A DNA stretch of 64,000 bases. Origin: an uncultured virus (IMG/VR IMGVR_UViG_3300049982_000206). Taxonomy: Duplodnaviria > Heunggongvirae > Uroviricota > Caudoviricetes. Below are positions 1 through 64,000 of the stretch, piece after piece. A program made the translations under genes and the position numbers. A model generated the notes under the pieces. It ran no database searches. It was not told the origin of the DNA and saw only the letters and a list, made by a program, of their open reading frames with translations. The stretch lies in the IMG/VR virus record IMGVR_UViG_3300049982_000206; one strand, 5' to 3'. Positions within the stretch are counted from its first letter, which is position 1; the number at the start of each line of letters is the position of its first letter.

Positions 1-13
1 CCCACCACGAGAC

Positions 14-238
14 ATGGCTGCGCTCGAAGCTGCCAAGGCCGAGGCGCTCGCCTCGATGGAGAGCCTGGAGAAGAACAAGGCGGCCGTGCAGCACGACATC
101 GAGAAGCGCGACGTCGCGATCCTCAGGATGAACCGGGCCGGCCAGAAACCGCCGGACATTGCGCGCGACCTCAGCCTCCCGATCAGCACCGTTCGACAGG
201 CCATCAAGAACGCGATCGTCCGTTCGAACAGGGGCTGA
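14..238 (+). CDS. small coiled-coil plus HTH protein (may be 5'-truncated by window edge)
   Basis: C-terminal 'PPDIARDLSLPISTVRQAI' HTH-like pattern. Confidence 0.6.
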   Translation: MAALEAAKAEALASMESLEKNKAAVQHDIEKRDVAILRMNRAGQKPPDIARDLSLPISTVRQAIKNAIVRSNRG

Positions 239-340
239 CCATCCTTCCGCCGCAGCAACACCCCGAGCCCGGCTGCCTCCCACACTTCGGCAGCAGCCCG
301 CGCAACGCTGGAATCGCGGACAGCCAGCTATCTCGCCTCC

Positions 341-359
341 GCGCGACGAGCAACCGCGC
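341..359 (+). promoter_or_regulatory. GAGCA-loop leader hairpin (variant) upstream of RBS
   Basis: GCGCG-ACGAGCAAC-CGCGC followed by AGGAG and ATG 379. Confidence 0.55.
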
Positions 360-378
360 AACCGACTAGGAGACCCCC

Positions 379-1788
379 ATGAACGCCACCAACGGCCTCG
401 ACCAGTGGGCCAAGGACCACAACTGGGCGCTGATCATCACCGGGCTCGTTGTCGTCCTGGTCGCCTCGGTGCTGGTCGTCCGCGCACTCCGCCGCGCCAA
501 CGCCGTACGGAACGGGCTGACGGCCGAGCAGCGTGACACCCGCCAACGCCGGATCGAAGATGCCGCGACCATCGCTGTCGCGCTAGTCGCCTCCGGTCTC
601 TCGCTCACCGGCCTGATGAAGTACGCCGAAGACGTCCTGGGACTGAAGGAACTGCCGCTGAACCTGCTGCCGTACTTCGGCCTGGACGCGGCCGTCATCG
701 TCTGCGCGATCCGCGCTCGCCGACGTTCGCGTAACAACGAGTCCAGCGGATGGAACGGTCGGCTCGTGTGGGTCTTCGCGGTCATCTCGGCCACGTTCGG
801 GTACTCCGAAGGGCACAGCGTATGGAGCGGGCTGGGTCGGGCCGTGTGGCCGCTGATCGCTGCCACCCTCTTCGAGTTGGGCCTGATCGAGCAGCGTCAC
901 GCAGCGCAGCGCGACGTGAAGCGTCGGCTCAACCTCGGCTGGGCACACCCCCTCGAACGGTTGCGCGTCTACTCGATCCTGTCCGCCGACTCCAACCTCT
1001 CCGCCGATGAGGCCACCCACGAGGTACGCGTCAATGCAGCCGCCAAGGCCATGAACCGCCTCCGCAACGCAGACGCTGCGGCAGTGTCAGGCGGCCGGAT
1101 TGCCCGCGCGAAACTCCGCCGTGTCGAGCACCGCACCCAGCGGGTGCTCTTGCGCGCGAAGTTCTCCGACCCGCAGGTCGCCGCCGAGGTGCTGCAGCGC
1201 ACCCAGGCCATGGTCCGGACGCGCGACTTCGCGCGCATGGACTACAGCGCGCTGGACGACGCGCGCGCCATGCTGAGCGACGCGATCGACCACACCGTCG
1301 TGTCGAGCCATCCCAAGCGGCCCCGCCCGGCACCGCGCCGGCCCGAGCAGAAAACACTGGACAGCGCGCCGAGCCGGACCGCGGCACCGGCTCCGCAGAC
1401 CTCCGCGCCTGCACCGGCCGCGCGTCAGCCCGAGCAGGAGATCGCTCCGGCCGTCGCCGAGCAGGTGCCGAGCGCGCGCGCGATGGAAGACCAGGGCGCG
1501 CGCGACCCGCGCTCGATCGTCGAAGACATCACGCGCGAGATGATCGCCGAGGACGACAGAGACAAGCCCGACGCGGCCGAGGTACGGCGGCGCGCAGGGT
1601 TCGGCCCCACCGACAAACCCGTCCCGGCCACCGTCCGGAACTGGGTCAAGACCGTCTGGGAGCAGCACCTCGAAGACCGCGAGCGCGTGCAGCGGGAAGA
1701 CGCGCGCGCCGAGGTCCACCTGGCCGACCCGCTCGCCGAAGACGAGTTCGGTGACGCGCCCCGCGCGCGTCACGCCGGCGCCGCCTAA
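379..1788 (+). CDS. DUF2637-like multi-pass membrane protein (actinobacterial mobile-element spread/transfer type)
   Basis: several N-terminal hydrophobic helices, 'LPYFGLDAAVIVCA..VWVFAVISA..WPLIAATLFEL', Pro/Ala-rich linker; AGGAG RBS. Confidence 0.65.
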   Translation: MNATNGLDQWAKDHNWALIITGLVVVLVASVLVVRALRRANAVRNGLTAEQRDTRQRRIEDAATIAVALVASGLSLTGLMKYAEDVLGLKELPLNLLPYFGLDAAVIVCAIRARRRSRNNESSGWNGRLVWVFAVISATFGYSEGHSVWSGLGRAVWPLIAATLFELGLIEQRHAAQRDVKRRLNLGWAHPLERLRVYSILSADSNLSADEATHEVRVNAAAKAMNRLRNADAAAVSGGRIARAKLRRVEHRTQRVLLRAKFSDPQVAAEVLQRTQAMVRTRDFARMDYSALDDARAMLSDAIDHTVVSSHPKRPRPAPRRPEQKTLDSAPSRTAAPAPQTSAPAPAARQPEQEIAPAVAEQVPSARAMEDQGARDPRSIVEDITREMIAEDDRDKPDAAEVRRRAGFGPTDKPVPATVRNWVKTVWEQHLEDRERVQREDARAEVHLADPLAEDEFGDAPRARHAGAA

Positions 1789-1806
1789 CCAGCGCGCTAG
1801 ACAGAC

Positions 1807-1838
1807 CGAAGCCCCCGAGTCCACACTCGGGGGCTTCG
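1807..1838. terminator. bidirectional hairpin between convergent genes
   Basis: perfect 14-bp stem CGAAGCCCCCGAGT-ccac-ACTCGGGGGCTTCG. Confidence 0.8.
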
Positions 1839-2939
1839 TCATGTAGCGGTGTCGACGTCCTCCGCGTCTGGAGGCTCCGCGCTGCCCCGGAGCGCGGCCC
1901 GCCCCTCCGTGATCTGTCGGTAGGCGCTGTTCTTAGACGCCGCTGCCCTGATGGCCGCCGCCGTGGCAGTCAGGTAGATCTGGGTGGTCTGCAGCGACGC
2001 GTGCCCGAGCATCAGCATCAAGTCGATCCCCGTCACGCCCTGCTCAGCGAGCCGTGTCGCCCCCGTGTGCCGGGTCGCGTGCACCAGCGCGCCACGCGCG
2101 CGCGTCGCCTCCACGCCAGCGGCGATGTACACCTTCTTCACCAGGTACTGGAGCGCGCCGCGCGCCATCCGCCCACCGCTGCGATCGACGAACAGGGGAG
2201 CGTCCGGCGGGAACCACTCCCAGATCGGAGCATCCTCGGCGACACCGCGCGCACGGACCTGGCCAGGGAAGCGCGCGCGTCGCGACCGGAGATAGTCCTC
2301 CAGCACCTCGATAGCCACCTGCTCAACCGGTACGACGCGTTCCTTGCCGCCCTTGCCTCGGACTCGGATCCGCTGGCGGCCCGGCGTGTAGGTGATGTCG
2401 CCGATGTTCGCGTCCAGCAGTTCGCCGGTCCGGATCACCGTCAGAAGCAGCGTGAAGAGCGCTGCCGCGTCCAGCTCGGGCCATGGTTCCCGCCGGCTGA
2501 CCGCCGCTTCCAGTACGGCGGCGATGATCCGGGCCTCGTCCTCCTCGCTGAAGGCACGAGGCACCCGCGGGGGAGCGGACGGCCGGGGGATGCCCGGCAT
2601 GGGAGAGCCGTCGAGCAGGTCCTCGCTCACGAGGAACTTGAAGAACTCCGACCAGGTGGAGTGGCACCGCCGTACCGTGCTTGCCTGGCGCGGCGTCGAC
2701 CAGGCCGCGAACGCGCGCCGCATCGTACGCAGATCCCGGATCTGCGCCAGGGTCACATCGGCCCGTGCGACGTCGAGCACGCGCGCGACTTCGCCGAGCA
2801 CCGACCGGAGATCTCGCCGGTACGCCGCTGTCGTGTTTTCCGAGTCCTTCCTCGGCGCCCGCGCCACGAAGAACTCCTCGATCGCGCGCTCCACCTCCCC
2901 GAGTTGCCGCGCGAGTTCGGGAGCTGGCTGCGCGCTCAC
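1839..2939 (-). CDS. tyrosine recombinase/integrase (XerC/D-like)
   Basis: T..AYRRDL N-domain; catalytic R (IRTGEL), K (VRGKGGKER), HxxR (HATRH), LGH, Y (TTQIY); start taken at GTG 2939 overlapping upstream stop (ORF open to 2996). Confidence 0.93.
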   Translation of the reverse strand: MSAQPAPELARQLGEVERAIEEFFVARAPRKDSENTTAAYRRDLRSVLGEVARVLDVARADVTLAQIRDLRTMRRAFAAWSTPRQASTVRRCHSTWSEFFKFLVSEDLLDGSPMPGIPRPSAPPRVPRAFSEEDEARIIAAVLEAAVSRREPWPELDAAALFTLLLTVIRTGELLDANIGDITYTPGRQRIRVRGKGGKERVVPVEQVAIEVLEDYLRSRRARFPGQVRARGVAEDAPIWEWFPPDAPLFVDRSGGRMARGALQYLVKKVYIAAGVEATRARGALVHATRHTGATRLAEQGVTGIDLMLMLGHASLQTTQIYLTATAAAIRAAASKNSAYRQITEGRAALRGSAEPPDAEDVDTAT

Positions 2940-3250
2940 GACTGCCGGCCAGGAACCGGTAGGGGAGTGGGGTGCGCTGGGAGGACCGGTGTCCACGGAT
3001 CAATCCCTAGCCTCCTCCGCAGCTCCCGGTTCTCTTCCTGCACCCGGTCGAGGTTGCGGCAGAGAGGTTCGAACTGGCGGCGGATCTCGGCCAGCACATC
3101 CTCTGCGCGCTGCGCGCGTACCTTCAGCTCGCGGCAGGTCTGCGCGTGCGAGTCGTCGGCCAGGAGCGCGCGTAGCTCGCGCGCGAGGTCGGCATCGAGG
3201 TGGTCCGCGAGCGCGCGCAGACACTCGGCCGGTTCGGCGCGCTCGGTCAC
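2936..3250 (-). CDS. hypothetical coiled-coil protein
   Basis: coupled by GTGA overlaps to neighbours. Confidence 0.6.
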   Translation of the reverse strand: MTERAEPAECLRALADHLDADLARELRALLADDSHAQTCRELKVRAQRAEDVLAEIRRQFEPLCRNLDRVQEENRELRRRLGIDPWTPVLPAHPTPLPVPGRQS

Positions 3251-3663
3251 CGCTGGTCCTTCTTCGCGCGCGGATCGGCCGCGTCGGTTCGATCCAAGAT
3301 GCGCGTGAGCTGTTCAGCGAGCGCGTCACCATCCGCGCCCAGTGCGCGCAGATTCTCGCGCGTCTCCGCGTCGCGCCGACGCGCGTGCTCGGCTGTGTCG
3401 GACTCGTCGTGCGCGCGGGAGTAGTTGGCGTCCCCGATGTACGCGAGCCGGCACCCCCACCCGTCTTCGCGGAAGCGGATGCCCTCGTAGTCCTCGAAGG
3501 TGAACGACCACCCGCTCATGATCTTGGGCGCGCCCGCGCGGTCGATGCGGTCGGCCCAGCACCGCAGCCTCCATCCGACGCGCGCACGCCACCCAACGCG
3601 CGGGGTAGTCACATAGCCCGGGCCATGACCGCGGTCAGTCAGGCGTACCGGCGCGCGGCTCAC
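3247..3663 (-). CDS. hypothetical protein
   Basis: coupled ORF in leftward operon. Confidence 0.6.
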   Translation of the reverse strand: MSRAPVRLTDRGHGPGYVTTPRVGWRARVGWRLRCWADRIDRAGAPKIMSGWSFTFEDYEGIRFREDGWGCRLAYIGDANYSRAHDESDTAEHARRRDAETRENLRALGADGDALAEQLTRILDRTDAADPRAKKDQR

Positions 3664-4208
3664 CACTGCCCCCGCTCCCGGCTCTGGCGCGCCCGCAGAA
3701 CATCCGCATCAAGCATCGCCCCAGAAACCGTCGGGGGAGGAGCCGGCGAGATGAACACGGTGCTCCCACCTGCATCGCGCGGCAGCAACCCACCACCGGC
3801 GAAGGGCGTGTGCTTGCTGCGCAGGTCGTCACCCGCGAGCGCCAGGCGGACCGGTACCTCATCGAACACCAGCCTGAAAGCGCGCGCGACGTCTCGTGCT
3901 GTCTGGACGCGCTCGTCCGTGACGCACTTCGGGCACCCGCTCGTCACACGAGCGTGCTCCGTGTGCTCCTCGGACAGCATGACCACGAGGGCCACGAGCG
4001 CGTCCGGTTCACCTACCCATTTGTGCACGGAGGTTGAGGTCACGCGCCACGCCTGACGCGCGCCGTCGCCAGTCGGAGTGGTCTCATGGTCGCCGCCAGT
4101 CTGCGCGTGCGCGCTCCACGTGTCGGCGAGCGCGCACCGTGCGCCGGTCTCGCCATTGCGCGCCGAGCAGATACGCGCGCGCCGCCCCTGAGGCTCGCGC
4201 GCGCTCAC
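3660..4208 (-). CDS. hypothetical protein with CxxC
   Basis: GTG start with AAGGAG RBS overlapping stop of upstream ORF. Confidence 0.6.
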   Translation of the reverse strand: MSAREPQGRRARICSARNGETGARCALADTWSAHAQTGGDHETTPTGDGARQAWRVTSTSVHKWVGEPDALVALVVMLSEEHTEHARVTSGCPKCVTDERVQTARDVARAFRLVFDEVPVRLALAGDDLRSKHTPFAGGGLLPRDAGGSTVFISPAPPPTVSGAMLDADVLRARQSRERGQW

Positions 4209-4852
4209 TGTGACTCCTTGAATGCGCGCGCCACGTCGCCTCGCGCGCACAGAACGCGCGCCTGGAACACCGTGAGCGTCGGCCACTCGTCGGCCGGCCA
4301 CCGCTCGGTCAAGCGCGTGTAGAGGCGCCGAGCGCGCTCGTTGTCGATGCACCACGGGCAGCCGAGCACCGGTTCTCGATGCGCGCCCAGCTCGGCGTTG
4401 AGATGTTGCGCGGCCAGGGTGTAGGCGTTCTGGATTGCGCCGAGCGCGCGGTCGGCCATGGTCATGCGGTCATCGGAGGTGACCTGGATCGTGATCGGCT
4501 CGCGCTTCTCTCTGCCGTCCGCACCGACAGGAATCTCGGAGAGAGAGGAGTACTGGACCCCACCTCGAACGCGCTCGCCGAGGGAGAGCGGAGCGCTGGC
4601 TGCAAGCGTCGTCAGTGTGGCCGGCCGGAACTGCGTCAGGGCGACGTGGAGGATGACGCGCTCATCAGCCTGCCCCATGACTCGTGCTGGGCAGCGGTTG
4701 CCGAGACGGTCTCCGACCCAGATGACTTCGTCGTTCTCGACCGCGCGGGTGAACTGCTGCTGGGGGACGGTCACGGAGGATCCGCCGTTGGCGTTCAGGA
4801 GGTCTACCCAGCAGGTCACGCCTGAGGGGGAGTCGTTCTGAGGGTCTGTCAC
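4205..4852 (-). CDS. hypothetical protein, probably leaderless
   Basis: TAGAAT -10 (4864-4859) 6 nt before GTG. Confidence 0.6.
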   Translation of the reverse strand: MTDPQNDSPSGVTCWVDLLNANGGSSVTVPQQQFTRAVENDEVIWVGDRLGNRCPARVMGQADERVILHVALTQFRPATLTTLAASAPLSLGERVRGGVQYSSLSEIPVGADGREKREPITIQVTSDDRMTMADRALGAIQNAYTLAAQHLNAELGAHREPVLGCPWCIDNERARRLYTRLTERWPADEWPTLTVFQARVLCARGDVARAFKESQ

Positions 4853-4922
4853 CCCCGCATTCTATTTGCTGCATAATCATGGTTCTACATGACTCGCCGT
4901 CAAACCCCGCCCTGAGGGGTTC

Positions 4923-4994
4923 GGTTTGGCCTGCGGTTTCGCCTTCTGTTTCCCCTGCGGTCTGGGGTGCTGTTTGACCTGCGGTTTTGGCCGA
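4923..4994. repeat. six degenerate 12-bp tandem repeats, consensus (G/T)GTTTNNCCTGC
   Basis: ggtttggcctgc|ggtttcgccttc|tgtttcccctgc|ggtctggggtgc|tgtttgacctgc|ggttttggccga. Confidence 0.7.
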
Positions 4995-5284
4995 TTTATG
5001 GTTGTCTACGCGCGCTGCGCGCGTGGGCGCGTAGAGAGCCTCCGCGCCCCCGCAGCCCGCCGGTGCACCCATGTGCCTTACGTGACGTCGCGCTACGCAC
5101 GTCCGCGCATCGCGCCACGTCCATGCGTCCGCGCATCCGCGACGCCTGAGAACCCGCGTGCACACGCAACCTTCCGGGCCCCCGGTCGCCAATGGATCGC
5201 TCCCTGCAGCAGGGCTGGCCTTGGCGTGGAGAGGCGGGAGTGGATGCGACGGCTTCAGGCCGGCTCGCTGAAGAATCCCGTCCG

Positions 5285-5343
5285 TTGACCATGGCGTTAA
5301 GCGGGTGTACGCTCGGGTCATGAGTTGGGAAGAGCCGCCCAGC
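5285..5343 (+). promoter_or_regulatory. class I promoter/operator + leader hairpin
   Basis: TTGACC-17-TACGCT with GTTAAGCGGGTG spacer; GTTGGG-AAGAGCCG-CCCAGC. Confidence 0.85.
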
Positions 5344-5364
5344 CAAGATCTAGGAGCCGGAACC

Positions 5365-5553
5365 ATGCCGAAGACCCAGAAGGTCACCCTGAGCGTCACG
5401 ATCGAGATCGACCCCGAGGCCTGGGATCTCGCCTACGGCACCGGCACCTCGACGACGGAGATCCGCGACGACGTCCGGAGCTACTTCATCAACGTGATCC
5501 AGGCGGGCGGCGCTGGTGACGGCGCAGTCCGCGCAGTCACCAGCAAGTACTGA
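5365..5553 (+). CDS. small hypothetical protein
   Basis: AGGAG RBS after class I unit. Confidence 0.75.
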   Translation: MPKTQKVTLSVTIEIDPEAWDLAYGTGTSTTEIRDDVRSYFINVIQAGGAGDGAVRAVTSKY

Positions 5554-5558
5554 CCGAA

Positions 5559-5583
5559 CCGCGAAGGCGTCGCGCCTTCGCGG
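5559..5583 (+). terminator. GC-rich hairpin after first gene
   Basis: CCGCGAAGGCG-tcg-CGCCTTCGCGG. Confidence 0.55.
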
Positions 5584-5614
5584 CGCGACGCAAGTCCAAC
5601 CACAAGCGCACCGT

Positions 5615-5634
5615 GGCCGGAAGAGCACCCGGCC
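5615..5634 (+). promoter_or_regulatory. GAGCA-loop hairpin without class I promoter
   Basis: GGCCGG-AAGAGCAC-CCGGCC then AGGAG, ATG 5650. Confidence 0.8.
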
Positions 5635-5649
5635 GAACAGGAGACGGAC

Positions 5650-5979
5650 ATGAGCAAGACCGAGCACGACTTCATGTACGACGTCACCGAAGGCGGCGTA
5701 CTCATCCGGTACGGCGTCGACGACGCCATCGACCTCACCACCCCGAGCGAGAACCCCCTCGTCATGCTTGCCAACATCGACACGGTGAGCAGCCTGCTGC
5801 AGAACCTCCTCGACCAGGCGCCCGCGATCCTCGCCGAGCTGGCCGCACTGCGGGCCGAGATCGGCGAGCCCTGCGGCGTCTGCAATGGCGACGGCGGCCA
5901 GGAGGCCGGTACCGGACCGCTCCGCTGGGTCGACTGCCCCGCCTGCGACGGCAACCGGGTGCAGGAGGTCGCGGCATGA
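5650..5979 (+). CDS. hypothetical protein with DnaJ-like CxxCxGxG zinc motif
   Basis: CGVCNGDGG...CPACDG; RBS. Confidence 0.75.
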   Translation: MSKTEHDFMYDVTEGGVLIRYGVDDAIDLTTPSENPLVMLANIDTVSSLLQNLLDQAPAILAELAALRAEIGEPCGVCNGDGGQEAGTGPLRWVDCPACDGNRVQEVAA

Positions 5980-6263
5980 CCGACCAGCCGATGTACTCCG
6001 AGCCGAACTGGGAGCCGCTCGAATCGAAGCTGCGGCCGGAAGCGATGGGCGACTGGATGTGGATGTGCCGCGTCCAGACCAAGGACGGGGTCCTCATCGA
6101 GCAGTACAAGCACCGTGACACCCGCCGGTACGTGAACCTCGACCAGGAGGGCCGCGCCTGGATCATCCGGATCGAGGGGAGCACGGTGACGTACCTGCTC
6201 GCCGATTCGTTCGCTGCGGCGTATCAGGCAGCTGCGGGCAACTTCGCTCATCCCTTGAGCTGA
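5976..6263 (+). CDS. hypothetical phage protein
   Basis: ATGA overlap; 'WMWM..YKHRDTRRYVNLD'. Confidence 0.7.
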   Translation: MTDQPMYSEPNWEPLESKLRPEAMGDWMWMCRVQTKDGVLIEQYKHRDTRRYVNLDQEGRAWIIRIEGSTVTYLLADSFAAAYQAAAGNFAHPLS

Positions 6264-6640
6264 TGGACGGCATCCGCCCGGACCTGGTCCGGGCGGCGAC
6301 CGTTCGCCTGGTCGACGTCGTACTGGAGTCGATGGCGGACGGTCGTCTCGACCGCTCGTCGCTGCGCCGACTACCGCCCTGGCGCGCTGCCGTCCTTGCC
6401 CGCATTGCTTACCGCGCCGGGCTGATGTCGCGCCGCGAACTCGGACGGCTCATCGCCGAGGTCATCGAGGCCGGCCCCGACGGGTCGCTCGCTCCCCCGC
6501 CGACCGGCCAACTGGACGTAATCCACGTCGACGACGAAAGCTTTGTCCTGACGGCAGACGGGGAGTCGACACCCCAGCCGTTAGAGACAAGCCCGGCCGA
6601 CGTCACCGGGAATGGCTCTGGCGCGGGGCGTGGTCGGTAG
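6263..6640 (+). CDS. hypothetical protein
   Basis: TGATG coupling. Confidence 0.5.
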   Translation: MDGIRPDLVRAATVRLVDVVLESMADGRLDRSSLRRLPPWRAAVLARIAYRAGLMSRRELGRLIAEVIEAGPDGSLAPPPTGQLDVIHVDDESFVLTADGESTPQPLETSPADVTGNGSGAGRGR

Positions 6641-6731
6641 TCCTAGTGGTTGCTCGCTCGATGTGCGGGTGGGCGGTGAGATCCCGTCGCAAACATCGCC
6701 GGTCACGGCCCGCGCCACCTCTTCTCATGTT

Positions 6732-6803
6732 GCGTACACCCGCTTATTGCATCTGATGTTAAGCGGGTGTACGCTCATGTCATGAGCCGAAGAGCAGCGG
6801 CTC
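6732..6803 (+). promoter_or_regulatory. class I unit with additional inverted operator copy
   Basis: GCGTACACCCGCTTA (6732-46) inverted to TAAGCGGGTGTACGC (6760-74); TTGCAT-17-TACGCT; GAGCCG-AAGAGCAG-CGGCTC. Confidence 0.9.
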
Positions 6804-6823
6804 CAGAACGAGGAGAAACCACG

Positions 6824-7726
6824 ATGGACCTGGCCACCGCCACCCCGGCCGAGATCGACACCGAACTCGCCAAGCTGTATGCCGCCGAGCTGGCTGCTGA
6901 ATCTGCCATCGCCGCCCTGATCCCCAGCATCCACCGGTACGCCGGCGACCCGGGACGCAAGAACCGCGGCTTCACCCTGTACGACCTCAACGACGCCGTC
7001 GCCGAAGAGAAGACCCGCGAGCTGGCCGCCGGGAACGACTACAGCGCCACCAGCGCGCAATGCGTCCTCAACAACCTCGATGCCGCCCGTTTCGTCCGCG
7101 ACTCGGCGCGTGACGCCTCCAGGCCGCTCGACGAGGAGTACATCGCGCGCGGTGGCTGGAGCCGTGCCTTCCTCGTCACCTCCAGCGATGGCCACGTCCA
7201 CAGCTCGATGCACTGCTCGACCTGCAACAACGGCCAGTACCGCACCAGCTTCCACTGGCAGCCCGAGTACTCCGGTGCCGACGAGGCCGCGATCATCGCC
7301 GCCGCCGGATATCGCGCCTGCACTGTCTGCTACCCGAATGCCCCGGTCGACGCCACCCCGGCGAGCCACCCGACCAAGATGTTCAGCGCCGACGAGAAGG
7401 TCGCCCAGAAAGCCCGCGAAGAGCGCGCCGCAGCGAAGGTCGCCCGGGACGCGAAGAGGATCGCCAACGCGCTGACCGCCGACGGCTCCGAGCTGATCGT
7501 CACCGACGGCAACGGCCACCGCGAGGCGTTCAGGACCGAGCGCGCGGCCACCACGTGGCTCGTGCAGAGCATCGGCTACAACCGCTACTTCGGCTACAAG
7601 GCCAGCTTCGAGGCCGAGCGCACCGTGATCGAGGCGCTCGCCGCCAAGCACAGCAAGACCGTCGCCGAGGTTGAGGCCGAGATCGCGGCCAAGGTCATCG
7701 CCTGGGCCAAGCGCAACGCCGCCTGA
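6824..7726 (+). CDS. conserved actinophage hypothetical protein (Cys/His metal-binding)
   Basis: 'GGWSRAFLV..GHVHSSMHCSTC..W.PEYSG..ACTVCYP'; AGGAG RBS. Confidence 0.8.
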   Translation: MDLATATPAEIDTELAKLYAAELAAESAIAALIPSIHRYAGDPGRKNRGFTLYDLNDAVAEEKTRELAAGNDYSATSAQCVLNNLDAARFVRDSARDASRPLDEEYIARGGWSRAFLVTSSDGHVHSSMHCSTCNNGQYRTSFHWQPEYSGADEAAIIAAAGYRACTVCYPNAPVDATPASHPTKMFSADEKVAQKAREERAAAKVARDAKRIANALTADGSELIVTDGNGHREAFRTERAATTWLVQSIGYNRYFGYKASFEAERTVIEALAAKHSKTVAEVEAEIAAKVIAWAKRNAA

Positions 7727-7735
7727 TCCCTTCCC

Positions 7736-7762
7736 GGGCCGCCCGACCCCATCGGGCGGCCC
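7736..7762 (+). terminator. hairpin after first gene
   Basis: GGGCCGCCCGA-cccca-TCGGGCGGCCC. Confidence 0.55.
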
Positions 7763-7808
7763 CCCTCCCCCGCGACGGGCACCGCGACCACACAGGAGAC
7801 TGAGCACC

Positions 7809-8213
7809 ATGAAGCTGAAGCTGTTCACCGGCACCGCCGTGTGGGTACCGAAAACGTGGAAGGACCGCGTGACGGAGAAGCCCCACTCGCAGCTCGACGT
7901 TGTGATTGTCGCTGCCTCGAAGGCCGCAGCCGCCGAGATGCTTGTTGGCATCGGCGAGCACGAGACCACCGCCAAGGGCATCGTCGCCGCATGCAAGTTG
8001 CAGCGAGACCACTTGAGCGACTCGGTACGGAATCTGATCGAGGGCCAGGTCCTCGACCTGGAGCAAGCCGGTGCGTACGTCTGGAAGAACCACGCGGACA
8101 ACAACCCGATCGCTCGGATCGACGCACCCGGCATGCCGATCGTCGGCTACTTCCGCTACCACGACGACGGCCCCAACGGATGGCACATGTCCGCCGAGAA
8201 GGTGACGTCATGA
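7809..8213 (+). CDS. hypothetical protein
   Basis: AGGAG RBS. Confidence 0.7.
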   Translation: MKLKLFTGTAVWVPKTWKDRVTEKPHSQLDVVIVAASKAAAAEMLVGIGEHETTAKGIVAACKLQRDHLSDSVRNLIEGQVLDLEQAGAYVWKNHADNNPIARIDAPGMPIVGYFRYHDDGPNGWHMSAEKVTS

Positions 8214-8794
8214 CGATGCAGACCGACCGGCCGATCGAGCACACCCAGTTCGCCACCACCAACCGCCCCCTGGGGTGGGTGCTCGACTTCGGTCGCGGCG
8301 ATCGCCGCCGCGAGCTGGACCTCGAAGCGCCGTACCAGCGCGGCGACGTCTGGGGCCACACCCGCCGCCGGAACCTCATCCGCTCAATGCTGCTCGGCAT
8401 CCCGATCCCGAGCCTGGTCATCAACGATCGATTCAGCGCGCGCTTCCGCGAGGCCGGCTACACCCAGGACCGCAACTGGGCCTACGCAGTCGTGGACGGC
8501 AAGCAGCGCGTCACCACGTGGCTGATGTTCGCCGCCGACGAGTACGCAGTGCCGGCCTCCTGGTTCGAGTCCGAGGACATCGACCAGGACGAGGACACCG
8601 ATGACGGCCGGTACGTGCGGTACAGCGGACTGTCCGAACGGCAGCAGCGAAACTTCGACACCATGCCGATCGGCGTCGCCGAAGGCCGCTTCAACACTCT
8701 GGCCGGGGAGCAACTGGTGTTCGATCTGGTCAACTTCGGCGGTGTCTCGCAAGGAGAGTCCGACGACAAACCAGCGCTACCCACAGCGCGGTAG
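8210..8794 (+). CDS. stand-alone DUF262 (GmrS/ParB-like fold) protein
   Basis: PYQRGDVW, LIRSMLLGIPIP, VVDGKQR motifs. Confidence 0.85.
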   Translation: MTMQTDRPIEHTQFATTNRPLGWVLDFGRGDRRRELDLEAPYQRGDVWGHTRRRNLIRSMLLGIPIPSLVINDRFSARFREAGYTQDRNWAYAVVDGKQRVTTWLMFAADEYAVPASWFESEDIDQDEDTDDGRYVRYSGLSERQQRNFDTMPIGVAEGRFNTLAGEQLVFDLVNFGGVSQGESDDKPALPTAR

Positions 8795-8814
8795 CCAGGG
8801 CGTCGGCCCACGTG

Positions 8815-8851
8815 AAGCGGCGGCACACCCACCCCGGGAGTGCCGCCGCTT
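8815..8851 (+). terminator. intrinsic terminator-like hairpin
   Basis: AAGCGGCGGCAC...GTGCCGCCGCTT followed by T. Confidence 0.7.
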
Positions 8852-8859
8852 TGCTGTGC

Positions 8860-8894
8860 CCGGCGCGACGTTAAGCGGGTACCTCGAACAGACT
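8860..8894 (+). promoter_or_regulatory. class II promoter overlapping a partial class I box
   Basis: CGCGAC-GTTAAGCGGGTAC..-CAGACT at 19-nt spacing. Confidence 0.55.
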
Positions 8895-8940
8895 CCGAGC
8901 GGTAGGCAAGGGAGGGCCCCAGCCCCAGTAGGAGACCCCG

Positions 8941-9447
8941 ATGACGACTCACCAGACCCCACCGCCCAAGCAAGCCTCGATGACGCGTGAGCAGTGGCAG
9001 GCGATGGTCCAGGTGGCCAACGACTCGGCCGCGACCGAACCGGTTGACTGGAACGAGACGACCTCACCGCACTTCCAGCCCAGCATCTGGCGCCGGTGGC
9101 TGTGGCACTTCGCCATCCCGATCGGCGAGATCAGGCCCGGCGTACAGGAGATCACCGCCCACTCGGGAACAGCGCTGACCCGGGCCGGCGCCAAACGGAA
9201 GATCGCCCGCCTCGTCACGCGCCACTTCGACGAAGCCGCCGGCCGCGACCCGCACGGGCGCGCCCTCGACGAGGTCCGCCGGATCAGCCTCTGCATCCTG
9301 ATCCTCCTCGGCTTCGCCCTGTTCATGAACTCCCTCGGCTGCGGGCCGTCGGCCCTGGGCGGCGCGCTCCTGGTCACGGCAGCGGTCGGGATAGGTGCCA
9401 CGTTGGTCAAGGCGCGCCGCGCTCGTGGCCGCCATCGCCATGACTGA
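8941..9447 (+). CDS. hypothetical membrane protein
   Basis: two C-terminal hydrophobic helices; AGGAG RBS. Confidence 0.65.
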   Translation: MTTHQTPPPKQASMTREQWQAMVQVANDSAATEPVDWNETTSPHFQPSIWRRWLWHFAIPIGEIRPGVQEITAHSGTALTRAGAKRKIARLVTRHFDEAAGRDPHGRALDEVRRISLCILILLGFALFMNSLGCGPSALGGALLVTAAVGIGATLVKARRARGRHRHD

Positions 9448-9521
9448 CGCAAAGCGTGTGTACACCCGGGCGGGATCGGCCTACTGTGGAGACGACAGCC
9501 CTCCACAGAGGCAGGTGCGCC

Positions 9522-9716
9522 ATGCTGCTGACGACCGCAGACCTTCCCGCCAACTTCCGAGCCGACTTCACCGACCCGAAGACGCTGCGCGCCGTACGGG
9601 CGTCCCGACTCCGCCTCGACCTCGACCGCTGTCAGCACGGCCGGACAGACTGCCCTTCCTGTCTGCTCGATGCTGCCCGGCAGCTGGTCGAGGACGCCAC
9701 ACAGCCCACCGCCTGA
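9522..9716 (+). CDS. small hypothetical protein (CxH..CxxC)
   Basis: ORF followed by hairpin 9728-9761. Confidence 0.55.
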   Translation: MLLTTADLPANFRADFTDPKTLRAVRASRLRLDLDRCQHGRTDCPSCLLDAARQLVEDATQPTA

Positions 9717-9766
9717 CCCCTCCCCTGCGCGCCCCACGAGCCTTCGGGATTCGTGGGGCGCTCGTC

Positions 9767-9826
9767 TTGCCGAGTATGTTAAGGGTGTGTACGCTGGAGT
9801 CATTCAGGCCGGACGAGCACCCGGCC
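9767..9826 (+). promoter_or_regulatory. class I unit
   Basis: TTGCCG-17-TACGCT; GGCCGG-ACGAGCAC-CCGGCC. Confidence 0.85.
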
Positions 9827-9846
9827 GCCAGGACTAGGAGAAAACC

Positions 9847-9996
9847 ATGAACACGCTGCCCACCCGAGTCACCCGCTCCGTCGTCCGCGACCAGCGCCGT
9901 AGCTGCTTCGGCCGGCGCGCGACCGGCCGCTACCTGCTCGCCGGCCGCGCCAACGCCGACCGCAACGCCATCGCCGCTTCCCTCGCCGGGTTCTGA
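9847..9996 (+). CDS. 49-aa basic peptide (below ORF-track cutoff)
   Basis: AGGAG-N6-ATG after class I unit; MNTLPTRVTRSVVRDQRR... Confidence 0.7.
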   Translation: MNTLPTRVTRSVVRDQRRSCFGRRATGRYLLAGRANADRNAIAASLAGF

Positions 9997-10002
9997 TCCC
10001 AG

Positions 10003-10488
10003 ATGCCCGCCCGCGACCACCTGGCAACGGTCACGCAGCTCCCGGTCCCCGATCCCGTCTACCTGACGAAGATCCCCAACACCGCGAACATGAGCCTCGA
10101 CATCGACCGCACGAAGCTGCGCCGTCACATCCTGGCGGCCCGGCTTCACCACGGATCGGACGGCGTACACGGCTCCTGCTACTGCGGTCGACGCCCCAGC
10201 CCTCGCGGCATCCCGCGCGACATGTGGAACCACATCAAGCAGGAGATCGCCGCCGCCACCCACCTGCCCTTCGAGTACGTCGCCGCGATCATGGACATCC
10301 ACCACTCGGCCGCCCAGATGGCGACCGGTGACATGCGCTGCCACTGCGGCGAGACCTACAGCGACGAGGACAGCTACGGCAACGAACGCCACCAGGCCGA
10401 AGCCATCGCCGCCAACGCCCCGGCCGCCGACGTCACCCGGTGCCTCGCCGCAATCCGCGCAGCAGGCCGAAAGCCCACAGGAGACTGA
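10003..10488 (+). CDS. hypothetical His/Cys-rich protein
   Basis: repeated C-x-C-G / H motifs. Confidence 0.65.
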   Translation: MPARDHLATVTQLPVPDPVYLTKIPNTANMSLDIDRTKLRRHILAARLHHGSDGVHGSCYCGRRPSPRGIPRDMWNHIKQEIAAATHLPFEYVAAIMDIHHSAAQMATGDMRCHCGETYSDEDSYGNERHQAEAIAANAPAADVTRCLAAIRAAGRKPTGD

Positions 10489-10492
10489 CCTC

Positions 10493-11260
10493 ATGGATCC
10501 CATTACCGCCCGCACCCCGAAGGGGACCGCAGTCGGCTCCGCGAAGGGCATCGTCCACCTGTTCGACTGGACCTACGCGGACCGACTGACCACCACCGCG
10601 AACGTGGTGGTGGTCAAGGTCATCGGCATGTGCGGCAAGGTCCTACGTGGCAAGCCAGTCATCCGCGAAGGCGATCAGCCGACCTGCCAGGAATGCGTGG
10701 ACGAGCGCGACTACCGCGCCGCCGAGACAGCAGGCTTCGAGCACCGCGTGCGCGCTGTCCGGCGCCCACTCGGCCACAGCCGGATCGCTGGCAACAACGC
10801 GATGCGGTACGGCGCTCAGGTCGACTGCTACACCTGCCCGGCTGCCACCTACGACCAGCGCACAATTTGGTACTCCAACGAGTCCGGCCAGAAGCCCCGC
10901 GCGGAGGAGATTGCCCGCCAGCACTTCCTCACCAAGTACCGCGAGCACCTCGCGGCAGCCAAGCCGGCGTCGGCAACCTCGATCACGCCCTCGCGGCTGA
11001 CCGAACTCCGCGCCGAAGGCCTCGCCAAGGTGAGCCAGTTCGTAGACCCGCATGTGATTGCCCGCGTCGGCGCCATCCTGGACGCCCGAGGAGAAGCCTG
11101 GGCAGCCGCGGTGCTGGGACGCGACATCTCCCGTCGCAGCCTCGGCGTACCGAACCGGCCGTACCTCCGCAACGGCGACGAGTACACCCTCGTTGCCGCT
11201 GACATCGAAGAGGACCGCGCGCGGTTCGCTGCGATCACGGAGACCGGAGACGACGCCTGA
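10493..11260 (+). CDS. hypothetical protein with CxxC motifs
   Basis: AGGAG RBS, TGATG coupling downstream. Confidence 0.7.
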   Translation: MDPITARTPKGTAVGSAKGIVHLFDWTYADRLTTTANVVVVKVIGMCGKVLRGKPVIREGDQPTCQECVDERDYRAAETAGFEHRVRAVRRPLGHSRIAGNNAMRYGAQVDCYTCPAATYDQRTIWYSNESGQKPRAEEIARQHFLTKYREHLAAAKPASATSITPSRLTELRAEGLAKVSQFVDPHVIARVGAILDARGEAWAAAVLGRDISRRSLGVPNRPYLRNGDEYTLVAADIEEDRARFAAITETGDDA

Positions 11261-11613
11261 TGACCGGCCTCGGACTGACCGACCCGCAGATGCACGCCCT
11301 CCAGGCGGTGTACGACCTGTCCGGCGAAGCCGACGGGCGCTGCGAGATGGTCAGCCCGAGGCAGATTGCTCTCCGGCTGTGGCCAGACTCGGCCGCCTGG
11401 GACCGGCGACCACGCCGTCGCGATGGCCACTTCGGTGGCCGTGGCGGCACGATGCCGATGAAAGCCGGGAAACTGCTGTGGACACTGCACAGCCGCGGCC
11501 TGGTCCACCGACACGAGATCCGCAACCTCTGGGCAGTGACAGGCCACGGCATGAACGTTGTCCACGCCGCCAATGCCGTACTGACCCTCCCGACCCTGGA
11601 GCAGACCCCGTGA
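11260..11613 (+). CDS. hypothetical (winged-helix-like) protein
   Basis: coupled ORF. Confidence 0.6.
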   Translation: MTGLGLTDPQMHALQAVYDLSGEADGRCEMVSPRQIALRLWPDSAAWDRRPRRRDGHFGGRGGTMPMKAGKLLWTLHSRGLVHRHEIRNLWAVTGHGMNVVHAANAVLTLPTLEQTP

Positions 11614-12695
11614 CCGTCGCCGAGCAACTGGCGCTGAACTTCAACGCCGGAACCGTGCTGAATGCGTTCGCAGGCCCGGCAGGCTGGGAAGAAGGCGCCC
11701 AGATCATCGGGATCAACACCGACGAGATCCTCGGCGTCGAGATCAACGAGCAGGCATGTACGGCCGCCGTCACCGCCGGGCACAGCCGACACCGGGGAGA
11801 TATCCGAGACGTCGACCCAGCCGACTACCCACACGTCATTGGCTTCCTGTGCTCATCTCCCTGCCCCACCTTCAGTAAGAGCGGCATCCGCTCCGGACTC
11901 GGCGATGACTACCAGGTACTCCTAGATGTGATCACCCATGCCGGCGCGGCGTACTGCCGTTGCACTTGGCAAGAGATCGAGACCGAACTCGGCGTCTGCA
12001 CGGACCCGCGCACCGCACTCGCTGCACAGACGATTCGGTTCGCGCTCGGTCTCCCAAACCTGGAATGGCTCGCGTTCGAGCAGGTCCCGGGAGCCGAGTT
12101 CATGTTCGAGGACATCGCCGCAGAACTCTTGTCCTACGACGACGAAACCGACGAAGGACCCGGGTGGGTGTCCGCGGACGTGATCACCGTCGAAGCCACC
12201 GACCTCGGCATGCCGGTGCGCCGTACTCGCACGTTCCTGGTCGCCCGCCGATCCACCCCGCTAGGCGGGCGCGGCGTCGCTGACCCGGCGCTCGCCCGGC
12301 ACCTGGACTTCACCCCGCACACCTTCGCCGAGGTCCTCGGCTGGGAGCCCGGCCACTCCGTGCGTACCCGCGCCAACCGGCGCCCCACCGGAGGCAACCT
12401 GTTCCCCGCTGACGGACTGGGCTGGTGCCTGACCGAGAAGGCACGCACCTGGGAACGTGACGCCGACGGCCGCCGGCTGACCGCAGCGGAAGCCGGGCTG
12501 CTACAAGGCTTCCGCGCCGACTACCCATGGCACGGATCCCGTACCCGCCAGTTCCACCAGTTGGCCGACGTCGTGCTGCCGCCGGTCGCGGCCGCCGTAC
12601 TCGGCTACGTCACCGGCACGCAGTGGACCGCGCCAGTCCGGGATTACCTCGACATGCTGTACGGCGGCGCTGCTGCCAGGAAGGAAACTGCCTGA
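11610..12695 (+). CDS. DNA (cytosine-5)-methyltransferase
   Basis: motif I AFAGPAG, catalytic SPCPTFS, EQV, RxR, LQGF. Confidence 0.88.
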   Translation: MTVAEQLALNFNAGTVLNAFAGPAGWEEGAQIIGINTDEILGVEINEQACTAAVTAGHSRHRGDIRDVDPADYPHVIGFLCSSPCPTFSKSGIRSGLGDDYQVLLDVITHAGAAYCRCTWQEIETELGVCTDPRTALAAQTIRFALGLPNLEWLAFEQVPGAEFMFEDIAAELLSYDDETDEGPGWVSADVITVEATDLGMPVRRTRTFLVARRSTPLGGRGVADPALARHLDFTPHTFAEVLGWEPGHSVRTRANRRPTGGNLFPADGLGWCLTEKARTWERDADGRRLTAAEAGLLQGFRADYPWHGSRTRQFHQLADVVLPPVAAAVLGYVTGTQWTAPVRDYLDMLYGGAAARKETA

Positions 12696-14431
12696 TGACG
12701 CTTCACATCGCGAAGGGCTTCGATCTGCCGGACCAGGCCGTCACACAGACCTTCGGCATCCTCGCCGTACGCCGCTCCGGAAAGTCGAACGCGGCCGTCG
12801 TCATGGCCGAGGAGATGTACGACGCCGGCCTCCCGTGGGTCGCGATCGACCCCAAGGGCGACTGGTGGGGCATGCGGTCATCTGGCGACGGCAAGAAACC
12901 CGGCCTGTCCGTGCTGGTGTTCGGCGGCGACCACGCCGACGTACCACTCGAACCGACCGGCGGCGACCTCGTAGCGGACCTGATCGTTGACCAGCGCATC
13001 ACCTGCATCCTCGACACGTCCGAGATGACCAAGGCCGACCAGCGTCGCTTCCTGCTGGCGTTCGCGACCCGCCTCTACAAGCGAAACCGGCTCCCGCTGC
13101 ACGTGTTCTGCGAGGAGGCAGACGAGTACATCCCGCAGCGCGTACTCGGCGAAGACACCAAGCTGGTTCGGGCATTCGAGATCCTGATCAAGCGCGGCGG
13201 CAACCGCGGGATCGGGTCGACGGTCATCACGCAACGATCCGCCTCGCTGAACAACGACGTCCTCACCCAGATCGAGACGCTGTTCGCGATGCGCACGCTC
13301 GGTACGCCGGACCGCAAGGCCGTCAAGGACTGGGCGACCGGCCACTCCACCGGGGTCGACGTGATCGCCGAGCTGCCGCAGCTACAGCAGGGCGAAGCCT
13401 GGGTGTTCTCGCCGTTCTTCCTGCAGACCGTGGAGAAGATCCAGTTCCGGCAGCGCCGCACGTTCGACTCCGGAGCGACACCCGAGGTCGGTAAGGAGAT
13501 CATCACGCCCACCCGGCGCGCCAAGGTCGACCTGGACGCGATCAAAGACGCGATGGCGGACACGATCGAACGCGCACAAGCCGACGACCCGAAGAAGCTC
13601 CGCGCACAGATCGCCGACCTTCAGCGCCAACTGAGAGAACCCAGGGTCCGCGTTCCCGACCCGATCCGCATCGAGGTCCCGGCAGTCACGGACGAGATGC
13701 TGGCGGCGTTGCACGTTGCGGCGAGGGATCTCAACAAGCAAGTTACCGCCTTGCAAGAGGCAGTTGCCCGCTCGGCCACAGCCGTCGGCGAGGCGATCGC
13801 TCCCCTGGTCGCGGCGCTCCAGAAGGCCACGCCGACCAACAAGATGCTTCAGCAGCTCGCGGCGCCACCGGCAGCCCGCCCGAACCGGGCCATCCCGCCG
13901 GCTTCATCCCCTGCCCGAACCGCGCCCGCCGACGTCGACCCCGATGTACGACTCCGGAAAGGTGCTCATCGGATGGTCGAAGCGCTCGGCCGGATGGCGC
14001 CGCTGCGCCTCACCAAGGCCCAGTGGGGCACCGTCGCGAAGCTCAAGACCAGTGGCGGGACCTGGTCGACGTACCTCGGCGACATTCGCCGCGCCGGGCT
14101 CCTCGACGGGGACCCAGTTGCCGGCTACACCCTCACCCCTGCTGGGTTCGACTACCTTGGCGGCCGACCGACCCCGATGACACCCACCGAACTCCAGGTC
14201 TACTACCGCTCGATCCTCCGCGCCGGCGCCGCGAAGATGCTCGACGCACTCATCGACGCGCACCCTGGCAGCCTGACCCGCGAAGAGATCGGTGCCGCCG
14301 CCGACATCGCCATCACCGGCGGCACCTTCTCCACCTACCTCGGCGACCTGACCCGTAATGGCCTGGCCGAACGCCAGCCGGACGGAACCGTCGTAGCCAC
14401 CAACGTCCTGATCTACGGAGCCAACCAGTGA
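12695..14431 (+). CDS. HerA/FtsK-superfamily ATPase with coiled coil and duplicated C-terminal winged helix
   Basis: Walker A RRSGKS, IDPKGD, Walker B FCEEAD, GGNRG, TQRSA. Confidence 0.85.
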   Translation: MTLHIAKGFDLPDQAVTQTFGILAVRRSGKSNAAVVMAEEMYDAGLPWVAIDPKGDWWGMRSSGDGKKPGLSVLVFGGDHADVPLEPTGGDLVADLIVDQRITCILDTSEMTKADQRRFLLAFATRLYKRNRLPLHVFCEEADEYIPQRVLGEDTKLVRAFEILIKRGGNRGIGSTVITQRSASLNNDVLTQIETLFAMRTLGTPDRKAVKDWATGHSTGVDVIAELPQLQQGEAWVFSPFFLQTVEKIQFRQRRTFDSGATPEVGKEIITPTRRAKVDLDAIKDAMADTIERAQADDPKKLRAQIADLQRQLREPRVRVPDPIRIEVPAVTDEMLAALHVAARDLNKQVTALQEAVARSATAVGEAIAPLVAALQKATPTNKMLQQLAAPPAARPNRAIPPASSPARTAPADVDPDVRLRKGAHRMVEALGRMAPLRLTKAQWGTVAKLKTSGGTWSTYLGDIRRAGLLDGDPVAGYTLTPAGFDYLGGRPTPMTPTELQVYYRSILRAGAAKMLDALIDAHPGSLTREEIGAAADIAITGGTFSTYLGDLTRNGLAERQPDGTVVATNVLIYGANQ

Positions 14432-14790
14432 CCGAGGTCCGCAGCGTCCCTGTCCTCTTCGACTTCGACTACACGAGACCACAAGGCCGAGCTGAGTTCG
14501 ACACGTCGACCAGCGAACTGACTATCCGGATCCGGCGCCGTACTCATCTCTGGGAGATTCTCGCCGGGGACGACACCTTGGGCGTCGTAGTGGCATTGAG
14601 CGTCCGGCGGCGGAACCCGATGACCGATCCGCCTACTCCCAAGCCCAGCAGGCGCAGCAAGGTAGCGCCGGAGGAAGTTGCCCTGGATGTCTTACGGCGG
14701 CTCTCGGAGGACTCGACCGACGGCCGGCTGCGCGACGCGATAGCTCAGGTGCGGTCGGCACTTCACGACGATCTGGAAAGTCGCGAATAG
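14428..14790 (+). CDS. hypothetical protein
   Basis: GTGA overlap. Confidence 0.5.
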   Translation: MTEVRSVPVLFDFDYTRPQGRAEFDTSTSELTIRIRRRTHLWEILAGDDTLGVVVALSVRRRNPMTDPPTPKPSRRSKVAPEEVALDVLRRLSEDSTDGRLRDAIAQVRSALHDDLESRE

Positions 14791-14841
14791 CCACTCCCCC
14801 CGCTGCTACCTACCGCCGCGTTTCTACCTACGGAGCAACCC

Positions 14842-15303
14842 ATGAATCCAGATGCCGCAGGCCTCGCCTACGCCGTACTCCTGCCCACCATGATCGCCAC
14901 CCACTTCATCGCCGACTACTGGGTGCAGACCCACCACCAGGCGCTCACCAAGGGCGGCCCGCGCCGCGAAGGTCCGATCGCGTGTCTCAAGCATGTCGTC
15001 ACCTACACGATCACGACCAGCATGTTCATCGTTCTCGCCTGGTGGCGCTTCGATCTCCAGATCACCGCGCTCGGCCTCGTGGCCGGCTTGCTCGTCAACG
15101 CTGTAACCCACTACTGGGCCGACCGGCGTACCCCGCTGCTCCGTCTCGCTGACCGCCTCGGCAAGGGCGAGTTCGCCCGGCTCGGAACCCCCCGCCCCGG
15201 CCACGACGACAACATCACGCTCGGCACCGGCGCCCACATGCTCGACCAGGCATGGCACATCGGCTGGCTGCTCATCGCCGCCCACGTCACCGTCAGCTTC
15301 TGA
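14842..15303 (+). CDS. DUF3307-like membrane protein
   Basis: HxxADxxxQT, HxxAD, DQxxH motifs in TM helices. Confidence 0.75.
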   Translation: MNPDAAGLAYAVLLPTMIATHFIADYWVQTHHQALTKGGPRREGPIACLKHVVTYTITTSMFIVLAWWRFDLQITALGLVAGLLVNAVTHYWADRRTPLLRLADRLGKGEFARLGTPRPGHDDNITLGTGAHMLDQAWHIGWLLIAAHVTVSF

Positions 15304-15315
15304 GAGGAACCCTGA

Positions 15316-15768
15316 ATGATCTTCCGCAAGCGCCCGATCGCCGCCGAGGCGCCGGCCCCCGAGGTTGTCGAGATCACTCTCGAACAGCTCAAGGTGATCG
15401 AGAACGTAATCCGGCGAGCCCGTGCGATGTCTCGAGAGTTGCTGTCCACCGACCGGTACCGATTCCGCGAACTGGGGTCGGACCTCGTGGCCACGCTGTA
15501 CCAGCGTGCAGGCGCCGCGTCGGTCGTCGAACAGGACGTCGACCGCGCGCGGGTCCCTTTCTTCGTTCACGAGTTCGACAAGCTGGATGCAGCGGTCGAT
15601 TGCATCGACTCAGGTCTGCAGCGGACAGGCGATGCGACCCTCGTCAGGCAAGGCCGCGAGCTGATGAACCAGTGCAACGCGCTTCTCGGCCGGGCCCGCG
15701 CCATCCAGAACCTCGGTGGTACGGCGGCGTTCGTTCGTGCCGAACTCGGTGACGGGGAGACGTCGTGA
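15316..15768 (+). CDS. hypothetical protein
   Basis: GAGG RBS, coupled. Confidence 0.65.
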   Translation: MIFRKRPIAAEAPAPEVVEITLEQLKVIENVIRRARAMSRELLSTDRYRFRELGSDLVATLYQRAGAASVVEQDVDRARVPFFVHEFDKLDAAVDCIDSGLQRTGDATLVRQGRELMNQCNALLGRARAIQNLGGTAAFVRAELGDGETS

Positions 15769-16220
15769 CCGTGATCAGCTTCAGGGCGTACCCCATCGGC
15801 GTTCACGAGACCGTCAGCGACGATGCCCTACGCAACCTGGCAGGCCAGACGTTCGTGTTCCGCGATGGCGACCGCGAGATCGCCGCCAGCGTGATCTCGG
15901 CCGTCGTACGGGAAGGATGGATCGTCGTCACCTCGGACGTTGCCGACGACGCTTTCACCGCCCAGATGGCCGAAGAGTTCATGATCGGCCCGCTCACAGT
16001 CCGCGTCCTACCGGACATGCCAGACCTGCACTGGCGTCTGCCAATCCCGGCCAAGCCGGACTGGGCAACCGTCACCGGCTCGATCGGGCCGGCCCGCCTG
16101 AAGCAGACGCTCACCGACGGCCTCCGGCCGGACGCTGCCGAGCGCTGGTGGGACGACCGCTGCGCTGACGCCAGCGGCGAACACCTACTCGGCCCCGCGT
16201 ACCAGTGGGTGTCCCCCTGA
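15765..16220 (+). CDS. hypothetical protein
   Basis: GTGA overlap. Confidence 0.6.
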   Translation: MTVISFRAYPIGVHETVSDDALRNLAGQTFVFRDGDREIAASVISAVVREGWIVVTSDVADDAFTAQMAEEFMIGPLTVRVLPDMPDLHWRLPIPAKPDWATVTGSIGPARLKQTLTDGLRPDAAERWWDDRCADASGEHLLGPAYQWVSP

Positions 16221-16506
16221 TCGGACTCGCGAGCCCGCCGAGCACGACGCTCAGCGTGTGCACGGCGTACCCTGAGCCCGTGACCCCACCCCCTCCGCCG
16301 CCGCCACGACGGAAGCCACCCGCAGACCCAACACGGGTCTCCCAGAACTGTGCCGAAGGCAAGCATCTCCTCTGCCACGGAACCATCTACGCGTGGCCAC
16401 CCGCCCCCGGCAAGCCACGGTTCATCGACTGCGAGTGCCCCGTCAAGAACTGCGGACACGGCCGCCGCGACCGGTAACTGTCGGCGGACTCCAGTACGGT
16501 GATCTC

Positions 16507-16757
16507 GATCGACGGTGAAAGCGCGAACCCGGGCTCTGCACCTGACTGGCATTCCCGGGCGTACCGAAGCGCTGTGCCGGTGCAGTGTCCGGGGATTCCC
16601 CTCCGGAGCCAGCCCGGTACGGCGTTCTAGGGAAAACTCGAAGCGGTCAGGCACCCCGATCTGCGGCCGGAGCCACCGTGCGTCTCCGGAGTAAGTGAAG
16701 GCGCGGCACTGAGAGCGGCCCCGGCCGGGGGGAGTGTCCCCGGACCCGAGGGCCGCT
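16507..16757 (+). ncRNA. candidate structured non-coding RNA A
   Basis: intergenic; TACGGT -10 at 16495-16500; 13-bp helix with 3 G-U (16568-80/16614-26), closing stem, pseudoknot-compatible pairing, 3' hairpin. Confidence 0.55.
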
Positions 16758-16825
16758 ACCCACGTCTAGAGCCAGTCAGACAGCAGGACTAACGCCTGAC
16801 GCCCGCCGTCGACCACACTGCCGGG

Positions 16826-17398
16826 ATGAACAAGAAGCCCGAGCCGCGCTGGCTCGTCCGCCACGCCAACAGTCTCATCCGCGCCGGTGCTGGCATCGTC
16901 GGACTCGGTGCGCTCGTGTTCGCCGGCTACTGCACGCTGAAGTCCGACAACGAGGTCGGTACGGCGGCGGCGTACGTCGTCGGCTTGTACTTCTCGATCA
17001 TCGCGATCACTGGTCGGGTCCCGAAGCTGAAGATGGGCGACAATGAACTCGACCCGACGTCGCTGGCTATCGGTGCCGCTGCAGGCGTGGCGCAGGTGAC
17101 AGAGGCCGCGGCCGAGAAGGCCGAGCACACAGATGACGCGAAGGAAGTCGTGGCCGCGACTCGCGATGCCGGGCACGACTTCCTCCGCGTCCTCGGGAAC
17201 GTGAAGTTCATCGGCCCGACAAACAGCACCTGGACGTTGAAGGACTCAGACAGCCGTGGTCGGCTTCTCGTCCCGTTTGGCTCACCGGCAAACAGCGACT
17301 GGTACAAGCTCTTCACCGAGTCAGCCGCGAAGATGCAGCGCGACAACAACCCGGACGACGACCCGCCGGACCCAGTTGGCGCCGTACCGAAGGCGTGA
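16826..17398 (+). CDS. membrane protein, probably leaderless
   Basis: two TM helices; CACACT 6 nt before ATG. Confidence 0.65.
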   Translation: MNKKPEPRWLVRHANSLIRAGAGIVGLGALVFAGYCTLKSDNEVGTAAAYVVGLYFSIIAITGRVPKLKMGDNELDPTSLAIGAAAGVAQVTEAAAEKAEHTDDAKEVVAATRDAGHDFLRVLGNVKFIGPTNSTWTLKDSDSRGRLLVPFGSPANSDWYKLFTESAAKMQRDNNPDDDPPDPVGAVPKA

Positions 17399-17438
17399 AC
17401 TGAGCCGGCACGGACTTCCCTGCCCGCCGTACCGCCGG

Positions 17439-17473
17439 TCGCCTCGACGCTAACCGCCACCGCGAGGCACACT
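17439..17473 (+). promoter_or_regulatory. class II promoter, leaderless
   Basis: CTCGAC-GCTAAC-N13-CACACT-N7-ATG 17481. Confidence 0.65.
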
Positions 17474-17480
17474 CGCGAAC

Positions 17481-18068
17481 ATGAGCCCTGCATACGAACC
17501 CTGGATCGGTGATCTGAGCACTGGCCCCGGTTGCCGTCTCCGCTGGGGTGTTGACGGGCCCATCTGCGGCGCTCCCGTGACCCTGCACGTCCTCACCGAA
17601 TCCGCGGCCCGTGGCAAGACGAGCCTGTCCACCTGCGAAACGCACGCCTCCGTCGCCCGCGCCGCCGGCGTCTGGCTCGGCGAGCACTCCCCCAGCTTCC
17701 CCGGCTGCGACTGCGCGCCGATCCCGGGAGCCCCCTCCATCGAACCGCTCGCCCTGGTCCATGCCGCTGGTCATCCCGTACCGGTGATCCTCTCCCACGA
17801 CGGAGTGACCAACGCCGACGCCGACGTCTTCACGCAACCAAGTTCGATTCACGCCCGGCCGCCGTACGATCCCGCGCTGAAGGCCGTGGTCTCCAGCCGG
17901 CCCGGCGTCCACTTCAGCGATGGCGACACCCACTACGCCGTCACCCTCGACGGCCAAGCCGAACCCCTCTGCGGGTACAGCAGCGACCCCGGCGACGCAG
18001 CCACCGCCGTCACCCGGAACTGGAGACTCGTCTCGTGCCCCATCTGCCGGTGGACGGAGACGCCATGA
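17481..18068 (+). CDS. Cys/His-rich hypothetical protein
   Basis: N-terminus paralogous to next ORF. Confidence 0.7.
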   Translation: MSPAYEPWIGDLSTGPGCRLRWGVDGPICGAPVTLHVLTESAARGKTSLSTCETHASVARAAGVWLGEHSPSFPGCDCAPIPGAPSIEPLALVHAAGHPVPVILSHDGVTNADADVFTQPSSIHARPPYDPALKAVVSSRPGVHFSDGDTHYAVTLDGQAEPLCGYSSDPGDAATAVTRNWRLVSCPICRWTETP

Positions 18069-18346
18069 CCCAGGCAGACATCCCGACCAGCGTCGACCCC
18101 TGGATCGGCGACCGCAGCGCAGGAGTCGGCTGCGGGTTCGCCCTCACCCAGGCCGACAACGCCCCCCGCTGCGGACAACCCGTGGCCGTGCACGTCGTCG
18201 CCGAGTCCGTCATTCACGGACTCGTCCGCCTCTCCACATGCCCAGACCACGCCGCCATCGCGCGCAAAGCTGGCCCCGTCCACAGCGAACACACCCCACG
18301 CGACACCCAATGCCTCTCCCTGTGCGACCAGGAAGACCCGAACTGA
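18065..18346 (+). CDS. Cys/His-rich hypothetical protein (paralog of 17481 N-domain)
   Basis: PWIGD..C..CG.PV..HV..ES..LSTC..HA..AR.AG..EH shared. Confidence 0.7.
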   Translation: MTQADIPTSVDPWIGDRSAGVGCGFALTQADNAPRCGQPVAVHVVAESVIHGLVRLSTCPDHAAIARKAGPVHSEHTPRDTQCLSLCDQEDPN

Positions 18347-19017
18347 TGCCCCGCCGCACCCAGCGGAAACCAGGCCGCCCCTCACTCCTCACCCCCGAAC
18401 GCCAAGCTCGACTCTTCGAGATCGTCAAGAAGGGCAACCACCTCACCACCGCCTGCGCAGTCGTAGGCATCGGCACCTCCACCATGTACCGCTGGCTCGA
18501 AGAAGCAGACAACGCCGAAGCCCTCCAAACCGACGGCAAACCCCTCACCGACGCACAGCGTGTGTACCTGGAATTCCGGGACGGGTTGCGCCTCGCGCGC
18601 GCGCACGCGGAGATGCGGGCGGTGTCGGTGATCGAGCGGTCGATGGAGGGTGGCTTCGTGATCTCGGAGCGGCCGATTCAGGATTCGAACGGTGATGTGA
18701 AGTACGGGCCGGATGGCGAGATCTTGTGGGAGCGGACGTTCACGCAGCCGGATGGCCGGCTGGCGCTGAACTATCTGGCGCGGTCGTCTCCGGCGATGTG
18801 GGGGCAGCAGGCGGCTGGGAGTCCGGGTATGGGCGGTACGGCGTCCGGTGACGCCGCGGACGCTGGCGGGTCTGGGTTGTCGGACAACCAGGCTGCGGTG
18901 CTGTCGCAGCAGTTGGCCGCGGTCGTTGCCCGGCGCGCGCAGGACGCCGAGCAGGACCGCCTGGAGCTGGAGGAAGGGATCCAAGACGCCGAACTGGTGC
19001 AGGACGAGGCGGGATGA
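18346..19017 (+). CDS. terminase small subunit-like HTH protein
   Basis: 'GRPSLLTPE..G..AC..GI..STMYRW..YLEF..ARA.AE..D.R.A..YL.R..P..WG' pattern typical of phage TerS-like proteins. Confidence 0.65.
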   Translation: MPRRTQRKPGRPSLLTPERQARLFEIVKKGNHLTTACAVVGIGTSTMYRWLEEADNAEALQTDGKPLTDAQRVYLEFRDGLRLARAHAEMRAVSVIERSMEGGFVISERPIQDSNGDVKYGPDGEILWERTFTQPDGRLALNYLARSSPAMWGQQAAGSPGMGGTASGDAADAGGSGLSDNQAAVLSQQLAAVVARRAQDAEQDRLELEEGIQDAELVQDEAG

Positions 19018-19098
19018 GTGGTTGCCGACGGCCAGCTCTGGCTGTCTGAGATCCGGACCCCGACCGCGTGTGCCGTCGCTAAGCGGGTACGGGGTCGC

Positions 19099-19135
19099 GT
19101 GAAGCGCCCAGCCACCCCCCGGCTGGGCGCTTCAC
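19099..19135 (+). terminator. hairpin downstream of terS-like gene
   Basis: perfect 15-bp stem GTGAAGCGCCCAGCC/GGCTGGGCGCTTCAC. Confidence 0.7.
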
Positions 19136-19193
19136 CATGTCGTGACCACGCAACCCTCATCGTTCAGCAGGTGTACGCGATACCGTGCCCGTC

Positions 19194-19439
19194 ATGGCTC
19201 AACGACGCACACGAGCGAACTCAGGCAAACAGGAGACGCCGAAGCCTGCACCGGTGCGCGTCCGGTCGATGCACCGGCCGAAGAACGGCTGGACCGAGGC
19301 CGAAGCGCGCGACCTGCTGTGGCAGGGGTACATGCCGAAGCAAGTCGCGAAGGTGACTGGCTACTCGCTGGCTTGGGTACTTGCCCAGCCTGTGCCGCGC
19401 GAGCCGATCCACCCGCTTCTCGCGGCAAAAGGGCGCTGA
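19194..19439 (+). CDS. small HTH-like protein, leaderless
   Basis: TACCGT-N7-ATG; 'GYMPKQVAKVTGYSLAWV'. Confidence 0.6.
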   Translation: MAQRRTRANSGKQETPKPAPVRVRSMHRPKNGWTEAEARDLLWQGYMPKQVAKVTGYSLAWVLAQPVPREPIHPLLAAKGR

Positions 19440-19458
19440 GCGCTGGTAGCCTGCAAGT

Positions 19459-19630
19459 CCTGTCGAGTCCTCCGAGGCTCCGCATCGGCCGACCGCACCG
19501 CTCACTGGGGTCCAGATGTCCGCAAGGGCTGTCGTCCCCCGGGCAACGCCACTAGGTTCCTCCGGAGTTAACCGTTGACGAGGGCTCGGCAGGCGCCTGG
19601 TGCGCTCCGATGCGACAAGAGGCCAGGGCG
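19459..19630 (+). ncRNA. candidate structured non-coding RNA B
   Basis: extended -10 TGGTAGCCT 6 nt upstream; 14-bp terminal helix 19459-72/19580-93 with 2 G-U; GCAA tetraloop; 8-bp pairing 19481-88/19607-14. Confidence 0.55.
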
Positions 19631-19860
19631 CGCGCCACAGTGGATGGCATGTTCTGCCGCTGCCGTAGACGACGCCGTCGGCTCGGCGTCGACATGCTCG
19701 ACGCATCTCCCGCGGTTCCGTACGACGGGCCGATCCTGCCGCTCATGAGCCCGTACGAGCCACCGACGGCCCGCGTAGAGCCGATCCTGCCTCGACGCGA
19801 CGCTAACCGCCGCACGATGTGAACGTGGGCGCCTGGACCCCGAATCCGAGAGGCGCCGTC

Positions 19861-20208
19861 ATGCTGCGACGCATCGCCGTCATCACCCAGGCCGTGGCCT
19901 TCGCCGTCACGGGTCTCCTCGTGCTCCTCGCGCTCGGCCTGCTCGTCACCAGCGATGGCGGCGCGCGCGGTGCGCTCCCCGAGCTGACGCTGCTGGGCGT
20001 GGCTCTGGTCGCGTTCCTGCTCGCCAGTACGCCGTACGTGGTCTCGGACGCGCGCGCGGGCGGCCCGGTTGTCGTGCGCGTCGACCAGGGGCAGGTTGAG
20101 CTGCTGGCGCGCGTGCTCGACGAGACGCTGCTGCCTGCCGTCGGCGCGCCGCCGCGCCCGCCCGCGCGCGTTGACCGGACCGAGCGCGCGCGCCATCGCG
20201 CGCGGTGA
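19861..20208 (+). CDS. two-TM membrane protein
   Basis: hydrophobic helices; GAGG RBS; class II-like motif at 19792-19826. Confidence 0.6.
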   Translation: MLRRIAVITQAVAFAVTGLLVLLALGLLVTSDGGARGALPELTLLGVALVAFLLASTPYVVSDARAGGPVVVRVDQGQVELLARVLDETLLPAVGAPPRPPARVDRTERARHRAR

Positions 20209-20213
20209 CCCAC

Positions 20214-20266
20214 TTGCACGCATATGTTAAGCGGGTGTACGCTCGGGTTACCGGAAGAGCAGCCGG
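20214..20266 (+). promoter_or_regulatory. class I unit
   Basis: TTGCAC-18-TACGCT; CCGG-AAGAGCAG-CCGG. Confidence 0.88.
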
Positions 20267-20285
20267 CCAAACAGGAGGAACCACA

Positions 20286-20456
20286 ATGCGCGTCACGATC
20301 AACCACCCCGACGACATCGACGTCACCGACGTCCCGCTCTACGAGGGCCCAGCCGAGAACGCGTATACCGTGCTCGCGCCCGGCGTCTACGAGACCACCA
20401 CCCCCGGCGTCTCCGTCCAGGTCACCGACACCGCGTCGAGCACCGTCCGCGCCTGA
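20286..20456 (+). CDS. small hypothetical protein
   Basis: AGGAGG RBS. Confidence 0.75.
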   Translation: MRVTINHPDDIDVTDVPLYEGPAENAYTVLAPGVYETTTPGVSVQVTDTASSTVRA

Positions 20457-20521
20457 CCGTTGAGGATCACCGGCCGACCCCCCACGTTCGGCCGGGACCC
20501 CTGAGCGACCAGCACCAACAC

Positions 20522-20541
20522 GGGCCGAAGAGCAGCGGCCC
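20522..20541 (+). promoter_or_regulatory. GAGCA-loop hairpin without promoter
   Basis: GGGCCG-AAGAGCAG-CGGCCC then AGGAG. Confidence 0.8.
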
Positions 20542-20563
20542 ACAACCCCCAGGAGCGCACCGA

Positions 20564-20965
20564 ATGGACCTCATCACCGCAACCAACAGCCAGGTCATCG
20601 CACATGGCGTCCACGTCCTCACCTTCGACGTGCCAACCACGCGCGACTACCTGAACGGCGGCTTCGGTGACCTCGTCGCGCAGTGCTCCTGCGGCGCGTA
20701 CGACTACGTGTTCTCGACCACCGAAGGCGCGTACTGGCACAGCCTTCACCGTGCCCAGCCCCGCCGACACCCGTTCTACCTCACCCTCGACGCTCCAATG
20801 CCAGAGGGCTGGACCGAGGAGCCCGAGGTGGCCGCCGACATTCCGCAGGCACCGCACACACACCTGTACCGGCTCGACCGCCAGTACAGCGCACACGACC
20901 GCGCCCACTTCCAGGAAGCCCGCTGCGAGTGCGGCACAACTGAGACCTTCTCTGTCCGGTCCTGA
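20564..20965 (+). CDS. hypothetical Cys/His protein
   Basis: AGGAG RBS; CxCG motifs. Confidence 0.7.
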   Translation: MDLITATNSQVIAHGVHVLTFDVPTTRDYLNGGFGDLVAQCSCGAYDYVFSTTEGAYWHSLHRAQPRRHPFYLTLDAPMPEGWTEEPEVAADIPQAPHTHLYRLDRQYSAHDRAHFQEARCECGTTETFSVRS

Positions 20966-20972
20966 ACGATCA

Positions 20973-20988
20973 GCCGAAGAGCACCGGC
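20973..20988 (+). promoter_or_regulatory. GAGCA-loop hairpin without promoter
   Basis: GCCG-AAGAGCAC-CGGC then AGGAG. Confidence 0.75.
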
Positions 20989-21005
20989 ACTACAGGAGAC
21001 CCACC

Positions 21006-21242
21006 GTGATCAAGCCCGCCCGACCCAACCACATCGCTCGCGCCGAGGCCCGGATGACCGCTGCACTCGTCAAGGCTGGCGCGTCCGACAACACCTACAC
21101 GCGCATCGTTGTCGAAGACATCATCGGCGAGTACCTCGCGACCGGGAACGTGACAGCGCTGGGACTCATCCGCCAGGCGATCGGCGACAAGCTGACCGAC
21201 GCGCTGGTCGCGGCGCGCGAGACCGAGACGGTTGCGGTCTGA
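21006..21242 (+). CDS. hypothetical protein
   Basis: AGGAG RBS, GTG start. Confidence 0.7.
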   Translation: MIKPARPNHIARAEARMTAALVKAGASDNTYTRIVVEDIIGEYLATGNVTALGLIRQAIGDKLTDALVAARETETVAV

Positions 21243-21553
21243 TGGCGGCAGCGCTGGTCGCCCTCGACGACTGGCACTGGGCCTCCCCCGTCCCCGGCGG
21301 CCCCGGCATCCTGAAGTGGTTGCCCTGCGAGCACGGCCCCTCCGGGCACTGCACGAAGGGCGACCACGAGAAGTGTGCGCACCGATGGGGAGGACCGCAG
21401 CACGGCGGCGTACTGATCCCCGAGGGGTACGTCACCGACCGCCGAGGCATGGTCGGCCCCAGCTTGCCCGCCATCCTCCCGATGCACCGGTGGCGCTGCC
21501 CTTGCGAATGTCACACGGAGGCCGGCGCGACCAACCTGCTCGAACTCCTCTGA
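21242..21553 (+). CDS. Cys/His-rich protein (paralog of 32338)
   Basis: CxxGPxxxCxxGDHxKC...HxWRCxCxCH. Confidence 0.7.
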   Translation: MAAALVALDDWHWASPVPGGPGILKWLPCEHGPSGHCTKGDHEKCAHRWGGPQHGGVLIPEGYVTDRRGMVGPSLPAILPMHRWRCPCECHTEAGATNLLELL

Positions 21554-21570
21554 CTACAGGGCTCTCTTAC

Positions 21571-21629
21571 TTGCGATTAATGTTAAGCGTGTGTACGCTC
21601 TAGTCATCAGGTCGGAAGAGCAGCCGACC
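21571..21629 (+). promoter_or_regulatory. class I unit
   Basis: TTGCGA-17-TACGCT; GGTCGG-AAGAGCAG-CCGACC. Confidence 0.9.
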
Positions 21630-21648
21630 GCGAACTAGGAGAACCATC

Positions 21649-22188
21649 GTGTCCGTCGCCACCGAAGCCGCCCCCCGCCACATCGCCGCAATCCGCGACA
21701 CCCTCGCCAGCGCCCACGGCATGCACTTCATCGCCGAGCAGATGGGCGGCAACGTCTGGGTCCTCGCCAACGAGACCGCCGACGGCGCCTGGGTCATCAA
21801 CGGCGACTACGGCGTCCTCTGGTACCCCGGCGACACCCGGAACGACGAGGACTCCGACCTGATCCGCGAGACCTACTTCGGCGAGATCGACTACGACGAC
21901 GATGACGAGCCGATCCTCACCGAGTTCATCGTCTGGGCCGTGCAGCAGATGACCGCACCCGACGCGACCGAGAACAACGTCGACCACGAGGCCCGCGCCC
22001 GCCGCGAAGGCCTCGCTGCCGGAACCGCCGCCTACGCCGAGCACGGCGACCTCCGCAACTCCGTGATGACCTCCCTCGCCGTGACCACCGCGGAGGAGGC
22101 CTTCCCCGCTGGTGGGGACGCCGTCGTGATCTTCGGGTCGGCGTTCGTCAACGGCTACACCGAGGCGCAGTACCAGGCCACCCGATGA
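21649..22188 (+). CDS. acidic hypothetical protein
   Basis: AGGAG RBS. Confidence 0.75.
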   Translation: MSVATEAAPRHIAAIRDTLASAHGMHFIAEQMGGNVWVLANETADGAWVINGDYGVLWYPGDTRNDEDSDLIRETYFGEIDYDDDDEPILTEFIVWAVQQMTAPDATENNVDHEARARREGLAAGTAAYAEHGDLRNSVMTSLAVTTAEEAFPAGGDAVVIFGSAFVNGYTEAQYQATR

Positions 22189-22550
22189 CCGCCGTCACGT
22201 TCGCCTACCAGCTCGGCGAGACCTTCGGAGTCGAGGACGCCAGCGAAGCCCTTAAAGACGGCTCGTACGGCGCCTGCGACGCGGAGGAAGCCGCCAGCCA
22301 GCTCGCCGCCGCCAACTACCCCGCAGAGGGCGACCCCAGCCACGACGAGTTCGTCAGCGGCTACCTCACCGGGTGGGCCAGGATGGGCGAGTTCCCGCCG
22401 TTCCTGGTCCACGCACCACTCCTCACCCCAGTGATCGTCAACGAGGACACCCTCCAGAGAGCACTGGAAACTGTGCTCCCGAACGTCAACATCCTGGGCT
22501 TCCACCACGAACTCGCCCGCCAGGTCCTCGCCCACATCACCAACAACTGA
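22185..22550 (+). CDS. hypothetical protein
   Basis: ATGA overlap. Confidence 0.7.
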   Translation: MTAVTFAYQLGETFGVEDASEALKDGSYGACDAEEAASQLAAANYPAEGDPSHDEFVSGYLTGWARMGEFPPFLVHAPLLTPVIVNEDTLQRALETVLPNVNILGFHHELARQVLAHITNN

Positions 22551-22583
22551 TCCGCCCCAATACCCGCAGAGGAGGAAATCGAC

Positions 22584-22988
22584 ATGCCGACCATCCGCTT
22601 CACCAGCATCCCGATCGACATCGCCGTCGAAGTCGACCCGCTCGTCCACCAGGGCATGGAGATGTACGACGAGCAGACACTCCTCGATCGCGGCACCGAC
22701 CGCGTACACGAGATCCTGCAGCACCTCGACATTCCCGGGGTCCAGATCGCGTACGGCGGTCGTGGCAGCCTGTTCGGTGAAGTGCTCGACCCGCCCGGGT
22801 GGGGCGACGACACCCTCTCCGAGAAGCACCGGGGGATCATGCTGTCGCTGTTGTCCGGTACGCCGTACCCGCATGACCACACTGCTGTCCTGCAGCTCAT
22901 GGTCAGCGGGTACCTCGACTCCGACTCGTCCGGCGAGACGATCCTCACCGACAAGGGCCGCGCCTATATCGAACCGAGAGGACGCTGA
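22584..22988 (+). CDS. hypothetical protein
   Basis: GAGGAGG RBS. Confidence 0.7.
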   Translation: MPTIRFTSIPIDIAVEVDPLVHQGMEMYDEQTLLDRGTDRVHEILQHLDIPGVQIAYGGRGSLFGEVLDPPGWGDDTLSEKHRGIMLSLLSGTPYPHDHTAVLQLMVSGYLDSDSSGETILTDKGRAYIEPRGR

Positions 22989-22990
22989 TC

Positions 22991-23356
22991 ATGCCCGTCT
23001 ACCACCTGCACCACACCGGATATGTGTCGCACGTCGAGACAATCGAAGCGGCCAGCCCCGAGGAAGCGCTCGCCGCATCCCAGGGAGGCACCGTCTCGCT
23101 CTGCCACCAGTGCACCCGCGAATGGGATTCCGCTGGCGATCCCGAAGTCCTCTCCATCACCGACGAGGCCGGTGAAACGGTCTGGCAGGGAGAGCCGTAC
23201 GAGACGCTCCGGGCACGCGAGACCACGGTCGACACCGTGCTGGCCGAACTCGCCCACATTGCTGAGGCCAGCAAGGACGCGGACCTCGTCCGCTGGCTCG
23301 CAGCACCAACGCTCCGCTTCGCCGCACTCAAAGCCGCCCTCGCGAGAGGCAACTGA
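22991..23356 (+). CDS. hypothetical protein
   Basis: tight packing, RBS. Confidence 0.7.
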   Translation: MPVYHLHHTGYVSHVETIEAASPEEALAASQGGTVSLCHQCTREWDSAGDPEVLSITDEAGETVWQGEPYETLRARETTVDTVLAELAHIAEASKDADLVRWLAAPTLRFAALKAALARGN

Positions 23357-23358
23357 CC

Positions 23359-23853
23359 ATGCGCCAAGTCCGATTCACCACTCCAGTGGAAGTCACCGTC
23401 GACGTACCGGATGCCGACAACAACGGCATCGACCTCACGGATGACGACCGAGCGATTGAGCACGCCGCCGGCCGCGCCAACTCCTACCTGCAGACCCTGA
23501 TCGGTGAGCACGGTCTCCGCGTCGACCACCTCGGCATGGATGCCCTGCAGAACGCCGAGATCAGCGCTCCCGAGCCGTCGGCGCAGATCCACGAGTTCGG
23601 CGTCGACCTGCCGGACAAGCAGATCGAGGTCCTGCTGTCGCTGCACTACGGCACGCGGTACGTCCAGAGGAACGCGCAGCGCGAGGACATCGACCCCCTG
23701 CGCGTGGGCGGCCTCGTTGAGCAGACGGATGACGGACTGACCCTCACTGCGGCCGGCCACGCCACGATCGAACAGATCCTGACCACCATGCGCGCCACGA
23801 ACCCGAAGGGTGCGGCCTTCATGGAAGGCCTGTACGGGGGTTTCCCGCGATGA
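23359..23853 (+). CDS. hypothetical protein with C-terminal wHTH-like segment
   Basis: 'L..GGLVE..LTLTAAG'. Confidence 0.7.
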   Translation: MRQVRFTTPVEVTVDVPDADNNGIDLTDDDRAIEHAAGRANSYLQTLIGEHGLRVDHLGMDALQNAEISAPEPSAQIHEFGVDLPDKQIEVLLSLHYGTRYVQRNAQREDIDPLRVGGLVEQTDDGLTLTAAGHATIEQILTTMRATNPKGAAFMEGLYGGFPR

Positions 23854-24128
23854 CCACCGCCCAGTTCAGCTACCGCCAGACCGGGAACGGGGTCTACCTG
23901 GTCGACGCCGGCGACCTGCACCTCGGCACCGTCCAGAAGTTCTCTGCGGCCCAGTGGTGGGCCTACCCGGCTTCCTCAGGCGGAACGGTGTCCATGACGC
24001 TCCCGAGCCGCGAGCAGGCCGCTGAGGCGCTCCTGCAGTACATGACCGACGAGACGAACCGCCTCGGCGGGCCGGCAGTACAGCGGGCCGTGAGCCGCGG
24101 CCGCAAGTTCAAGGGGGCATCGCGGTGA
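23850..24128 (+). CDS. hypothetical protein
   Basis: ATGA overlap. Confidence 0.65.
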   Translation: MTTAQFSYRQTGNGVYLVDAGDLHLGTVQKFSAAQWWAYPASSGGTVSMTLPSREQAAEALLQYMTDETNRLGGPAVQRAVSRGRKFKGASR

Positions 24129-24301
24129 AAAGCCTCCAAGAGGTCCCCGCCATCTCGTTCGTCGTACTAGCCGCGTTCGCCGTTGTGCTCGGGTTGATCG
24201 AGTACCGCCGACGTAAGTCCGCATGGCGCGCAGCGGCGTACAGCGTGCTGCTCGTGGTGCTTGGTCTGGCCGCCTACCTCATCGCGACGGCGGTGGTCTG
24301 A
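24125..24301 (+). CDS. small two-TM protein
   Basis: GTGA and TGATG overlaps; resembles 24540 ORF. Confidence 0.6.
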   Translation: MKSLQEVPAISFVVLAAFAVVLGLIEYRRRKSAWRAAAYSVLLVVLGLAAYLIATAVV

Positions 24302-24543
24302 TGTCGAAGTTGATCGGTACGCCGTACGAACAGCTCGCCGCGCTACTGGGCGATGGCTCCCCACGTGAGTGCTACCCGTTCATCCTGTCGATGCGCTGCC
24401 CACGCTGCGACTCAACGGCTGGAGTCAGGTGCCGGACCTCCAAGGGGGACATCACCTACCCGCACGCCGCACGGATCCAGGACGCCGTCTCCGCAGTTGC
24501 GCACCTGCTCCGGGTCGACGAAGGCGACAGGCGCGTGCAGTGA
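24301..24543 (+). CDS. zinc-finger-like small protein
   Basis: CPRC..G..C..H..R. Confidence 0.65.
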   Translation: MSKLIGTPYEQLAALLGDGSPRECYPFILSMRCPRCDSTAGVRCRTSKGDITYPHAARIQDAVSAVAHLLRVDEGDRRVQ

Positions 24544-24713
24544 CCGGTTTTCAGCGCGCCAGCGGGCTCACGCTCGTCGTACTGTTCGGGCTCGCGTTCC
24601 TCATGGGCCTGGCCGAGATGCTGCGCGGCCGGGCGGTACGACGGACCACGATGTACGGATCGCTGGTTGCCGCGGTCGCGGTGGCCGGCTACCTGATCTT
24701 TGGAGGGAACTGA
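24540..24713 (+). CDS. small two-TM protein
   Basis: GTGA overlap, hydrophobic. Confidence 0.6.
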   Translation: MTGFQRASGLTLVVLFGLAFLMGLAEMLRGRAVRRTTMYGSLVAAVAVAGYLIFGGN

Positions 24714-25183
24714 TGCCGCGACGGCACGAGGGTTTCAAGGAGTACTGCGCAGCCCAGGACCCGAACCGCGCCCGCAGCAACGCATCATGCGTGCTCACGA
24801 AAGGCCACTCGGTCGGCGTCCAGCACAAGGATCTAGACGGCAAGCGGTGGAGTGATGCCAGCGGGCCCGAGCCGCAGAAGCCGACGAAACGAACCCGGCT
24901 CAAGCCGAGTCAGTGGACCGGCTGGAAGCCCGAACACACCGTAGAGGTTGAACTGATCGAGCGCGTTCCGAAGCAATGGAGCCTCTATGCCGTCTACCTC
25001 AACGGTGACCGGATTGGCTGGGCGCACGGCTACTCGAAGAGCCGGGATGGCCAGGCTTCATGGGCATACGTCCGCGGCGTAGAGCGCCCGAGCGTGACCG
25101 CGTTCGGGTACCACACTGGCGACTCCCGCCAGATGGTGGTCGAGTACCTAGTCGAAGAGACGCTGCGATGCTCGCGCTCGTAG
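24713..25183 (+). CDS. hypothetical protein
   Basis: GGAGG RBS, TGATG. Confidence 0.65.
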   Translation: MPRRHEGFKEYCAAQDPNRARSNASCVLTKGHSVGVQHKDLDGKRWSDASGPEPQKPTKRTRLKPSQWTGWKPEHTVEVELIERVPKQWSLYAVYLNGDRIGWAHGYSKSRDGQASWAYVRGVERPSVTAFGYHTGDSRQMVVEYLVEETLRCSRS

Positions 25184-25244
25184 CCGGTTCCGGCGGGACG
25201 GTTGTCATCGTGGCTGTCCGCGCCGCGTACTTGTTGGAGGCAGG

Positions 25245-25433
25245 GTGACCAGCGTGCGCCGCCGTTCGTGGAAGGACGTTGCCGAGCTGTTGGCTCGGCG
25301 AGTGGAGAATTACGCGTACGACCATGGGCACCCGGAGCTGGTAGACGGCTGCCCGTGGTGCCAGGACCTTGCGGCGTATCGGGTCTACCTTGAGCGGAAG
25401 CGGCAGGACCAGTCACCGCCTGTTGCACCCTAG
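25245..25433 (+). CDS. small protein with CPWC
   Basis: GGAGG RBS. Confidence 0.55.
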   Translation: MTSVRRRSWKDVAELLARRVENYAYDHGHPELVDGCPWCQDLAAYRVYLERKRQDQSPPVAP

Positions 25434-25482
25434 CGGTAAGCGGGTGTACGCTCGCGTTGTTGGTCGGAAGAGCAGCCGATCA
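25423..25482 (+). promoter_or_regulatory. class I unit
   Basis: TTGCAC-18-TACGCT; TGGTCGG-AAGAGCAG-CCGATCA (G-U pair). Confidence 0.88.
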
Positions 25483-25499
25483 GGAACCTAGGAGAGACC

Positions 25500-25874
25500 A
25501 TGGACTTCGTGGAGATCGGCCGGCAGGCCTTCCGCAACGGCGAACCCGCTGCCCCCGCCATCAGCGCGGACGTGCAAGCCGCGCTCGCCGGGCTAAAGGT
25601 CGGCTCCGCGAAGGGCCGCAAGATCATGCAGGACTTCACCAAGGGCTGGGAGCAGGCAAACTTCCTCTCCTCCCCCGAGCTGATCTCCGCCGAGATCCGC
25701 CGCGTGCAGCACCTGATCGAGGTCTACCTCCCCGCCCAGATCCACGACGCCCGCTACGTCCGGCCGCACGCCCGCCGCCGCGCCTCCCTGGAGCGTCAGC
25801 TTGTCGAGGCCAAGCAGGAGCTGTCTCGCCTCGTCACCGACCTCGGCGCCGCAGTCCAGGAGCAGCACCGATGA
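25500..25874 (+). CDS. hypothetical protein
   Basis: AGGAG RBS. Confidence 0.75.
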   Translation: MDFVEIGRQAFRNGEPAAPAISADVQAALAGLKVGSAKGRKIMQDFTKGWEQANFLSSPELISAEIRRVQHLIEVYLPAQIHDARYVRPHARRRASLERQLVEAKQELSRLVTDLGAAVQEQHR

Positions 25875-26218
25875 GCGCCATCCCCGCCTTCCACGTCGAA
25901 CTCAAAGACAGCCATGGCCACAAGGTCGGTGGCATCTACCAGTGGCGGACGGCCGAAGACGCCAACGAATACGCCGCCACGATGCGCGGCAACGGCTACA
26001 CGGCCGAGGTCGCCCCCGGCCCGCTGAAGACCCAGAACATCCCGGCCCGCCAGCTCTGGGACGACGACGTCCTCGCGAACGGCGGCGTAGTCATCAGCCG
26101 CCTCTACTTCGGCCGCACCAAGGTCCGCGTGACCGGGCTCGCGTTGGCGGGAGGCTGCCGTCTCGTGCGCCGCTCATACGGCCCGGACCAGCTCGTCGAG
26201 ATCGAAGCCCGCCGATGA
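25871..26218 (+). CDS. hypothetical protein
   Basis: ATGA overlap. Confidence 0.7.
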   Translation: MSAIPAFHVELKDSHGHKVGGIYQWRTAEDANEYAATMRGNGYTAEVAPGPLKTQNIPARQLWDDDVLANGGVVISRLYFGRTKVRVTGLALAGGCRLVRRSYGPDQLVEIEARR

Positions 26219-26580
26219 CCGCCCGCGCGGCCCGGCGGCCGCGGATCCTCCGCTGCCCCGGCTGTGAGAAGCCGCTGCAGGACGGCCAGCCGCTCGACCA
26301 CGTGGTCGGCGACGTCGGCGGGTACGTCGAAACCAGCCCCGGCCACTTCCGGAGGACCCATCACGAGGGCCGGATCGGCTGGCACGCTGCTTGCCTCGCC
26401 GACTTCCGTGCTCTGAACAAGCGCTCGGCCGCCGCCGCTCTGCTGTCGCAAGACATCGGCCTGGTCGCGTCCCTCCCTGACCACGTGGAAATCGCGGTCA
26501 AGGCGATGCGCAACAACGGCCGGACCGAGGACCACATCTCCGCCGTACTGGCGGCCGTTGCTGAAGGTCGGAAGTACTGA
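26215..26580 (+). CDS. hypothetical protein (CxxC..HxxC)
   Basis: ATGA overlap. Confidence 0.65.
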   Translation: MTARAARRPRILRCPGCEKPLQDGQPLDHVVGDVGGYVETSPGHFRRTHHEGRIGWHAACLADFRALNKRSAAAALLSQDIGLVASLPDHVEIAVKAMRNNGRTEDHISAVLAAVAEGRKY

Positions 26581-26813
26581 TGAGCGTCGTACCGGTTGTC
26601 GGGCCCATGATCAACTGCGATGCCCTCGGATGCCGCAACTGCTTCGAGGGCTCGTGCGGCTGCGACCGTGCCGCTGAAGCCAGGATCGAAGCCCGCAAGG
26701 AAGGCTGGCGGGTCAACGTGCCACAGAGCCGCGGACCCCACCAGTTGCGACCGCTGCCGTTCTCTCGGGCTCGTCTCGACTTCTGCCCTGACCACCAGGG
26801 AAGCGTCCGATGA
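26580..26813 (+). CDS. small Cys-rich protein
   Basis: CD..GC..AR..GW..DFCPDH phage motif. Confidence 0.65.
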   Translation: MSVVPVVGPMINCDALGCRNCFEGSCGCDRAAEARIEARKEGWRVNVPQSRGPHQLRPLPFSRARLDFCPDHQGSVR

Positions 26814-27124
26814 GCCGCCAGACGCCGTCCCAGCGGCTGCTGGAGCGCCTCAAGGCCATGGGTGTCCCGCTCGCGGAAGACGCGACCATTGAGCGCACGT
26901 ATGCCGGGCGCGGCATGCGCTCGGCTGGTGCGTGGGTGTGGCACTCCGGCCCGGCCAGTGAAGGGCACTTCATGGTCGGGTCGATCTTCCCCGTAACCGA
27001 CCTCGTCCGCCGTCCCCTGCTGTGCGCCACGCTCTCACAACACGCCCCGGAGTGGTCAGTCTGGCCGTACGACGACCGCGACTGGTCCAACCCCGTCGAA
27101 CAGACTCTGAATGAGGAAGCATGA
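26810..27124 (+). CDS. hypothetical protein
   Basis: 'RTYAG..RSAGAW.W'. Confidence 0.7.
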   Translation: MSRQTPSQRLLERLKAMGVPLAEDATIERTYAGRGMRSAGAWVWHSGPASEGHFMVGSIFPVTDLVRRPLLCATLSQHAPEWSVWPYDDRDWSNPVEQTLNEEA

Positions 27125-27912
27125 GCACCTTCGCCGAAGACTTCCAACGCCGCCTGCGCGCCGTACTGGCAGAGAAGGCCGGCCGCGAGATCCCGCCCGA
27201 GATCGAGGTCCGCGTCGAGGTCGATTCGTCCGGCAGCGACGACGACTCCCGCGGCGTCGACCGCTACCTGCGACTGGAGACCGTCGTACCGCCCGACGCC
27301 GAAAAGCGCTGGTGGAAGACCGTGGGCGCACGGTACGAGTACGACGAACCAGGCGCGTTCGCCCGGCTGATCGCCGATCTCGACGCGGTCGGCATGCCGC
27401 GCTCTGGTGAGGCGAAGACCGCTCTCGACGTAGTTGGGCCGCTGTCCGGCTACGAGTCCAGCCTGCTCCGGAGGATCTACGTTGAAGGCCCGCAGCGGTC
27501 CAGCGGTGACGCCGAGATCAGTCGCCTGCAGTCGCGTCTTGCTGAGCGTGGGCTCATCTTCCTGTCGTCCGAGCAGACCTGGCGTCTCACCGCGCTCGGG
27601 CGTGACGCCGCGGCCGAGATCGTGAGCGCTCCGCCGGCGGAGTCACCGCGGATCACACTCGTTCGTGTCGAGAAGCACGGCGCTCCCCCGAGTAGCAGCA
27701 TGACACTCTGGTCCGGGTGGGACGAACTTGGTGCCTGCTACCGCCTCCAGTTCGCGAACGGCATCGGCGTCGTCAGAGCCGCTGTCGGCAGCCGCCCCTG
27801 GCCCGAGCTGCGCCGGTTCCAGCAGGGCACGTCCAACCGCATCACGCTCGAAGCATTCGCGGTGTTCGCCGGTATCGACATCTCGCAGGTCCCTGAGAAG
27901 GACTACCGATGA
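27121..27912 (+). CDS. hypothetical multi-domain protein
   Basis: C-domain paralogous to next ORF. Confidence 0.7.
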   Translation: MSTFAEDFQRRLRAVLAEKAGREIPPEIEVRVEVDSSGSDDDSRGVDRYLRLETVVPPDAEKRWWKTVGARYEYDEPGAFARLIADLDAVGMPRSGEAKTALDVVGPLSGYESSLLRRIYVEGPQRSSGDAEISRLQSRLAERGLIFLSSEQTWRLTALGRDAAAEIVSAPPAESPRITLVRVEKHGAPPSSSMTLWSGWDELGACYRLQFANGIGVVRAAVGSRPWPELRRFQQGTSNRITLEAFAVFAGIDISQVPEKDYR

Positions 27913-28349
27913 GAGTCCGTCTTGGGATCGCTGGTGGAGCCGTGGGGCTCGGCTACTGCATTCGTTCGATTGCCTCGGGCGCCTACGTCGTTGCGCCTCT
28001 GGCCCTCGTTCTTCTCGTCTTGCTCGTGCTGCTGATCCGGAGCACTCCCGTCACGTGGCTGCGGCACGAGCGAACCATGCTGCGTCTCGTGCGGGTTGAG
28101 CAGATCACGCCCGCTGCGCCGTCACAGTGGTGGGCATGGGATGCCGACGGCAACAAGTACTACCTCCGCTACCGATTCGGCAAAGGCGCCATCACGCTGT
28201 TAGTGCACGGCGGCGACTTGATGTACGAGGACCCCGTGATCCGCCGTTTCCGGCATGGCGACGGGATGGACAGCTACATCACGATCGATGAATTCGCGGC
28301 GCTCGCAAAGGTCGACGTATCTCAGATCTCCGAGGAGCAGAGCCGATGA
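27909..28349 (+). CDS. membrane-anchored hypothetical protein
   Basis: N-terminal TM; 'PSQW.AWD..G..YYLRYRFG.G'. Confidence 0.7.
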   Translation: MRVRLGIAGGAVGLGYCIRSIASGAYVVAPLALVLLVLLVLLIRSTPVTWLRHERTMLRLVRVEQITPAAPSQWWAWDADGNKYYLRYRFGKGAITLLVHGGDLMYEDPVIRRFRHGDGMDSYITIDEFAALAKVDVSQISEEQSR

Positions 28350-28585
28350 GCCGCCTCGTGCTCCGGGTGGTCACCACAGTGGTGGTCGCGGCCGTCGCGC
28401 TGACGGTCGGGTTCATGACCCGGCCCCTGGTCGACAGCCTCATTCAGTTGCTGAGCACGTTTCTTGGCAGCAGGGAGAGCGCCTGGCGGCTCCTGGTAGC
28501 CGGTGTGGCGTGCGTGATCCTGGCGCTGTGGCGCTGGACCGTCCACCTCGACCGGCAGTCCCGGTCGAGGTGGAGGTTCCCGTGA
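28346..28585 (+). CDS. two-TM protein
   Basis: ATGA overlap. Confidence 0.6.
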   Translation: MSRLVLRVVTTVVVAAVALTVGFMTRPLVDSLIQLLSTFLGSRESAWRLLVAGVACVILALWRWTVHLDRQSRSRWRFP

Positions 28586-28854
28586 GCATGTGGAAGACGC
28601 TGCACTACGTGCCGAAGGAAGGCATCGACCTCCGGGTGATCGAGACGACTGCGGTCCTGGCTGGCTGGGCCGCACGCGAAACCGGTACGACGGGGGTGGA
28701 GCAGGCGGATGCGATTGCGAAGGGCGCGGTAGTCGGCGTGCTCAAGCTTCTGGACGACTGGGAAGCGGAGAACACCCAGACCGGCTGGCCCGACCGGGAA
28801 CGCGACTACCCCGGCATCACCCACATCCCGATCCCGAAAGCAGCGAACACATGA
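28582..28854 (+). CDS. hypothetical protein
   Basis: GGAGG RBS. Confidence 0.6.
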   Translation: MSMWKTLHYVPKEGIDLRVIETTAVLAGWAARETGTTGVEQADAIAKGAVVGVLKLLDDWEAENTQTGWPDRERDYPGITHIPIPKAANT

Positions 28855-29363
28855 GCGACGACCTACACAGCATCCTGAGAGACGGTGTCACCCGCACCGT
28901 TGAGCGCCTGCTGTACGCCGAGCACGGCAACGATGCTGTCGTACAGCGGCGGATCAGCGCCAGGTTCGGCGACATGACCCACTCGCAGCCCGCCAACTAC
29001 ACCGACGGAATTGCCGCGGCGATGAGGGTCCGGAACTATGCCCGCGGCTTGATCGCCGAGTACGCCGGTAAAGCTCGTGGCGACGGCGTCCCGTGGCGCG
29101 ATCTCGCGCCGGTGCTCGACCTGGACCTCGACGAGTACGACGACGCGGGCATCTGCGCGTTTAAGGCCATCGCACCCCGCCCCTCTCAGCCGTTCGACCA
29201 GGTCTATACGACGTGGACCTGTGCCTCGTGCGACCAGTTCATCACCGACTACGGCCCGTACGACGGAGACCCGACCGAGGAAGAGAAGGGTCACGCCGAC
29301 ACCTGCGCGCGTTACAACGCCGAGGTCGCAGCCGTCCGGGCCCGATGGGAGAATGACGAATGA
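28851..29363 (+). CDS. hypothetical protein (HTH + CxxC..HxxxC)
   Basis: 'AR.DG..W..LA..L', 'W.C..C...ITD.GPY..P...E.GH...C'. Confidence 0.7.
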   Translation: MSDDLHSILRDGVTRTVERLLYAEHGNDAVVQRRISARFGDMTHSQPANYTDGIAAAMRVRNYARGLIAEYAGKARGDGVPWRDLAPVLDLDLDEYDDAGICAFKAIAPRPSQPFDQVYTTWTCASCDQFITDYGPYDGDPTEEEKGHADTCARYNAEVAAVRARWENDE

Positions 29364-29584
29364 GCGAACTGCCGACCTACACCGAGATCGCCGACAACGC
29401 GTACGAGGCACTGCACCAGTCCCGGAAAGGACTCAGCGATGCCCGCGACTGGCTGAACTCTGACTGGCGCGACGTCGGTCCGATCGTCCCGGCGAAGAAG
29501 GCCGAGGCCGCACGCCTGATTGCCGAGGCGAAAGCCGCGATCGACAAGGCGAAAAACGCCGTCGCAGAAAGCGCCGGCCGATGA
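29360..29584 (+). CDS. hypothetical protein
   Basis: ATGA overlap. Confidence 0.65.
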   Translation: MSELPTYTEIADNAYEALHQSRKGLSDARDWLNSDWRDVGPIVPAKKAEAARLIAEAKAAIDKAKNAVAESAGR

Positions 29585-30084
29585 CCGACCACGATGCTCT
29601 GAGCAACCTTCTCCGCGCGGCTGGTGCTGGCGGCCCGATGGGTGCACTCACGACCGCCATGGAACTCCCCCAACTGCTTGGTGACCTCAGCGATCACCTG
29701 GACGTCTACGACGGCGACCCCGAGATGGCCATCGGCGAAGGACTCGGGCTGACCGTCTGGACCGAGGCGAGCGGCGAGGCGCGGTCCGCGCTGCTGCTCT
29801 CACTTGCCTGGACATCCCGCGCCGGCGCTCTCCCCAAGCCGCCGCCGTCCACGGCCGATCCCGAATACTTCCACGGCTACGGGTACGCCGCCGAGTTCCA
29901 CCGATATGCCCGCGAAGAAACGGACTCCGAGAAGTTCCACGGCAAGGGCTACCCGGCCATGCCGCTGCCCGGTTCGGCGGGTGCTCTCGCATCGAGCTGC
30001 GGGTTCGATGCCGATGACATCGAGATCACGTACATCACGGCGCTCCTACTGCTCGCTGCTACCCGGCAGGCCTACGCGCGATGA
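29581..30084 (+). CDS. hypothetical protein
   Basis: ATGA overlap. Confidence 0.65.
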   Translation: MTDHDALSNLLRAAGAGGPMGALTTAMELPQLLGDLSDHLDVYDGDPEMAIGEGLGLTVWTEASGEARSALLLSLAWTSRAGALPKPPPSTADPEYFHGYGYAAEFHRYAREETDSEKFHGKGYPAMPLPGSAGALASSCGFDADDIEITYITALLLLAATRQAYAR

Positions 30085-30728
30085 GCATCCTCGACGTCGT
30101 ACGCGACCTGTTCTCGGGCATCGACCGCATGAGCCAAGAAGACGCTGACCTCTGGTGGGAAGCCCGCACGCTCAAGGACCTCGGCGAGCGAGTAGCGCTG
30201 TGGCTCGAATTCGCGATCGACTCCCAGCCTGGGTACGCCTCGAACTGCCACCCCGACGAGGAGACCTGGGACCTGGTGCCGGTACTGGCCGCAGCTAACC
30301 GGGCCGGTTTCGTCACGCACGGCTCGCAGCCCGGAACGCGTCCTGAGATCGGGTACGACGGCGCCGTGTGGGAGCAGCGTGCCGCTGTTGATGGGTTCGC
30401 CAATGCCGTACTGGCGCAGCGAATTCACGACGTCTGCGCGTCGGCCGGCCTCATCGTTCACATGTACCCATCCGCCGGTCGCCGAGGCGAGAAAGCCGTC
30501 CCGGTCACCATCCGGAACGGCTGCAGGTACACCGGCTTCGGGCACCGTCTACCGCGTCGCCTGATCCGCTTCCTCTACCGCGCCAACTGCAACGACGACG
30601 CAGTAGACGCGCTCCTGAACGCTCACCAGGTCACCGTGATCGACCCCGAGTGGGGACGCGACGACTACCTGTGGGTCCACCTCGCCGAAGCCATCACCTG
30701 GAAGGATGATCACCATGACCCCCACTGA
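30081..30728 (+). CDS. DUF6919-like protein
   Basis: 'W..A..L.DLG..A.WLE..DEET..LVP.LA..NRAG..T..SQPG..QRAAV.GF..DPEWGR'. Confidence 0.65.
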   Translation: MSILDVVRDLFSGIDRMSQEDADLWWEARTLKDLGERVALWLEFAIDSQPGYASNCHPDEETWDLVPVLAAANRAGFVTHGSQPGTRPEIGYDGAVWEQRAAVDGFANAVLAQRIHDVCASAGLIVHMYPSAGRRGEKAVPVTIRNGCRYTGFGHRLPRRLIRFLYRANCNDDAVDALLNAHQVTVIDPEWGRDDYLWVHLAEAITWKDDHHDPH

Positions 30729-31104
30729 CCCCGACACCAACCAGGCTGAGAAGCCGCAGGAGATGCGGATCGGGAACACCCTCTACCGCCCGGTGCTCTC
30801 GGCCGGCGTCTGGGTTCTGAAGGACGAGTTCTTCGAGCCGCCGCCCGGAGACCCCAACGGCGACTGGAGACTCCGCAGCACCCTGCTTGCGAAAGGGCAT
30901 CAGCAGCAGCACCTGGACGGCTGGCAGTACACGCGGACGTCAGGGCTGACCGACGAAGGGTTCGACCCCGACGCGACCCCTAGCGGCGACGGCTGGGAGG
31001 TCAACCCGTACTGCGGAGCGGGCGGACACGAATCTGACCGTGACGGCAAGGGCCGCGCCCGTCTGGCGACGTACTGGCGCCGCCGAGTTGGGCGCCCGTA
31101 CTGA
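30715..31104 (+). CDS. hypothetical protein
   Basis: AAGGA RBS. Confidence 0.6.
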   Translation: MTPTDPDTNQAEKPQEMRIGNTLYRPVLSAGVWVLKDEFFEPPPGDPNGDWRLRSTLLAKGHQQQHLDGWQYTRTSGLTDEGFDPDATPSGDGWEVNPYCGAGGHESDRDGKGRARLATYWRRRVGRPY

Positions 31105-31159
31105 CACACCGTAGTAAGCGGGTATACGATCGCCGTACCGTCCGGGAAGAGCACCCCGG
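31101..31159 (+). promoter_or_regulatory. class I unit
   Basis: CTGACA-18-TACGAT with TAAGCGGGTA; CCGGG-AAGAGCAC-CCCGG. Confidence 0.8.
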
Positions 31160-31179
31160 CAGAACAGGAGACCATCGCC

Positions 31180-31644
31180 ATGAGCGACACCACCCCCGAA
31201 CACCTCGCGGTCACCACGAGCGACCGCGGCTTCCAGTACCTCCCGGCGCTTCCCGGCGCGCGTGGAGGCAGCGTGGAGGTCTACGAGTCGTCGGCCGCCG
31301 ACGGGCCCCACGTCTGGCTCAAGGCCACCGAGACGCCGCTGCACCTCAGCGCGGAGACCGCCGTCAAACTGGCCGAGCAGCTCGTCATGCTCGTGCAGAG
31401 CCACTACCAGGGGCCCATCGACGTCGCCCAGCTCCTTCAGGTCGACATCTCGCTCGACGAAGCCGCCGTCATCCTGAACAGCAGCACCGAGCGCGTCATC
31501 GAACTCCTCACCGCCGAGGCATTCGGCTACATCGGCCGCCGCGTGGTGCTGTCCTCGCTCCTGGAGCACAAGCGCCTCGTCGACGCCAAGCGCGCCGAGG
31601 CCGCCGACGAGCTGACCATCCTCGCCCAGGACGACCAGCAGTGA
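31180..31644 (+). CDS. hypothetical protein with excisionase-like HTH C-terminus
   Basis: 'SLDEAAVILNSS...V..LL...R.V....LL'. Confidence 0.7.
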   Translation: MSDTTPEHLAVTTSDRGFQYLPALPGARGGSVEVYESSAADGPHVWLKATETPLHLSAETAVKLAEQLVMLVQSHYQGPIDVAQLLQVDISLDEAAVILNSSTERVIELLTAEAFGYIGRRVVLSSLLEHKRLVDAKRAEAADELTILAQDDQQ

Positions 31645-31982
31645 CCGCCGAGCACCCGCCCCACCTGCAGGCCGTCATGGGCCCTGACGGCATGCTCCGG
31701 CTCCCCCGCCTCCGCGGCGTACCGTCCGGCAAGATCGCCGTGTACGAGATGAGCGCCGTACCGAACCACTGCCTGGTGGTGGAGATCGAGGCGTTCGAGG
31801 ACGCGATGGACCCGCAGTCGGAGAAGGTCACCGTCGGCATCGGTCTGCGTGCGGACGTCGCGCTCAAGGTTGCCGAGCAGATCTTCGCCCTGGCCGGCCG
31901 CCCGATCCCCCAGGACGCGGCCTGCGAGCAGTGCGATGGCACCCAGACGCAGCACGAATCCTGGTGCACGAGAGGCCGCTGA
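31641..31982 (+). CDS. hypothetical protein
   Basis: GTGA overlap; 'VYEMSA' echoes 'VYESSA' of upstream ORF. Confidence 0.65.
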   Translation: MTAEHPPHLQAVMGPDGMLRLPRLRGVPSGKIAVYEMSAVPNHCLVVEIEAFEDAMDPQSEKVTVGIGLRADVALKVAEQIFALAGRPIPQDAACEQCDGTQTQHESWCTRGR

Positions 31983-32341
31983 TGAGCACCAAGCCGACCG
32001 CCGCCCAGCTGGCTCGGCAGGTCGACGCCTGGACCGGGCCGATGTCGGAAGAGGTCCGATTCCTCAAGGTGCGCAACGGTCAAGTCCACGTCCAGGCATT
32101 TGATCCGGATGGCGCCGAAGGGGAACCTGTCACCTCCGAAGCCCTAACGGACCTTCTCGTCGGCGCGGTGTGGACTCGCTGTGGCATCGAACTGCGGAAG
32201 AACCGCGGCGGCCTGGAGCACGCCGCCTGGCCAACGCTCCGCTTCCCCGATGCCGAACTGTGCCAACGCTGTGTCCGCTCGGTCCCCGGGGCCGAGCAGT
32301 GGCGACTCTTCGAGCACCCGCAAGGCGCTGAGGCCGAATGA
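31982..32341 (+). CDS. hypothetical zinc-finger protein
   Basis: H..CG..CxxC. Confidence 0.65.
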   Translation: MSTKPTAAQLARQVDAWTGPMSEEVRFLKVRNGQVHVQAFDPDGAEGEPVTSEALTDLLVGAVWTRCGIELRKNRGGLEHAAWPTLRFPDAELCQRCVRSVPGAEQWRLFEHPQGAEAE

Positions 32342-32820
32342 GCGCCCTCGAACAGTTGGCGCTCTTCTCCGACGAGGCGTTCGAGACCGAGCCAATGGTG
32401 ACCCTCAACGTCAGTCTCAGCCACACGCGTCGCGAGCCTCGATCGACGTACGTGCTGCCCACCGGTGAATGCCCGCTCGAAAACTCCTGGTACGTCGACT
32501 GTGCCACGGCGAAGCACTACTCGGTCCGGCTCATCGAGCACGGCCCATTCATCTCCAGCACCCAGCCGTGCCAGTGGGGACCGCACAGCTTCTGCCGCGA
32601 CGGCGACCACCGCAAGTGCCCATTCAATCCGGGCGGGAGTAGCCACGAGGTGAAGCGGTGGGCGGTCAGTGGAGACACCCTCGAACACCGCGACGAGAAC
32701 GGCTGGTGGCGCACGGTCCACGACGAGCAGGGCCGGTCGATGCTGATCCTGCCTATCCACGTCTGGCGCTGCACGTGCTCCTGCCACATCGACCTCCTCG
32801 CCGCAGACGAGGAGGGCTGA
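32338..32820 (+). CDS. Cys/His-rich protein (paralog of 21242)
   Basis: CQWGPHSFCRDGDHRKC...HVWRCTCSCH. Confidence 0.7.
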   Translation: MSALEQLALFSDEAFETEPMVTLNVSLSHTRREPRSTYVLPTGECPLENSWYVDCATAKHYSVRLIEHGPFISSTQPCQWGPHSFCRDGDHRKCPFNPGGSSHEVKRWAVSGDTLEHRDENGWWRTVHDEQGRSMLILPIHVWRCTCSCHIDLLAADEEG

Positions 32821-32823
32821 CCA

Positions 32824-33159
32824 GTGGAGACCGCCGTACAACTCGACCTGTTCGACTTCCTCGACGCCGATCTCACCCCGGCCGAGCGACAGCAAGCCGA
32901 CTGGGAAGCCTGGCTGCAGGATTCCGCCGGCCACTGGCGCTGCCCCGCTTGCGGCGACCACGAAGACACCCCACAAGCCATGCATGACCGCCACGGCTGG
33001 ACGATCGACCTGACTACGATTGGGCACCCGTTCTTCTACTCGTGGCCCGGCCAGTACGAGGAAGGCGGCTGGTCCGGCAACGGTGGCCGCTGCCGCAAGC
33101 TGCGCATGCAGTGGCTCGCCGACCAGATGCCCAGCCGCCGAGAGGACTACCTGACATGA
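32824..33159 (+). CDS. hypothetical protein
   Basis: GGAGG RBS; N-terminal QLDLF. Confidence 0.65.
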   Translation: METAVQLDLFDFLDADLTPAERQQADWEAWLQDSAGHWRCPACGDHEDTPQAMHDRHGWTIDLTTIGHPFFYSWPGQYEEGGWSGNGGRCRKLRMQWLADQMPSRREDYLT

Positions 33160-33368
33160 GCACTCCCGAATACCGAATCGAGTTCACCATCCAGCGTGCC
33201 GAGAAGTTCGGCGGCGAGTATGTCGATGTCGGGTTCGGCTCGTCTGGCGGCTGCGAGTCGCCCGCGGCTGCTGCGTACGAGGTGAACTCCATGGTGCAGA
33301 ACGGTCTGTGGGAGACCGAGGCGGGGATGCCCGATCCGGGCACGATCGAGAAGCCGGGGCCGAACTGA
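33156..33368 (+). CDS. hypothetical protein
   Basis: ATGA overlap. Confidence 0.6.
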   Translation: MSTPEYRIEFTIQRAEKFGGEYVDVGFGSSGGCESPAAAAYEVNSMVQNGLWETEAGMPDPGTIEKPGPN

Positions 33369-33418
33369 TGGGCACCGAGGTCTACAAGGAACCTGGTCGA
33401 ACCGTTCGAGGAGGACTG

Positions 33419-33736
33419 ATGACGACTGGCGAATGGCAAGACGAGTTGGAACCGTTCATTGCCGAGCAGAAGAAGGACCCGGTGGTCGGGCTCGCGTTCA
33501 TCCAGGAAGAGGTCCGCGACGACATCGTCGCAGCGCTGTACCTCCGGCGCCGCGACCTCGGACTTACCCAGGCTGACATCGCGGAAGCGATCGGCGTAAC
33601 TCAGGCGACCGTCTCCGAGTTCGAGTCCGGCCGAACCGATCCCCGCCTGTCGACACTGGTCCGCTACGCGGCTGCGGTGAAGGCAACGCTTGAGATCGTC
33701 ATGACGCCGGACTCCGAGAGCGAGGCCGCCCAGTGA
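33419..33736 (+). CDS. XRE/Cro-family HTH regulator
   Basis: 'RRDLGLTQADIAEAIGVTQATVSEFESGRTDPRLSTL'. Confidence 0.88.
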   Translation: MTTGEWQDELEPFIAEQKKDPVVGLAFIQEEVRDDIVAALYLRRRDLGLTQADIAEAIGVTQATVSEFESGRTDPRLSTLVRYAAAVKATLEIVMTPDSESEAAQ

Positions 33737-34308
33737 GCAGCAACCCGATGCCGGACCTTCAGACAGCCCGAGGCATGGTCGAGAAGGCCGACAGGCGGCT
33801 CTACGCGCACCTGACCACGGGCCCAGTCCTGGACGACGCTGCGAGACTCCTACTCGCCTGGTGGACGACGGCTGCTGAGCAGGGCATCGACCTGGCCGGC
33901 TACCGAGGAAGCGAGTGGGCGCACTCGCTCGCGGAGACCGCCCGCGACATGGCATCCCAGCAGGTGCCGAAACTGGCTGAGGACGAGGTGACGCCCGAAA
34001 GCGCCGCGATCCTGCTGGAGGCGGTCGCCGAGCGGCTCAACGCCCGCGGCATCCGCGCCAAGCGGGAGGGCTACTGCGTGCCGCTTCCGGTGAACGGCGA
34101 TACGCCGCGCTGGGGCCGAGACGGCACCGCCCCGCTCGCGATCACCTTCACGATCGACCGCGGCTGGACCCTCGTCCTTGACCAGTCACATGGCTCACGC
34201 GTCTTCACCATTGTCGGTGCATGCAACGAGGATGGAATCGACGCAATGCTCGACCTCGCCGTGCAGATCAACAACGGTGCTTTCGGCAACGTGTTCGCGG
34301 ACAGATAG
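33733..34308 (+). CDS. hypothetical protein
   Basis: GTGA overlap. Confidence 0.65.
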   Translation: MSSNPMPDLQTARGMVEKADRRLYAHLTTGPVLDDAARLLLAWWTTAAEQGIDLAGYRGSEWAHSLAETARDMASQQVPKLAEDEVTPESAAILLEAVAERLNARGIRAKREGYCVPLPVNGDTPRWGRDGTAPLAITFTIDRGWTLVLDQSHGSRVFTIVGACNEDGIDAMLDLAVQINNGAFGNVFADR

Positions 34309-34340
34309 AGCAAGCATCTGACCGCCCCAACCTCGGTTGA

Positions 34341-34613
34341 TCATCCGCGAGCGCGTTGTCGGGTGCGCTCTGACGGCCAGGCGTCGACGACTTCGAGCCA
34401 CGACTCGTGGAACCAGTCGCTGACCGCCTTCCGCTTGCGGTGGTCCGGGATGTATTCGACGCGCGCGGACCATTCCAGGCTCGGCAGTTGGCGCCACTCG
34501 ATGATCAACCCCGGCCACGGACCTCTGGCATCGCTGCTGCGGAGGACCCAGCAGAACCGCTGTGTAAGGTCTGGGCCACCGTGGTTGCCGGGGTAGCGCT
34601 TGTTCTCGCCCAT
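34341..34613 (-). CDS. hypothetical protein (lone antisense gene)
   Basis: fills the gap; 'CWV..WPGLI.EWR..W.ARV.Y..W'. Confidence 0.6.
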   Translation of the reverse strand: MGENKRYPGNHGGPDLTQRFCWVLRSSDARGPWPGLIIEWRQLPSLEWSARVEYIPDHRKRKAVSDWFHESWLEVVDAWPSERTRQRARG

Positions 34614-34643
34614 GGCCAGCCAGCCTAGGACGCGGCTCCGACG

Positions 34644-34701
34644 TTGCCGAGTCCGCTAAGCGGGTATACGCTGATCGGTGAGTGGCTGATGAGCAGCAGC
34701 C
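34644..34701 (+). promoter_or_regulatory. class I unit
   Basis: TTGCCG-17-TACGCT; GGCTG-ATGAGCAG-CAGCC. Confidence 0.85.
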
Positions 34702-34718
34702 CAGACAGGAGACCACCA

Positions 34719-35372
34719 ATGGACCACCCGCCAATCGACGCGGACTTCTTTGCCAACATCAACCAGCTGATCGACCCCGACCAGCCGCCGATCAAGCAGG
34801 CGTACCGGAAGATCGCCGACGAGCCGATCACCGGCTACTACCAGGACCGCAGCGGCGCCGTCCACGTCCAGGACTACAACGACATCCCCTACCTCTCGAT
34901 CGTCGAAGACCGGATGCCGAACGTGCGCGCCAGCGCGGTCGTGACAGGCTCCGTGGGCGCCCGGCAGGTCGAGGTCATCGGCGCCGAGCAGATCGTCATC
35001 GAGTGGCGCCGCGAGATCCCCGCCCCTGCACCCGCGCACCCGCGGCGCAAGCCGTTCGCGGACCGCAAGGTTGAGACCTCGTTCCTGCTGGCCGCTCCCC
35101 CGTCGTACGAGGGCATGCCGGTCGTGACCTCGGTCTACATCCCGCACGACTTCGGCAAAGAGCCGGCGCACCTGTTCGTCTACTACGCGGGCCCCAAGAT
35201 CCACTGGGGCCCCGAGGCGATCGGCGGCAGAGAGAAGTTGTTCGGCCTCGCGTACGTCCAGTACGACGACGCCAACGAGAGCATGGACTACACCAAGATG
35301 CGACAGCGGCTGACGTACGCCGAGGCGCTGGCCCTGTTCGTCGAGACCCTGAGCGAAGGTCTCGCGACCTAG
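34719..35372 (+). CDS. hypothetical protein
   Basis: AGGAG RBS. Confidence 0.75.
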   Translation: MDHPPIDADFFANINQLIDPDQPPIKQAYRKIADEPITGYYQDRSGAVHVQDYNDIPYLSIVEDRMPNVRASAVVTGSVGARQVEVIGAEQIVIEWRREIPAPAPAHPRRKPFADRKVETSFLLAAPPSYEGMPVVTSVYIPHDFGKEPAHLFVYYAGPKIHWGPEAIGGREKLFGLAYVQYDDANESMDYTKMRQRLTYAEALALFVETLSEGLAT

Positions 35373-35391
35373 CCGTCCCCCCACCCCGGTC

Positions 35392-35424
35392 AAGGGCTCC
35401 CTGCGGAACGGGCAGGGAGCCCTT
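35392..35424 (+). terminator. hairpin after first gene
   Basis: AAGGGCTCCCTGC-N7-GCAGGGAGCCCTT. Confidence 0.7.
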
Positions 35425-35435
35425 CCTGTGTCCGC

Positions 35436-35469
35436 TCGACGCGACACAAGCGCCGGACGTGAGCAGGGT
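35436..35469 (+). promoter_or_regulatory. class II promoter, leaderless
   Basis: TCGACGCGACACAAG..CAGGGT-N7-ATG 35477 (1 nt shorter spacer). Confidence 0.65.
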
Positions 35470-35476
35470 GTCCCCC

Positions 35477-35695
35477 ATGACCCCTGAACGGCGTACCCCG
35501 CGCCGGGTGGTGCAGACGCACCCTGACGGCTCGCCGTGCTTCTGCGCTGGCCGAGTCCTGCCTGACAAGCGGTTTGTTCCCGGCCCACGCTGCCCCACCA
35601 GCAGGGAGCGCAACTGCGTGTGTGGCGTGCCTGGCCGCGATCCGGAGGCCTGCGATTTCCACCGTGTCCGGCCCGTTGCAGGACTGGCGAAATGA
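35477..35695 (+). CDS. small Cys-rich protein
   Basis: ATG at predicted TSS. Confidence 0.55.
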   Translation: MTPERRTPRRVVQTHPDGSPCFCAGRVLPDKRFVPGPRCPTSRERNCVCGVPGRDPEACDFHRVRPVAGLAK

Positions 35696-35709
35696 CCGGC
35701 TGCGCCACC

Positions 35710-35768
35710 TTGAGAAATGCGTTAAGCGTGTGTACGCTGACTATGTGAGTCGGAAGAGCAGCCGACTC
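35710..35768 (+). promoter_or_regulatory. class I unit
   Basis: TTGAGA-17-TACGCT; GAGTCGG-AAGAGCAG-CCGACTC. Confidence 0.9.
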
Positions 35769-35788
35769 GGACAGGAGAAACCGAACAC

Positions 35789-36151
35789 ATGATCATCACG
35801 GTCCCGGACACCACCCTCGACCCCGTCTTCCCGGCATACGAGGGCAAGCCCGAGGGAGCCTGGCGCAAGCTTCTCCCCAGCGTCTACGCCACCACCGACC
35901 CGACCCAGACGCTCGTGGTCACCGACACGAACAGTTTCCTCGTCCCGGCAGACTCAATCACCGTCCCGCCGGTCACCGACGAGGCGAAAGCCGCAACCGC
36001 CCGGAGCCTCTACGCCGTGATGTTCCCCGACGCGACGCCGGACCACTGGGGCCCGAAGGCGATCGCGTGGCTGGAGAGGCAGGCCGGACACCTCCTGGAC
36101 GGCATTGTTGCCGCCGACCTCGAAGCCACCACCGGTAACTCCGACCAGTGA
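35789..36151 (+). CDS. hypothetical protein
   Basis: AGGAG RBS. Confidence 0.75.
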   Translation: MIITVPDTTLDPVFPAYEGKPEGAWRKLLPSVYATTDPTQTLVVTDTNSFLVPADSITVPPVTDEAKAATARSLYAVMFPDATPDHWGPKAIAWLERQAGHLLDGIVAADLEATTGNSDQ

Positions 36152-36753
36152 TCTCCACCTCGAACGGCTCAGCCGCTGCCCACCTGACCGGGGCAGCGGC
36201 TGAGTCCGTTGCACACAAGACATCCCCGGAAGGGAACCGAGTGAAAACCCTCTACGAATGCGTGAAGAACCTCCCGGACGGCTACACCGGCAGCGGAGAC
36301 GCCTGGCAGATCGTCCTACACGGCCCGGCAGGTCGCGCGGTCATCACAAACGTCAGCCCGTCCGCTGAGGACTACGAGATCGAGACCTCGTTCCCGAACC
36401 GGCCGATCCGCCTCTACTACGGCAACCCGACCCCACAGGCCGCGCTCGACCAGGTCGTCGCGCTGAACACCGATGAACTCATCTCCCTCGGCAAACTGCC
36501 AGCCTCCGCACGCGGCAACCGCGAGAGCACGCTGATCGCGACCGAGCCGCGAAGCTGGACACGGTTCTGGCCTCCTGTCTGGAAGTTCGCGACGGTTGCC
36601 GTCTCGTGCGCCGTGATCGGTTGCTGGGTCGCAATTGGTGCACCTGAGCACCTCGGAGACCTGCCGCACTGGCTGCAGATCGCCTTCCCCTGCTGGGCTG
36701 TCGGGATGGTCGCCCTTGCTTTGTACTTGTACACGAGGGACAAGCGGCGATGA
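36148..36753 (+). CDS. membrane protein (C-terminal TMs)
   Basis: GTGA overlap; start may be 36241. Confidence 0.6.
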   Translation: MISTSNGSAAAHLTGAAAESVAHKTSPEGNRVKTLYECVKNLPDGYTGSGDAWQIVLHGPAGRAVITNVSPSAEDYEIETSFPNRPIRLYYGNPTPQAALDQVVALNTDELISLGKLPASARGNRESTLIATEPRSWTRFWPPVWKFATVAVSCAVIGCWVAIGAPEHLGDLPHWLQIAFPCWAVGMVALALYLYTRDKRR

Positions 36754-37247
36754 CTGAGACTGACGCCTGGCCGTACGACGCTCGCCAGCACGACCCGCTC
36801 ACCGTGATGCGCATTGCGGTCGTCGGGTCGCTCTGCCCGCGCTACACGTACCTCGTGGCGCTGTGCGTCAACGAGAACCCAGACACCATGCTCTGGTACG
36901 GCCAACGGCCCAACGAGCGCGAGGCCGCGCAGGTCAAGGCGTTCGTTGACTGGCGGCGTCACCAGTACAGCGGCACCTGGGTCGCAAACCACTTCGACCC
37001 CAAGCCGTTCGACATCGACAACAGTGCCGCCGGATGCACGCTGATCAAGCGCGGCGAAAACGACTGGGCCTACGTCGTCGACACCTGGCGTATGGCCGTA
37101 CCGGTGCCGGAGACGTGGGAGGGCAAAGAGCAACCCCTCGACCTGCCTGGCCTCCTCGACAGGATCAATGGCTGGGGCGACCGGCAGAACCCGGCTTGGG
37201 AGCAGTGGAAGGCCGACCGGCCCGACGCGTTCGGGGTGGCAGCATGA
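36750..37247 (+). CDS. conserved actinophage hypothetical protein
   Basis: 'WPYDARQHDPLT..RI.VV..W..RP...EA..PFD.D'. Confidence 0.7.
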   Translation: MTETDAWPYDARQHDPLTVMRIAVVGSLCPRYTYLVALCVNENPDTMLWYGQRPNEREAAQVKAFVDWRRHQYSGTWVANHFDPKPFDIDNSAAGCTLIKRGENDWAYVVDTWRMAVPVPETWEGKEQPLDLPGLLDRINGWGDRQNPAWEQWKADRPDAFGVAA

Positions 37248-37831
37248 AACTTCGAGAGTGCCGCAGGTGCCATCGCGTTGGCGAACGTAGCTTTGCCCCG
37301 GCCGGTAGCGAGAACGACATCTGGGAGTGCAGCAACGATCGCGCCTGCGCATCCCGGGCCTCGTCCCGCTTGGTCGCCGGCAAGCCGACAGTGACCGGTC
37401 ACCGGATGAGCCAGAACGAGCACCGCGAGGCCGTCCTCACGATCACCCTGGTCGGCGAACACGTCTACCGGCGCTTCGCCACCCGCATGCTCGACGCCCA
37501 GGTCGAGTTTCACCGCATGGGCCGCAAGATCCTCGACGCGCCCGTTGCCAAGCACAACTGGCGCATCGACAACACCGCCGACGGATTCCGGAAACACCAC
37601 GTCGACGGGATAGACGATCCGGTAGTCACGATCGTCATCGTCGGGTGGCACGACATCCACCGGCTCGCCTACAACATGCTCCGCTGGCAGGTGGAATTCT
37701 CCGCGATGGGCCGCCAGATCCTGAAGTCCCACCGGCGCGCCGTCGGCCGCCAGACCTGGCGAGCCCTGTGGGAGATGTACCACGGCACCGCCGAGAAGCC
37801 GATGACCTTCACATGGAAGAGAGACCTCTGA
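37244..37831 (+). CDS. hypothetical protein with internal duplication
   Basis: two copies of 'V.TI..VG.H..R.A..ML..QVEF..MGR.IL'. Confidence 0.7.
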   Translation: MKLRECRRCHRVGERSFAPAGSENDIWECSNDRACASRASSRLVAGKPTVTGHRMSQNEHREAVLTITLVGEHVYRRFATRMLDAQVEFHRMGRKILDAPVAKHNWRIDNTADGFRKHHVDGIDDPVVTIVIVGWHDIHRLAYNMLRWQVEFSAMGRQILKSHRRAVGRQTWRALWEMYHGTAEKPMTFTWKRDL

Positions 37832-38403
37832 TGACAAACGACGAAGTGGTCCACATCGTCAGCACTCCGCAGCACCTGCTCGGCCGGTTCGCCGATGCCC
37901 TCGCTTTCGTGGGCATCGACATGGATACTCCGCGCGCGCTGTGCGGCGTGAGCCTCGTCGACCGCGCCGAGCCGCCTACCCCGGAGCCCGGCCCGGATGT
38001 CCCGACCTGCCCGAAGTGTCGGGCCAAGAACATCCGAATCACTGCTGACGGTGTACTCACTGCCAGTGAGCTGGGTGCCGCGAGCATCCAAGCTCACATT
38101 GCCGATCGGGAAGCCGACGCTGCGCCGTCGACCGATGCCCACGCGGAGCTGCCCGCGAAGCGCCGCACGGAGGTGGACGACGCCTGGTGGGAGGAAGTCA
38201 CCAGCGGCGGTCCCGACTCGACCTGGTGCATCCACCTGCATGGCCCGGACGACATCCTGCCCGCGGCCTCTCGCCGCGACGCCATCCTCCGGGCAAACCA
38301 GATGAACACCGCCATGGTCAGGGATCACCTCGGCCTGTTCGACGAAGAAGGCATGGCCCCCGCGATGTGGGCAGTACCGGCCATGCGGAAGGACGTCTCA
38401 TGA
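37831..38403 (+). CDS. hypothetical zinc-finger protein
   Basis: H..ALCG..CPKC. Confidence 0.65.
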   Translation: MTNDEVVHIVSTPQHLLGRFADALAFVGIDMDTPRALCGVSLVDRAEPPTPEPGPDVPTCPKCRAKNIRITADGVLTASELGAASIQAHIADREADAAPSTDAHAELPAKRRTEVDDAWWEEVTSGGPDSTWCIHLHGPDDILPAASRRDAILRANQMNTAMVRDHLGLFDEEGMAPAMWAVPAMRKDVS

Positions 38404-39197
38404 GCGGCCTACGCGAGGCGCTGGAGGGGGCGGTGACGGTGGTTGAGCAGGGCATCGCGCGGTCGACCCGGCCAGACCGCGAGGGCTTCCTGATGACCAG
38501 CCATGTTCGTCAGATCCTCGCTGCCTATCCTGACCTGTGCCACAACGGCCATCCGTTCGAACCCGGCGTCGACACAGACATGGAAGCCGAAGGCCGCACA
38601 CCGGACCCACGCTGGTGCAACGTCTGCGGTGAAGCCCGCCAAGCGATCACCGATGCTGTTGTCGATGGAGTGGAACTGGCTGCTGCGAAGGCCATGTTCG
38701 CTGAGGAGCAGTGCGACCGTCGACAGCGCGAGGATGTCGACGCCAACTGGAACGAGCGTCTTGACGATGATGACCGCGCCGAGTATCGGCGGCTTGCTCG
38801 CGCCGCGCTGACGGCCGCCGGCCAGATGTCCGGCCTGTTGGCGGGGGCTGCCGGGAGCGGGGTCGGGTCGCGGGCTGAGGCAGTCGGCCCCCGGCCGCTA
38901 CTGGACCGTGAAGCGGTGAAGCAGGCCCTACTGGCGGTATGGCTCCGAGAGGCCGAGGCCAAGACGGTCGACAGCCCGGAAGGGCACTGCGACCGACTCG
39001 CCGGCGCCGTGCTGGCGCTGGCCCGCCCGATGCCAACTCGCGAGACGTTGGCGGCCGCCGTGGACCCAGAGGCCTTCGACGAGACACGGCAGCGGTCGGC
39101 GCAACCGGCAGCCGTCGTCCAGTGGGCTGCTCGCCAGCACATGGCGTACAGCGCCGCCGATGCCGTGCTGGTGCTCATGAACGGGAGCCAGTTATGA
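38400..39197 (+). CDS. hypothetical mosaic protein
   Basis: ATGA overlap. Confidence 0.65.
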   Translation: MSGLREALEGAVTVVEQGIARSTRPDREGFLMTSHVRQILAAYPDLCHNGHPFEPGVDTDMEAEGRTPDPRWCNVCGEARQAITDAVVDGVELAAAKAMFAEEQCDRRQREDVDANWNERLDDDDRAEYRRLARAALTAAGQMSGLLAGAAGSGVGSRAEAVGPRPLLDREAVKQALLAVWLREAEAKTVDSPEGHCDRLAGAVLALARPMPTRETLAAAVDPEAFDETRQRSAQPAAVVQWAARQHMAYSAADAVLVLMNGSQL

Positions 39198-39697
39198 ACG
39201 ACGAGCAGCGCATGCGTGAGCACCTGGACTCTTGTGTGTGGGTCGACCCGGGTCGCCAGTCAGGTCAGCCATGTTTCGGCGGTACGAGAGTCCCGGTTCT
39301 CCCGTTCATGAAGATCGTGGATGAGGCGGGAGTCGAGGCAGCGAAGGCGTTCTGGCCGTCCGTGACTGACGCGCATGTCGAGGCTGGGCGCGCTCTGTTG
39401 ACGTTCCTCCAGCCGCAACCAGTAGACCGTGCGGCCATCTCCAAGGTGTTCGATGAGCACCAGATCTACATCGACCACTGGGACGAGTTCGTCTGCACCT
39501 GCGCGTGGGTTCCTGACGATATGGCGCATCGCTACCACGAGCATCGGATGCATTTGCGGGATGCCATTGCGGCGCTGCTGACCGATAGCGCCACCGAGCC
39601 CGATGCACCGTACGTCGCTCCGGACTGGTCACCCGAGCAGCGCGTGGAAGCGGCACGCATCCTCGCCGAACGGAACGCTGGGGAGCTGCAGGCATGA
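39194..39697 (+). CDS. DUF433-domain protein
   Basis: 'VDPGRQSGQPCFGGTRVPV...WPSVT..V'. Confidence 0.7.
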   Translation: MNDEQRMREHLDSCVWVDPGRQSGQPCFGGTRVPVLPFMKIVDEAGVEAAKAFWPSVTDAHVEAGRALLTFLQPQPVDRAAISKVFDEHQIYIDHWDEFVCTCAWVPDDMAHRYHEHRMHLRDAIAALLTDSATEPDAPYVAPDWSPEQRVEAARILAERNAGELQA

Positions 39698-39918
39698 GCA
39701 TCGAAGACGACCTCAAGATCGCGGCTCTACTCCGCGAGGCCGGCGCCAACGTCGACGAAGCGGTCTACTGGGCTAACCGGCTCCGTGTTAGCGCGCGCGT
39801 CATCGCCGACAAGAAGCTCGCTGCAGCGGTTGTGCTGAGTCTCCTCGGCGAGGCGTTCATCCCGGAGGCCAAGCGGCAGCCCCTCGTGAAGAAGATCATG
39901 AAGGTGATGGGTCGATGA
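39694..39918 (+). CDS. hypothetical protein
   Basis: ATGA overlap. Confidence 0.6.
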   Translation: MSIEDDLKIAALLREAGANVDEAVYWANRLRVSARVIADKKLAAAVVLSLLGEAFIPEAKRQPLVKKIMKVMGR

Positions 39919-40274
39919 GCGCCATCTATCCGACCGGCGTACGCCGCATCAACGAGATCGAGGACTCGGGCCCGCTCGTTGCCCTCACAGTCGAAGTCGA
40001 CCTCGACCTGCTCATGCTCGAACTCGCATCCCAGACCTGGAACGAGTTCAGCGGCCGGACGTGGGAGGACTACCACGACGAGCCCACCGCGATCTGGGAC
40101 GCACCCACCGAGCGACCCGAGCCGATGGTCGGCTGGTTCCGGCGGATCCCCGCCAACCGCGGCAATTGCCTCTGTGGTGGCTTCCACAGCTTCGACCTGT
40201 TCGAGGTCAGCTGCACTGACAAGCCCACCGGTACGGCGGCCCGCGGCGCGTTCCTGGCGGTGTACTTCGCATGA
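39915..40274 (+). CDS. hypothetical protein
   Basis: ATGA overlap. Confidence 0.65.
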   Translation: MSAIYPTGVRRINEIEDSGPLVALTVEVDLDLLMLELASQTWNEFSGRTWEDYHDEPTAIWDAPTERPEPMVGWFRRIPANRGNCLCGGFHSFDLFEVSCTDKPTGTAARGAFLAVYFA

Positions 40275-40627
40275 CCAGGCACAGCAGCGTCACCACACCG
40301 AAGGCACGCAAGCCGCACACCTGCGAGAGCTGCAGGCGGACGATCCACCCTGGCGAGAAATACATCCGCCAGTTCATCGCGGACGGCCAGGTAGCGGTGT
40401 ACGTCGAGTGCATCCACTGCAACACACTCGCGGACCTCTGGGACCTCTACCAGTGGACGAACTGCGAGGGCTACGGACGCGAGGACTTCGAGGAGTACGG
40501 CCGCGACTGCGCCCACCTCGACACCCTGCGCGACGCCCGCTGGTACGTGCAGTGGAAGCGACAGTGGCGCCGGTACGACGGCACGCTGTACTCGATCCCA
40601 TCCCTGCCCCATGAGGACGCCGCATGA
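40271..40627 (+). CDS. zinc-binding phage protein
   Basis: 'KARKPHTCESCRRTIHPGEKY..C..C'. Confidence 0.7.
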   Translation: MTRHSSVTTPKARKPHTCESCRRTIHPGEKYIRQFIADGQVAVYVECIHCNTLADLWDLYQWTNCEGYGREDFEEYGRDCAHLDTLRDARWYVQWKRQWRRYDGTLYSIPSLPHEDAA

Positions 40628-40927
40628 GCCATGAACCGACAGCACCCGGCAACCACCACCACGTCGTAGTCGTTAGATTCGACTGCGGCTGTATCGGCGT
40701 CCTGTGCCCGCACCACGCGCAGCCGGACTACATCCGCGCTGCTGGTTGCACCCGCCCACACAAGGCATTCCCGCCCGCTGGAGCGCAGGAGTGAACCACT
40801 GCCCGACCTGCCACGCCCACCGCGGCCAGACCCGCCGGCCAATCCTCGTCAGCAACCAACCCCCGCCGCCCGAATGCCCCGACGGCTGGCACTACCCACC
40901 GCCCCACTACATCCAGGAGATCGCGTC

Positions 40928-41566
40928 GTGACCGAGACGAAGACCGCGGCCGGATTCGTTGCCGAGCGGATCGAGGAATCCCAGCGCTACATCGCGTTGC
41001 TCGACGGCCTCCAGCGCCGGGGTACAACCGATGCGATGCGGGAAGGCATGTACTCGGGGTTCTCCGCGCAGCACTACGGCATGGCCTACCTGATGCAGAT
41101 CCTGCACACGATTGCCCCTGAGATCGCTGACCGTGCCGCCGTCGACCTCACCGACGCGCTCGACATAGGCGAGGCCGCCGGGATCGACGACATGACCGCC
41201 GCGCTCGCTGCTGGCGACCCCGCAGCCTGGAACCTGGACGAGGTCATCGGCGACCGCGAAGACCTCCGCGACCTGTACCACTCGATCCGCGAGCTGTACC
41301 GGTTCCGGCTGCTGTACAACGCCGGACTCTTCAACGAGTGGGCCGCCGCTGGCCTGTACGACGTCCACAAGTCCCGCCTCCACCACGACGGCGAGGTCCC
41401 GTTCGGCAACCCGAACCTGTTCAAGGTCACCGCCCAACTGTCGACCGGGCAGATCTCAAACCACTACGTCCTGAAGGACTGGGACCTGTTCCGTCGACGG
41501 GCACGTCCTGATCATCCCGAAGGTCCACGTTGCCCACGCCGCCGAGAACCCCCAGGTCACCGGTGA
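40928..41566 (+). CDS. phage protein ('ELY..R.LYNA.LFNEWA..YDVHKS..H.DGE' family), C-terminus probably lost
   Basis: AGGAG RBS; sequence after WDLF reads as out-of-frame HIT sequence. Confidence 0.65.
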   Translation: MTETKTAAGFVAERIEESQRYIALLDGLQRRGTTDAMREGMYSGFSAQHYGMAYLMQILHTIAPEIADRAAVDLTDALDIGEAAGIDDMTAALAAGDPAAWNLDEVIGDREDLRDLYHSIRELYRFRLLYNAGLFNEWAAAGLYDVHKSRLHHDGEVPFGNPNLFKVTAQLSTGQISNHYVLKDWDLFRRRARPDHPEGPRCPRRREPPGHR

Positions 41567-41858
41567 CACCATGGCGTGCGCCTCGGAGTACGCCGGGATC
41601 TACGACAGCTTCAATCTGATCACCAGCGCCGGCCGAGCCGCCACCCAGTCGATCGACCACCTGCACATCCACGTCGTACCGCGCACCGTCGACGACAAGC
41701 TCATGACGCCCTGGGGAACGATCTACGGCGACGAGCCCACCGCGCCGCACTGGTGCCGCGTCGCACAGGAGCTGCAGGACTCGGTTGCCGCGCGCATCCG
41801 GTCAGGCCGTGACCAGATCAGCATCGAAAACGCTGAGGAGTTCGTGCGCGATGTATGA
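41493..41858 (+). pseudogene. N-terminally truncated HIT-family hydrolase
   Basis: in-frame GHVLIIPKVHV upstream of ATG 41571 and HLHIHVVPR motif; no start between in-frame TGA 41472 and GHVL. Confidence 0.7.
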
Positions 41859-42094
41859 CCACGACCGCCGGATCACGAAAAGAGACGGCGTGTGAGCCCA
41901 GACGGCAGCCCGGCGTCCGCCCCAGTACCACCGCGGTCGACGCCGGATGTGTGCCCGTGCGGCACTGTGCAGTGCGCGCTCGTGGACACCGGCTACCCCT
42001 GGTGCGTTCGCTGCCTGGACCATCACCGGCATCCCGAGACGTGTTCAGGCATCACGCCGACCGGCGACCGCGCGGACTGATCAGAAACTGTCCC

Positions 42095-42110
42095 TCAGCG
42101 TGTGTACGCT
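42095..42110 (+). promoter_or_regulatory. class I box/-10 without canonical hairpin
   Basis: TCAGCGTGTGTACGCT. Confidence 0.6.
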
Positions 42111-42145
42111 CCGGAACAACCCTGAGCACCCCTGGAGACGCCGCC

Positions 42146-42469
42146 ATGCAGCCTGAGCAGGTCCAGTACATCCGCGATCGCTTGACCGATTGGGAAGCCG
42201 TTCCCAAGGCATGCATGCCGACCATTCGTGCGTTTGGTGGCGATCCACAGATGTCGACCATTCAGGTGACCGAGCCGAGCGGCCGGCGATTGTGGTCGAG
42301 CGACGAACTCGTCCGCACGGCGCGGCACCTGCAAGTCCTGGTCGACACCTGCGAAGCCAGCCTCAGCCGGCCCGAGGGCGATCCGGATCGCGCGTGGGCA
42401 GTCACGGTCCTCAGCGGGCTCCTCCTGATCTGGGCCGATCAGCCCGACTACCCGAAGGCGCGGACATGA
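42146..42469 (+). CDS. hypothetical protein (DUF6221-like C-terminus)
   Basis: 'VL..L...WADQPDY'. Confidence 0.6.
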   Translation: MQPEQVQYIRDRLTDWEAVPKACMPTIRAFGGDPQMSTIQVTEPSGRRLWSSDELVRTARHLQVLVDTCEASLSRPEGDPDRAWAVTVLSGLLLIWADQPDYPKART

Positions 42470-42858
42470 CGACCGACCCAATGGACCAACTGCAGCACGC
42501 CGCACACCTGCTCCGGTCGCTCGCCAGTACGACGCCAGAGACTCCCCCATCGATCGTCGAGCAGACCGAAAGCATCCGTAGCCTCCGCGGGATCGTCGAG
42601 AGCGTTGGCGCGCTGGTCGGGACGATCGCCGAGCGGGCCGGCTCCGAGACGACCGACGTCGACGGCTACGTCAGCCGCGTCAAGAACCCCGTCCACGCCC
42701 ACACCCAACTCGCCGCGGCCCGCCTGGTCCTCACCACCGCAAGCGAACGCATCCGAGACGCAGCCAGCTTCATCAGCGCAGGCGAGATCGCCCTCGCGCG
42801 CCTCACCCCCGCACCGCCCACCGCCATGGACGACAGCACGGAGGATCCCGATGACTGA
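42466..42858 (+). CDS. hypothetical helical protein
   Basis: ATGA overlap. Confidence 0.65.
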   Translation: MTTDPMDQLQHAAHLLRSLASTTPETPPSIVEQTESIRSLRGIVESVGALVGTIAERAGSETTDVDGYVSRVKNPVHAHTQLAAARLVLTTASERIRDAASFISAGEIALARLTPAPPTAMDDSTEDPDD

Positions 42859-43249
42859 CACCGCAATCGCCGTCACCGACACCCGTTTCCGCGACGTACT
42901 GATCACGATCGCCGACCAAGTCGTCGCCTCCACCGGTGAAGGCCGCAACGGGGATGTGTTCCACGCGTACCGCGAGCAGGTCGACTTCTTCGAGTCTCGG
43001 GCCGAGATCCCTTACACGGTGTGGCTACGCGAACAGATCGAAGCGGCGCTGCAGTCGCCAGCCGACGAGAAGACCCGCGCCATGCTCGACGCCCGAACCC
43101 GGTTCGGCGAGACCGTCGGCATGACCGCGGACATCAAGCTCGACCGGATCCGCGGCGTACTGGACAAAGTCGACCCGCACGCAGCCGACGACCTTGACGC
43201 ACTGCTCGACTTCGTTGCCGAGATCCGCAAGGTCGCGAAGGACATCTGA
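42851..43249 (+). CDS. hypothetical protein
   Basis: GGAGG RBS. Confidence 0.65.
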   Translation: MTDTAIAVTDTRFRDVLITIADQVVASTGEGRNGDVFHAYREQVDFFESRAEIPYTVWLREQIEAALQSPADEKTRAMLDARTRFGETVGMTADIKLDRIRGVLDKVDPHAADDLDALLDFVAEIRKVAKDI

Positions 43250-43590
43250 TGTCAACCGACCTGGTTCCAGCCCACTTCGATACCTCGATCCCGCATCCGT
43301 TGATCGAGTGGATCGGCGAAGTCATCGACCAGGACGAGATGCGGGCAACACACCCAACCTTCTGCGGACCAGTCTGGCCGACAACCGACCAGATCCTGGC
43401 CCAGATCGCCGGCCACCGGGCGCTGCTCGCCGAACATCTGGTCGCCCATACCGGAACGTCCTACCAGCACTGCATCCGGTGCGCTGACCACGAGGCTCAT
43501 GACGCTCTGCGCGGGCCTTGCCGGACTGTCCGTGTCCTCGGGGCGATCTACTCCGATCGCCCGGGCTACCGAGAGGAGTGGCGGCCATGA
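43249..43590 (+). CDS. DUF6221-family protein
   Basis: 'PCRTVRVLGAIYSDRPGYREEWRP'. Confidence 0.7.
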   Translation: MSTDLVPAHFDTSIPHPLIEWIGEVIDQDEMRATHPTFCGPVWPTTDQILAQIAGHRALLAEHLVAHTGTSYQHCIRCADHEAHDALRGPCRTVRVLGAIYSDRPGYREEWRP

Positions 43591-43856
43591 GCGACAAGGC
43601 GTTCGGCTTTCGGCGGCGCTGCTCATGGTGCGGCGTCCAGCTCCGCGGCTGGCAGATCAACCTCTGTCGGGCCTGCAAGCTGCGCACCGGCGACGCTGGG
43701 ATCTACCTGCAGTCCGGCGGCCCACCCTGCCGTGAGCGCTCGCGGTGGGAGGCCGAGCCCGACGATGCACCGGCAGCGGTACGACGGTTCGTGATCGCGC
43801 TGCAGGAGTCCTTAGGCCTTCGGTACAGCGAGATCCGCTGGCGTCGGCGCCGGTAG
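43587..43856 (+). CDS. small zinc-finger protein
   Basis: CxxC..CxxC. Confidence 0.55.
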   Translation: MSDKAFGFRRRCSWCGVQLRGWQINLCRACKLRTGDAGIYLQSGGPPCRERSRWEAEPDDAPAAVRRFVIALQESLGLRYSEIRWRRRR

Positions 43857-43857
43857 C

Positions 43858-43910
43858 TTCACTCCGATGGTAAGCGGGTGTACGCTGGCCTGATCCGGGT
43901 GAGCAGCCGG
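43858..43910 (+). promoter_or_regulatory. class I unit
   Basis: TTCACT-17-TACGCT; CCGG-GTGAGCAG-CCGG. Confidence 0.8.
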
Positions 43911-43927
43911 TATGACGGGAGAACGAG

Positions 43928-44182
43928 ATGTCGATTAGCTACAGCGCATTCGAGGCGATGTATCAGGGCGGCGACGAGGATACGGCGCACGTGTTCCGGT
44001 CCTCGGTCGACGCCCGCGTGTGGATGTGCAACATCCCGATCGTGGACGTGGCGACTGGGCTCCAGGGGTCGACGTCGATCCGTCGCATCAAGGCGTACGT
44101 TGAGGAGATCCACGGCAGCGGCGGGACGTGGACTCAGACCGACTCGGAGAACTGGCAGTACGAGGTGACTGCTGATGCCTGA
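43928..44182 (+). CDS. hypothetical protein
   Basis: GGGAG RBS. Confidence 0.7.
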   Translation: MSISYSAFEAMYQGGDEDTAHVFRSSVDARVWMCNIPIVDVATGLQGSTSIRRIKAYVEEIHGSGGTWTQTDSENWQYEVTADA

Positions 44183-44402
44183 GACGGCCGATCTCGCCTA
44201 CGGTCGCGACGCGTCGTTCTACGAGTTCCCGGACGTTCGCTCGGTGAAGGCCCTGCACCTCCCGCGCAATCCGGACGAGCCGATCCTGCCGCGCTGCACG
44301 CCGAACATGTACCTCGATGAGTTCACCAGCCGACCGGTTGCAAATGTTCCCGAGAACGCACGCTGCATGCGCAACGGTTGCCGTCAGGGATGGCCGTCAT
44401 GA
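44175..44402 (+). CDS. small Cys protein
   Basis: 'RCMRNGCR..WP'. Confidence 0.6.
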   Translation: MPETADLAYGRDASFYEFPDVRSVKALHLPRNPDEPILPRCTPNMYLDEFTSRPVANVPENARCMRNGCRQGWPS

Positions 44403-44647
44403 CTACTGTCGATCCGATTGCCTGGGCACGCCGCGCCAACGGCGCCCGGATGTTCACCGCCACACGGCGGCACTACCGTCAGCCTCAATCCGAACGGACA
44501 CTCTGCGGCGTCGTGATCCCTCCTCGCGTCCTCGCCCCATCACAGACCCGGACCGCCACCCCGTTGTCGCTGACGACCCTCAGCCCAGCCGAGATAGCCG
44601 CCGAGCCCGAGTGCTCCCGGTGTGCTGCGATCAGAGGTATGTCGTGA
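44399..44647 (+). CDS. small zinc-finger protein
   Basis: H..TLCG..CxxC. Confidence 0.6.
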   Translation: MTTVDPIAWARRANGARMFTATRRHYRQPQSERTLCGVVIPPRVLAPSQTRTATPLSLTTLSPAEIAAEPECSRCAAIRGMS

Positions 44648-45132
44648 GCCCCGACGAGTTGGAGCCCGGCGCGCGCGTGATCCGCGCCAGCGACGCTGCC
44701 GACCCGCGCGATGGCAGCGCCAACGTGGTCCGACTCCGACCGGGCGGGATGGTCGAATTGCTGCTGGACCGAGAGATCGCGGCCGAATCTGACCGGCTGT
44801 GTGTGCTGCCGGCCTGCGACGTTCGCAGAGTGACAACCGACCTGTCGCACATTTCCGCCAGTTACCGCCAGTGCAGCGACACGGTCCGGAACCACCGCGC
44901 CTGGTACGACCTGCCCTACTCCGCTGTCCCGTGGAACACCAACCGTGCTGTCGTGCACAAGGTCGTAGCCATCCACGGCACGATGTTCACCGGCTGGCAG
45001 TCAGGCGGTACCCGCGTCGTTGGCGTGACCGCGTGTGGCAAGGGTCGGAGCGGCAACCTGGAACTCGACCGCGACGACACCGGCACGTTCCCGCTGTGCG
45101 CTCGCTGCTGGCCGAAGGGCTCCCGGCCATGA
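44644..45132 (+). CDS. hypothetical zinc-finger protein
   Basis: VVH..TACG..LCARC. Confidence 0.6.
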   Translation: MSPDELEPGARVIRASDAADPRDGSANVVRLRPGGMVELLLDREIAAESDRLCVLPACDVRRVTTDLSHISASYRQCSDTVRNHRAWYDLPYSAVPWNTNRAVVHKVVAIHGTMFTGWQSGGTRVVGVTACGKGRSGNLELDRDDTGTFPLCARCWPKGSRP

Positions 45133-45347
45133 CGTCGCCGATCGTCTTCACGCACTTACGCATGCTCGACCCAGACTGGACGCCCTCCACAGGCCAGAAG
45201 TACGCCGACGCCCCGAAAGCGCGAATGCAGGTCACGCGCATGACCGCGACCACCGTCTACTACCGGTACGCCGATGGCGGCGGCCGGTTCAGCATGCCCC
45301 GTGCAACCTGGGATCGCGACTACGCCGACGCGACGTTATCGACGTAG
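45129..45347 (+). CDS. hypothetical protein
   Basis: ATGA overlap. Confidence 0.6.
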   Translation: MTSPIVFTHLRMLDPDWTPSTGQKYADAPKARMQVTRMTATTVYYRYADGGGRFSMPRATWDRDYADATLST

Positions 45348-45359
45348 CGGTGCCAGCGT
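45325..45359 (+). promoter_or_regulatory. class II promoter, leaderless
   Basis: CCGACGCGAC-N19-CAGCGT-N7-ATG 45367. Confidence 0.65.
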
Positions 45360-45366
45360 GCGGGGC

Positions 45367-45591
45367 ATGACCCGAACCCGCGTGCTAGCCGAACACCCCG
45401 GTCATCGCAACACACCCGGCGCCCCCGAACCGATCGTCCCGGCCTACCCGACCGGCTGGTCCGGGTTCAAGGCCCGCCGCGCCTGCCGGAAGGCTGGCGG
45501 CCACTACTGGCACCCCAGCGACGGGATGATCGGTTGGGGATGCTGCAACTGCGGCGCCCGCACCGACGGCATGCCTTGGGATGGCCGCTGA
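45367..45591 (+). CDS. small Cys protein
   Basis: ATG at predicted TSS. Confidence 0.55.
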   Translation: MTRTRVLAEHPGHRNTPGAPEPIVPAYPTGWSGFKARRACRKAGGHYWHPSDGMIGWGCCNCGARTDGMPWDGR

Positions 45592-46184
45592 TGGTCGAAA
45601 GTACGGAAACGATCCGGCTGGTACCGCGGGCCCCTGGCGAGCAGGAAGCAGGCCCCCGGTCGGTCATCGACTGGGCGATTGAGTTCTCCGTGGACAGATT
45701 GTTCGTCGACCAGGCTGCTGTTGTGGACATGGCACTCAGGAGCTACCTGGACCTCGGGTGTAAGGCCGCTGTCGCGGCAGACGTGGACCTGTTCGGCGAG
45801 CCCGAGGTGACAGTCGAACCGGCTGAATGGGTCGCGAACTGGAGTGACGACGGCGGCGGTGCATTGGTCCGCGAAAGCGCTGCTCGCGCGGCGATGCGCT
45901 GGGGTGAACCGCGTGGGGTGTTCTACCGGATCACCTGGCGGGCCGCGAAGAAGCCGATGCGCCCGATGAAGCGCAGCGACATCGACGACCAACACGTCAT
46001 CGACCTCGCGCAGCAGTGGGTAGATGCCAAGGCTGCGCATCCGGGAGTCGTCATGGCACTCGTTGCCGAGGGCATCCCCGAGAAGCTGGCACTGTCCAAG
46101 GTCGAACACCTCGACCTGCGCGGATTCCTCGACTGCGGCACCACGCCGTACTTCTCCTGGCCGACCGGGAAGAAGCTGTCGTGA
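45591..46184 (+). CDS. hypothetical protein
   Basis: TGATG coupling. Confidence 0.6.
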   Translation: MVESTETIRLVPRAPGEQEAGPRSVIDWAIEFSVDRLFVDQAAVVDMALRSYLDLGCKAAVAADVDLFGEPEVTVEPAEWVANWSDDGGGALVRESAARAAMRWGEPRGVFYRITWRAAKKPMRPMKRSDIDDQHVIDLAQQWVDAKAAHPGVVMALVAEGIPEKLALSKVEHLDLRGFLDCGTTPYFSWPTGKKLS

Positions 46185-46272
46185 ACGGCCGGACGCTTCG
46201 CTACTGCGCAGCGGCGTACATCGCTGCTGTCGCGCTGGTCGTCACAGGTGTGATCGTCTCGGGGTTCGTCTC

Positions 46273-46521
46273 GTGAGCGAAGAACTGTGCACCTGCTGCG
46301 ACCTGCCGCTGTACTCGTGCGGGCGCGCGATCGAGGAACAGCGCCAACGCGAGCATCGCGCACGCCGCGAACGGGCCCTGGCCGAACCGGGCGTCGTCGC
46401 TGCACAGCACCGCATCCCATCCTGCCCAGGCTGCCGAGCAACCGTCCCGGCCGGCGACCCGATCCGCCGTACCGCCGACGGCTGGGTCGGTGTGCTCTGC
46501 TGCTCCGGACTGGACGACTGA
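46273..46521 (+). CDS. small Cys-rich protein
   Basis: 'C.CCDLP..SCG..C..C..GDPI..GW'. Confidence 0.6.
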   Translation: MSEELCTCCDLPLYSCGRAIEEQRQREHRARRERALAEPGVVAAQHRIPSCPGCRATVPAGDPIRRTADGWVGVLCCSGLDD

Positions 46522-46781
46522 TGGAAGGCGGGCAACCGGCCGAAGCGATCGAGCTACCGCCGATGCCGCTACCGCCCGAGCTACCACCAGACGACGATGC
46601 CTTCGATCCGGCCGCGATCGAGCGCGCGATTCGCGCCAAGATCCGCACTGAGGTAGAGGCGGCCCGTGAACGCTACGCGCCCGCCGTACCGGACTCGCAG
46701 TCGCCGTACCGTCGCGGCATCAACCTCGCGCTCCTCGTCATCGACGGCCAGCTCGATCAGCCACTCTGGAGACCGGAATGA
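46521..46781 (+). CDS. hypothetical protein
   Basis: TGATG coupling. Confidence 0.55.
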   Translation: MEGGQPAEAIELPPMPLPPELPPDDDAFDPAAIERAIRAKIRTEVEAARERYAPAVPDSQSPYRRGINLALLVIDGQLDQPLWRPE

Positions 46782-46923
46782 ACCGCGATTGGCTCGGCCG
46801 CCCACTCCTCCCGCCCGGCCGAGGCGGCTACCGCGCACTACCCGGTCCCCACCCACCCAGGCCTCTGCCACCGCCGCCGCCACGCCCCAGTAACGGCGGC
46901 GCGACCACCGCCAGATAGCGGGC

Positions 46924-46958
46924 TCGACGCGACACAACAGCGCTCGTGAAGACACGGT
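46924..46958 (+). promoter_or_regulatory. class II promoter, leaderless
   Basis: TCGACGCGAC-N19-CACGGT-N6-ATG 46965. Confidence 0.75.
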
Positions 46959-46964
46959 CCAGAC

Positions 46965-47240
46965 ATGGCAACCACTACCCACACCAGGACCCGGACGCAC
47001 ACCTTCGTCGAGTTCGCGGATCCTCATCTGATCTGCGAGGAGTGCCGCCAAGCAGTACATGGCTGGCACGACCCCGAGAAGTGCCGCTGCAAAGGCGATG
47101 CCTGGAACGAACCGTGCCGACACCGCGCGGGCGTCCAGTCGGTGTGCCCGTCCTGGTCGCCGGTCGACGGATGCCGTTGTGCTGCACAGCTTGGCTACGT
47201 GCCGCACGGGCCAGCGCCCGAACGCTCGACGCGACACTAA
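46965..47240 (+). CDS. small Cys/His-rich protein
   Basis: 'CEEC..N.PC.H..CPSWSPVDGC.C'. Confidence 0.65.
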   Translation: MATTTHTRTRTHTFVEFADPHLICEECRQAVHGWHDPEKCRCKGDAWNEPCRHRAGVQSVCPSWSPVDGCRCAAQLGYVPHGPAPERSTRH

Positions 47241-47260
47241 CTAGGTCACCGCCGCAGGGT
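47226..47260 (+). promoter_or_regulatory. class II promoter of lysis cassette
   Basis: TCGACGCGACACTAAC-N13-CAGGGT. Confidence 0.75.
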
Positions 47261-47295
47261 CTGTGTGTACGTGCCACCGACCCAGTGAGGGCGAT

Positions 47296-47535
47296 ATGAC
47301 CGAGCAGACCCCCGAATCGGTCGAGACGGAACCCGCCGTCGAGACCGAGAAGACCACCAACGATCTGGCCCAGCAAGAGGGCGAGGTCTGGGTGGACGAG
47401 GACCAGACCCCGGAGCCGCAGGACGACTTCGAGGGCGCCTTCGACCCGGACGAGGACGAGGTCGCCGCCGAGCCCATCGACGGCGCCGGCATCCCCGACG
47501 ACACGGACGACGACACCGCCGGAGGTGTCCAGTGA
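47296..47535 (+). CDS. highly acidic 79-aa protein coupled to endolysin
   Basis: GAGG RBS; D/E-rich; GTGA overlap with lysin. Confidence 0.65.
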   Translation: MTEQTPESVETEPAVETEKTTNDLAQQEGEVWVDEDQTPEPQDDFEGAFDPDEDEVAAEPIDGAGIPDDTDDDTAGGVQ

Positions 47536-48500
47536 CCGCCCCGGCCCACAAGGTCCCCACGCTCCCCGGCCCGTACAGCGTCGCCGAGGCGATCACCCGG
47601 TTCCTGGTCGTCGCCACGTCGCAGCTCAAGTACCACGAAGGCAAGAGCAGCAACGGATCCTGGAACAACGACACCACCTTCGGCGCCTGGTTCAAGCTGA
47701 ACTTCAACGCCTGGTGCCACATGTTCGTGTCCTGGTGCGCCTCCGTGGCCGGCTACCTGAGCATCATCCCCAAAACGGCGTACACCCCGTCAGGCTTCAA
47801 CTACTTCAAGGCCCAGGGGTGCGTCGGCGGCCGAGTGCCGCCCAACGTGAAAGGCCGGGCAGCGACCGGGCTCGGGAAGCCGAAGCGCGGCGACATCATG
47901 TACGTGTACTCGGCATCCATGGGCCGGATCCACCACGTCGGCATCGTCGAGAACGTCCTCCCCAGTGGCTACATCTCCACGATCGAGGGCAACACGAACC
48001 TGAGCGGCTCGGCCCAGGGCGATGGGGTCTATCGGCTGAAGCGGAAGATCACGAGCAGTCTGTTCTTCGCGACGCCGAACTACGCCGCCGTGGTGAAGGC
48101 CCGCCCCAAGCCGCCGACCCCGGCCAAGCCCACGAGCCCGCCCAAGGCCACTCCGACCAAGGACGGCTACCCGCTCACCGGCGGCAACCCGAAGACCGAC
48201 TCGGCCGGCAAGCAGCTGCTCAGCCTCGCCGAACTGGTCGCCGCGGCGGAGAACCCGCACACCCCCCAGTACGCCGGGTACGCCATGACCGCGGCGGCGG
48301 TCCGGTCGCTCATCGCCATGAAGATGCTGCCGGCCAAGACCACCCCGACCGGCCCGCACTTCAAGTACGGCTGGAAGAAGTGGCAGATCTCGCTCGGCTA
48401 CCGCGGGAAGGACGCCGATGGCATCCCGGGAACCGCATCGTTCTCCCGCTTCATCGAACGGACAGGCCGGTCGCGGAAGTCGCCCGGCTACAAGGCATAG
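47532..48500 (+). CDS. endolysin (CHAP peptidase + C-terminal peptidoglycan-binding region)
   Basis: WCHMFVSWC, HHVGIVE, TIEGNT; PT/K linker; 'WQ..LGY.G.DADGIPG'. Confidence 0.9.
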   Translation: MTAPAHKVPTLPGPYSVAEAITRFLVVATSQLKYHEGKSSNGSWNNDTTFGAWFKLNFNAWCHMFVSWCASVAGYLSIIPKTAYTPSGFNYFKAQGCVGGRVPPNVKGRAATGLGKPKRGDIMYVYSASMGRIHHVGIVENVLPSGYISTIEGNTNLSGSAQGDGVYRLKRKITSSLFFATPNYAAVVKARPKPPTPAKPTSPPKATPTKDGYPLTGGNPKTDSAGKQLLSLAELVAAAENPHTPQYAGYAMTAAAVRSLIAMKMLPAKTTPTGPHFKYGWKKWQISLGYRGKDADGIPGTASFSRFIERTGRSRKSPGYKA

Positions 48501-48519
48501 AGGAAGGCGCGCAGACCCA

Positions 48520-49428
48520 GTGAACAAGAGACATGTCCGCAGAGGGGCCACGGTCGCGATCGTGGTCGCCCTAGTGGTGTCTGCGTACCTGGGGGGTCGC
48601 CAGACCGACAATCTGCGCAGCGAGCGCGACAGTGCTGGCGCGGCCGCGCAGACGAACGCCGAGTCCACCGACAAGGTCGGTAACGGGATCCTGGCGGACG
48701 TCTGCAAGGCCGTGTCGGACAAGCAACTCAGGGCCATCAAGCGCGAACGCGAATGCTCACTAGCCGAGAAGGGCCAGATCGACAAGGTGGTGCCGATCGT
48801 GACCCCACAGGTCACCGTGCAGCGGGTGTCGCAGCAGGACATCGAGAAGGTCGTCGACGCGTACCTGGCCGACTACCTCACCGATCTGCCGGCCAAGTAC
48901 CGCGACGCCCTCCGCACTGAGGTGGTCGTCTACTTGACCGAGAACCCGCCGAAGCCAGGCAAAGACGGCAAGCCGGGTCCGGCGCCGACCCCTGCGGCGA
49001 TCGGTGCCGCGGTGGCGACCTACCTGACGCAGAACCCGCCGGTGCCCGGAAAAGACGGCGCCAACGGCGTCTCAGTGGCCAGTGCAGCCCTCGACGGCTG
49101 CGACGTCGTGTTCACCCTCTCCAACGACACCAGCGTCCGTGTAGGCCCCATCTGCGGGCCCAAGGGCGAGAAGGGTGACGGCGCCACCGCCGAGGAACTC
49201 CGGGCAGCGTTCGACGCGTACTGCTCCGATCAGCCCGGCGGCACGTGCAAGGGCACCGCTGCCTCCCCCGGCTACCCGACCGGATGGCGGCAAACTGACG
49301 GGTCCGTGTGTACCGACCCCGACGGCGATCACTTCTACACCTGCGAGCAGCCGCCCCCGCCGACCCCCGAGCCACCGAACACCCCCGACCCGACCCCCGA
49401 ATCGCCCTCTCCAAACAGCGGCAGATGA
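48520..49428 (+). CDS. membrane-anchored collagen-like/Pro-rich lysis-associated protein
   Basis: N-terminal TM, GKDG/GPKGEKG repeats, paired Cys; directly after lysin. Confidence 0.75.
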   Translation: MNKRHVRRGATVAIVVALVVSAYLGGRQTDNLRSERDSAGAAAQTNAESTDKVGNGILADVCKAVSDKQLRAIKRERECSLAEKGQIDKVVPIVTPQVTVQRVSQQDIEKVVDAYLADYLTDLPAKYRDALRTEVVVYLTENPPKPGKDGKPGPAPTPAAIGAAVATYLTQNPPVPGKDGANGVSVASAALDGCDVVFTLSNDTSVRVGPICGPKGEKGDGATAEELRAAFDAYCSDQPGGTCKGTAASPGYPTGWRQTDGSVCTDPDGDHFYTCEQPPPPTPEPPNTPDPTPESPSPNSGR

Positions 49429-49444
49429 CCCGAGCGCGCACACC

Positions 49445-49503
49445 CTGATTTCGATAGTTAGGGTGTGTACACTCGGCGGCAAGACCCCGGAGCAACGAGG
49501 TCT
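49445..49503 (+). promoter_or_regulatory. class I variant upstream of ssb
   Basis: CTGATT-17-TACACT with GTTAGGGTGTG; hairpin AGACC..CG-GAGCAA-CG..GGTCT. Confidence 0.6.
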
Positions 49504-49562
49504 CCTCCGCGCCCGGCGAACCTCCGGGCCGGAGCCACTAGGAGAAGCAAGGAGCACCGCCC

Positions 49563-50090
49563 ATGGCTGGTGAAACCAGCATCACCCTCGTCGGCAACCT
49601 GGTCGACGACCCTGAACTCCGGTTCACTCCCTCCGGCGCCGCGGTCGCGAACTTCCGCGTCGCCTCGACCCCGCGCACCTACGACCGGCAGTCCGGCGAG
49701 TGGAAGGACGGCGAAGCGCTGTTCCTGTCCTGCTCGGTGTGGCGCCAGGCGGCGGAGAACGTGGCCGAGTCCCTGCAGCGCGGAACCCGCGTGATCATCC
49801 AGGGCCGGCTGAAGTCGCGCTCGTACGAAGACCGTGAGGGCCAGAAGCGCACGGTCTTCGAGATCGACGTCGATGAGGTCGGTCCGAGCCTGCGCAGTGC
49901 CACCGCCAAGGTGACCAAGGCGACACGGCAAGGACCCTCCGGCAACAGCGGCGGGTTCGGTGGTGGCGGCAACGGTCCACAGGGAAGCACGCCTCAGAAC
50001 GACCCCTGGGCATCGCCGGGCGAGGGTCAGAGGCAGAACGACCCCTGGGCTCAGCCGGGGCCCGGGTCGATGGAGGAACCACCGTTCTGA
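49563..50090 (+). CDS. ssb: single-stranded DNA-binding protein
   Basis: [28 protein letters not shown]..., Gly-rich tail, EEPPF end. Confidence 0.97.
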
Positions 50091-50343
50091 CACTCCGACC
50101 AGTTACGGAGTAGACCGATACACCGTAACCTTTCTGGGATCTGATCGTTCCAATCGTTACGGGGAAACTGCATCAACGACCAACGGCCTCCACCAAAGCC
50201 CCCGGCGGCGGTCTTGAGTCTTCGACCGTAACGCCTGCGCGCGGAAGGACGCCCGTGTTCCCCTACCTCTTCGCCCAGTCGACCGGTATCGGCATGACCA
50301 ACCAGTGCCGGTCGACCACCGCCCGTGTCCCCATCACTCGCAG

Positions 50344-50700
50344 ATGGAGGCGGGAGGATTGACCAACCACGAATCCATCAAGCGACAGGCGGACGCCCTG
50401 TCCAAGTCGTTCATCGAACAGCTTGAGAAGGCCGCAGGAGACGACCAGTACAAGCTCCTCTCTGTCGTCGACGTCGCACTTCAAGCCAGCAAGGACCATC
50501 AGGACCGGCTCAAAGAGATCCGCCTCAAGACGGTCCAGCAGATGCGAGAAGACGGCGAACCGATGACCGCCATCGCGGAAGCCGCCAACGTCAACGACTC
50601 CTACCTAGCCCGCCTGATCATCGCCGCCGGTGGACGGCGACGCGTCGACCGGACCCGAAAACGTCGCCGCGGAGCCCGTACCGAGAACGCCGCGGTGTGA
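50344..50700 (+). CDS. small HTH protein (start may be TTG 50359)
   Basis: 'G.PMTAIAEAANV.DSYL.RL'. Confidence 0.65.
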   Translation: MEAGGLTNHESIKRQADALSKSFIEQLEKAAGDDQYKLLSVVDVALQASKDHQDRLKEIRLKTVQQMREDGEPMTAIAEAANVNDSYLARLIIAAGGRRRVDRTRKRRRGARTENAAV

Positions 50701-50764
50701 TCAGAACCTGAACTACGCGACACTTGTCCCCCAAGCCACCGAACCTGGCACCCCGGGGGACGAC

Positions 50765-51343
50765 ATGAGCACGATCCTGCGAGTTGATACACCGACGGAA
50801 CTCCGAGCCCTGGACGAACGGATGGCATCGCCATCCGCACACGGCCGGGTCGGAGTGTCCCTCGTCATGGCCGCTGCCGCCCCCATCGTGCTGATCATCT
50901 CCATCGCCGGTGGTAGTTGGATCGGCTCGGTTGTTGCCGTCGGCTGGTTCTTCCTGTGGACAGGTTGGATCTTCCGGATCCGGAGCAAGCTGAAGGCCGC
51001 GCGGCCCTACCGCGTCCAGGTGCGCGCCGGCATTGCTCAGATCCACGAGGCGCACGAGATCTACCGACGCCTCTCGATCGACTCGGCCCACTACGCACTC
51101 CCCCTGATCGAGACCATGTATCGCATCTCCGTCATCCCCGTCCAGGGTCCCGACGGAGAGCGCCGGCTCGAAGCGCTGATCGCAGAGCGGCTCCAGGCGC
51201 TGCGTGGGCTCCTGGCGGCCGAGGATGCAGTGACACTGTCGACCGCGCAGCCGTCCCTGAGCGACCGCGACGACCTGAATACCGTGAAGGCGTATCAAGA
51301 TGCGCTGAACGAGGTCCAGGCGAAGCTGACGTACGCCGTCTGA
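50765..51343 (+). CDS. two-TM membrane protein
   Basis: GGGGGA RBS; hydrophobic hairpin. Confidence 0.65.
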   Translation: MSTILRVDTPTELRALDERMASPSAHGRVGVSLVMAAAAPIVLIISIAGGSWIGSVVAVGWFFLWTGWIFRIRSKLKAARPYRVQVRAGIAQIHEAHEIYRRLSIDSAHYALPLIETMYRISVIPVQGPDGERRLEALIAERLQALRGLLAAEDAVTLSTAQPSLSDRDDLNTVKAYQDALNEVQAKLTYAV

Positions 51344-51358
51344 CACAGGCGCACTACG

Positions 51359-51389
51359 GCCCGGGCTCCCGCGAAGGGGTCCGGGCTTT
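51359..51389 (+). terminator. intrinsic terminator
   Basis: GCCCGGGCTCCC..GGGGTCCGGGC-TTT. Confidence 0.65.
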
Positions 51390-51397
51390 CGCGTGTC

Positions 51398-51525
51398 CGT
51401 ACACCCGCTGAATGAGTGGTCGACGCGACACTAACCACCCTCCGGATCAAGTCTGTGCAGCATGGCGCTCGCCAACCGCGCTAAGGGTGTGTACGCTCGG
51501 AGTGTGGGCGGAAGAGCAGCCGCCC
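51398..51525 (+). promoter_or_regulatory. composite site: inverted class I box, class II motif, full class I unit
   Basis: CGTACACCCGCTGA (51398); TCGACGCGACACTAAC (51420); TCGCCA-17-TACGCT; GGGCGG-AAGAGCAG-CCGCCC. Confidence 0.85.
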
Positions 51526-51543
51526 CGGACGAGGAGATCCAGC

Positions 51544-51846
51544 ATGATTGCTAGCCCTGCGTTTCTCGACGCTCTCGATGAAGCCATCAACAGCAGCCCC
51601 TGGTGGCTGCCCAACGCCCCCGTGTTCGTCGCCATGAACCGCCGCGAGTTGCTCGGCCAGTACGGGCGCCCCTGGAACGGGGCACCCACCGAACACCTCG
51701 GCCAGCCGGTTGCCGAGCTGATCCCCGCCACGCACACGGGCTTCACCTACGCGTGGACCCGGCGGCAGTGCAAGAAGATGCGGAGCCGCCTCCGCCAGCA
51801 GGCGGAGCTGATCGTCGACGTGCAGTCGAAGTCGCTGCTCCCGTAG
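51544..51846 (+). CDS. hypothetical protein
   Basis: AGGAG RBS. Confidence 0.7.
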   Translation: MIASPAFLDALDEAINSSPWWLPNAPVFVAMNRRELLGQYGRPWNGAPTEHLGQPVAELIPATHTGFTYAWTRRQCKKMRSRLRQQAELIVDVQSKSLLP

Positions 51847-51848
51847 CG

Positions 51849-52562
51849 ATGAGCGACGGCACACGGAACCCGTCGTACGCCGCTCTCCGGCGCCACGAGA
51901 AGCGCGTGCAGAGCATGTATGACGACCCGGACTGCACAGAGGACCTGTTGCTGCTCGGGCTCGCGCTCGCGCGGTACGTCGACTTCGAGCTGATGCCGAA
52001 CCGAGCCATGGCGAGGAAGCTGACGTACAGCGAACTGGGCCAGATGGTCTTCAAGGTGAAGCTGCCTCGACAGCTCCTATACCGGGTTGAGGGCGTCCTC
52101 CGCTCGGACGTACGGCGATACGCCATCCAAGACGCCCAGTACGCAGCAACCTGCCCGGCGCCGATGATCCGTCGCGAGGGCGCGTGCGGAAGCGCGGCTC
52201 GCCACCGCGCGTACCTCGTCGACATTGGCACCGGTGAGCGCAGCCCGCTCTACGCGTGCAATCGGCACAAGGACTGGGCCGAAGTGATGGTCAAGCGCAA
52301 CCGGGCCGCCATCGCGGTCACGCCGCCGCCGATCCCAGTCGCGAACTCTGGCGGTGTTCTCGCGCGCCACATCCCCGAAATCAACTGGGAGAAGGCCTAC
52401 CTCGCGGTCGACCCGAGATGGACCCCGCCACCCGAGGACGCGCCCTGGCGCAAGCCCCGGTTCGAGCTGGTCCTCGGCGACCTCGAACCCGATACCGACG
52501 AAACCGAACGTCCCACGCTGTCCGTCGTGCCCGGCGCCGGCGAACGCATCCGGATCGACTGA
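51849..52562 (+). CDS. hypothetical protein (C..C..CxxH)
   Basis: 'C.APMIRREG.CG..C.RH..N.GG.L.RH..W..Y..DP.W.P'. Confidence 0.7.
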   Translation: MSDGTRNPSYAALRRHEKRVQSMYDDPDCTEDLLLLGLALARYVDFELMPNRAMARKLTYSELGQMVFKVKLPRQLLYRVEGVLRSDVRRYAIQDAQYAATCPAPMIRREGACGSAARHRAYLVDIGTGERSPLYACNRHKDWAEVMVKRNRAAIAVTPPPIPVANSGGVLARHIPEINWEKAYLAVDPRWTPPPEDAPWRKPRFELVLGDLEPDTDETERPTLSVVPGAGERIRID

Positions 52563-52578
52563 CTTCCGAGGAGCACCC

Positions 52579-53193
52579 ATGGACCCCATTACGATCCCGG
52601 CCGACAGCGAACTCGTCGGCACGCAGTTCCCTGGCCAGATGCCCGACACCACATGGGTCGAGATCCTGGTCTGGTTCGAGCAGAACGGCGTCGACCTCGA
52701 TCGCTGCCCGGCGACCCGCGACGTCATCATCACCGACACCATCGACCGCTGGGAGATCCCCAACAGTCAGACCTTCGGCGCCGGAGAGCCGACGCGGGGC
52801 GACGGCGCCACACTGGCCGATGGCCAGGAGTGGTCCCACAATCACCCCGGACGCGAGCACACAGCTCGCCCGGTCCAGTTCGTGTCGACGCCGGTCAGGG
52901 TCCCCCTGCCGGGCCATCTCCGGGACGCGATCGCGCGGGCCGTCGCAGGCGAAGACCTGCCCGGCGGACTCCGAACCTCCGCCGAGTGGTCCGCGCAGTA
53001 CGCCATCGAGGTCGTCGACCGTACCGGTTGGATCGGCAACGAGTGGCACAACCCGATCACTGAGCAGGAGTTCGTCGAGCGCTGCTCCAAGTCGAAGCTG
53101 CGTGAGATCCCCCTGACGTTCGAGCAGGAGATGGCCGCAACGCTGGTGGGCCTTCTCGGCGGCGGTACGCATCCACGGCTCAGGGCGATCTGA
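52579..53193 (+). CDS. hypothetical protein
   Basis: GAGGAG RBS. Confidence 0.7.
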   Translation: MDPITIPADSELVGTQFPGQMPDTTWVEILVWFEQNGVDLDRCPATRDVIITDTIDRWEIPNSQTFGAGEPTRGDGATLADGQEWSHNHPGREHTARPVQFVSTPVRVPLPGHLRDAIARAVAGEDLPGGLRTSAEWSAQYAIEVVDRTGWIGNEWHNPITEQEFVERCSKSKLREIPLTFEQEMAATLVGLLGGGTHPRLRAI

Positions 53194-53378
53194 TGGCGAC
53201 CGTCCAGGCAGCCGTACGCCGTACCTGCTTCGCGAAGTGGGGCCCGCTGGATCCCTGGCACGTCTGGAAGGACCGAGTCCTTCACGGACACACCAGCCAC
53301 ACCTGCCGAGGCGGTCACTACTCGTACCAGCCCCACCGCTGCGCATGCGGCGTACACCCACCGGAGAACACGCAATGA
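53193..53378 (+). CDS. small Cys/His protein
   Basis: TGATG coupling. Confidence 0.55.
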   Translation: MATVQAAVRRTCFAKWGPLDPWHVWKDRVLHGHTSHTCRGGHYSYQPHRCACGVHPPENTQ

Positions 53379-53812
53379 TCGTCAGCCTCACAGCACCCTG
53401 CTTCGTCCTCGACCCCTCCCCCAATACCGACGACGGCGGAACCTGGCACCACGTGGACGTCGAAGCCGCAGCCAGGGCCCTGCATGAGCACCTCAGCGAG
53501 ATCCGCGCCGACAACGCCGCCGACCAGCTAGCACGCGCCATGCACATCGTCATCGTCCAGAACGCCGCGGCCTGCAAGACCCTGACCTGTGACGGCTGCG
53601 GCGACGAGTTCGAAGACGACGAGACCGCCTGGTCACACCTCATGACCGACGAGGATGAGCGGACCATGACGCGCATGGCGCTCGACTCCGGTTGGACTGG
53701 CGGTGAGGGCAACACCATCCACTGCACCCGCTGCCCCACGTTGATCGATCCCGCTCCCGGACCGTCGGAGTACGACGTACCGCTGTTCGGCATGGAAACG
53801 GTGGCCGGATGA
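53375..53812 (+). CDS. hypothetical zinc-binding protein
   Basis: CDGCG..GW..HCxxC. Confidence 0.65.
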   Translation: MIVSLTAPCFVLDPSPNTDDGGTWHHVDVEAAARALHEHLSEIRADNAADQLARAMHIVIVQNAAACKTLTCDGCGDEFEDDETAWSHLMTDEDERTMTRMALDSGWTGGEGNTIHCTRCPTLIDPAPGPSEYDVPLFGMETVAG

Positions 53813-54708
53813 AGTGGACTGAGGCGCTGGTTGTCGAGCGACTTCGTGAGGGGTACTTGCTGCCAGCCGGGTCGCAGGCAATGGATGAGTGGGCGATGCT
53901 CACCCATGTACCGCTTCGCGTGGACGACAACGAGCGCATCATCGACGCGTTCGCCGTACGGTGCTGGGCCAGCGGCAAGGGGTTCGAGCGGCACGCGTTC
54001 GAGGTGAAGGTCTCGCGCTCCGACTTCCGCAACGAGACACCGGAGAAGCGCGCGCCTGCTGAGGTGAGCGCGCACCGGTGCGCGTACGTCGTACCGGCCG
54101 GGCTGCTCAAGCCGGAAGAGATCCCGCCAGGCTGGGGACTCGTCGAGGTGTACGAGAACGCCGCAGACCGGCCGTGGCACAGCCGCGGCCAGCTCGGTTC
54201 GCGCGCCCGCTGGACGCTCCCGGCCGCCCGCCGGAAGCCGACTTGCGATCTCGACTACCTGGTGACCGCTGGCTTCCGGCGCGCGTCCCGAGCCGAGGCC
54301 GAGATCCGTCACGGCGACGTACCGGCCGCGGAGGTCGTTCGACTGCGCCAAGAGGTCGAGTCGCTGAGCGGTATGTTGAGCCGCGCCAAGACCGGCAAGC
54401 AGCGCGAGACCGCGCGCGCCAAACGGGCCGAGAGTGAACTTCTCGCGGCCTTCGGCGATCAGCAATTCTGCGCCGACTGCGACCAGCCGCTGCTGTGGAA
54501 GCGCGAGTCGGGCGGGAACAGCCGGTGGGCGCACGTCGACCCCGCACAGGAGAAGCCCTGTTCGCAGGCCCGAGCGGATGCCGACCGGCGCCGCAAAGAG
54601 GCCGCGACCGGCGCCAAGTACGGCTGGGGCATGGCTGGAGACCCCGAACCCAAGGCCACGCGGGAGCGCAGGCTCGCCGCCGAACAAGAGATGGAGAACG
54701 CGTCGTGA
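53809..54708 (+). CDS. MmcB-like PD-(D/E)XK nuclease with coiled coil and zinc ribbon
   Basis: IDAFAV, FEVKVSRSDF, YVVPAGL..E.P.GWGL. Confidence 0.75.
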   Translation: MKWTEALVVERLREGYLLPAGSQAMDEWAMLTHVPLRVDDNERIIDAFAVRCWASGKGFERHAFEVKVSRSDFRNETPEKRAPAEVSAHRCAYVVPAGLLKPEEIPPGWGLVEVYENAADRPWHSRGQLGSRARWTLPAARRKPTCDLDYLVTAGFRRASRAEAEIRHGDVPAAEVVRLRQEVESLSGMLSRAKTGKQRETARAKRAESELLAAFGDQQFCADCDQPLLWKRESGGNSRWAHVDPAQEKPCSQARADADRRRKEAATGAKYGWGMAGDPEPKATRERRLAAEQEMENAS

Positions 54709-55268
54709 ACCAGGATCTGGAGATCCCCCCGCGAATGAGCAGCCTGCCGAAGGACGAGAACGGGCGGCCCGTGCCCTGGTTCGCCGCGGAGGTCGACGGT
54801 AAGCCGGACATCCAGACCGTCAGGCCAGGCGGCATGCAGGAGGCACTCCAGTTCAAGCTGTGCTTCCTGTGCGGGAAGTCGCTCGGCCGGTACGCCGCGT
54901 TCATGCTCGGCCCGATGTCGCTGCTCAACCGCATCGCGGCCGAGCCGCCATGTCACCGCGACTGCGCGCAGTACGCCGCAATGGCAGGGCTCTCCCCTCG
55001 ACGCGCATCCGGCCTCGAACTCGTCTGGGTAACCCGCCGCTGGTACATGATCCGTGACGCCAACGGGCAGCCGCTGTTCGACGTCGGAAGCCCAGACCAG
55101 ACCTACTGGTACGCCGACGGCCGCGAGGCCGGCCGAGACGACATCCTCGAATCGCTCGACTCGGGAATGCCCCCGCTCCGGAAGACCGCCGCCGACAACG
55201 GCCCGCTCGCGGCGCTCGACCTTGAATCCCAGTACGGCTCCGCGTTGAACCTGGTGCCGGCCTCGTGA
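54705..55268 (+). CDS. conserved phage protein
   Basis: 'P.D..G.PVPWF..LC.LCG..L..GP..EPPCH..CA.YA'. Confidence 0.7.
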   Translation: MNQDLEIPPRMSSLPKDENGRPVPWFAAEVDGKPDIQTVRPGGMQEALQFKLCFLCGKSLGRYAAFMLGPMSLLNRIAAEPPCHRDCAQYAAMAGLSPRRASGLELVWVTRRWYMIRDANGQPLFDVGSPDQTYWYADGREAGRDDILESLDSGMPPLRKTAADNGPLAALDLESQYGSALNLVPAS

Positions 55269-55509
55269 TGAGACGTCGCCGCGACCGCGACAGGATGCTG
55301 AAGCGAGCCCAGCCAAAGTGGCCGCTCTTCTGGGCTGTGCCCGAGCACTGCGTGGACAAGCCTGACCTGCTCCACGCAGAGCTGCGAGACGTTCTGCGCT
55401 ATCGCCACCTGCCTCCTGGACACGAAGTCAACGCGACCGTGCTCCAAGACTTCGTCCCCTTCCAAGGCGGGCCGCGCTACGACCTAGTCCTGAGGCTCGA
55501 CCTCATCGC

Positions 55510-55544
55510 TCGACGCGACACTAACGTCGCACTCGCGGCACGGT
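55510..55544 (+). promoter_or_regulatory. class II promoter
   Basis: TCGACGCGACACTAAC-N13-CACGGT. Confidence 0.8.
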
Positions 55545-55614
55545 TGCCCCCAGCAACCCCCGTCTTGAGGCCCTCCCACGGAGGCCACCAAGACCGCCCG
55601 TGAAGGAGTTCGAG

Positions 55615-56388
55615 ATGCCTATCAACTGGGACCCGACAGGTCGCCGCGTCTACCTGTTCGAGCCTCATCAGGACGACGGGGCGCTGTTCATGGGGCAGAT
55701 GGCTGCGCATCACGTGTTGGCCGGACGTGAGGTGCGCGTGGTGCTCATGTCGAACGGCAACACCAGCGCTGCCCGGAACGAGATCAACGGCACTGTCGTG
55801 GACAACGGCTGGTGGGGCACCCCGGCCCACAACCCGGCCCGTGAGGGCTACGAACCGCTGGACCTCACCGACTTCGGTCTCGCCAGGACCCAGGAGTGGC
55901 GCCAGTCGTGGATCCAGCTCGGTGTCCCGCCGGAGCGTCAGCACTTCGGGGCAGGTATGGCCTCATCGGACCTGCTGCCGGCGAACATCACCACTGCCTA
56001 CGCCACGAGCGTCATGCAGTACTGGATGCAACAGGACCTCAACGAGGGCCTCCCTGCGCCGTCCATGAAAGCAATGTGGTGGGGCGATACCACCCTCGAC
56101 CACGCCAACTGCGGTACCGCGCTGCGCAACCTACGCCTCACCGATCCGCACTTCGTGGACGCCCAGTGGATGGTGCGGGCCGAACAGCACGGCGACACGG
56201 GCATGCAGTACGCCGTACCGTCGACGATGCTCGCCGAGGTGCGAGCAATGCAGTCCCGAGCCGCGTGGTGCTACTGCGCCTGGGCCCCCGAGTACGGCTC
56301 GTACGCGATCGGCCGGCACAGCGTTCCGGACCTGTTCGACAGCGGCCCGTTGGTGCACCTGCCGAACTGGATCGTTAAGACCCCATGA
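55615..56388 (+). CDS. PIG-L/LmbE-family deacetylase
   Basis: PHQDDG, VVLMSNG, R..E..LGV, DH motifs; AAGGAG RBS. Confidence 0.8.
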   Translation: MPINWDPTGRRVYLFEPHQDDGALFMGQMAAHHVLAGREVRVVLMSNGNTSAARNEINGTVVDNGWWGTPAHNPAREGYEPLDLTDFGLARTQEWRQSWIQLGVPPERQHFGAGMASSDLLPANITTAYATSVMQYWMQQDLNEGLPAPSMKAMWWGDTTLDHANCGTALRNLRLTDPHFVDAQWMVRAEQHGDTGMQYAVPSTMLAEVRAMQSRAAWCYCAWAPEYGSYAIGRHSVPDLFDSGPLVHLPNWIVKTP

Positions 56389-56401
56389 TGGACGACCTTC
56401 C

Positions 56402-56436
56402 TCGGCGCGACACTACGTTCGTGCTCGCGGCACGGT
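56402..56436 (+). promoter_or_regulatory. class II promoter
   Basis: TCGGCGCGACACTAC..CACGGT, 19-nt spacing. Confidence 0.75.
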
Positions 56437-56469
56437 GGCAGTCAGACCCCTGCTGAGAGGACCCCCTCA

Positions 56470-56838
56470 ATGACCGAGACACCGCCGACCGCCGCCGGAG
56501 AGGACCAAGAGAAGGCTGGGGGGTGGCAGGGCTACCTTCCGAAGTTGCCTTCCGGCTGGCGCTATGAGGTCAGGCTGGTCTCTTCCGACGGCCACATCAC
56601 AGTGGCATCCAGACCGGCGCATCCTGACGAATGGCGCACCTCGATATCCGACACTCCGGCGGCCGGCAAGATGCGCGATGTCGTCTCGGCCAGCTTCAAG
56701 GCGGCGATCGCACTCGCGGTTGGTGCCGCCAAATCGCTGTCGAAGATCAGTGCCAAGGAGCGGGAACTGGCGAGCGAGCGTGCAGACCTTTTGGATGCGC
56801 TCGGCTCTGAGCCCACGCCGCCCGAAGTCGTCGGATGA
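56470..56838 (+). CDS. hypothetical protein
   Basis: GAGG RBS. Confidence 0.65.
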   Translation: MTETPPTAAGEDQEKAGGWQGYLPKLPSGWRYEVRLVSSDGHITVASRPAHPDEWRTSISDTPAAGKMRDVVSASFKAAIALAVGAAKSLSKISAKERELASERADLLDALGSEPTPPEVVG

Positions 56839-56954
56839 TCAGCATGGTGGTGTACGCCGTACTCGCCGGATTCCTGGCGGGCGTCACCACCATGCTCGCG
56901 ATCCGCGTTCGGCCGAGCCGCAGCGGCGCTCTCCAATCTGTCGCCGCTGCCCTC

Positions 56955-57012
56955 TTGCTCATTGACGGTAAGGGTGTGTACGCTCGAATAAGTCGGATAG
57001 AGCAACCCGACT
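56955..57012 (+). promoter_or_regulatory. class I unit (10-nt loop variant)
   Basis: TTGCTC-18-TACGCT; AGTCGG-ATAGAGCAAC-CCGACT. Confidence 0.8.
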
Positions 57013-57132
57013 CAACAGGAGACAGATTCAACCCACCAGACCTGTAGGCAGCGCTACCCCATATGCACGCCGGGGTGGCGGCCGGAACCTTCGACGCCGC
57101 CGCCACTCCGGCGCTCCAACAGGAGCCCCAAA

Positions 57133-58416
57133 GTGCAAGGGCCACTGCGGTCAGTGGGCAAACCCGGAGGACATGCTATGCCGCGACTCGCACCAGATGA
57201 CCCGCGCCTGACTGCGCCGGACTTCCCCCACGCAACCAACCTCGGCTACAGCCGCGGCTGCTCCTGCGATGCATGCCGAGCGGCACACGCCCAGCATCGG
57301 TGGGAACAGCGCCGCGGCGTTCCGCGGCCAGCGTCAGTCCTACATTCCGTGTCTACGGCAGAGGCTCGTCGGCATGTCGAGCAGCTTCTGGGACACGTTG
57401 GCGTACGGCGATCTGCGATCGCTCGGGCTGCAGGCGTCTCTCAGCAGGCGGTTCTCAACATCATGCGGAAGCCAACGGTCTATTCGGCCACCGTCGAGGC
57501 TGTGCTCGCGGTGACCCTAAACGACGTGGCTTCGAACCAGCGCCTTGTCGATGCGCGCCCAGCCATGCTGCACATCCACTACCTGTTGCAAGGAGAGGAC
57601 TCGTCGTACGCGGCCATTGCGGCGGCAGCCGGCCTCACACTTGACGCCGTAGAACTGATTGCTGAGAGCAAACGAGTCACGATCTCACGTACAACTGACG
57701 AAGCTCTGCGGCGCCTGAACCACCGTGTCGTACGGCGCAACGCCGCGACCGTTTCATCCCACCGAACCATCACGAGACTGCGGGCGCTACAGGCCAACCG
57801 CTGGACCATCGCGGCGCTGACTGAACTCACTGGTCTCGCCGTCCCCAACATCCTGCGCGACAACCGCCCGTACGTTACGCAGGAAACCGAGCGGATCGTT
57901 GAGAAGCTGTACGACGTGATCGGCGACCGGCCGGGGAACTCCGTTAGCTCAGCTGAACTGGCAAAGCAACTCGGGTACCACGAGCCGATCCACTACGACG
58001 AGAACATGAACCTCATCCCCGGCAGCGTCCCGGACCACCGTTGGTCGCCGAGCAGCTCACCAGAGGATCGTGCACGCGACAAGCTGAGGATGCTCGGCCT
58101 GACCCTCCGCGAGCTGCCCAGTCAGGAGATCGCCAACAGGCTCAACGTGTCGAAGAAGACCGTGGACCGAGCCCGCAGCGAGATCGGGATCCGTCTCGAC
58201 CCAAACGCCTTGGACTCTGTCCTGCTGCCGTTCATCCGGCCAGGACAAGACGCCATCGTCGAGCTGATCCTGCGGCACACCTCAGGCATCGAACTGAGCG
58301 AGAACATCTCAGTGCTCGACGACGACGGCCTGGACTACGTCACGCTATGGGACTCACTACGGTCCAGCGCCCGGCGGCTCTGCGCTGCACCCGTGCGTGA
58401 CCTCGCGGTCGCGTAG
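57133..58416 (+). CDS. multi-HTH regulatory protein with N-terminal H..Y..GCxCxxC motif (start 57133 or 57178)
   Basis: four HTH-like segments (IARAAGVSQQAV, IAAAAGLT, IAALTELTGL, EIANRLNVSKKTVDR). Confidence 0.75.
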   Translation: MQGPLRSVGKPGGHAMPRLAPDDPRLTAPDFPHATNLGYSRGCSCDACRAAHAQHRWEQRRGVPRPASVLHSVSTAEARRHVEQLLGHVGVRRSAIARAAGVSQQAVLNIMRKPTVYSATVEAVLAVTLNDVASNQRLVDARPAMLHIHYLLQGEDSSYAAIAAAAGLTLDAVELIAESKRVTISRTTDEALRRLNHRVVRRNAATVSSHRTITRLRALQANRWTIAALTELTGLAVPNILRDNRPYVTQETERIVEKLYDVIGDRPGNSVSSAELAKQLGYHEPIHYDENMNLIPGSVPDHRWSPSSSPEDRARDKLRMLGLTLRELPSQEIANRLNVSKKTVDRARSEIGIRLDPNALDSVLLPFIRPGQDAIVELILRHTSGIELSENISVLDDDGLDYVTLWDSLRSSARRLCAAPVRDLAVA

Positions 58417-58455
58417 GACAGGACGCTAAGCGCATGCACTCCCTACGGTGGCCAG

Positions 58456-58848
58456 ATGATCGCACTGGTGATCGACGCGCTCGCCCCAGTTCAGGCCGGG
58501 CCGCCCTTCAACGGCGAACGAGTGTTGGAGAACACCGTCCGCCTCATCACCATGATCGTCGGCGTACCGATCTCGTTGGTCTGCATCAAGTTCGGGATCA
58601 AAGCGCTGCGGAAGAGGCAACTCGACCGCGCCTGGGGAACGCTCTCGTACGCCCTGGCGATCCTCGTACCGGCCGCTGGCCGTGCGATGAGCTTCGGGCA
58701 ACCCATCAACTGGGTTACGACCGCGCTCTACGCAGCAAGCCTCACGGCCGGCGGAATCGCCCTGTACTACCGGGCCCGCTGGGAAGCGTGGTGGACACGA
58801 AGCCGCCCCGCGAAGCAGGAGGAGCAGCCACGTGATGCCGATGAGTGA
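58456..58848 (+). CDS. three-TM membrane protein (holin candidate), leaderless
   Basis: TACGGT-N6-ATG with weak class II motif 58415-58449. Confidence 0.6.
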   Translation: MIALVIDALAPVQAGPPFNGERVLENTVRLITMIVGVPISLVCIKFGIKALRKRQLDRAWGTLSYALAILVPAAGRAMSFGQPINWVTTALYAASLTAGGIALYYRARWEAWWTRSRPAKQEEQPRDADE

Positions 58849-59176
58849 ACCGTTCACCGACCACCTCGCACTCGACATCGTCCGCTGCGTCACGATCGCC
58901 GCTGCCTGGTGGCTGTGTGCCCTGATCGTGAAGCTCACCTACCAGCGGTGGCAGACCCGTAGCACCGACCCGGACCGGTACCGGCGGACGCACCCGGCCA
59001 CGATGGCTTCGTACGCCGTCGCGTTGTTCTTCATCGGCGTACGACGGGCAGACAACCTCGGCGACCCGTGGTCCTGGTACCTGTTGCCCAGCATCGTCAT
59101 CCTCGTCCTGGGCTTCATCGGTGTCCTGCGGCGCATCCGCGTGCCGCTGACGCCGCCCTGGAGACGTGCCCGATGA
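58841..59176 (+). CDS. three-TM membrane protein (holin candidate)
   Basis: coupled; same layout as upstream ORF (R..T.., SYA.A, G.P..W). Confidence 0.6.
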   Translation: MSEPFTDHLALDIVRCVTIAAAWWLCALIVKLTYQRWQTRSTDPDRYRRTHPATMASYAVALFFIGVRRADNLGDPWSWYLLPSIVILVLGFIGVLRRIRVPLTPPWRRAR

Positions 59177-59625
59177 AGTGCGTCACCTGCGGCGCCGAGG
59201 TCGAACGGATGACGTGCACGATCGACCCCCGGCGAGCTGCGCTGGCGTTCATCGCGAACTGCGGGCACGAGATGACCGTCGAAGAGGCGCGCACCGCGTG
59301 GCGCCTCAACATCTTCCCGGCCAACGCCGTACCCGTGGTCAACGGCGCGACGCTGATCGGCGCCGAGCGCGAGCGGCACGCCGCCGAAGAAGGCCACACC
59401 CCCGAGAGTGATGCCGAGTTCACCGGCGCGCAGCTGGCCTGGGCCGCCTGGTGCCTCCTCGACCGAGCCGCCGCCACCAACCCGACCGAGCAGGCCCCTG
59501 CAGTGTGGCCGCTCCCCCGCGACCGCTGGCCGGCCGACAAGAGCGCTACCCGCCTCCTCATCATCGCTGGCTCCCTCATCGCCGCCGAGATCGATCGGCG
59601 TCTAGCCGCTGGAGAGACCCCATGA
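59173..59625 (+). CDS. conserved phage protein
   Basis: 'I.AER.R...EG.TPE.D..LA.AA..WP..W..R.L..AG.LI.AEIDR'. Confidence 0.7.
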   Translation: MKCVTCGAEVERMTCTIDPRRAALAFIANCGHEMTVEEARTAWRLNIFPANAVPVVNGATLIGAERERHAAEEGHTPESDAEFTGAQLAWAAWCLLDRAAATNPTEQAPAVWPLPRDRWPADKSATRLLIIAGSLIAAEIDRRLAAGETP

Positions 59626-60089
59626 CCCACGTCGACACCGCCTCGATGTCAGACCCGCTACTCCTGCAGCGCGTACGTGCCGCCGCACAGCCTGACCGGA
59701 CCCTCGCCGCGGCGTTGCACGACAGCACTGCCGTGCTCGGGATCCAGCTGAACTGGCACGAGGCAGACGTTCTCGCCGAGGCGGTCCGCGGCCACCATGA
59801 CAAGGAGGTCCGTGTCTGGCGTGTCGTCGACCCGGCGATCGGACTGAGCAGAATCCGGGAGATGGGCGTGCAGGAAGACATGCTGGACGAGCTGCTACGC
59901 GACGCGCACAAGGCCGGGATGGCGCTGGTTGCGGTGCCGGTCGAAACGCAGTACACGGTCGGGAGCCTTCGCTCGGCAGGTTCCCTCGCCGAGAAGAAGC
60001 TCGGACTCCACCTGATGTCCATGTATCCAGACCGGTACGACGTCGTACTGCTGACCGGCAAGCTCCGGTCGTTCGCCAAGGCCACCTGA
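59622..60089 (+). CDS. hypothetical protein
   Basis: ATGA overlap. Confidence 0.65.
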   Translation: MTHVDTASMSDPLLLQRVRAAAQPDRTLAAALHDSTAVLGIQLNWHEADVLAEAVRGHHDKEVRVWRVVDPAIGLSRIREMGVQEDMLDELLRDAHKAGMALVAVPVETQYTVGSLRSAGSLAEKKLGLHLMSMYPDRYDVVLLTGKLRSFAKAT

Positions 60090-60847
60090 TGCTCACGGGC
60101 GCCCTGCTAGGAGCCTTGCTGCTGGTCGCTGAGGCCATCTGGCATATCCGGCGGAAGAAGCGCCGGCGCGTGGCTCTCCGGCCACCAGTCGACCTGCGCC
60201 GGTTGGAAGAAGCCGCCGCCGTACCGCTGGAAGAGATCGTCGCAGCTGCTGAGCACTGGGCCGAGCATCCATCCGATCCGGAACCTGCCGTACTGCGGAA
60301 CTTGCTGCCGGAGGCATGGGAGCCACCTCGCCCGATGACCCGGAAAGCCCTGCTGACCCCGCCGCCTGACATCCAGACCGCGCGGGTCCCGGATGGCTGG
60401 ATCACCCTTCCCAGGAACGCGCCTGCCGAGCGGATCGATATCCACTGTGGCAACTCAATCATCCTGGCTGACGAGGGCATGACCTGGCAGCCATTGCCCG
60501 CCGCGGTCACGCCTCAAGATCTGTACGCCAAGTGCAACCACGCCGTCGCCGATCGCGAAGAGATCCAGACGCACGGCGCATCCGCGTCAGTCAGGTCGAT
60601 CGTGACGTACTGCACTTCGTGCGTTGTCATCGCACGTGGCAGGAATCGGCTGGCCGAGATTATCGGCCAGGTCGACCAGATCACCGCCGACAACACGAAA
60701 CCGAACGGCGAAACGGACTTCACCGAAGACCTCGTGCGGCACCTTCAACGCCTGCTCGGCGAGTACGACCGGATCACGAGCACCCTCGACCGCCTGACTA
60801 ATCCGTACCGGCCCGCCTGGGCCACCCTAGAAAGGCACCATCAGTGA
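60089..60847 (+). CDS. membrane-anchored hypothetical protein
   Basis: N-terminal TM, TGATG coupling. Confidence 0.6.
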   Translation: MLTGALLGALLLVAEAIWHIRRKKRRRVALRPPVDLRRLEEAAAVPLEEIVAAAEHWAEHPSDPEPAVLRNLLPEAWEPPRPMTRKALLTPPPDIQTARVPDGWITLPRNAPAERIDIHCGNSIILADEGMTWQPLPAAVTPQDLYAKCNHAVADREEIQTHGASASVRSIVTYCTSCVVIARGRNRLAEIIGQVDQITADNTKPNGETDFTEDLVRHLQRLLGEYDRITSTLDRLTNPYRPAWATLERHHQ

Positions 60848-61065
60848 GCCAGTGGAAGAAGGACGACCGCGTCGTTCTGGCTAGCCGGCCGGAGTTCGTC
60901 GGCACCTGCATCGAGAGCGAGCGCCGCGGGTCCGTCGAGGTCGCGTTCGATGGCGGCGGCAAGGGCCGCTTCCTGAGCGATGACCTGCAACGAGTTGAAG
61001 ATGCTCCCCTCACGGACAAGACGTGGCCACCGGGGAGCCTTGAAACCAAGGCCTTAGCTCCATGA
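60844..61065 (+). CDS. small SH3-like protein
   Basis: 'DRV..GT..V.V.FD..L..V'. Confidence 0.55.
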   Translation: MSQWKKDDRVVLASRPEFVGTCIESERRGSVEVAFDGGGKGRFLSDDLQRVEDAPLTDKTWPPGSLETKALAP

Positions 61066-61382
61066 CGTACTACACCCATCAAGCGATCGAGGCCGTCGCC
61101 GAGCCAGGCGACAAGAGCCGTGAATGCCGCGTGTGCGGGGTAGCTGTGACTGGCGTCGGCGACACACTCACCCACTGCGATGAGCAGATCCGCACGATCG
61201 CCGTCGACCGCGAGTACCTGTCGGCGGTGCGCCAAGCTGCTGAGGCCGCTGAGCAGGCGCTGTCCCAGATCACGATCCGTGCTACGGAAGCTGAGCGGGC
61301 CCGGGCGGTCGCCGTGGCCATCTATTCGGCTGGTCTGCTGCGGCAGAGGGCAGTGAGGCCGCGGGCCCAATCCAGTCGTTAA
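61062..61382 (+). CDS. hypothetical protein
   Basis: ATGA overlap; CRVCG. Confidence 0.6.
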   Translation: MTYYTHQAIEAVAEPGDKSRECRVCGVAVTGVGDTLTHCDEQIRTIAVDREYLSAVRQAAEAAEQALSQITIRATEAERARAVAVAIYSAGLLRQRAVRPRAQSSR

Positions 61383-61456
61383 GGGTGTGTACTTTCGCAG
61401 TAAGGGTGTGTACGCTGAAGCTCAACGCGACGCTAACTACATCCCTGTAGCACGGT
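61378..61456 (+). promoter_or_regulatory. tandem class I boxes followed by class II promoter
   Basis: GTTAAGGGTGTGTACTTT + GTAAGGGTGTGTACGCT; TCAACGCGACGCTAAC-N13-CACGGT-N8-ATG. Confidence 0.8.
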
Positions 61457-61464
61457 GAGGCCGG

Positions 61465-61908
61465 ATGAGCACCCGGCCGAACAGGAGACCCGCCTTGACG
61501 ATGCAAAAGCACACCTTCGACGACGACGGCAACGGGTACTGCGACACGTGCCCGCTGCCGCATAAGAACCCCATTCACGACGTCGTACGACCGGCGGTCA
61601 ACGAGCCGGCGCCGATCATCACCGTGAACCAGACCGCCACCTCGCAGGCCGCTGGTGAGGCCGCCCGGATCCGCTCCGGATCGCTGCGCGAAGCGGCGTA
61701 CCGGTTCATCGCAAGCCGCCCAGGCGGAGCGACCACAGAAGAGGTCGAGATCGCCCTGGAGCGGTCGCACCAGTCGGTGTCGTCCGCAATCAACTCCCTG
61801 ACCGCGCACGGGCACCTGACGGCGCTCGTTCGCAATGGCGCCGAGGTGCAGCGCGCTACCCGCTCTGGCCGCTCCGCCACCGTCTACGTCATCAGGCGGG
61901 CCGCATGA
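61465..61908 (+). CDS. winged-helix protein
   Basis: 'GATTEEVEIALERSHQSVSSAINSL..G..R.TRSGR.A.VY'. Confidence 0.75.
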   Translation: MSTRPNRRPALTMQKHTFDDDGNGYCDTCPLPHKNPIHDVVRPAVNEPAPIITVNQTATSQAAGEAARIRSGSLREAAYRFIASRPGGATTEEVEIALERSHQSVSSAINSLTAHGHLTALVRNGAEVQRATRSGRSATVYVIRRAA

Positions 61909-62174
61909 CGCGCGAGGAACTGCTCACGCTGCTGCTGGCCGAGGGCACCCAGCCCGGTCCGCTGCCGGGCGTCCCGTACGACTCCCCCACGGACCAGAAG
62001 GCACGGCGTGAAGCGCTGCTCTCTGACCTGCGCGCAGTCGACAAGTACAACTCCGGTCAACCGCGCCCACCCGCCGTACCGAGAATCGTCCGACGCGCCC
62101 AGTGTGCGAACTGCGGCTCACCGAACCTGGTCGCGGTACGCCCCCAGCCTCGCCGGCCGGAGGTGGCGGCATGA
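61905..62174 (+). CDS. hypothetical protein
   Basis: ATGA overlap. Confidence 0.6.
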   Translation: MTREELLTLLLAEGTQPGPLPGVPYDSPTDQKARREALLSDLRAVDKYNSGQPRPPAVPRIVRRAQCANCGSPNLVAVRPQPRRPEVAA

Positions 62175-62575
62175 CTCCCGAGCGAGCATTGACGGTCCGG
62201 CAACCGTGGGCATCCCTGATCATCACCGGCAACAAACTGATCGAGAACCGAGTGTGGGACACACGGTGGCGAGGCACGTTCGCCGTCCACGCTGGCAAGG
62301 CGGTCGACAAGCACGACGTCGACGCACTCGCCGACGAGTTCGGGCTCACGCCGCCCCACCCGACGGGCTACCTCGGGCTCGTCGACCTCGTCGATGTCCA
62401 CTTCGCCGACTTGCACTGCTGCGGTGTCTGGGCCCTACCCGACGTCTACCACTGGCGCCTGGAGAATCCCCGCCCATTCCCTCAGCCAATCCCCGGTCTC
62501 GGCCGCCTCGGGCTGTACACCTGCCCACCAGCCGTTAGGGACGCCATCGCAACAACCCTCCGGGAGTCAGCGTGA
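62171..62575 (+). CDS. ASCH-domain protein
   Basis: 'ALTVRQPWASLI..G.K.IENR.W.T.WRG..AVHAG..G.LGL'. Confidence 0.9.
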   Translation: MTPERALTVRQPWASLIITGNKLIENRVWDTRWRGTFAVHAGKAVDKHDVDALADEFGLTPPHPTGYLGLVDLVDVHFADLHCCGVWALPDVYHWRLENPRPFPQPIPGLGRLGLYTCPPAVRDAIATTLRESA

Positions 62576-62874
62576 CCACCGAACCGAACCACCTCACGAC
62601 AGAGCAGATGCTGACGGCTGGGCTCAGTCCACGCCAGCTCGAATACTGGGTCGGCCGCGGATATCTCCGGCCCGAAACTGCCAGCCCGGGCACCGGCTTC
62701 CCTCGCCGCTGGCCGCCGACCGAGCAGCAGATCGCGCACCTCATGGTCCGGCTCACTCACGCAGGTCTCATCCCCGGTGTCGCGGCTTCGGCTGCCCGGG
62801 TCGCGATCGAACACGGCCTGACCGAGATCGTCCTATCGGACGGCATCGTCGTCGGCGTACGGGACGCCGCATGA
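62572..62874 (+). CDS. MerR-like HTH protein
   Basis: 'GLSPRQLEYWVGRGYLRP..GTG..RRW..L..AG'. Confidence 0.75.
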   Translation: MTTEPNHLTTEQMLTAGLSPRQLEYWVGRGYLRPETASPGTGFPRRWPPTEQQIAHLMVRLTHAGLIPGVAASAARVAIEHGLTEIVLSDGIVVGVRDAA

Positions 62875-63437
62875 CCGACGCCCTATTCCCGCTCGGCGAC
62901 CTCGGGGCCGAGACGCTGTCGAGCGCAAGACTGTCTCCCTGCGGCACCTACCGCTACACCCTCGACCGGGTCTGGGACCGGCGGCGCCGCGCAGCAGTCT
63001 TCCTGATGCTGAACCCGTCGACCGCCGATGCCAGCGAGAACGACCCGACCATCCGCCGCTGCATCGGGTTCGCGAAGCGCAACGGGTACGGCGGGATCAC
63101 CGTGGTGAACCTGTTCGCACTCCGCGCCACCAAACCGGCCGCGCTCGCTCTGCACCCGGATCCGGTTGGTCCGGACAACGATATGTGGATCCAGTCGGTG
63201 CTGTTCAAGCAGCCTGCCGCCGTGATCGCCGCATGGGGCGCGTACCCACCCGCCGCCGGCCGTGGAATGGCGGATCGGGCTACTGAGCGCGTCGCCGCAG
63301 TACTGCGGCTGGTCGCCATCTACGGCGTTCCGCTCAAATGCCTCGGCACCACCAAAGACGGCCAACCGCGGCACCCGCTGTACCTGGCCGGCAGTACACC
63401 CCTGACCGATTACCGGCCCCCGGAGGTCGCAGCATGA
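62871..63437 (+). CDS. DUF1643 protein
   Basis: 'YRY.L.R.W..MLNPSTAD..DPT.RRC..NLFA.RAT.P..AWG..PRHPLY'. Confidence 0.92.
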   Translation: MTDALFPLGDLGAETLSSARLSPCGTYRYTLDRVWDRRRRAAVFLMLNPSTADASENDPTIRRCIGFAKRNGYGGITVVNLFALRATKPAALALHPDPVGPDNDMWIQSVLFKQPAAVIAAWGAYPPAAGRGMADRATERVAAVLRLVAIYGVPLKCLGTTKDGQPRHPLYLAGSTPLTDYRPPEVAA

Positions 63438-64000
63438 AGAAGACGTACCCCAGCTTGCTCTTGCTAGTCGTCCTCGCGGTCTGTGCGGGAGGTGTCGCCT
63501 GGTCGCGCAGCGCACCAACTCTGACCCTGCCCGCGCGCGTCGACCTGTCGATCCTGCAACTGCTGGACCACAGCAAGGTCGTCGACAAGCGTCCCGACGT
63601 ACCCGGCTATGACCGTGGCTGCGGATCCGGTGAGGCCTGCGTCTTCGGGCAGGCCTGGGCCGACGTCGACCGCAACGGATGCGACACCCGCAACGACGTG
63701 CTGAAGCAGCAGCTCCAGAAGGAAACGGTCATCACCCGCACCGGAAGCCGCGGATGCGTGGTCATCTCCGGCGACGGCCGCGACCCGTACAGCGGCGGCC
63801 TCATCCGCTACCGCAAAACCAGCGGCGACGGAGACCACGTGGAGATCGACCACGTCTATCCGTTGGCGCTGGCCTGGGACATGGGCGCGAACACCTGGTC
63901 ACAGGAGCGTCGGCGTGAATTCGCGAACGACCAGCTGAACCTCAAGGTCGCGCTGCAGAAGACCAACCGAGCGAAGAGTGACAAGACGCCAGCCGAGTGG
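63434..64000 (+). CDS. secreted DUF1524/HNH endonuclease (runs off window)
   Basis: signal peptide; 'FGQAW.D..NGCDTRNDVL..DPY.G..IDHV.PL..AW..GA..W..R..FAND..NL..N..K.D..P.EW'. Confidence 0.9.
   Translation, partial: MKKTYPSLLLLVVLAVCAGGVAWSRSAPTLTLPARVDLSILQLLDHSKVVDKRPDVPGYDRGCGSGEACVFGQAWADVDRNGCDTRNDVLKQQLQKETVITRTGSRGCVVISGDGRDPYSGGLIRYRKTSGDGDHVEIDHVYPLALAWDMGANTWSQERRREFANDQLNLKVALQKTNRAKSDKTPAEW

Follow-up and report, generated by a model that had tools for sequence, protein, structure and literature searches.

Leader hairpins and promoter cores in the window

The DNA analysed here (64,000 nt; 'the window') is part of the genome of a large soil phage of Actinobacteria, in which about 17 accessory genes carry a small hairpin just 5′ of the ribosome-binding site (RBS; Table 1). 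All 16 hairpins listed in an earlier note on this DNA, together with a variant at 49482, were recovered, and a further family member, still within the window, was found beyond that list at 61459–61478; it precedes the gene 61465–61908, whose start is likely to lie 3′ of the hairpin. As had been claimed, every window copy lies on the + strand, with an AGGAG-type RBS 4–12 nt downstream. The stems comprise 4–8 bp and include G-U pairs in the hairpins at 5324 and 25461, where the note had placed them (at 5325 and in the 25461 stem). The loops follow the consensus A-N-GAGCA-S on an invariant G-C closing pair: AAGAGCAG or AAGAGCAC forms the loop at 10 sites, and ATGAGCAG or ATGAGCAC at 34684 and 61459. 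AAGAGCA occurs 14 times in the window (12 times on the + strand) compared with 3.6 expected, a count reached by none of 100 shuffles, and 10 of the 12 + strand occurrences are held in a hairpin loop.

Twelve of the window hairpins are located directly 3′ of a host-type promoter core (TTGnnn, 17–18 nt, TACGCT) whose TAAGCGGGTG spacer is conserved. Searching the window for the promoter 16-mer (IUPAC code, ≤ 2 mismatches) returned 17 matches versus 0.11 expected. The same search agreed with the earlier note in assigning no promoter to the hairpins at 341, 5615, 20522 and 20973, and its view of the hairpin as a unit independent of the promoter is supported. The window promoters were not flagged by a simple E. 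coli-type promoter scan; TACGCT agrees with the consensus −10 at three of six positions only. Hairpins start 7–10 nt after the end of the −10 in the window (8–9 nt in the relative G001, mostly 4–10 nt in G002). Bacterial transcription usually starts 6–8 nt 3′ of the −10, and so messages from the 12 promoter-linked window copies should begin with the hairpin.

Table 1. Promoter cores, leader hairpins and terminator-like hairpins of the window.
Feature	Position	Strand	Details
Promoter core	5298–5313	+	spacer TAAGCGGGTG plus −10 TACGCT; TTGACC 17 nt 5′ of −10
Promoter core	6731–6746	−	back to back with 6760–6775; no family hairpin follows
Promoter core	6760–6775	+	16-mer match
Promoter core	9780–9795	+	16-mer match
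Promoter core	20228–20243	+	16-mer match
Promoter core	21584–21599	+	16-mer match
Promoter core	25437–25452	+	16-mer match
Promoter core	31115–31130	+	variant −10 TACGAT
Promoter core	34657–34672	+	16-mer match
Promoter core	35723–35738	+	16-mer match
Promoter core	42095–42110	+	1 mismatch; then unpaired TGAGCAC motif without clear stem
Promoter core	43871–43886	+	16-mer match
Promoter core	49458–49473	+	2 mismatches
Promoter core	51482–51497	+	16-mer match
Promoter core	56969–56984	+	16-mer match
Promoter core	61380–61395	+	2 mismatches; tandem with 61401–61416
Promoter core	61401–61416	+	16-mer match
Leader hairpin	341–359	+	5-bp stem, 9-nt loop ACGAGCAAC; no promoter; 5′ of gene 379–1788
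Leader hairpin	5324–5343	+	loop AAGAGCCG, 1 G-U pair; promoter 5298–5313 in front
Leader hairpin	5614–5635	+	7-bp stem, loop AAGAGCAC; no promoter; 3′ of terminator-like hairpin 5559–5583
Leader hairpin	6784–6803	+	loop AAGAGCAG; promoter 6760–6775 in front
Leader hairpin	9807–9826	+	loop ACGAGCAC; promoter 9780–9795 in front
Leader hairpin	20251–20266	+	4-bp stem, loop AAGAGCAG; promoter 20228–20243 in front
Leader hairpin	20522–20541	+	loop AAGAGCAG; no promoter; 3′ of terminator-like hairpin 20470–20495
Leader hairpin	20973–20988	+	4-bp stem, loop AAGAGCAC; no promoter; immediately 3′ of stop of gene 20564–20965
Leader hairpin	21610–21629	+	loop AAGAGCAG; promoter 21584–21599 in front
Leader hairpin	25460–25483	+	8-bp stem including G-U, loop AAGAGCAG; promoter 25437–25452 in front
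Leader hairpin	31142–31159	+	loop AAGAGCAC; promoter 31115–31130 in front
Leader hairpin	34684–34701	+	loop ATGAGCAG; promoter 34657–34672 in front
Leader hairpin	35746–35769	+	8-bp stem, loop AAGAGCAG; promoter 35723–35738 in front
Leader hairpin	43895–43910	+	4-bp stem, loop GTGAGCAG; promoter 43871–43886 in front
Variant bulged hairpin	49482–49503	+	inner loop GAGCAA; variant promoter 49458–49473 in front; SSB leader
Leader hairpin	51506–51525	+	loop AAGAGCAG; promoter 51482–51497 in front
Leader hairpin	56991–57012	+	10-nt loop ATAGAGCAAC; promoter 56969–56984 in front
Leader hairpin	61459–61478	+	GGCCGG / ATGAGCAC / CCGGCC, then AGGAG; 43 nt 3′ of promoter 61401–61416
Terminator-like hairpin or 3′-end protector	5559–5583	+	11 bp, GC-rich, after stop codon, no U-tract
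Terminator-like hairpin	7736–7762	+	11 bp, GC-rich, after stop codon, no U-tract
Terminator-like hairpin	20470–20495	+	8 bp, GC-rich, after stop codon, no U-tract
Terminator-like hairpin	35392–35424	+	13 bp, GC-rich, after stop codon, no U-tract

Stems co-vary around a fixed loop

In a gapless alignment of 15 window sites, 91.1% of the cells are paired (65.8% in shuffles), five of the six stem pairs show double changes, and the covariation score was reached by none of 500 shuffles, a test that is biased by the sites having been selected partly by pairing. Alignments from G001 (93% paired) and from Streptomyces phage Gilgamesh (98% paired) likewise show double changes in five of six pairs, and GAGC and the closing G-C pair are invariant in all three alignments. 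The near-invariant loop and co-varying stems claimed earlier are thereby borne out. RNAalifold, run independently on 57-nt leaders, returned the leader hairpin as the sole structure; conservation in these leaders is confined to the hairpin, a short RAC and the Shine-Dalgarno (SD) sequence, with no second conserved element alongside the hairpin. When the 15 sites were turned into a covariance model, scores > 20 bits were obtained in the window at those sites only, all on the + strand. The structure of the stem is under selection, and sequence would be read in the loop only. No Rfam family matched the hairpin and literature searches with the motif strings found no described counterpart, in line with the earlier note, which recognised no described motif in it.

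Wobble positions in 110 distinct hairpins comprise 33 G-U versus 15 A-C, an excess that favours the sense strand; a single-stranded, strand-specific and loop-read structure, as proposed in the earlier note, is supported. The same excess speaks against a signal at the DNA level, i.e. a hairpin that is extruded from one strand and serves a phage or virion RNA polymerase as promoter (the N4 case), or a site that a DNA-binding protein would use as operator or cruciform. We consider such a signal highly improbable, even though strand specificity, a conserved loop and a location immediately 5′ of short leaders would all suit it, and giant MuF-fusion virion proteins are encoded in the lineage (2835 aa in G001; Gilgamesh gene 48, a 13.9 kb coding sequence). 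For 12 of 17 copies, a conserved host-type promoter lies just 5′ and would drive their transcription, an operator would keep its arms and not its loop, and weak tests saw no RNA polymerase domain in the giant protein or elsewhere.

Distribution among Gilgamesh-like phages and comparison with known systems

The hairpin module is a mark of a lineage of 110–137 kb phages related to Gilgamesh, and its phage origin, also proposed in the note, is supported. Of 20 IMG/VR relatives, 16 contain an 11-base core, with 114 copies in total (at most 35 in one of them) compared with five occurrences of the reversed control; the core is enriched 4.7- to 11-fold over dinucleotide shuffles in five genomes, which points to selection across the lineage. 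Hairpin-bearing genomes hold 17 to about 38 copies, roughly one per gene, while two complete relatives have none. The copies in Gilgamesh (about 17) lie on both strands, each 5′ of an annotated gene on the same strand. Loop variants are uniform per genome (AGAGCA, AGAGCAA, AGAGCGA, AAGAGCAS), with 8 nt in most window copies, 7 nt in G001 and G002, and the hexaloop AGAGCA in Gilgamesh; even close relatives differ, the window having AAGAGCAS versus AGAGCGA in G001, with a promoter core common to both. Terminase identity among the hairpin-bearing genomes is only 43–51%, and over this distance the stems drift and the loop stays fixed.

Hairpin positions are linked to translation starts. Among 105 sites from eight genomes, chosen by loop plus closing pairs only, 89 are followed by an SD, a start codon and an ORF that is 40 codons or longer, a test passed by about 5% of random positions. 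The hairpin-to-SD distance is 3–14 nt in the window, G001, G002 and G018, and 8–19 nt in the Gilgamesh clade.

A comparable cassette, the PeSL, is known from RB49 and phi1, two phages of the T4 type (Arbiol et al., 2010; PMC2839356). According to the accessible text of that report, it combines a GC-rich stem-loop with a strong early promoter of the host type, an SD and a start codon, in tens of copies per genome and ahead of variable-region genes whose function is unknown. The hairpin cassettes might likewise be mobile regulatory units, with the stem-loop serving as attenuator, terminator or insulator against upstream transcription, the cassettes as recombination joints that shuffle accessory genes, and the loop being kept without a dedicated reader. 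Consistent with this, the cassette is kept in the window, G001 and Gilgamesh despite almost entirely different gene content, about 25 G002 cassettes are near-identical, stem included, and in one G002 copy a U-tract comes after a stem of 13 bp. Nevertheless, we regard this explanation as unlikely. The PeSL stem-loops lie before, within or across the promoter and terminate upstream transcription, whereas the hairpin lies 3′ of its own −10 and is also found without a promoter; the U-tract is missing in nearly all copies, and separate, stronger terminator-like hairpins are already present 3′ of genes. Moreover, neither recombination nor termination alone explains drifting stems on a fixed loop, and the PeSL text describes no conserved loop. 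The PeSL phages also belong to a different lineage, with hosts of a different phylum.

Among actinophages, the start-associated sequences (SAS) and their extended form (ESAS) in mycobacteriophages of Cluster K (Pope et al., 2011; PMC3203893) resemble the hairpins, as far as the available account goes, in occurring 11–19 times per genome in one orientation, at translation starts of non-structural genes only, and with a consensus that varies by subcluster; SAS function is still described as open in the accessible part of PMC12699233. However, the SAS surrounds the SD as an asymmetric stretch of 13 bases, and in the ESAS 17-bp arms are conserved while the spacer varies, opposite to the pattern found here. 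The window lacks the SAS consensus (one match with two mismatches, 1.6 expected).

The earlier note had considered nut/boxB-like antitermination, with which it linked terminator-like hairpins at 5559, 7736, 20470 and 35392. These hairpins are present and fold strongly, but lack U-tracts. A nascent hairpin of the nut/boxB or put type would recruit a factor to, or modify, RNA polymerase, such that U-less hairpins of this kind are read through. Twelve promoter-proximal copies, strong hairpins after the first gene of several units, and a fixed loop on a variable stem, which is the boxB pattern, would agree with this; lambda boxB, too, is a small promoter-proximal RNA hairpin, loop-read and with a stem free to vary. 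Its loop differs in length and sequence, however, and lambda-type nut boxB sites number one or two per genome, with boxA alongside and no tie to ribosome-binding sites, whereas we find roughly one hairpin per gene, far higher copy numbers, and no second element. Hairpins also occur 3′ of terminator-like hairpins and within operons, always beside an SD, and no antiterminator-like protein is common to the lineage. The strict RBS adjacency argues against a nut-like antiterminator, which we judge decidedly unlikely and the worst fit of the three functions suggested in the note; by its anatomy, the hairpin would fit better as a stability or processing tag or a translational operator.

A candidate leader tag and its possible reader

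Our preferred, though tentative, reading is that the hairpin acts in cis as an RNA leader tag that serves stability or translation, and that it forms the centre of a portable promoter-hairpin-RBS cassette. In promoter-linked copies it would make up roughly the initial 20 nucleotides of the message; the other copies lie within an operon ahead of a downstream cistron. A closed stem at or near the 5′ end (in some cases perhaps after processing) may guard the message against 5′-end-dependent decay, and would leave the SD 3–16 nt downstream unpaired. The G-C-closed loop with its invariant GAGC would act as a sequence-specific tag through which, we infer, one trans-acting reader sets translation or lifetime, upwards or downwards, across accessory, non-virion genes. 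Several points count against this reading: a pure 5′-protector would not need a conserved loop, the simple promoter scan passes over the promoters, and two complete relatives are hairpin-less.

The reader is more likely to be encoded by the host than by the phage, and could be the ribosome platform or an RNA-binding regulator. Outside the virion module, no phage protein is common to all hairpin-bearing genomes (the window being part of its genome), which suggests a host reader; the candidates named earlier, i.e. the ASCH protein, a small basic ORF and HTH proteins, are not common to the hairpin-bearing relatives either. Conversely, genome-uniform loops that differ between close relatives would be explained more easily by a phage-encoded reader.

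One special case of a host reader would be a response regulator of the ANTAR type, which would bind the loop, contact the stem independently of its sequence, and repress or activate translation of tagged messages. In the accessible parts of the published accounts, a single hexaloop is bound with G4 flipped out and backbone contacts only to a short closing stem (PMC8934654), conservation in the loop falls on A1 and G4 (PMC3369931), and the proteins are widespread in Actinobacteria, with many predicted targets overlapping the RBS (PMC8164766); the Gilgamesh loop, likewise of six nucleotides, has both A1 and G4. Classically, however, two hexaloop hairpins make up the motif, whereas each leader here has one conserved hairpin, with loops of 6–8 nt and a C or T before GAGC in 5 of 17 window copies. 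Four further loop positions are invariant beyond the ANTAR A and G, and the invariant G2, A3 and C5 are not ANTAR determinants. With no Rfam match and no ANTAR protein linked to the hairpin, we hold this special case to be very unlikely.

Taken as a whole, the earlier interpretation is partly supported. The hairpin family has the look of a control tag, not described before, that the messages of these phages have in common.

The leader hairpins and their setting in the window

An earlier note had described a dispersed set of + strand leader hairpins with a GAGCA loop and co-varying stems, and all of the hairpins it listed were found in the window sequence. Scanning for complementary arms around GAGCA recovered them, together with one extra member at 61459-61478. 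The heptamer AAGAGCA occurs 14 times (3.6 expected), with 12 of the 14 copies on the + strand. In 15 window copies the loop reads A-N-GAGCA-(G/C), and those at 341 and 56991 are variants of 9-10 nt; the loop-closing pair was G-C in 15 of 15 aligned copies. The claimed covariation was borne out by the 15-site window alignment, in which 91.1% of the cells were paired, compared with 65.8% after shuffling, and double changes were seen in five of six pairs. None of the slid registers of this alignment came near the covariation of the true register.

Because the 15 aligned sites had been picked partly by pairing, we added RNAalifold predictions on the corresponding leaders of 57 nt, and the family hairpin was the sole structure returned. 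Conserved in this alignment were the hairpin, then a short RAC and AGGAGA (the SD), and nothing further. A covariance model built from the 15 sites scored > 20 bits in the window only at those 15, all on the + strand; a MAFFT alignment that mixed loop-length classes was out of register and was left unused. Among 110 distinct hairpins from the window and its relatives, G-U combinations occupied 33 positions and A-C combinations 15, which favours folding of the sense strand. No U-tract follows any family hairpin in the window. The hairpin family is real, strongly selected and strand-specific.

It is also absent from Rfam and from the searchable literature. The whole window gave no Rfam 15 match at the gathering score, in keeping with the earlier note's failure to recognize the motif, and relaxing the threshold to E values of up to 10 across 20150-21700, a region with four hairpins, yielded four weak matches, none over a hairpin. 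In the literature, the promoter and hairpin sequences matched only primers and unrelated sequences, a broader topic search returned nothing relevant among the papers listed, and no paper was found on Streptomyces phage Gilgamesh, an isolated relative. A search for an anti-loop partner RNA found the loop complement only twice on the window + strand, in uninformative context. One of these two copies (TTGCTCTT) forms the loop of a + strand hairpin at 63450-63467, within the GmrSD-like ORF, and is probably due to chance.

The window (64 kb, G+C 65-70%) has its genes nearly all on the + strand. Its DNA is of soil-metagenome origin: in a search of sequencing runs, the only run listed was of soil-metagenome DNA, possibly the source, and none was of RNA. 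Scans against Pfam and PHROGs left the majority of its ORFs without a family assignment, including most genes 3′ of hairpins; the assigned products are listed in the table. No tRNA was found in the window, and no near-identical phage record is known from our searches, megablast of positions 5000-12000 against phages being without a match.

Gene products of the window with a family assignment
Feature	Coordinates	Strand	Remark
Tyrosine integrase		-	
HerA/FtsK-like ATPase			
C5 DNA methyltransferase	11058-12692	+	
CHAP lysin-like protein			
SSB			
Cro/C1-type HTH protein			
ASCH	62102-62572		weak match; first of three consecutive genes (62102-64000) at the right end
DUF1643	62394-63437		second of the three
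GmrSD/HNH-type nuclease	63338 onward		third of the three

Promoters and translation starts

The tie to translation was assessed on 105 sites picked by loop and closing pairs alone. At 89 of these the hairpin was followed by an SD, a start codon and an ORF 40 or more codons long, an arrangement found at ∼5% of random positions. Hairpin and SD were 3-14 nt apart in the window and in the related IMG/VR records G001, G002 and G018; in the Gilgamesh clade they were separated by 8-19 nt.

Upstream, the promoter core TAAGSGKGTRTACGMT had 17 window matches with at most two mismatches (0.11 expected). Actinobacterial housekeeping promoters have the form -35 TTGnnn, -10 TAnnnT. To judge by its sequence, the window arrangement is of this form, since nine of the 12 cores linked to a hairpin have TTGnnn 17-18 nt 5′ of TACGCT; a scan for promoters of the E. 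coli type flagged none of them. The hairpin starts 7-10 nt 3′ of the -10 element, so it should form the 5′ end of the message.

That the hairpin is a module independent of the promoter, as had been proposed, was upheld in both directions. Four window hairpins (341, 5615, 20522, 20973) lack a promoter in the adjacent 45 nt; the one at 61459 sits 43 nt behind a core; two of the four come after strong hairpins that lack U-tracts and directly trail stop codons. Conversely, promoter cores at 6731 (-), 42095 and 61380 have no family hairpin, and since both kinds of orphan exist, the modules are separable. The first of these cores is one of a back-to-back pair, 6731-6746 (-) and 6760-6775 (+), in which the - strand copy faces the integrase side. 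At 42095-42150 the core, which has one mismatch, precedes a TGAGCAC around which no clear stem forms; this may be a family member that has decayed.

Promoter spacers are conserved within each phage and phage-specific, with only GTAC plus nnT common to all. In G002 (e.g. at loci L193 and L194) the spacer is a different one, TTAAATACCGGTACnnT, and an 8-bp palindrome, TACCGGTA, lies across the -10; it may be an operator within the promoter.

Occurrence in related phages

The exact promoter 16-mer led to G001, an IMG/VR contig of 114.6 kb. It is a tailed phage by its genes, which encode a tape measure, major tail, major head, portal and terminase protein, and its capsid protein is closest to that of Gilgamesh (42% identity). 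G001 carries 10 promoter copies and ∼17 hairpins, each 5′ of CAGGAG, in which the stem varies and the loop is AGAGCGA or a near variant. Gilgamesh itself (129 kb, host S. lividans) also has ∼17 hairpins, whose stems measure 4-10 bp and whose loops read AGAGCA or AGAGCAA; they occur on both strands, each 5′ of an annotated gene on the same strand, and several have a TGGTGTACTRTT motif just 5′ of them. All lie outside the virion block at 29-71 kb, one (71423) directly past its end. Pairing amounted to 93% of cells in G001 and 98% in Gilgamesh, with double changes in five of six pairs in each, as strong as in the window. One Gilgamesh copy (L027:28221-28238) bears on annotation: the deposited GTG start (118223) of gene 137, a DNA methylase, falls within the leader hairpin, and an ATG ∼25 nt past the hairpin, behind a AGAGGAAC site, better matches the pattern of the other copies.

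Terminase relatives in IMG/VR comprised 37 loci. The 11-base core GGAGAGCRMCC occurred 114 times in 16 of 20 terminase-relative records, versus five times for the reversed control, and in five genomes counts exceeded dinucleotide shuffles by 4.7- to 11-fold. The core was counted 35 times in G002, 16 times in G010, 9 times in G017 and 8 times each in G005, G018 and G019, the last two of which have identical hit spacing and are probably one phage. In G002 there are ∼38 full modules, most of which have nearly the same stem; the stems of its promoter-less copies are unrelated. With a second covariance model, made from G001, 37 sites were found in G002, nine in G018 and a single one in the metagenome locus L078; G003 had only one weak site and G008 three. 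Loops of the GAGCGA type were confirmed in G001, G002 and G018. The exact promoter 16-mer was present in 33 genome-contig and 64 metagenome-contig stretches; of these 97 loci, the 10 with G+C > 60% were examined, and L078 has the module. One G002 member, at L195:10422-10454 (-), has an AGAGCGA loop on a 13-bp stem with a T run directly after it and then an SD; its sequence resembles that of an intrinsic terminator combined with a leader hairpin.

When the loops of leader hairpins were tallied de novo, the family emerged from G002, from Gilgamesh and from the window, and no loop recurred in G003 (L223-L229) or G008 (L230-L236). Both of these genomes are complete (134-137 kb, with terminal repeats), and their terminases are 76% and 73% identical to that of Gilgamesh, closer than those of G001 and G002, which argues that the system was lost or replaced in that branch. 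G003 and G008 are natural comparators without the hairpin. As a marker of the hairpins, the HerA/FtsK-like ATPase failed: among its 30 IMG/VR loci, hairpins were found only in G001 itself, and the two are unlinked. Across the window and its relatives, the members share a loop of 6-8 nt that a G-C pair closes and that contains an invariant GAGC(A/G), on a variable stem of 4-10 bp; they lie 3-19 nt 5′ of an SD, in multiple copies and often just behind a conserved -10 of the GTACnnT type.

Known systems, candidate readers and the proposed role of the hairpin

The earlier note had offered a boxB/nut-like antitermination signal as one reading. Its logic, a hairpin read via its loop, still fits. Boxes of that kind are one or a few promoter-proximal sites, located 5′ of terminators and untied to a ribosome-binding site, whereas the window has 17 copies in 64 kb, all 4-12 nt from an SD, and its promoter-less copies after terminator-like hairpins also speak against the idea. 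A nut site also has a conserved linear companion, boxA, beside its hairpin; in the 15 aligned leaders, conservation was confined to the hairpin, a short RAC and the SD. No arginine-rich antiterminator came up when the proteins of the window, G001 and Gilgamesh were scanned against Pfam and PHROGs, such proteins being small and poorly modelled.

The PeSL elements of T4-type phages resemble the window in layout, with a strong sigma-70-type early promoter (its activity in the window being predicted), a stem-loop and an SD and start placed repeatedly before variable or family-less genes (PMC2839356). The PeSL stem-loops are terminators before or across the promoter, and a fixed loop is not described (PMC2839356); the window hairpin differs in starting 7-10 nt after the -10 and in having no U-tract. 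Cluster K SAS/ESAS elements are likewise dispersed, oriented and linked to starts, and no reader has been described for them either (PMC3203893). There, the ESAS arms are described as conserved and the spacer as variable (PMC3203893). The 13-base SAS consensus is absent from the window, which has one match with two mismatches (1.6 expected).

ANTAR targets are contacted along the stem without regard to sequence and carry a loop with A and G (PMC3369931, PMC8934654, PMC8164766). The Gilgamesh hexaloop AGAGCA fits the A1/G4 pattern. The window loops differ: they are 8 nt long, GAGC is preceded by C or T in 5 of 17 copies, and RNAalifold returned one conserved hairpin per leader (15 leaders), not a tandem pair. 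The ANTAR family PF03861 was found in none of 22 phage records, with control genomes equally silent.

The window has six proteins in common with G001 and three with Gilgamesh; Gilgamesh and G001 have virion genes in common and little else, and the non-virion proteins common to Gilgamesh and six relatives are only SSB, a ParB-like and a TerS-like protein. Two apparent core proteins of the Gilgamesh comparison proved to be terminase-like matches. Ten of 21 records, each of them hairpin-positive, have a homologue of the window C5-methyltransferase, and none of the seven records with 0-2 core matches has one, the records not being independent of each other. As a candidate reader the enzyme was set aside, since the hairpin-bearing G001, G013, G018 and G019 have no homologue; the association may merely reflect shared descent. 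The G002 methyltransferase gene adjoins a TGT (queuine transglycosylase-like) gene. Two further candidate readers were dropped, the TGT homologue (only 6 of 21 records) and the gp81-type HTH protein (strong only in the Gilgamesh clade). The lineage also encodes giant MuF-fusion virion proteins, of 2835 aa in G001 (L237:320-8824, -) and from the 13.9 kb gene 48 in Gilgamesh, with a ParB C-terminal-like piece and > 1000 residues matching nothing; a role as virion RNA polymerase was set aside as improbable after weak tests that gave no domain, PDB sequence or Atlas match.

That no phage protein co-occurs with the hairpin points to a reader from the host. On the other side, loops are uniform in each genome and differ between genomes with a common promoter, which would suit a reader encoded by the phage, and the window covers only part of its genome.

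In the likeliest reading, the hairpin tags RNA leaders for stability or translation as part of a mobile expression cassette; its mechanism and reader we infer. A further-reaching proposal, which we regard as improbable, is that the AGAGC loop acts as an address label through which a single host RNA reader would switch the whole accessory gene set on or off jointly, across 17 to ∼38 messages per genome. Possible readers would be an ANTAR-type regulator, the 30S platform and an RNase. Under this proposal the messages would form a post-transcriptional regulon borne by these large temperate phages or phage-plasmids, and the labelling would be old, being common to phages with terminases of just 43-51% identity. 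In its bolder form, the proposal would make the invariant loop cytosine the substrate of the co-occurring C5-methyltransferase homologue.

To our knowledge, no message regulon defined by one tag has been described for actinophages. If our reading of the hairpin is right, a whole class of phage messages is labelled by one small RNA tag. Of its nearest analogues, the SAS/ESAS elements have gone 15 years with no function assigned, and the PeSL cassettes are terminators; the present tag is directly testable, because it occurs in the isolated phage Gilgamesh, whose host is the laboratory species Streptomyces lividans. As a promoter-leader-RBS unit for high-GC hosts, the cassette is compact and portable, and it marks the joints at which this phage lineage exchanges accessory genes.
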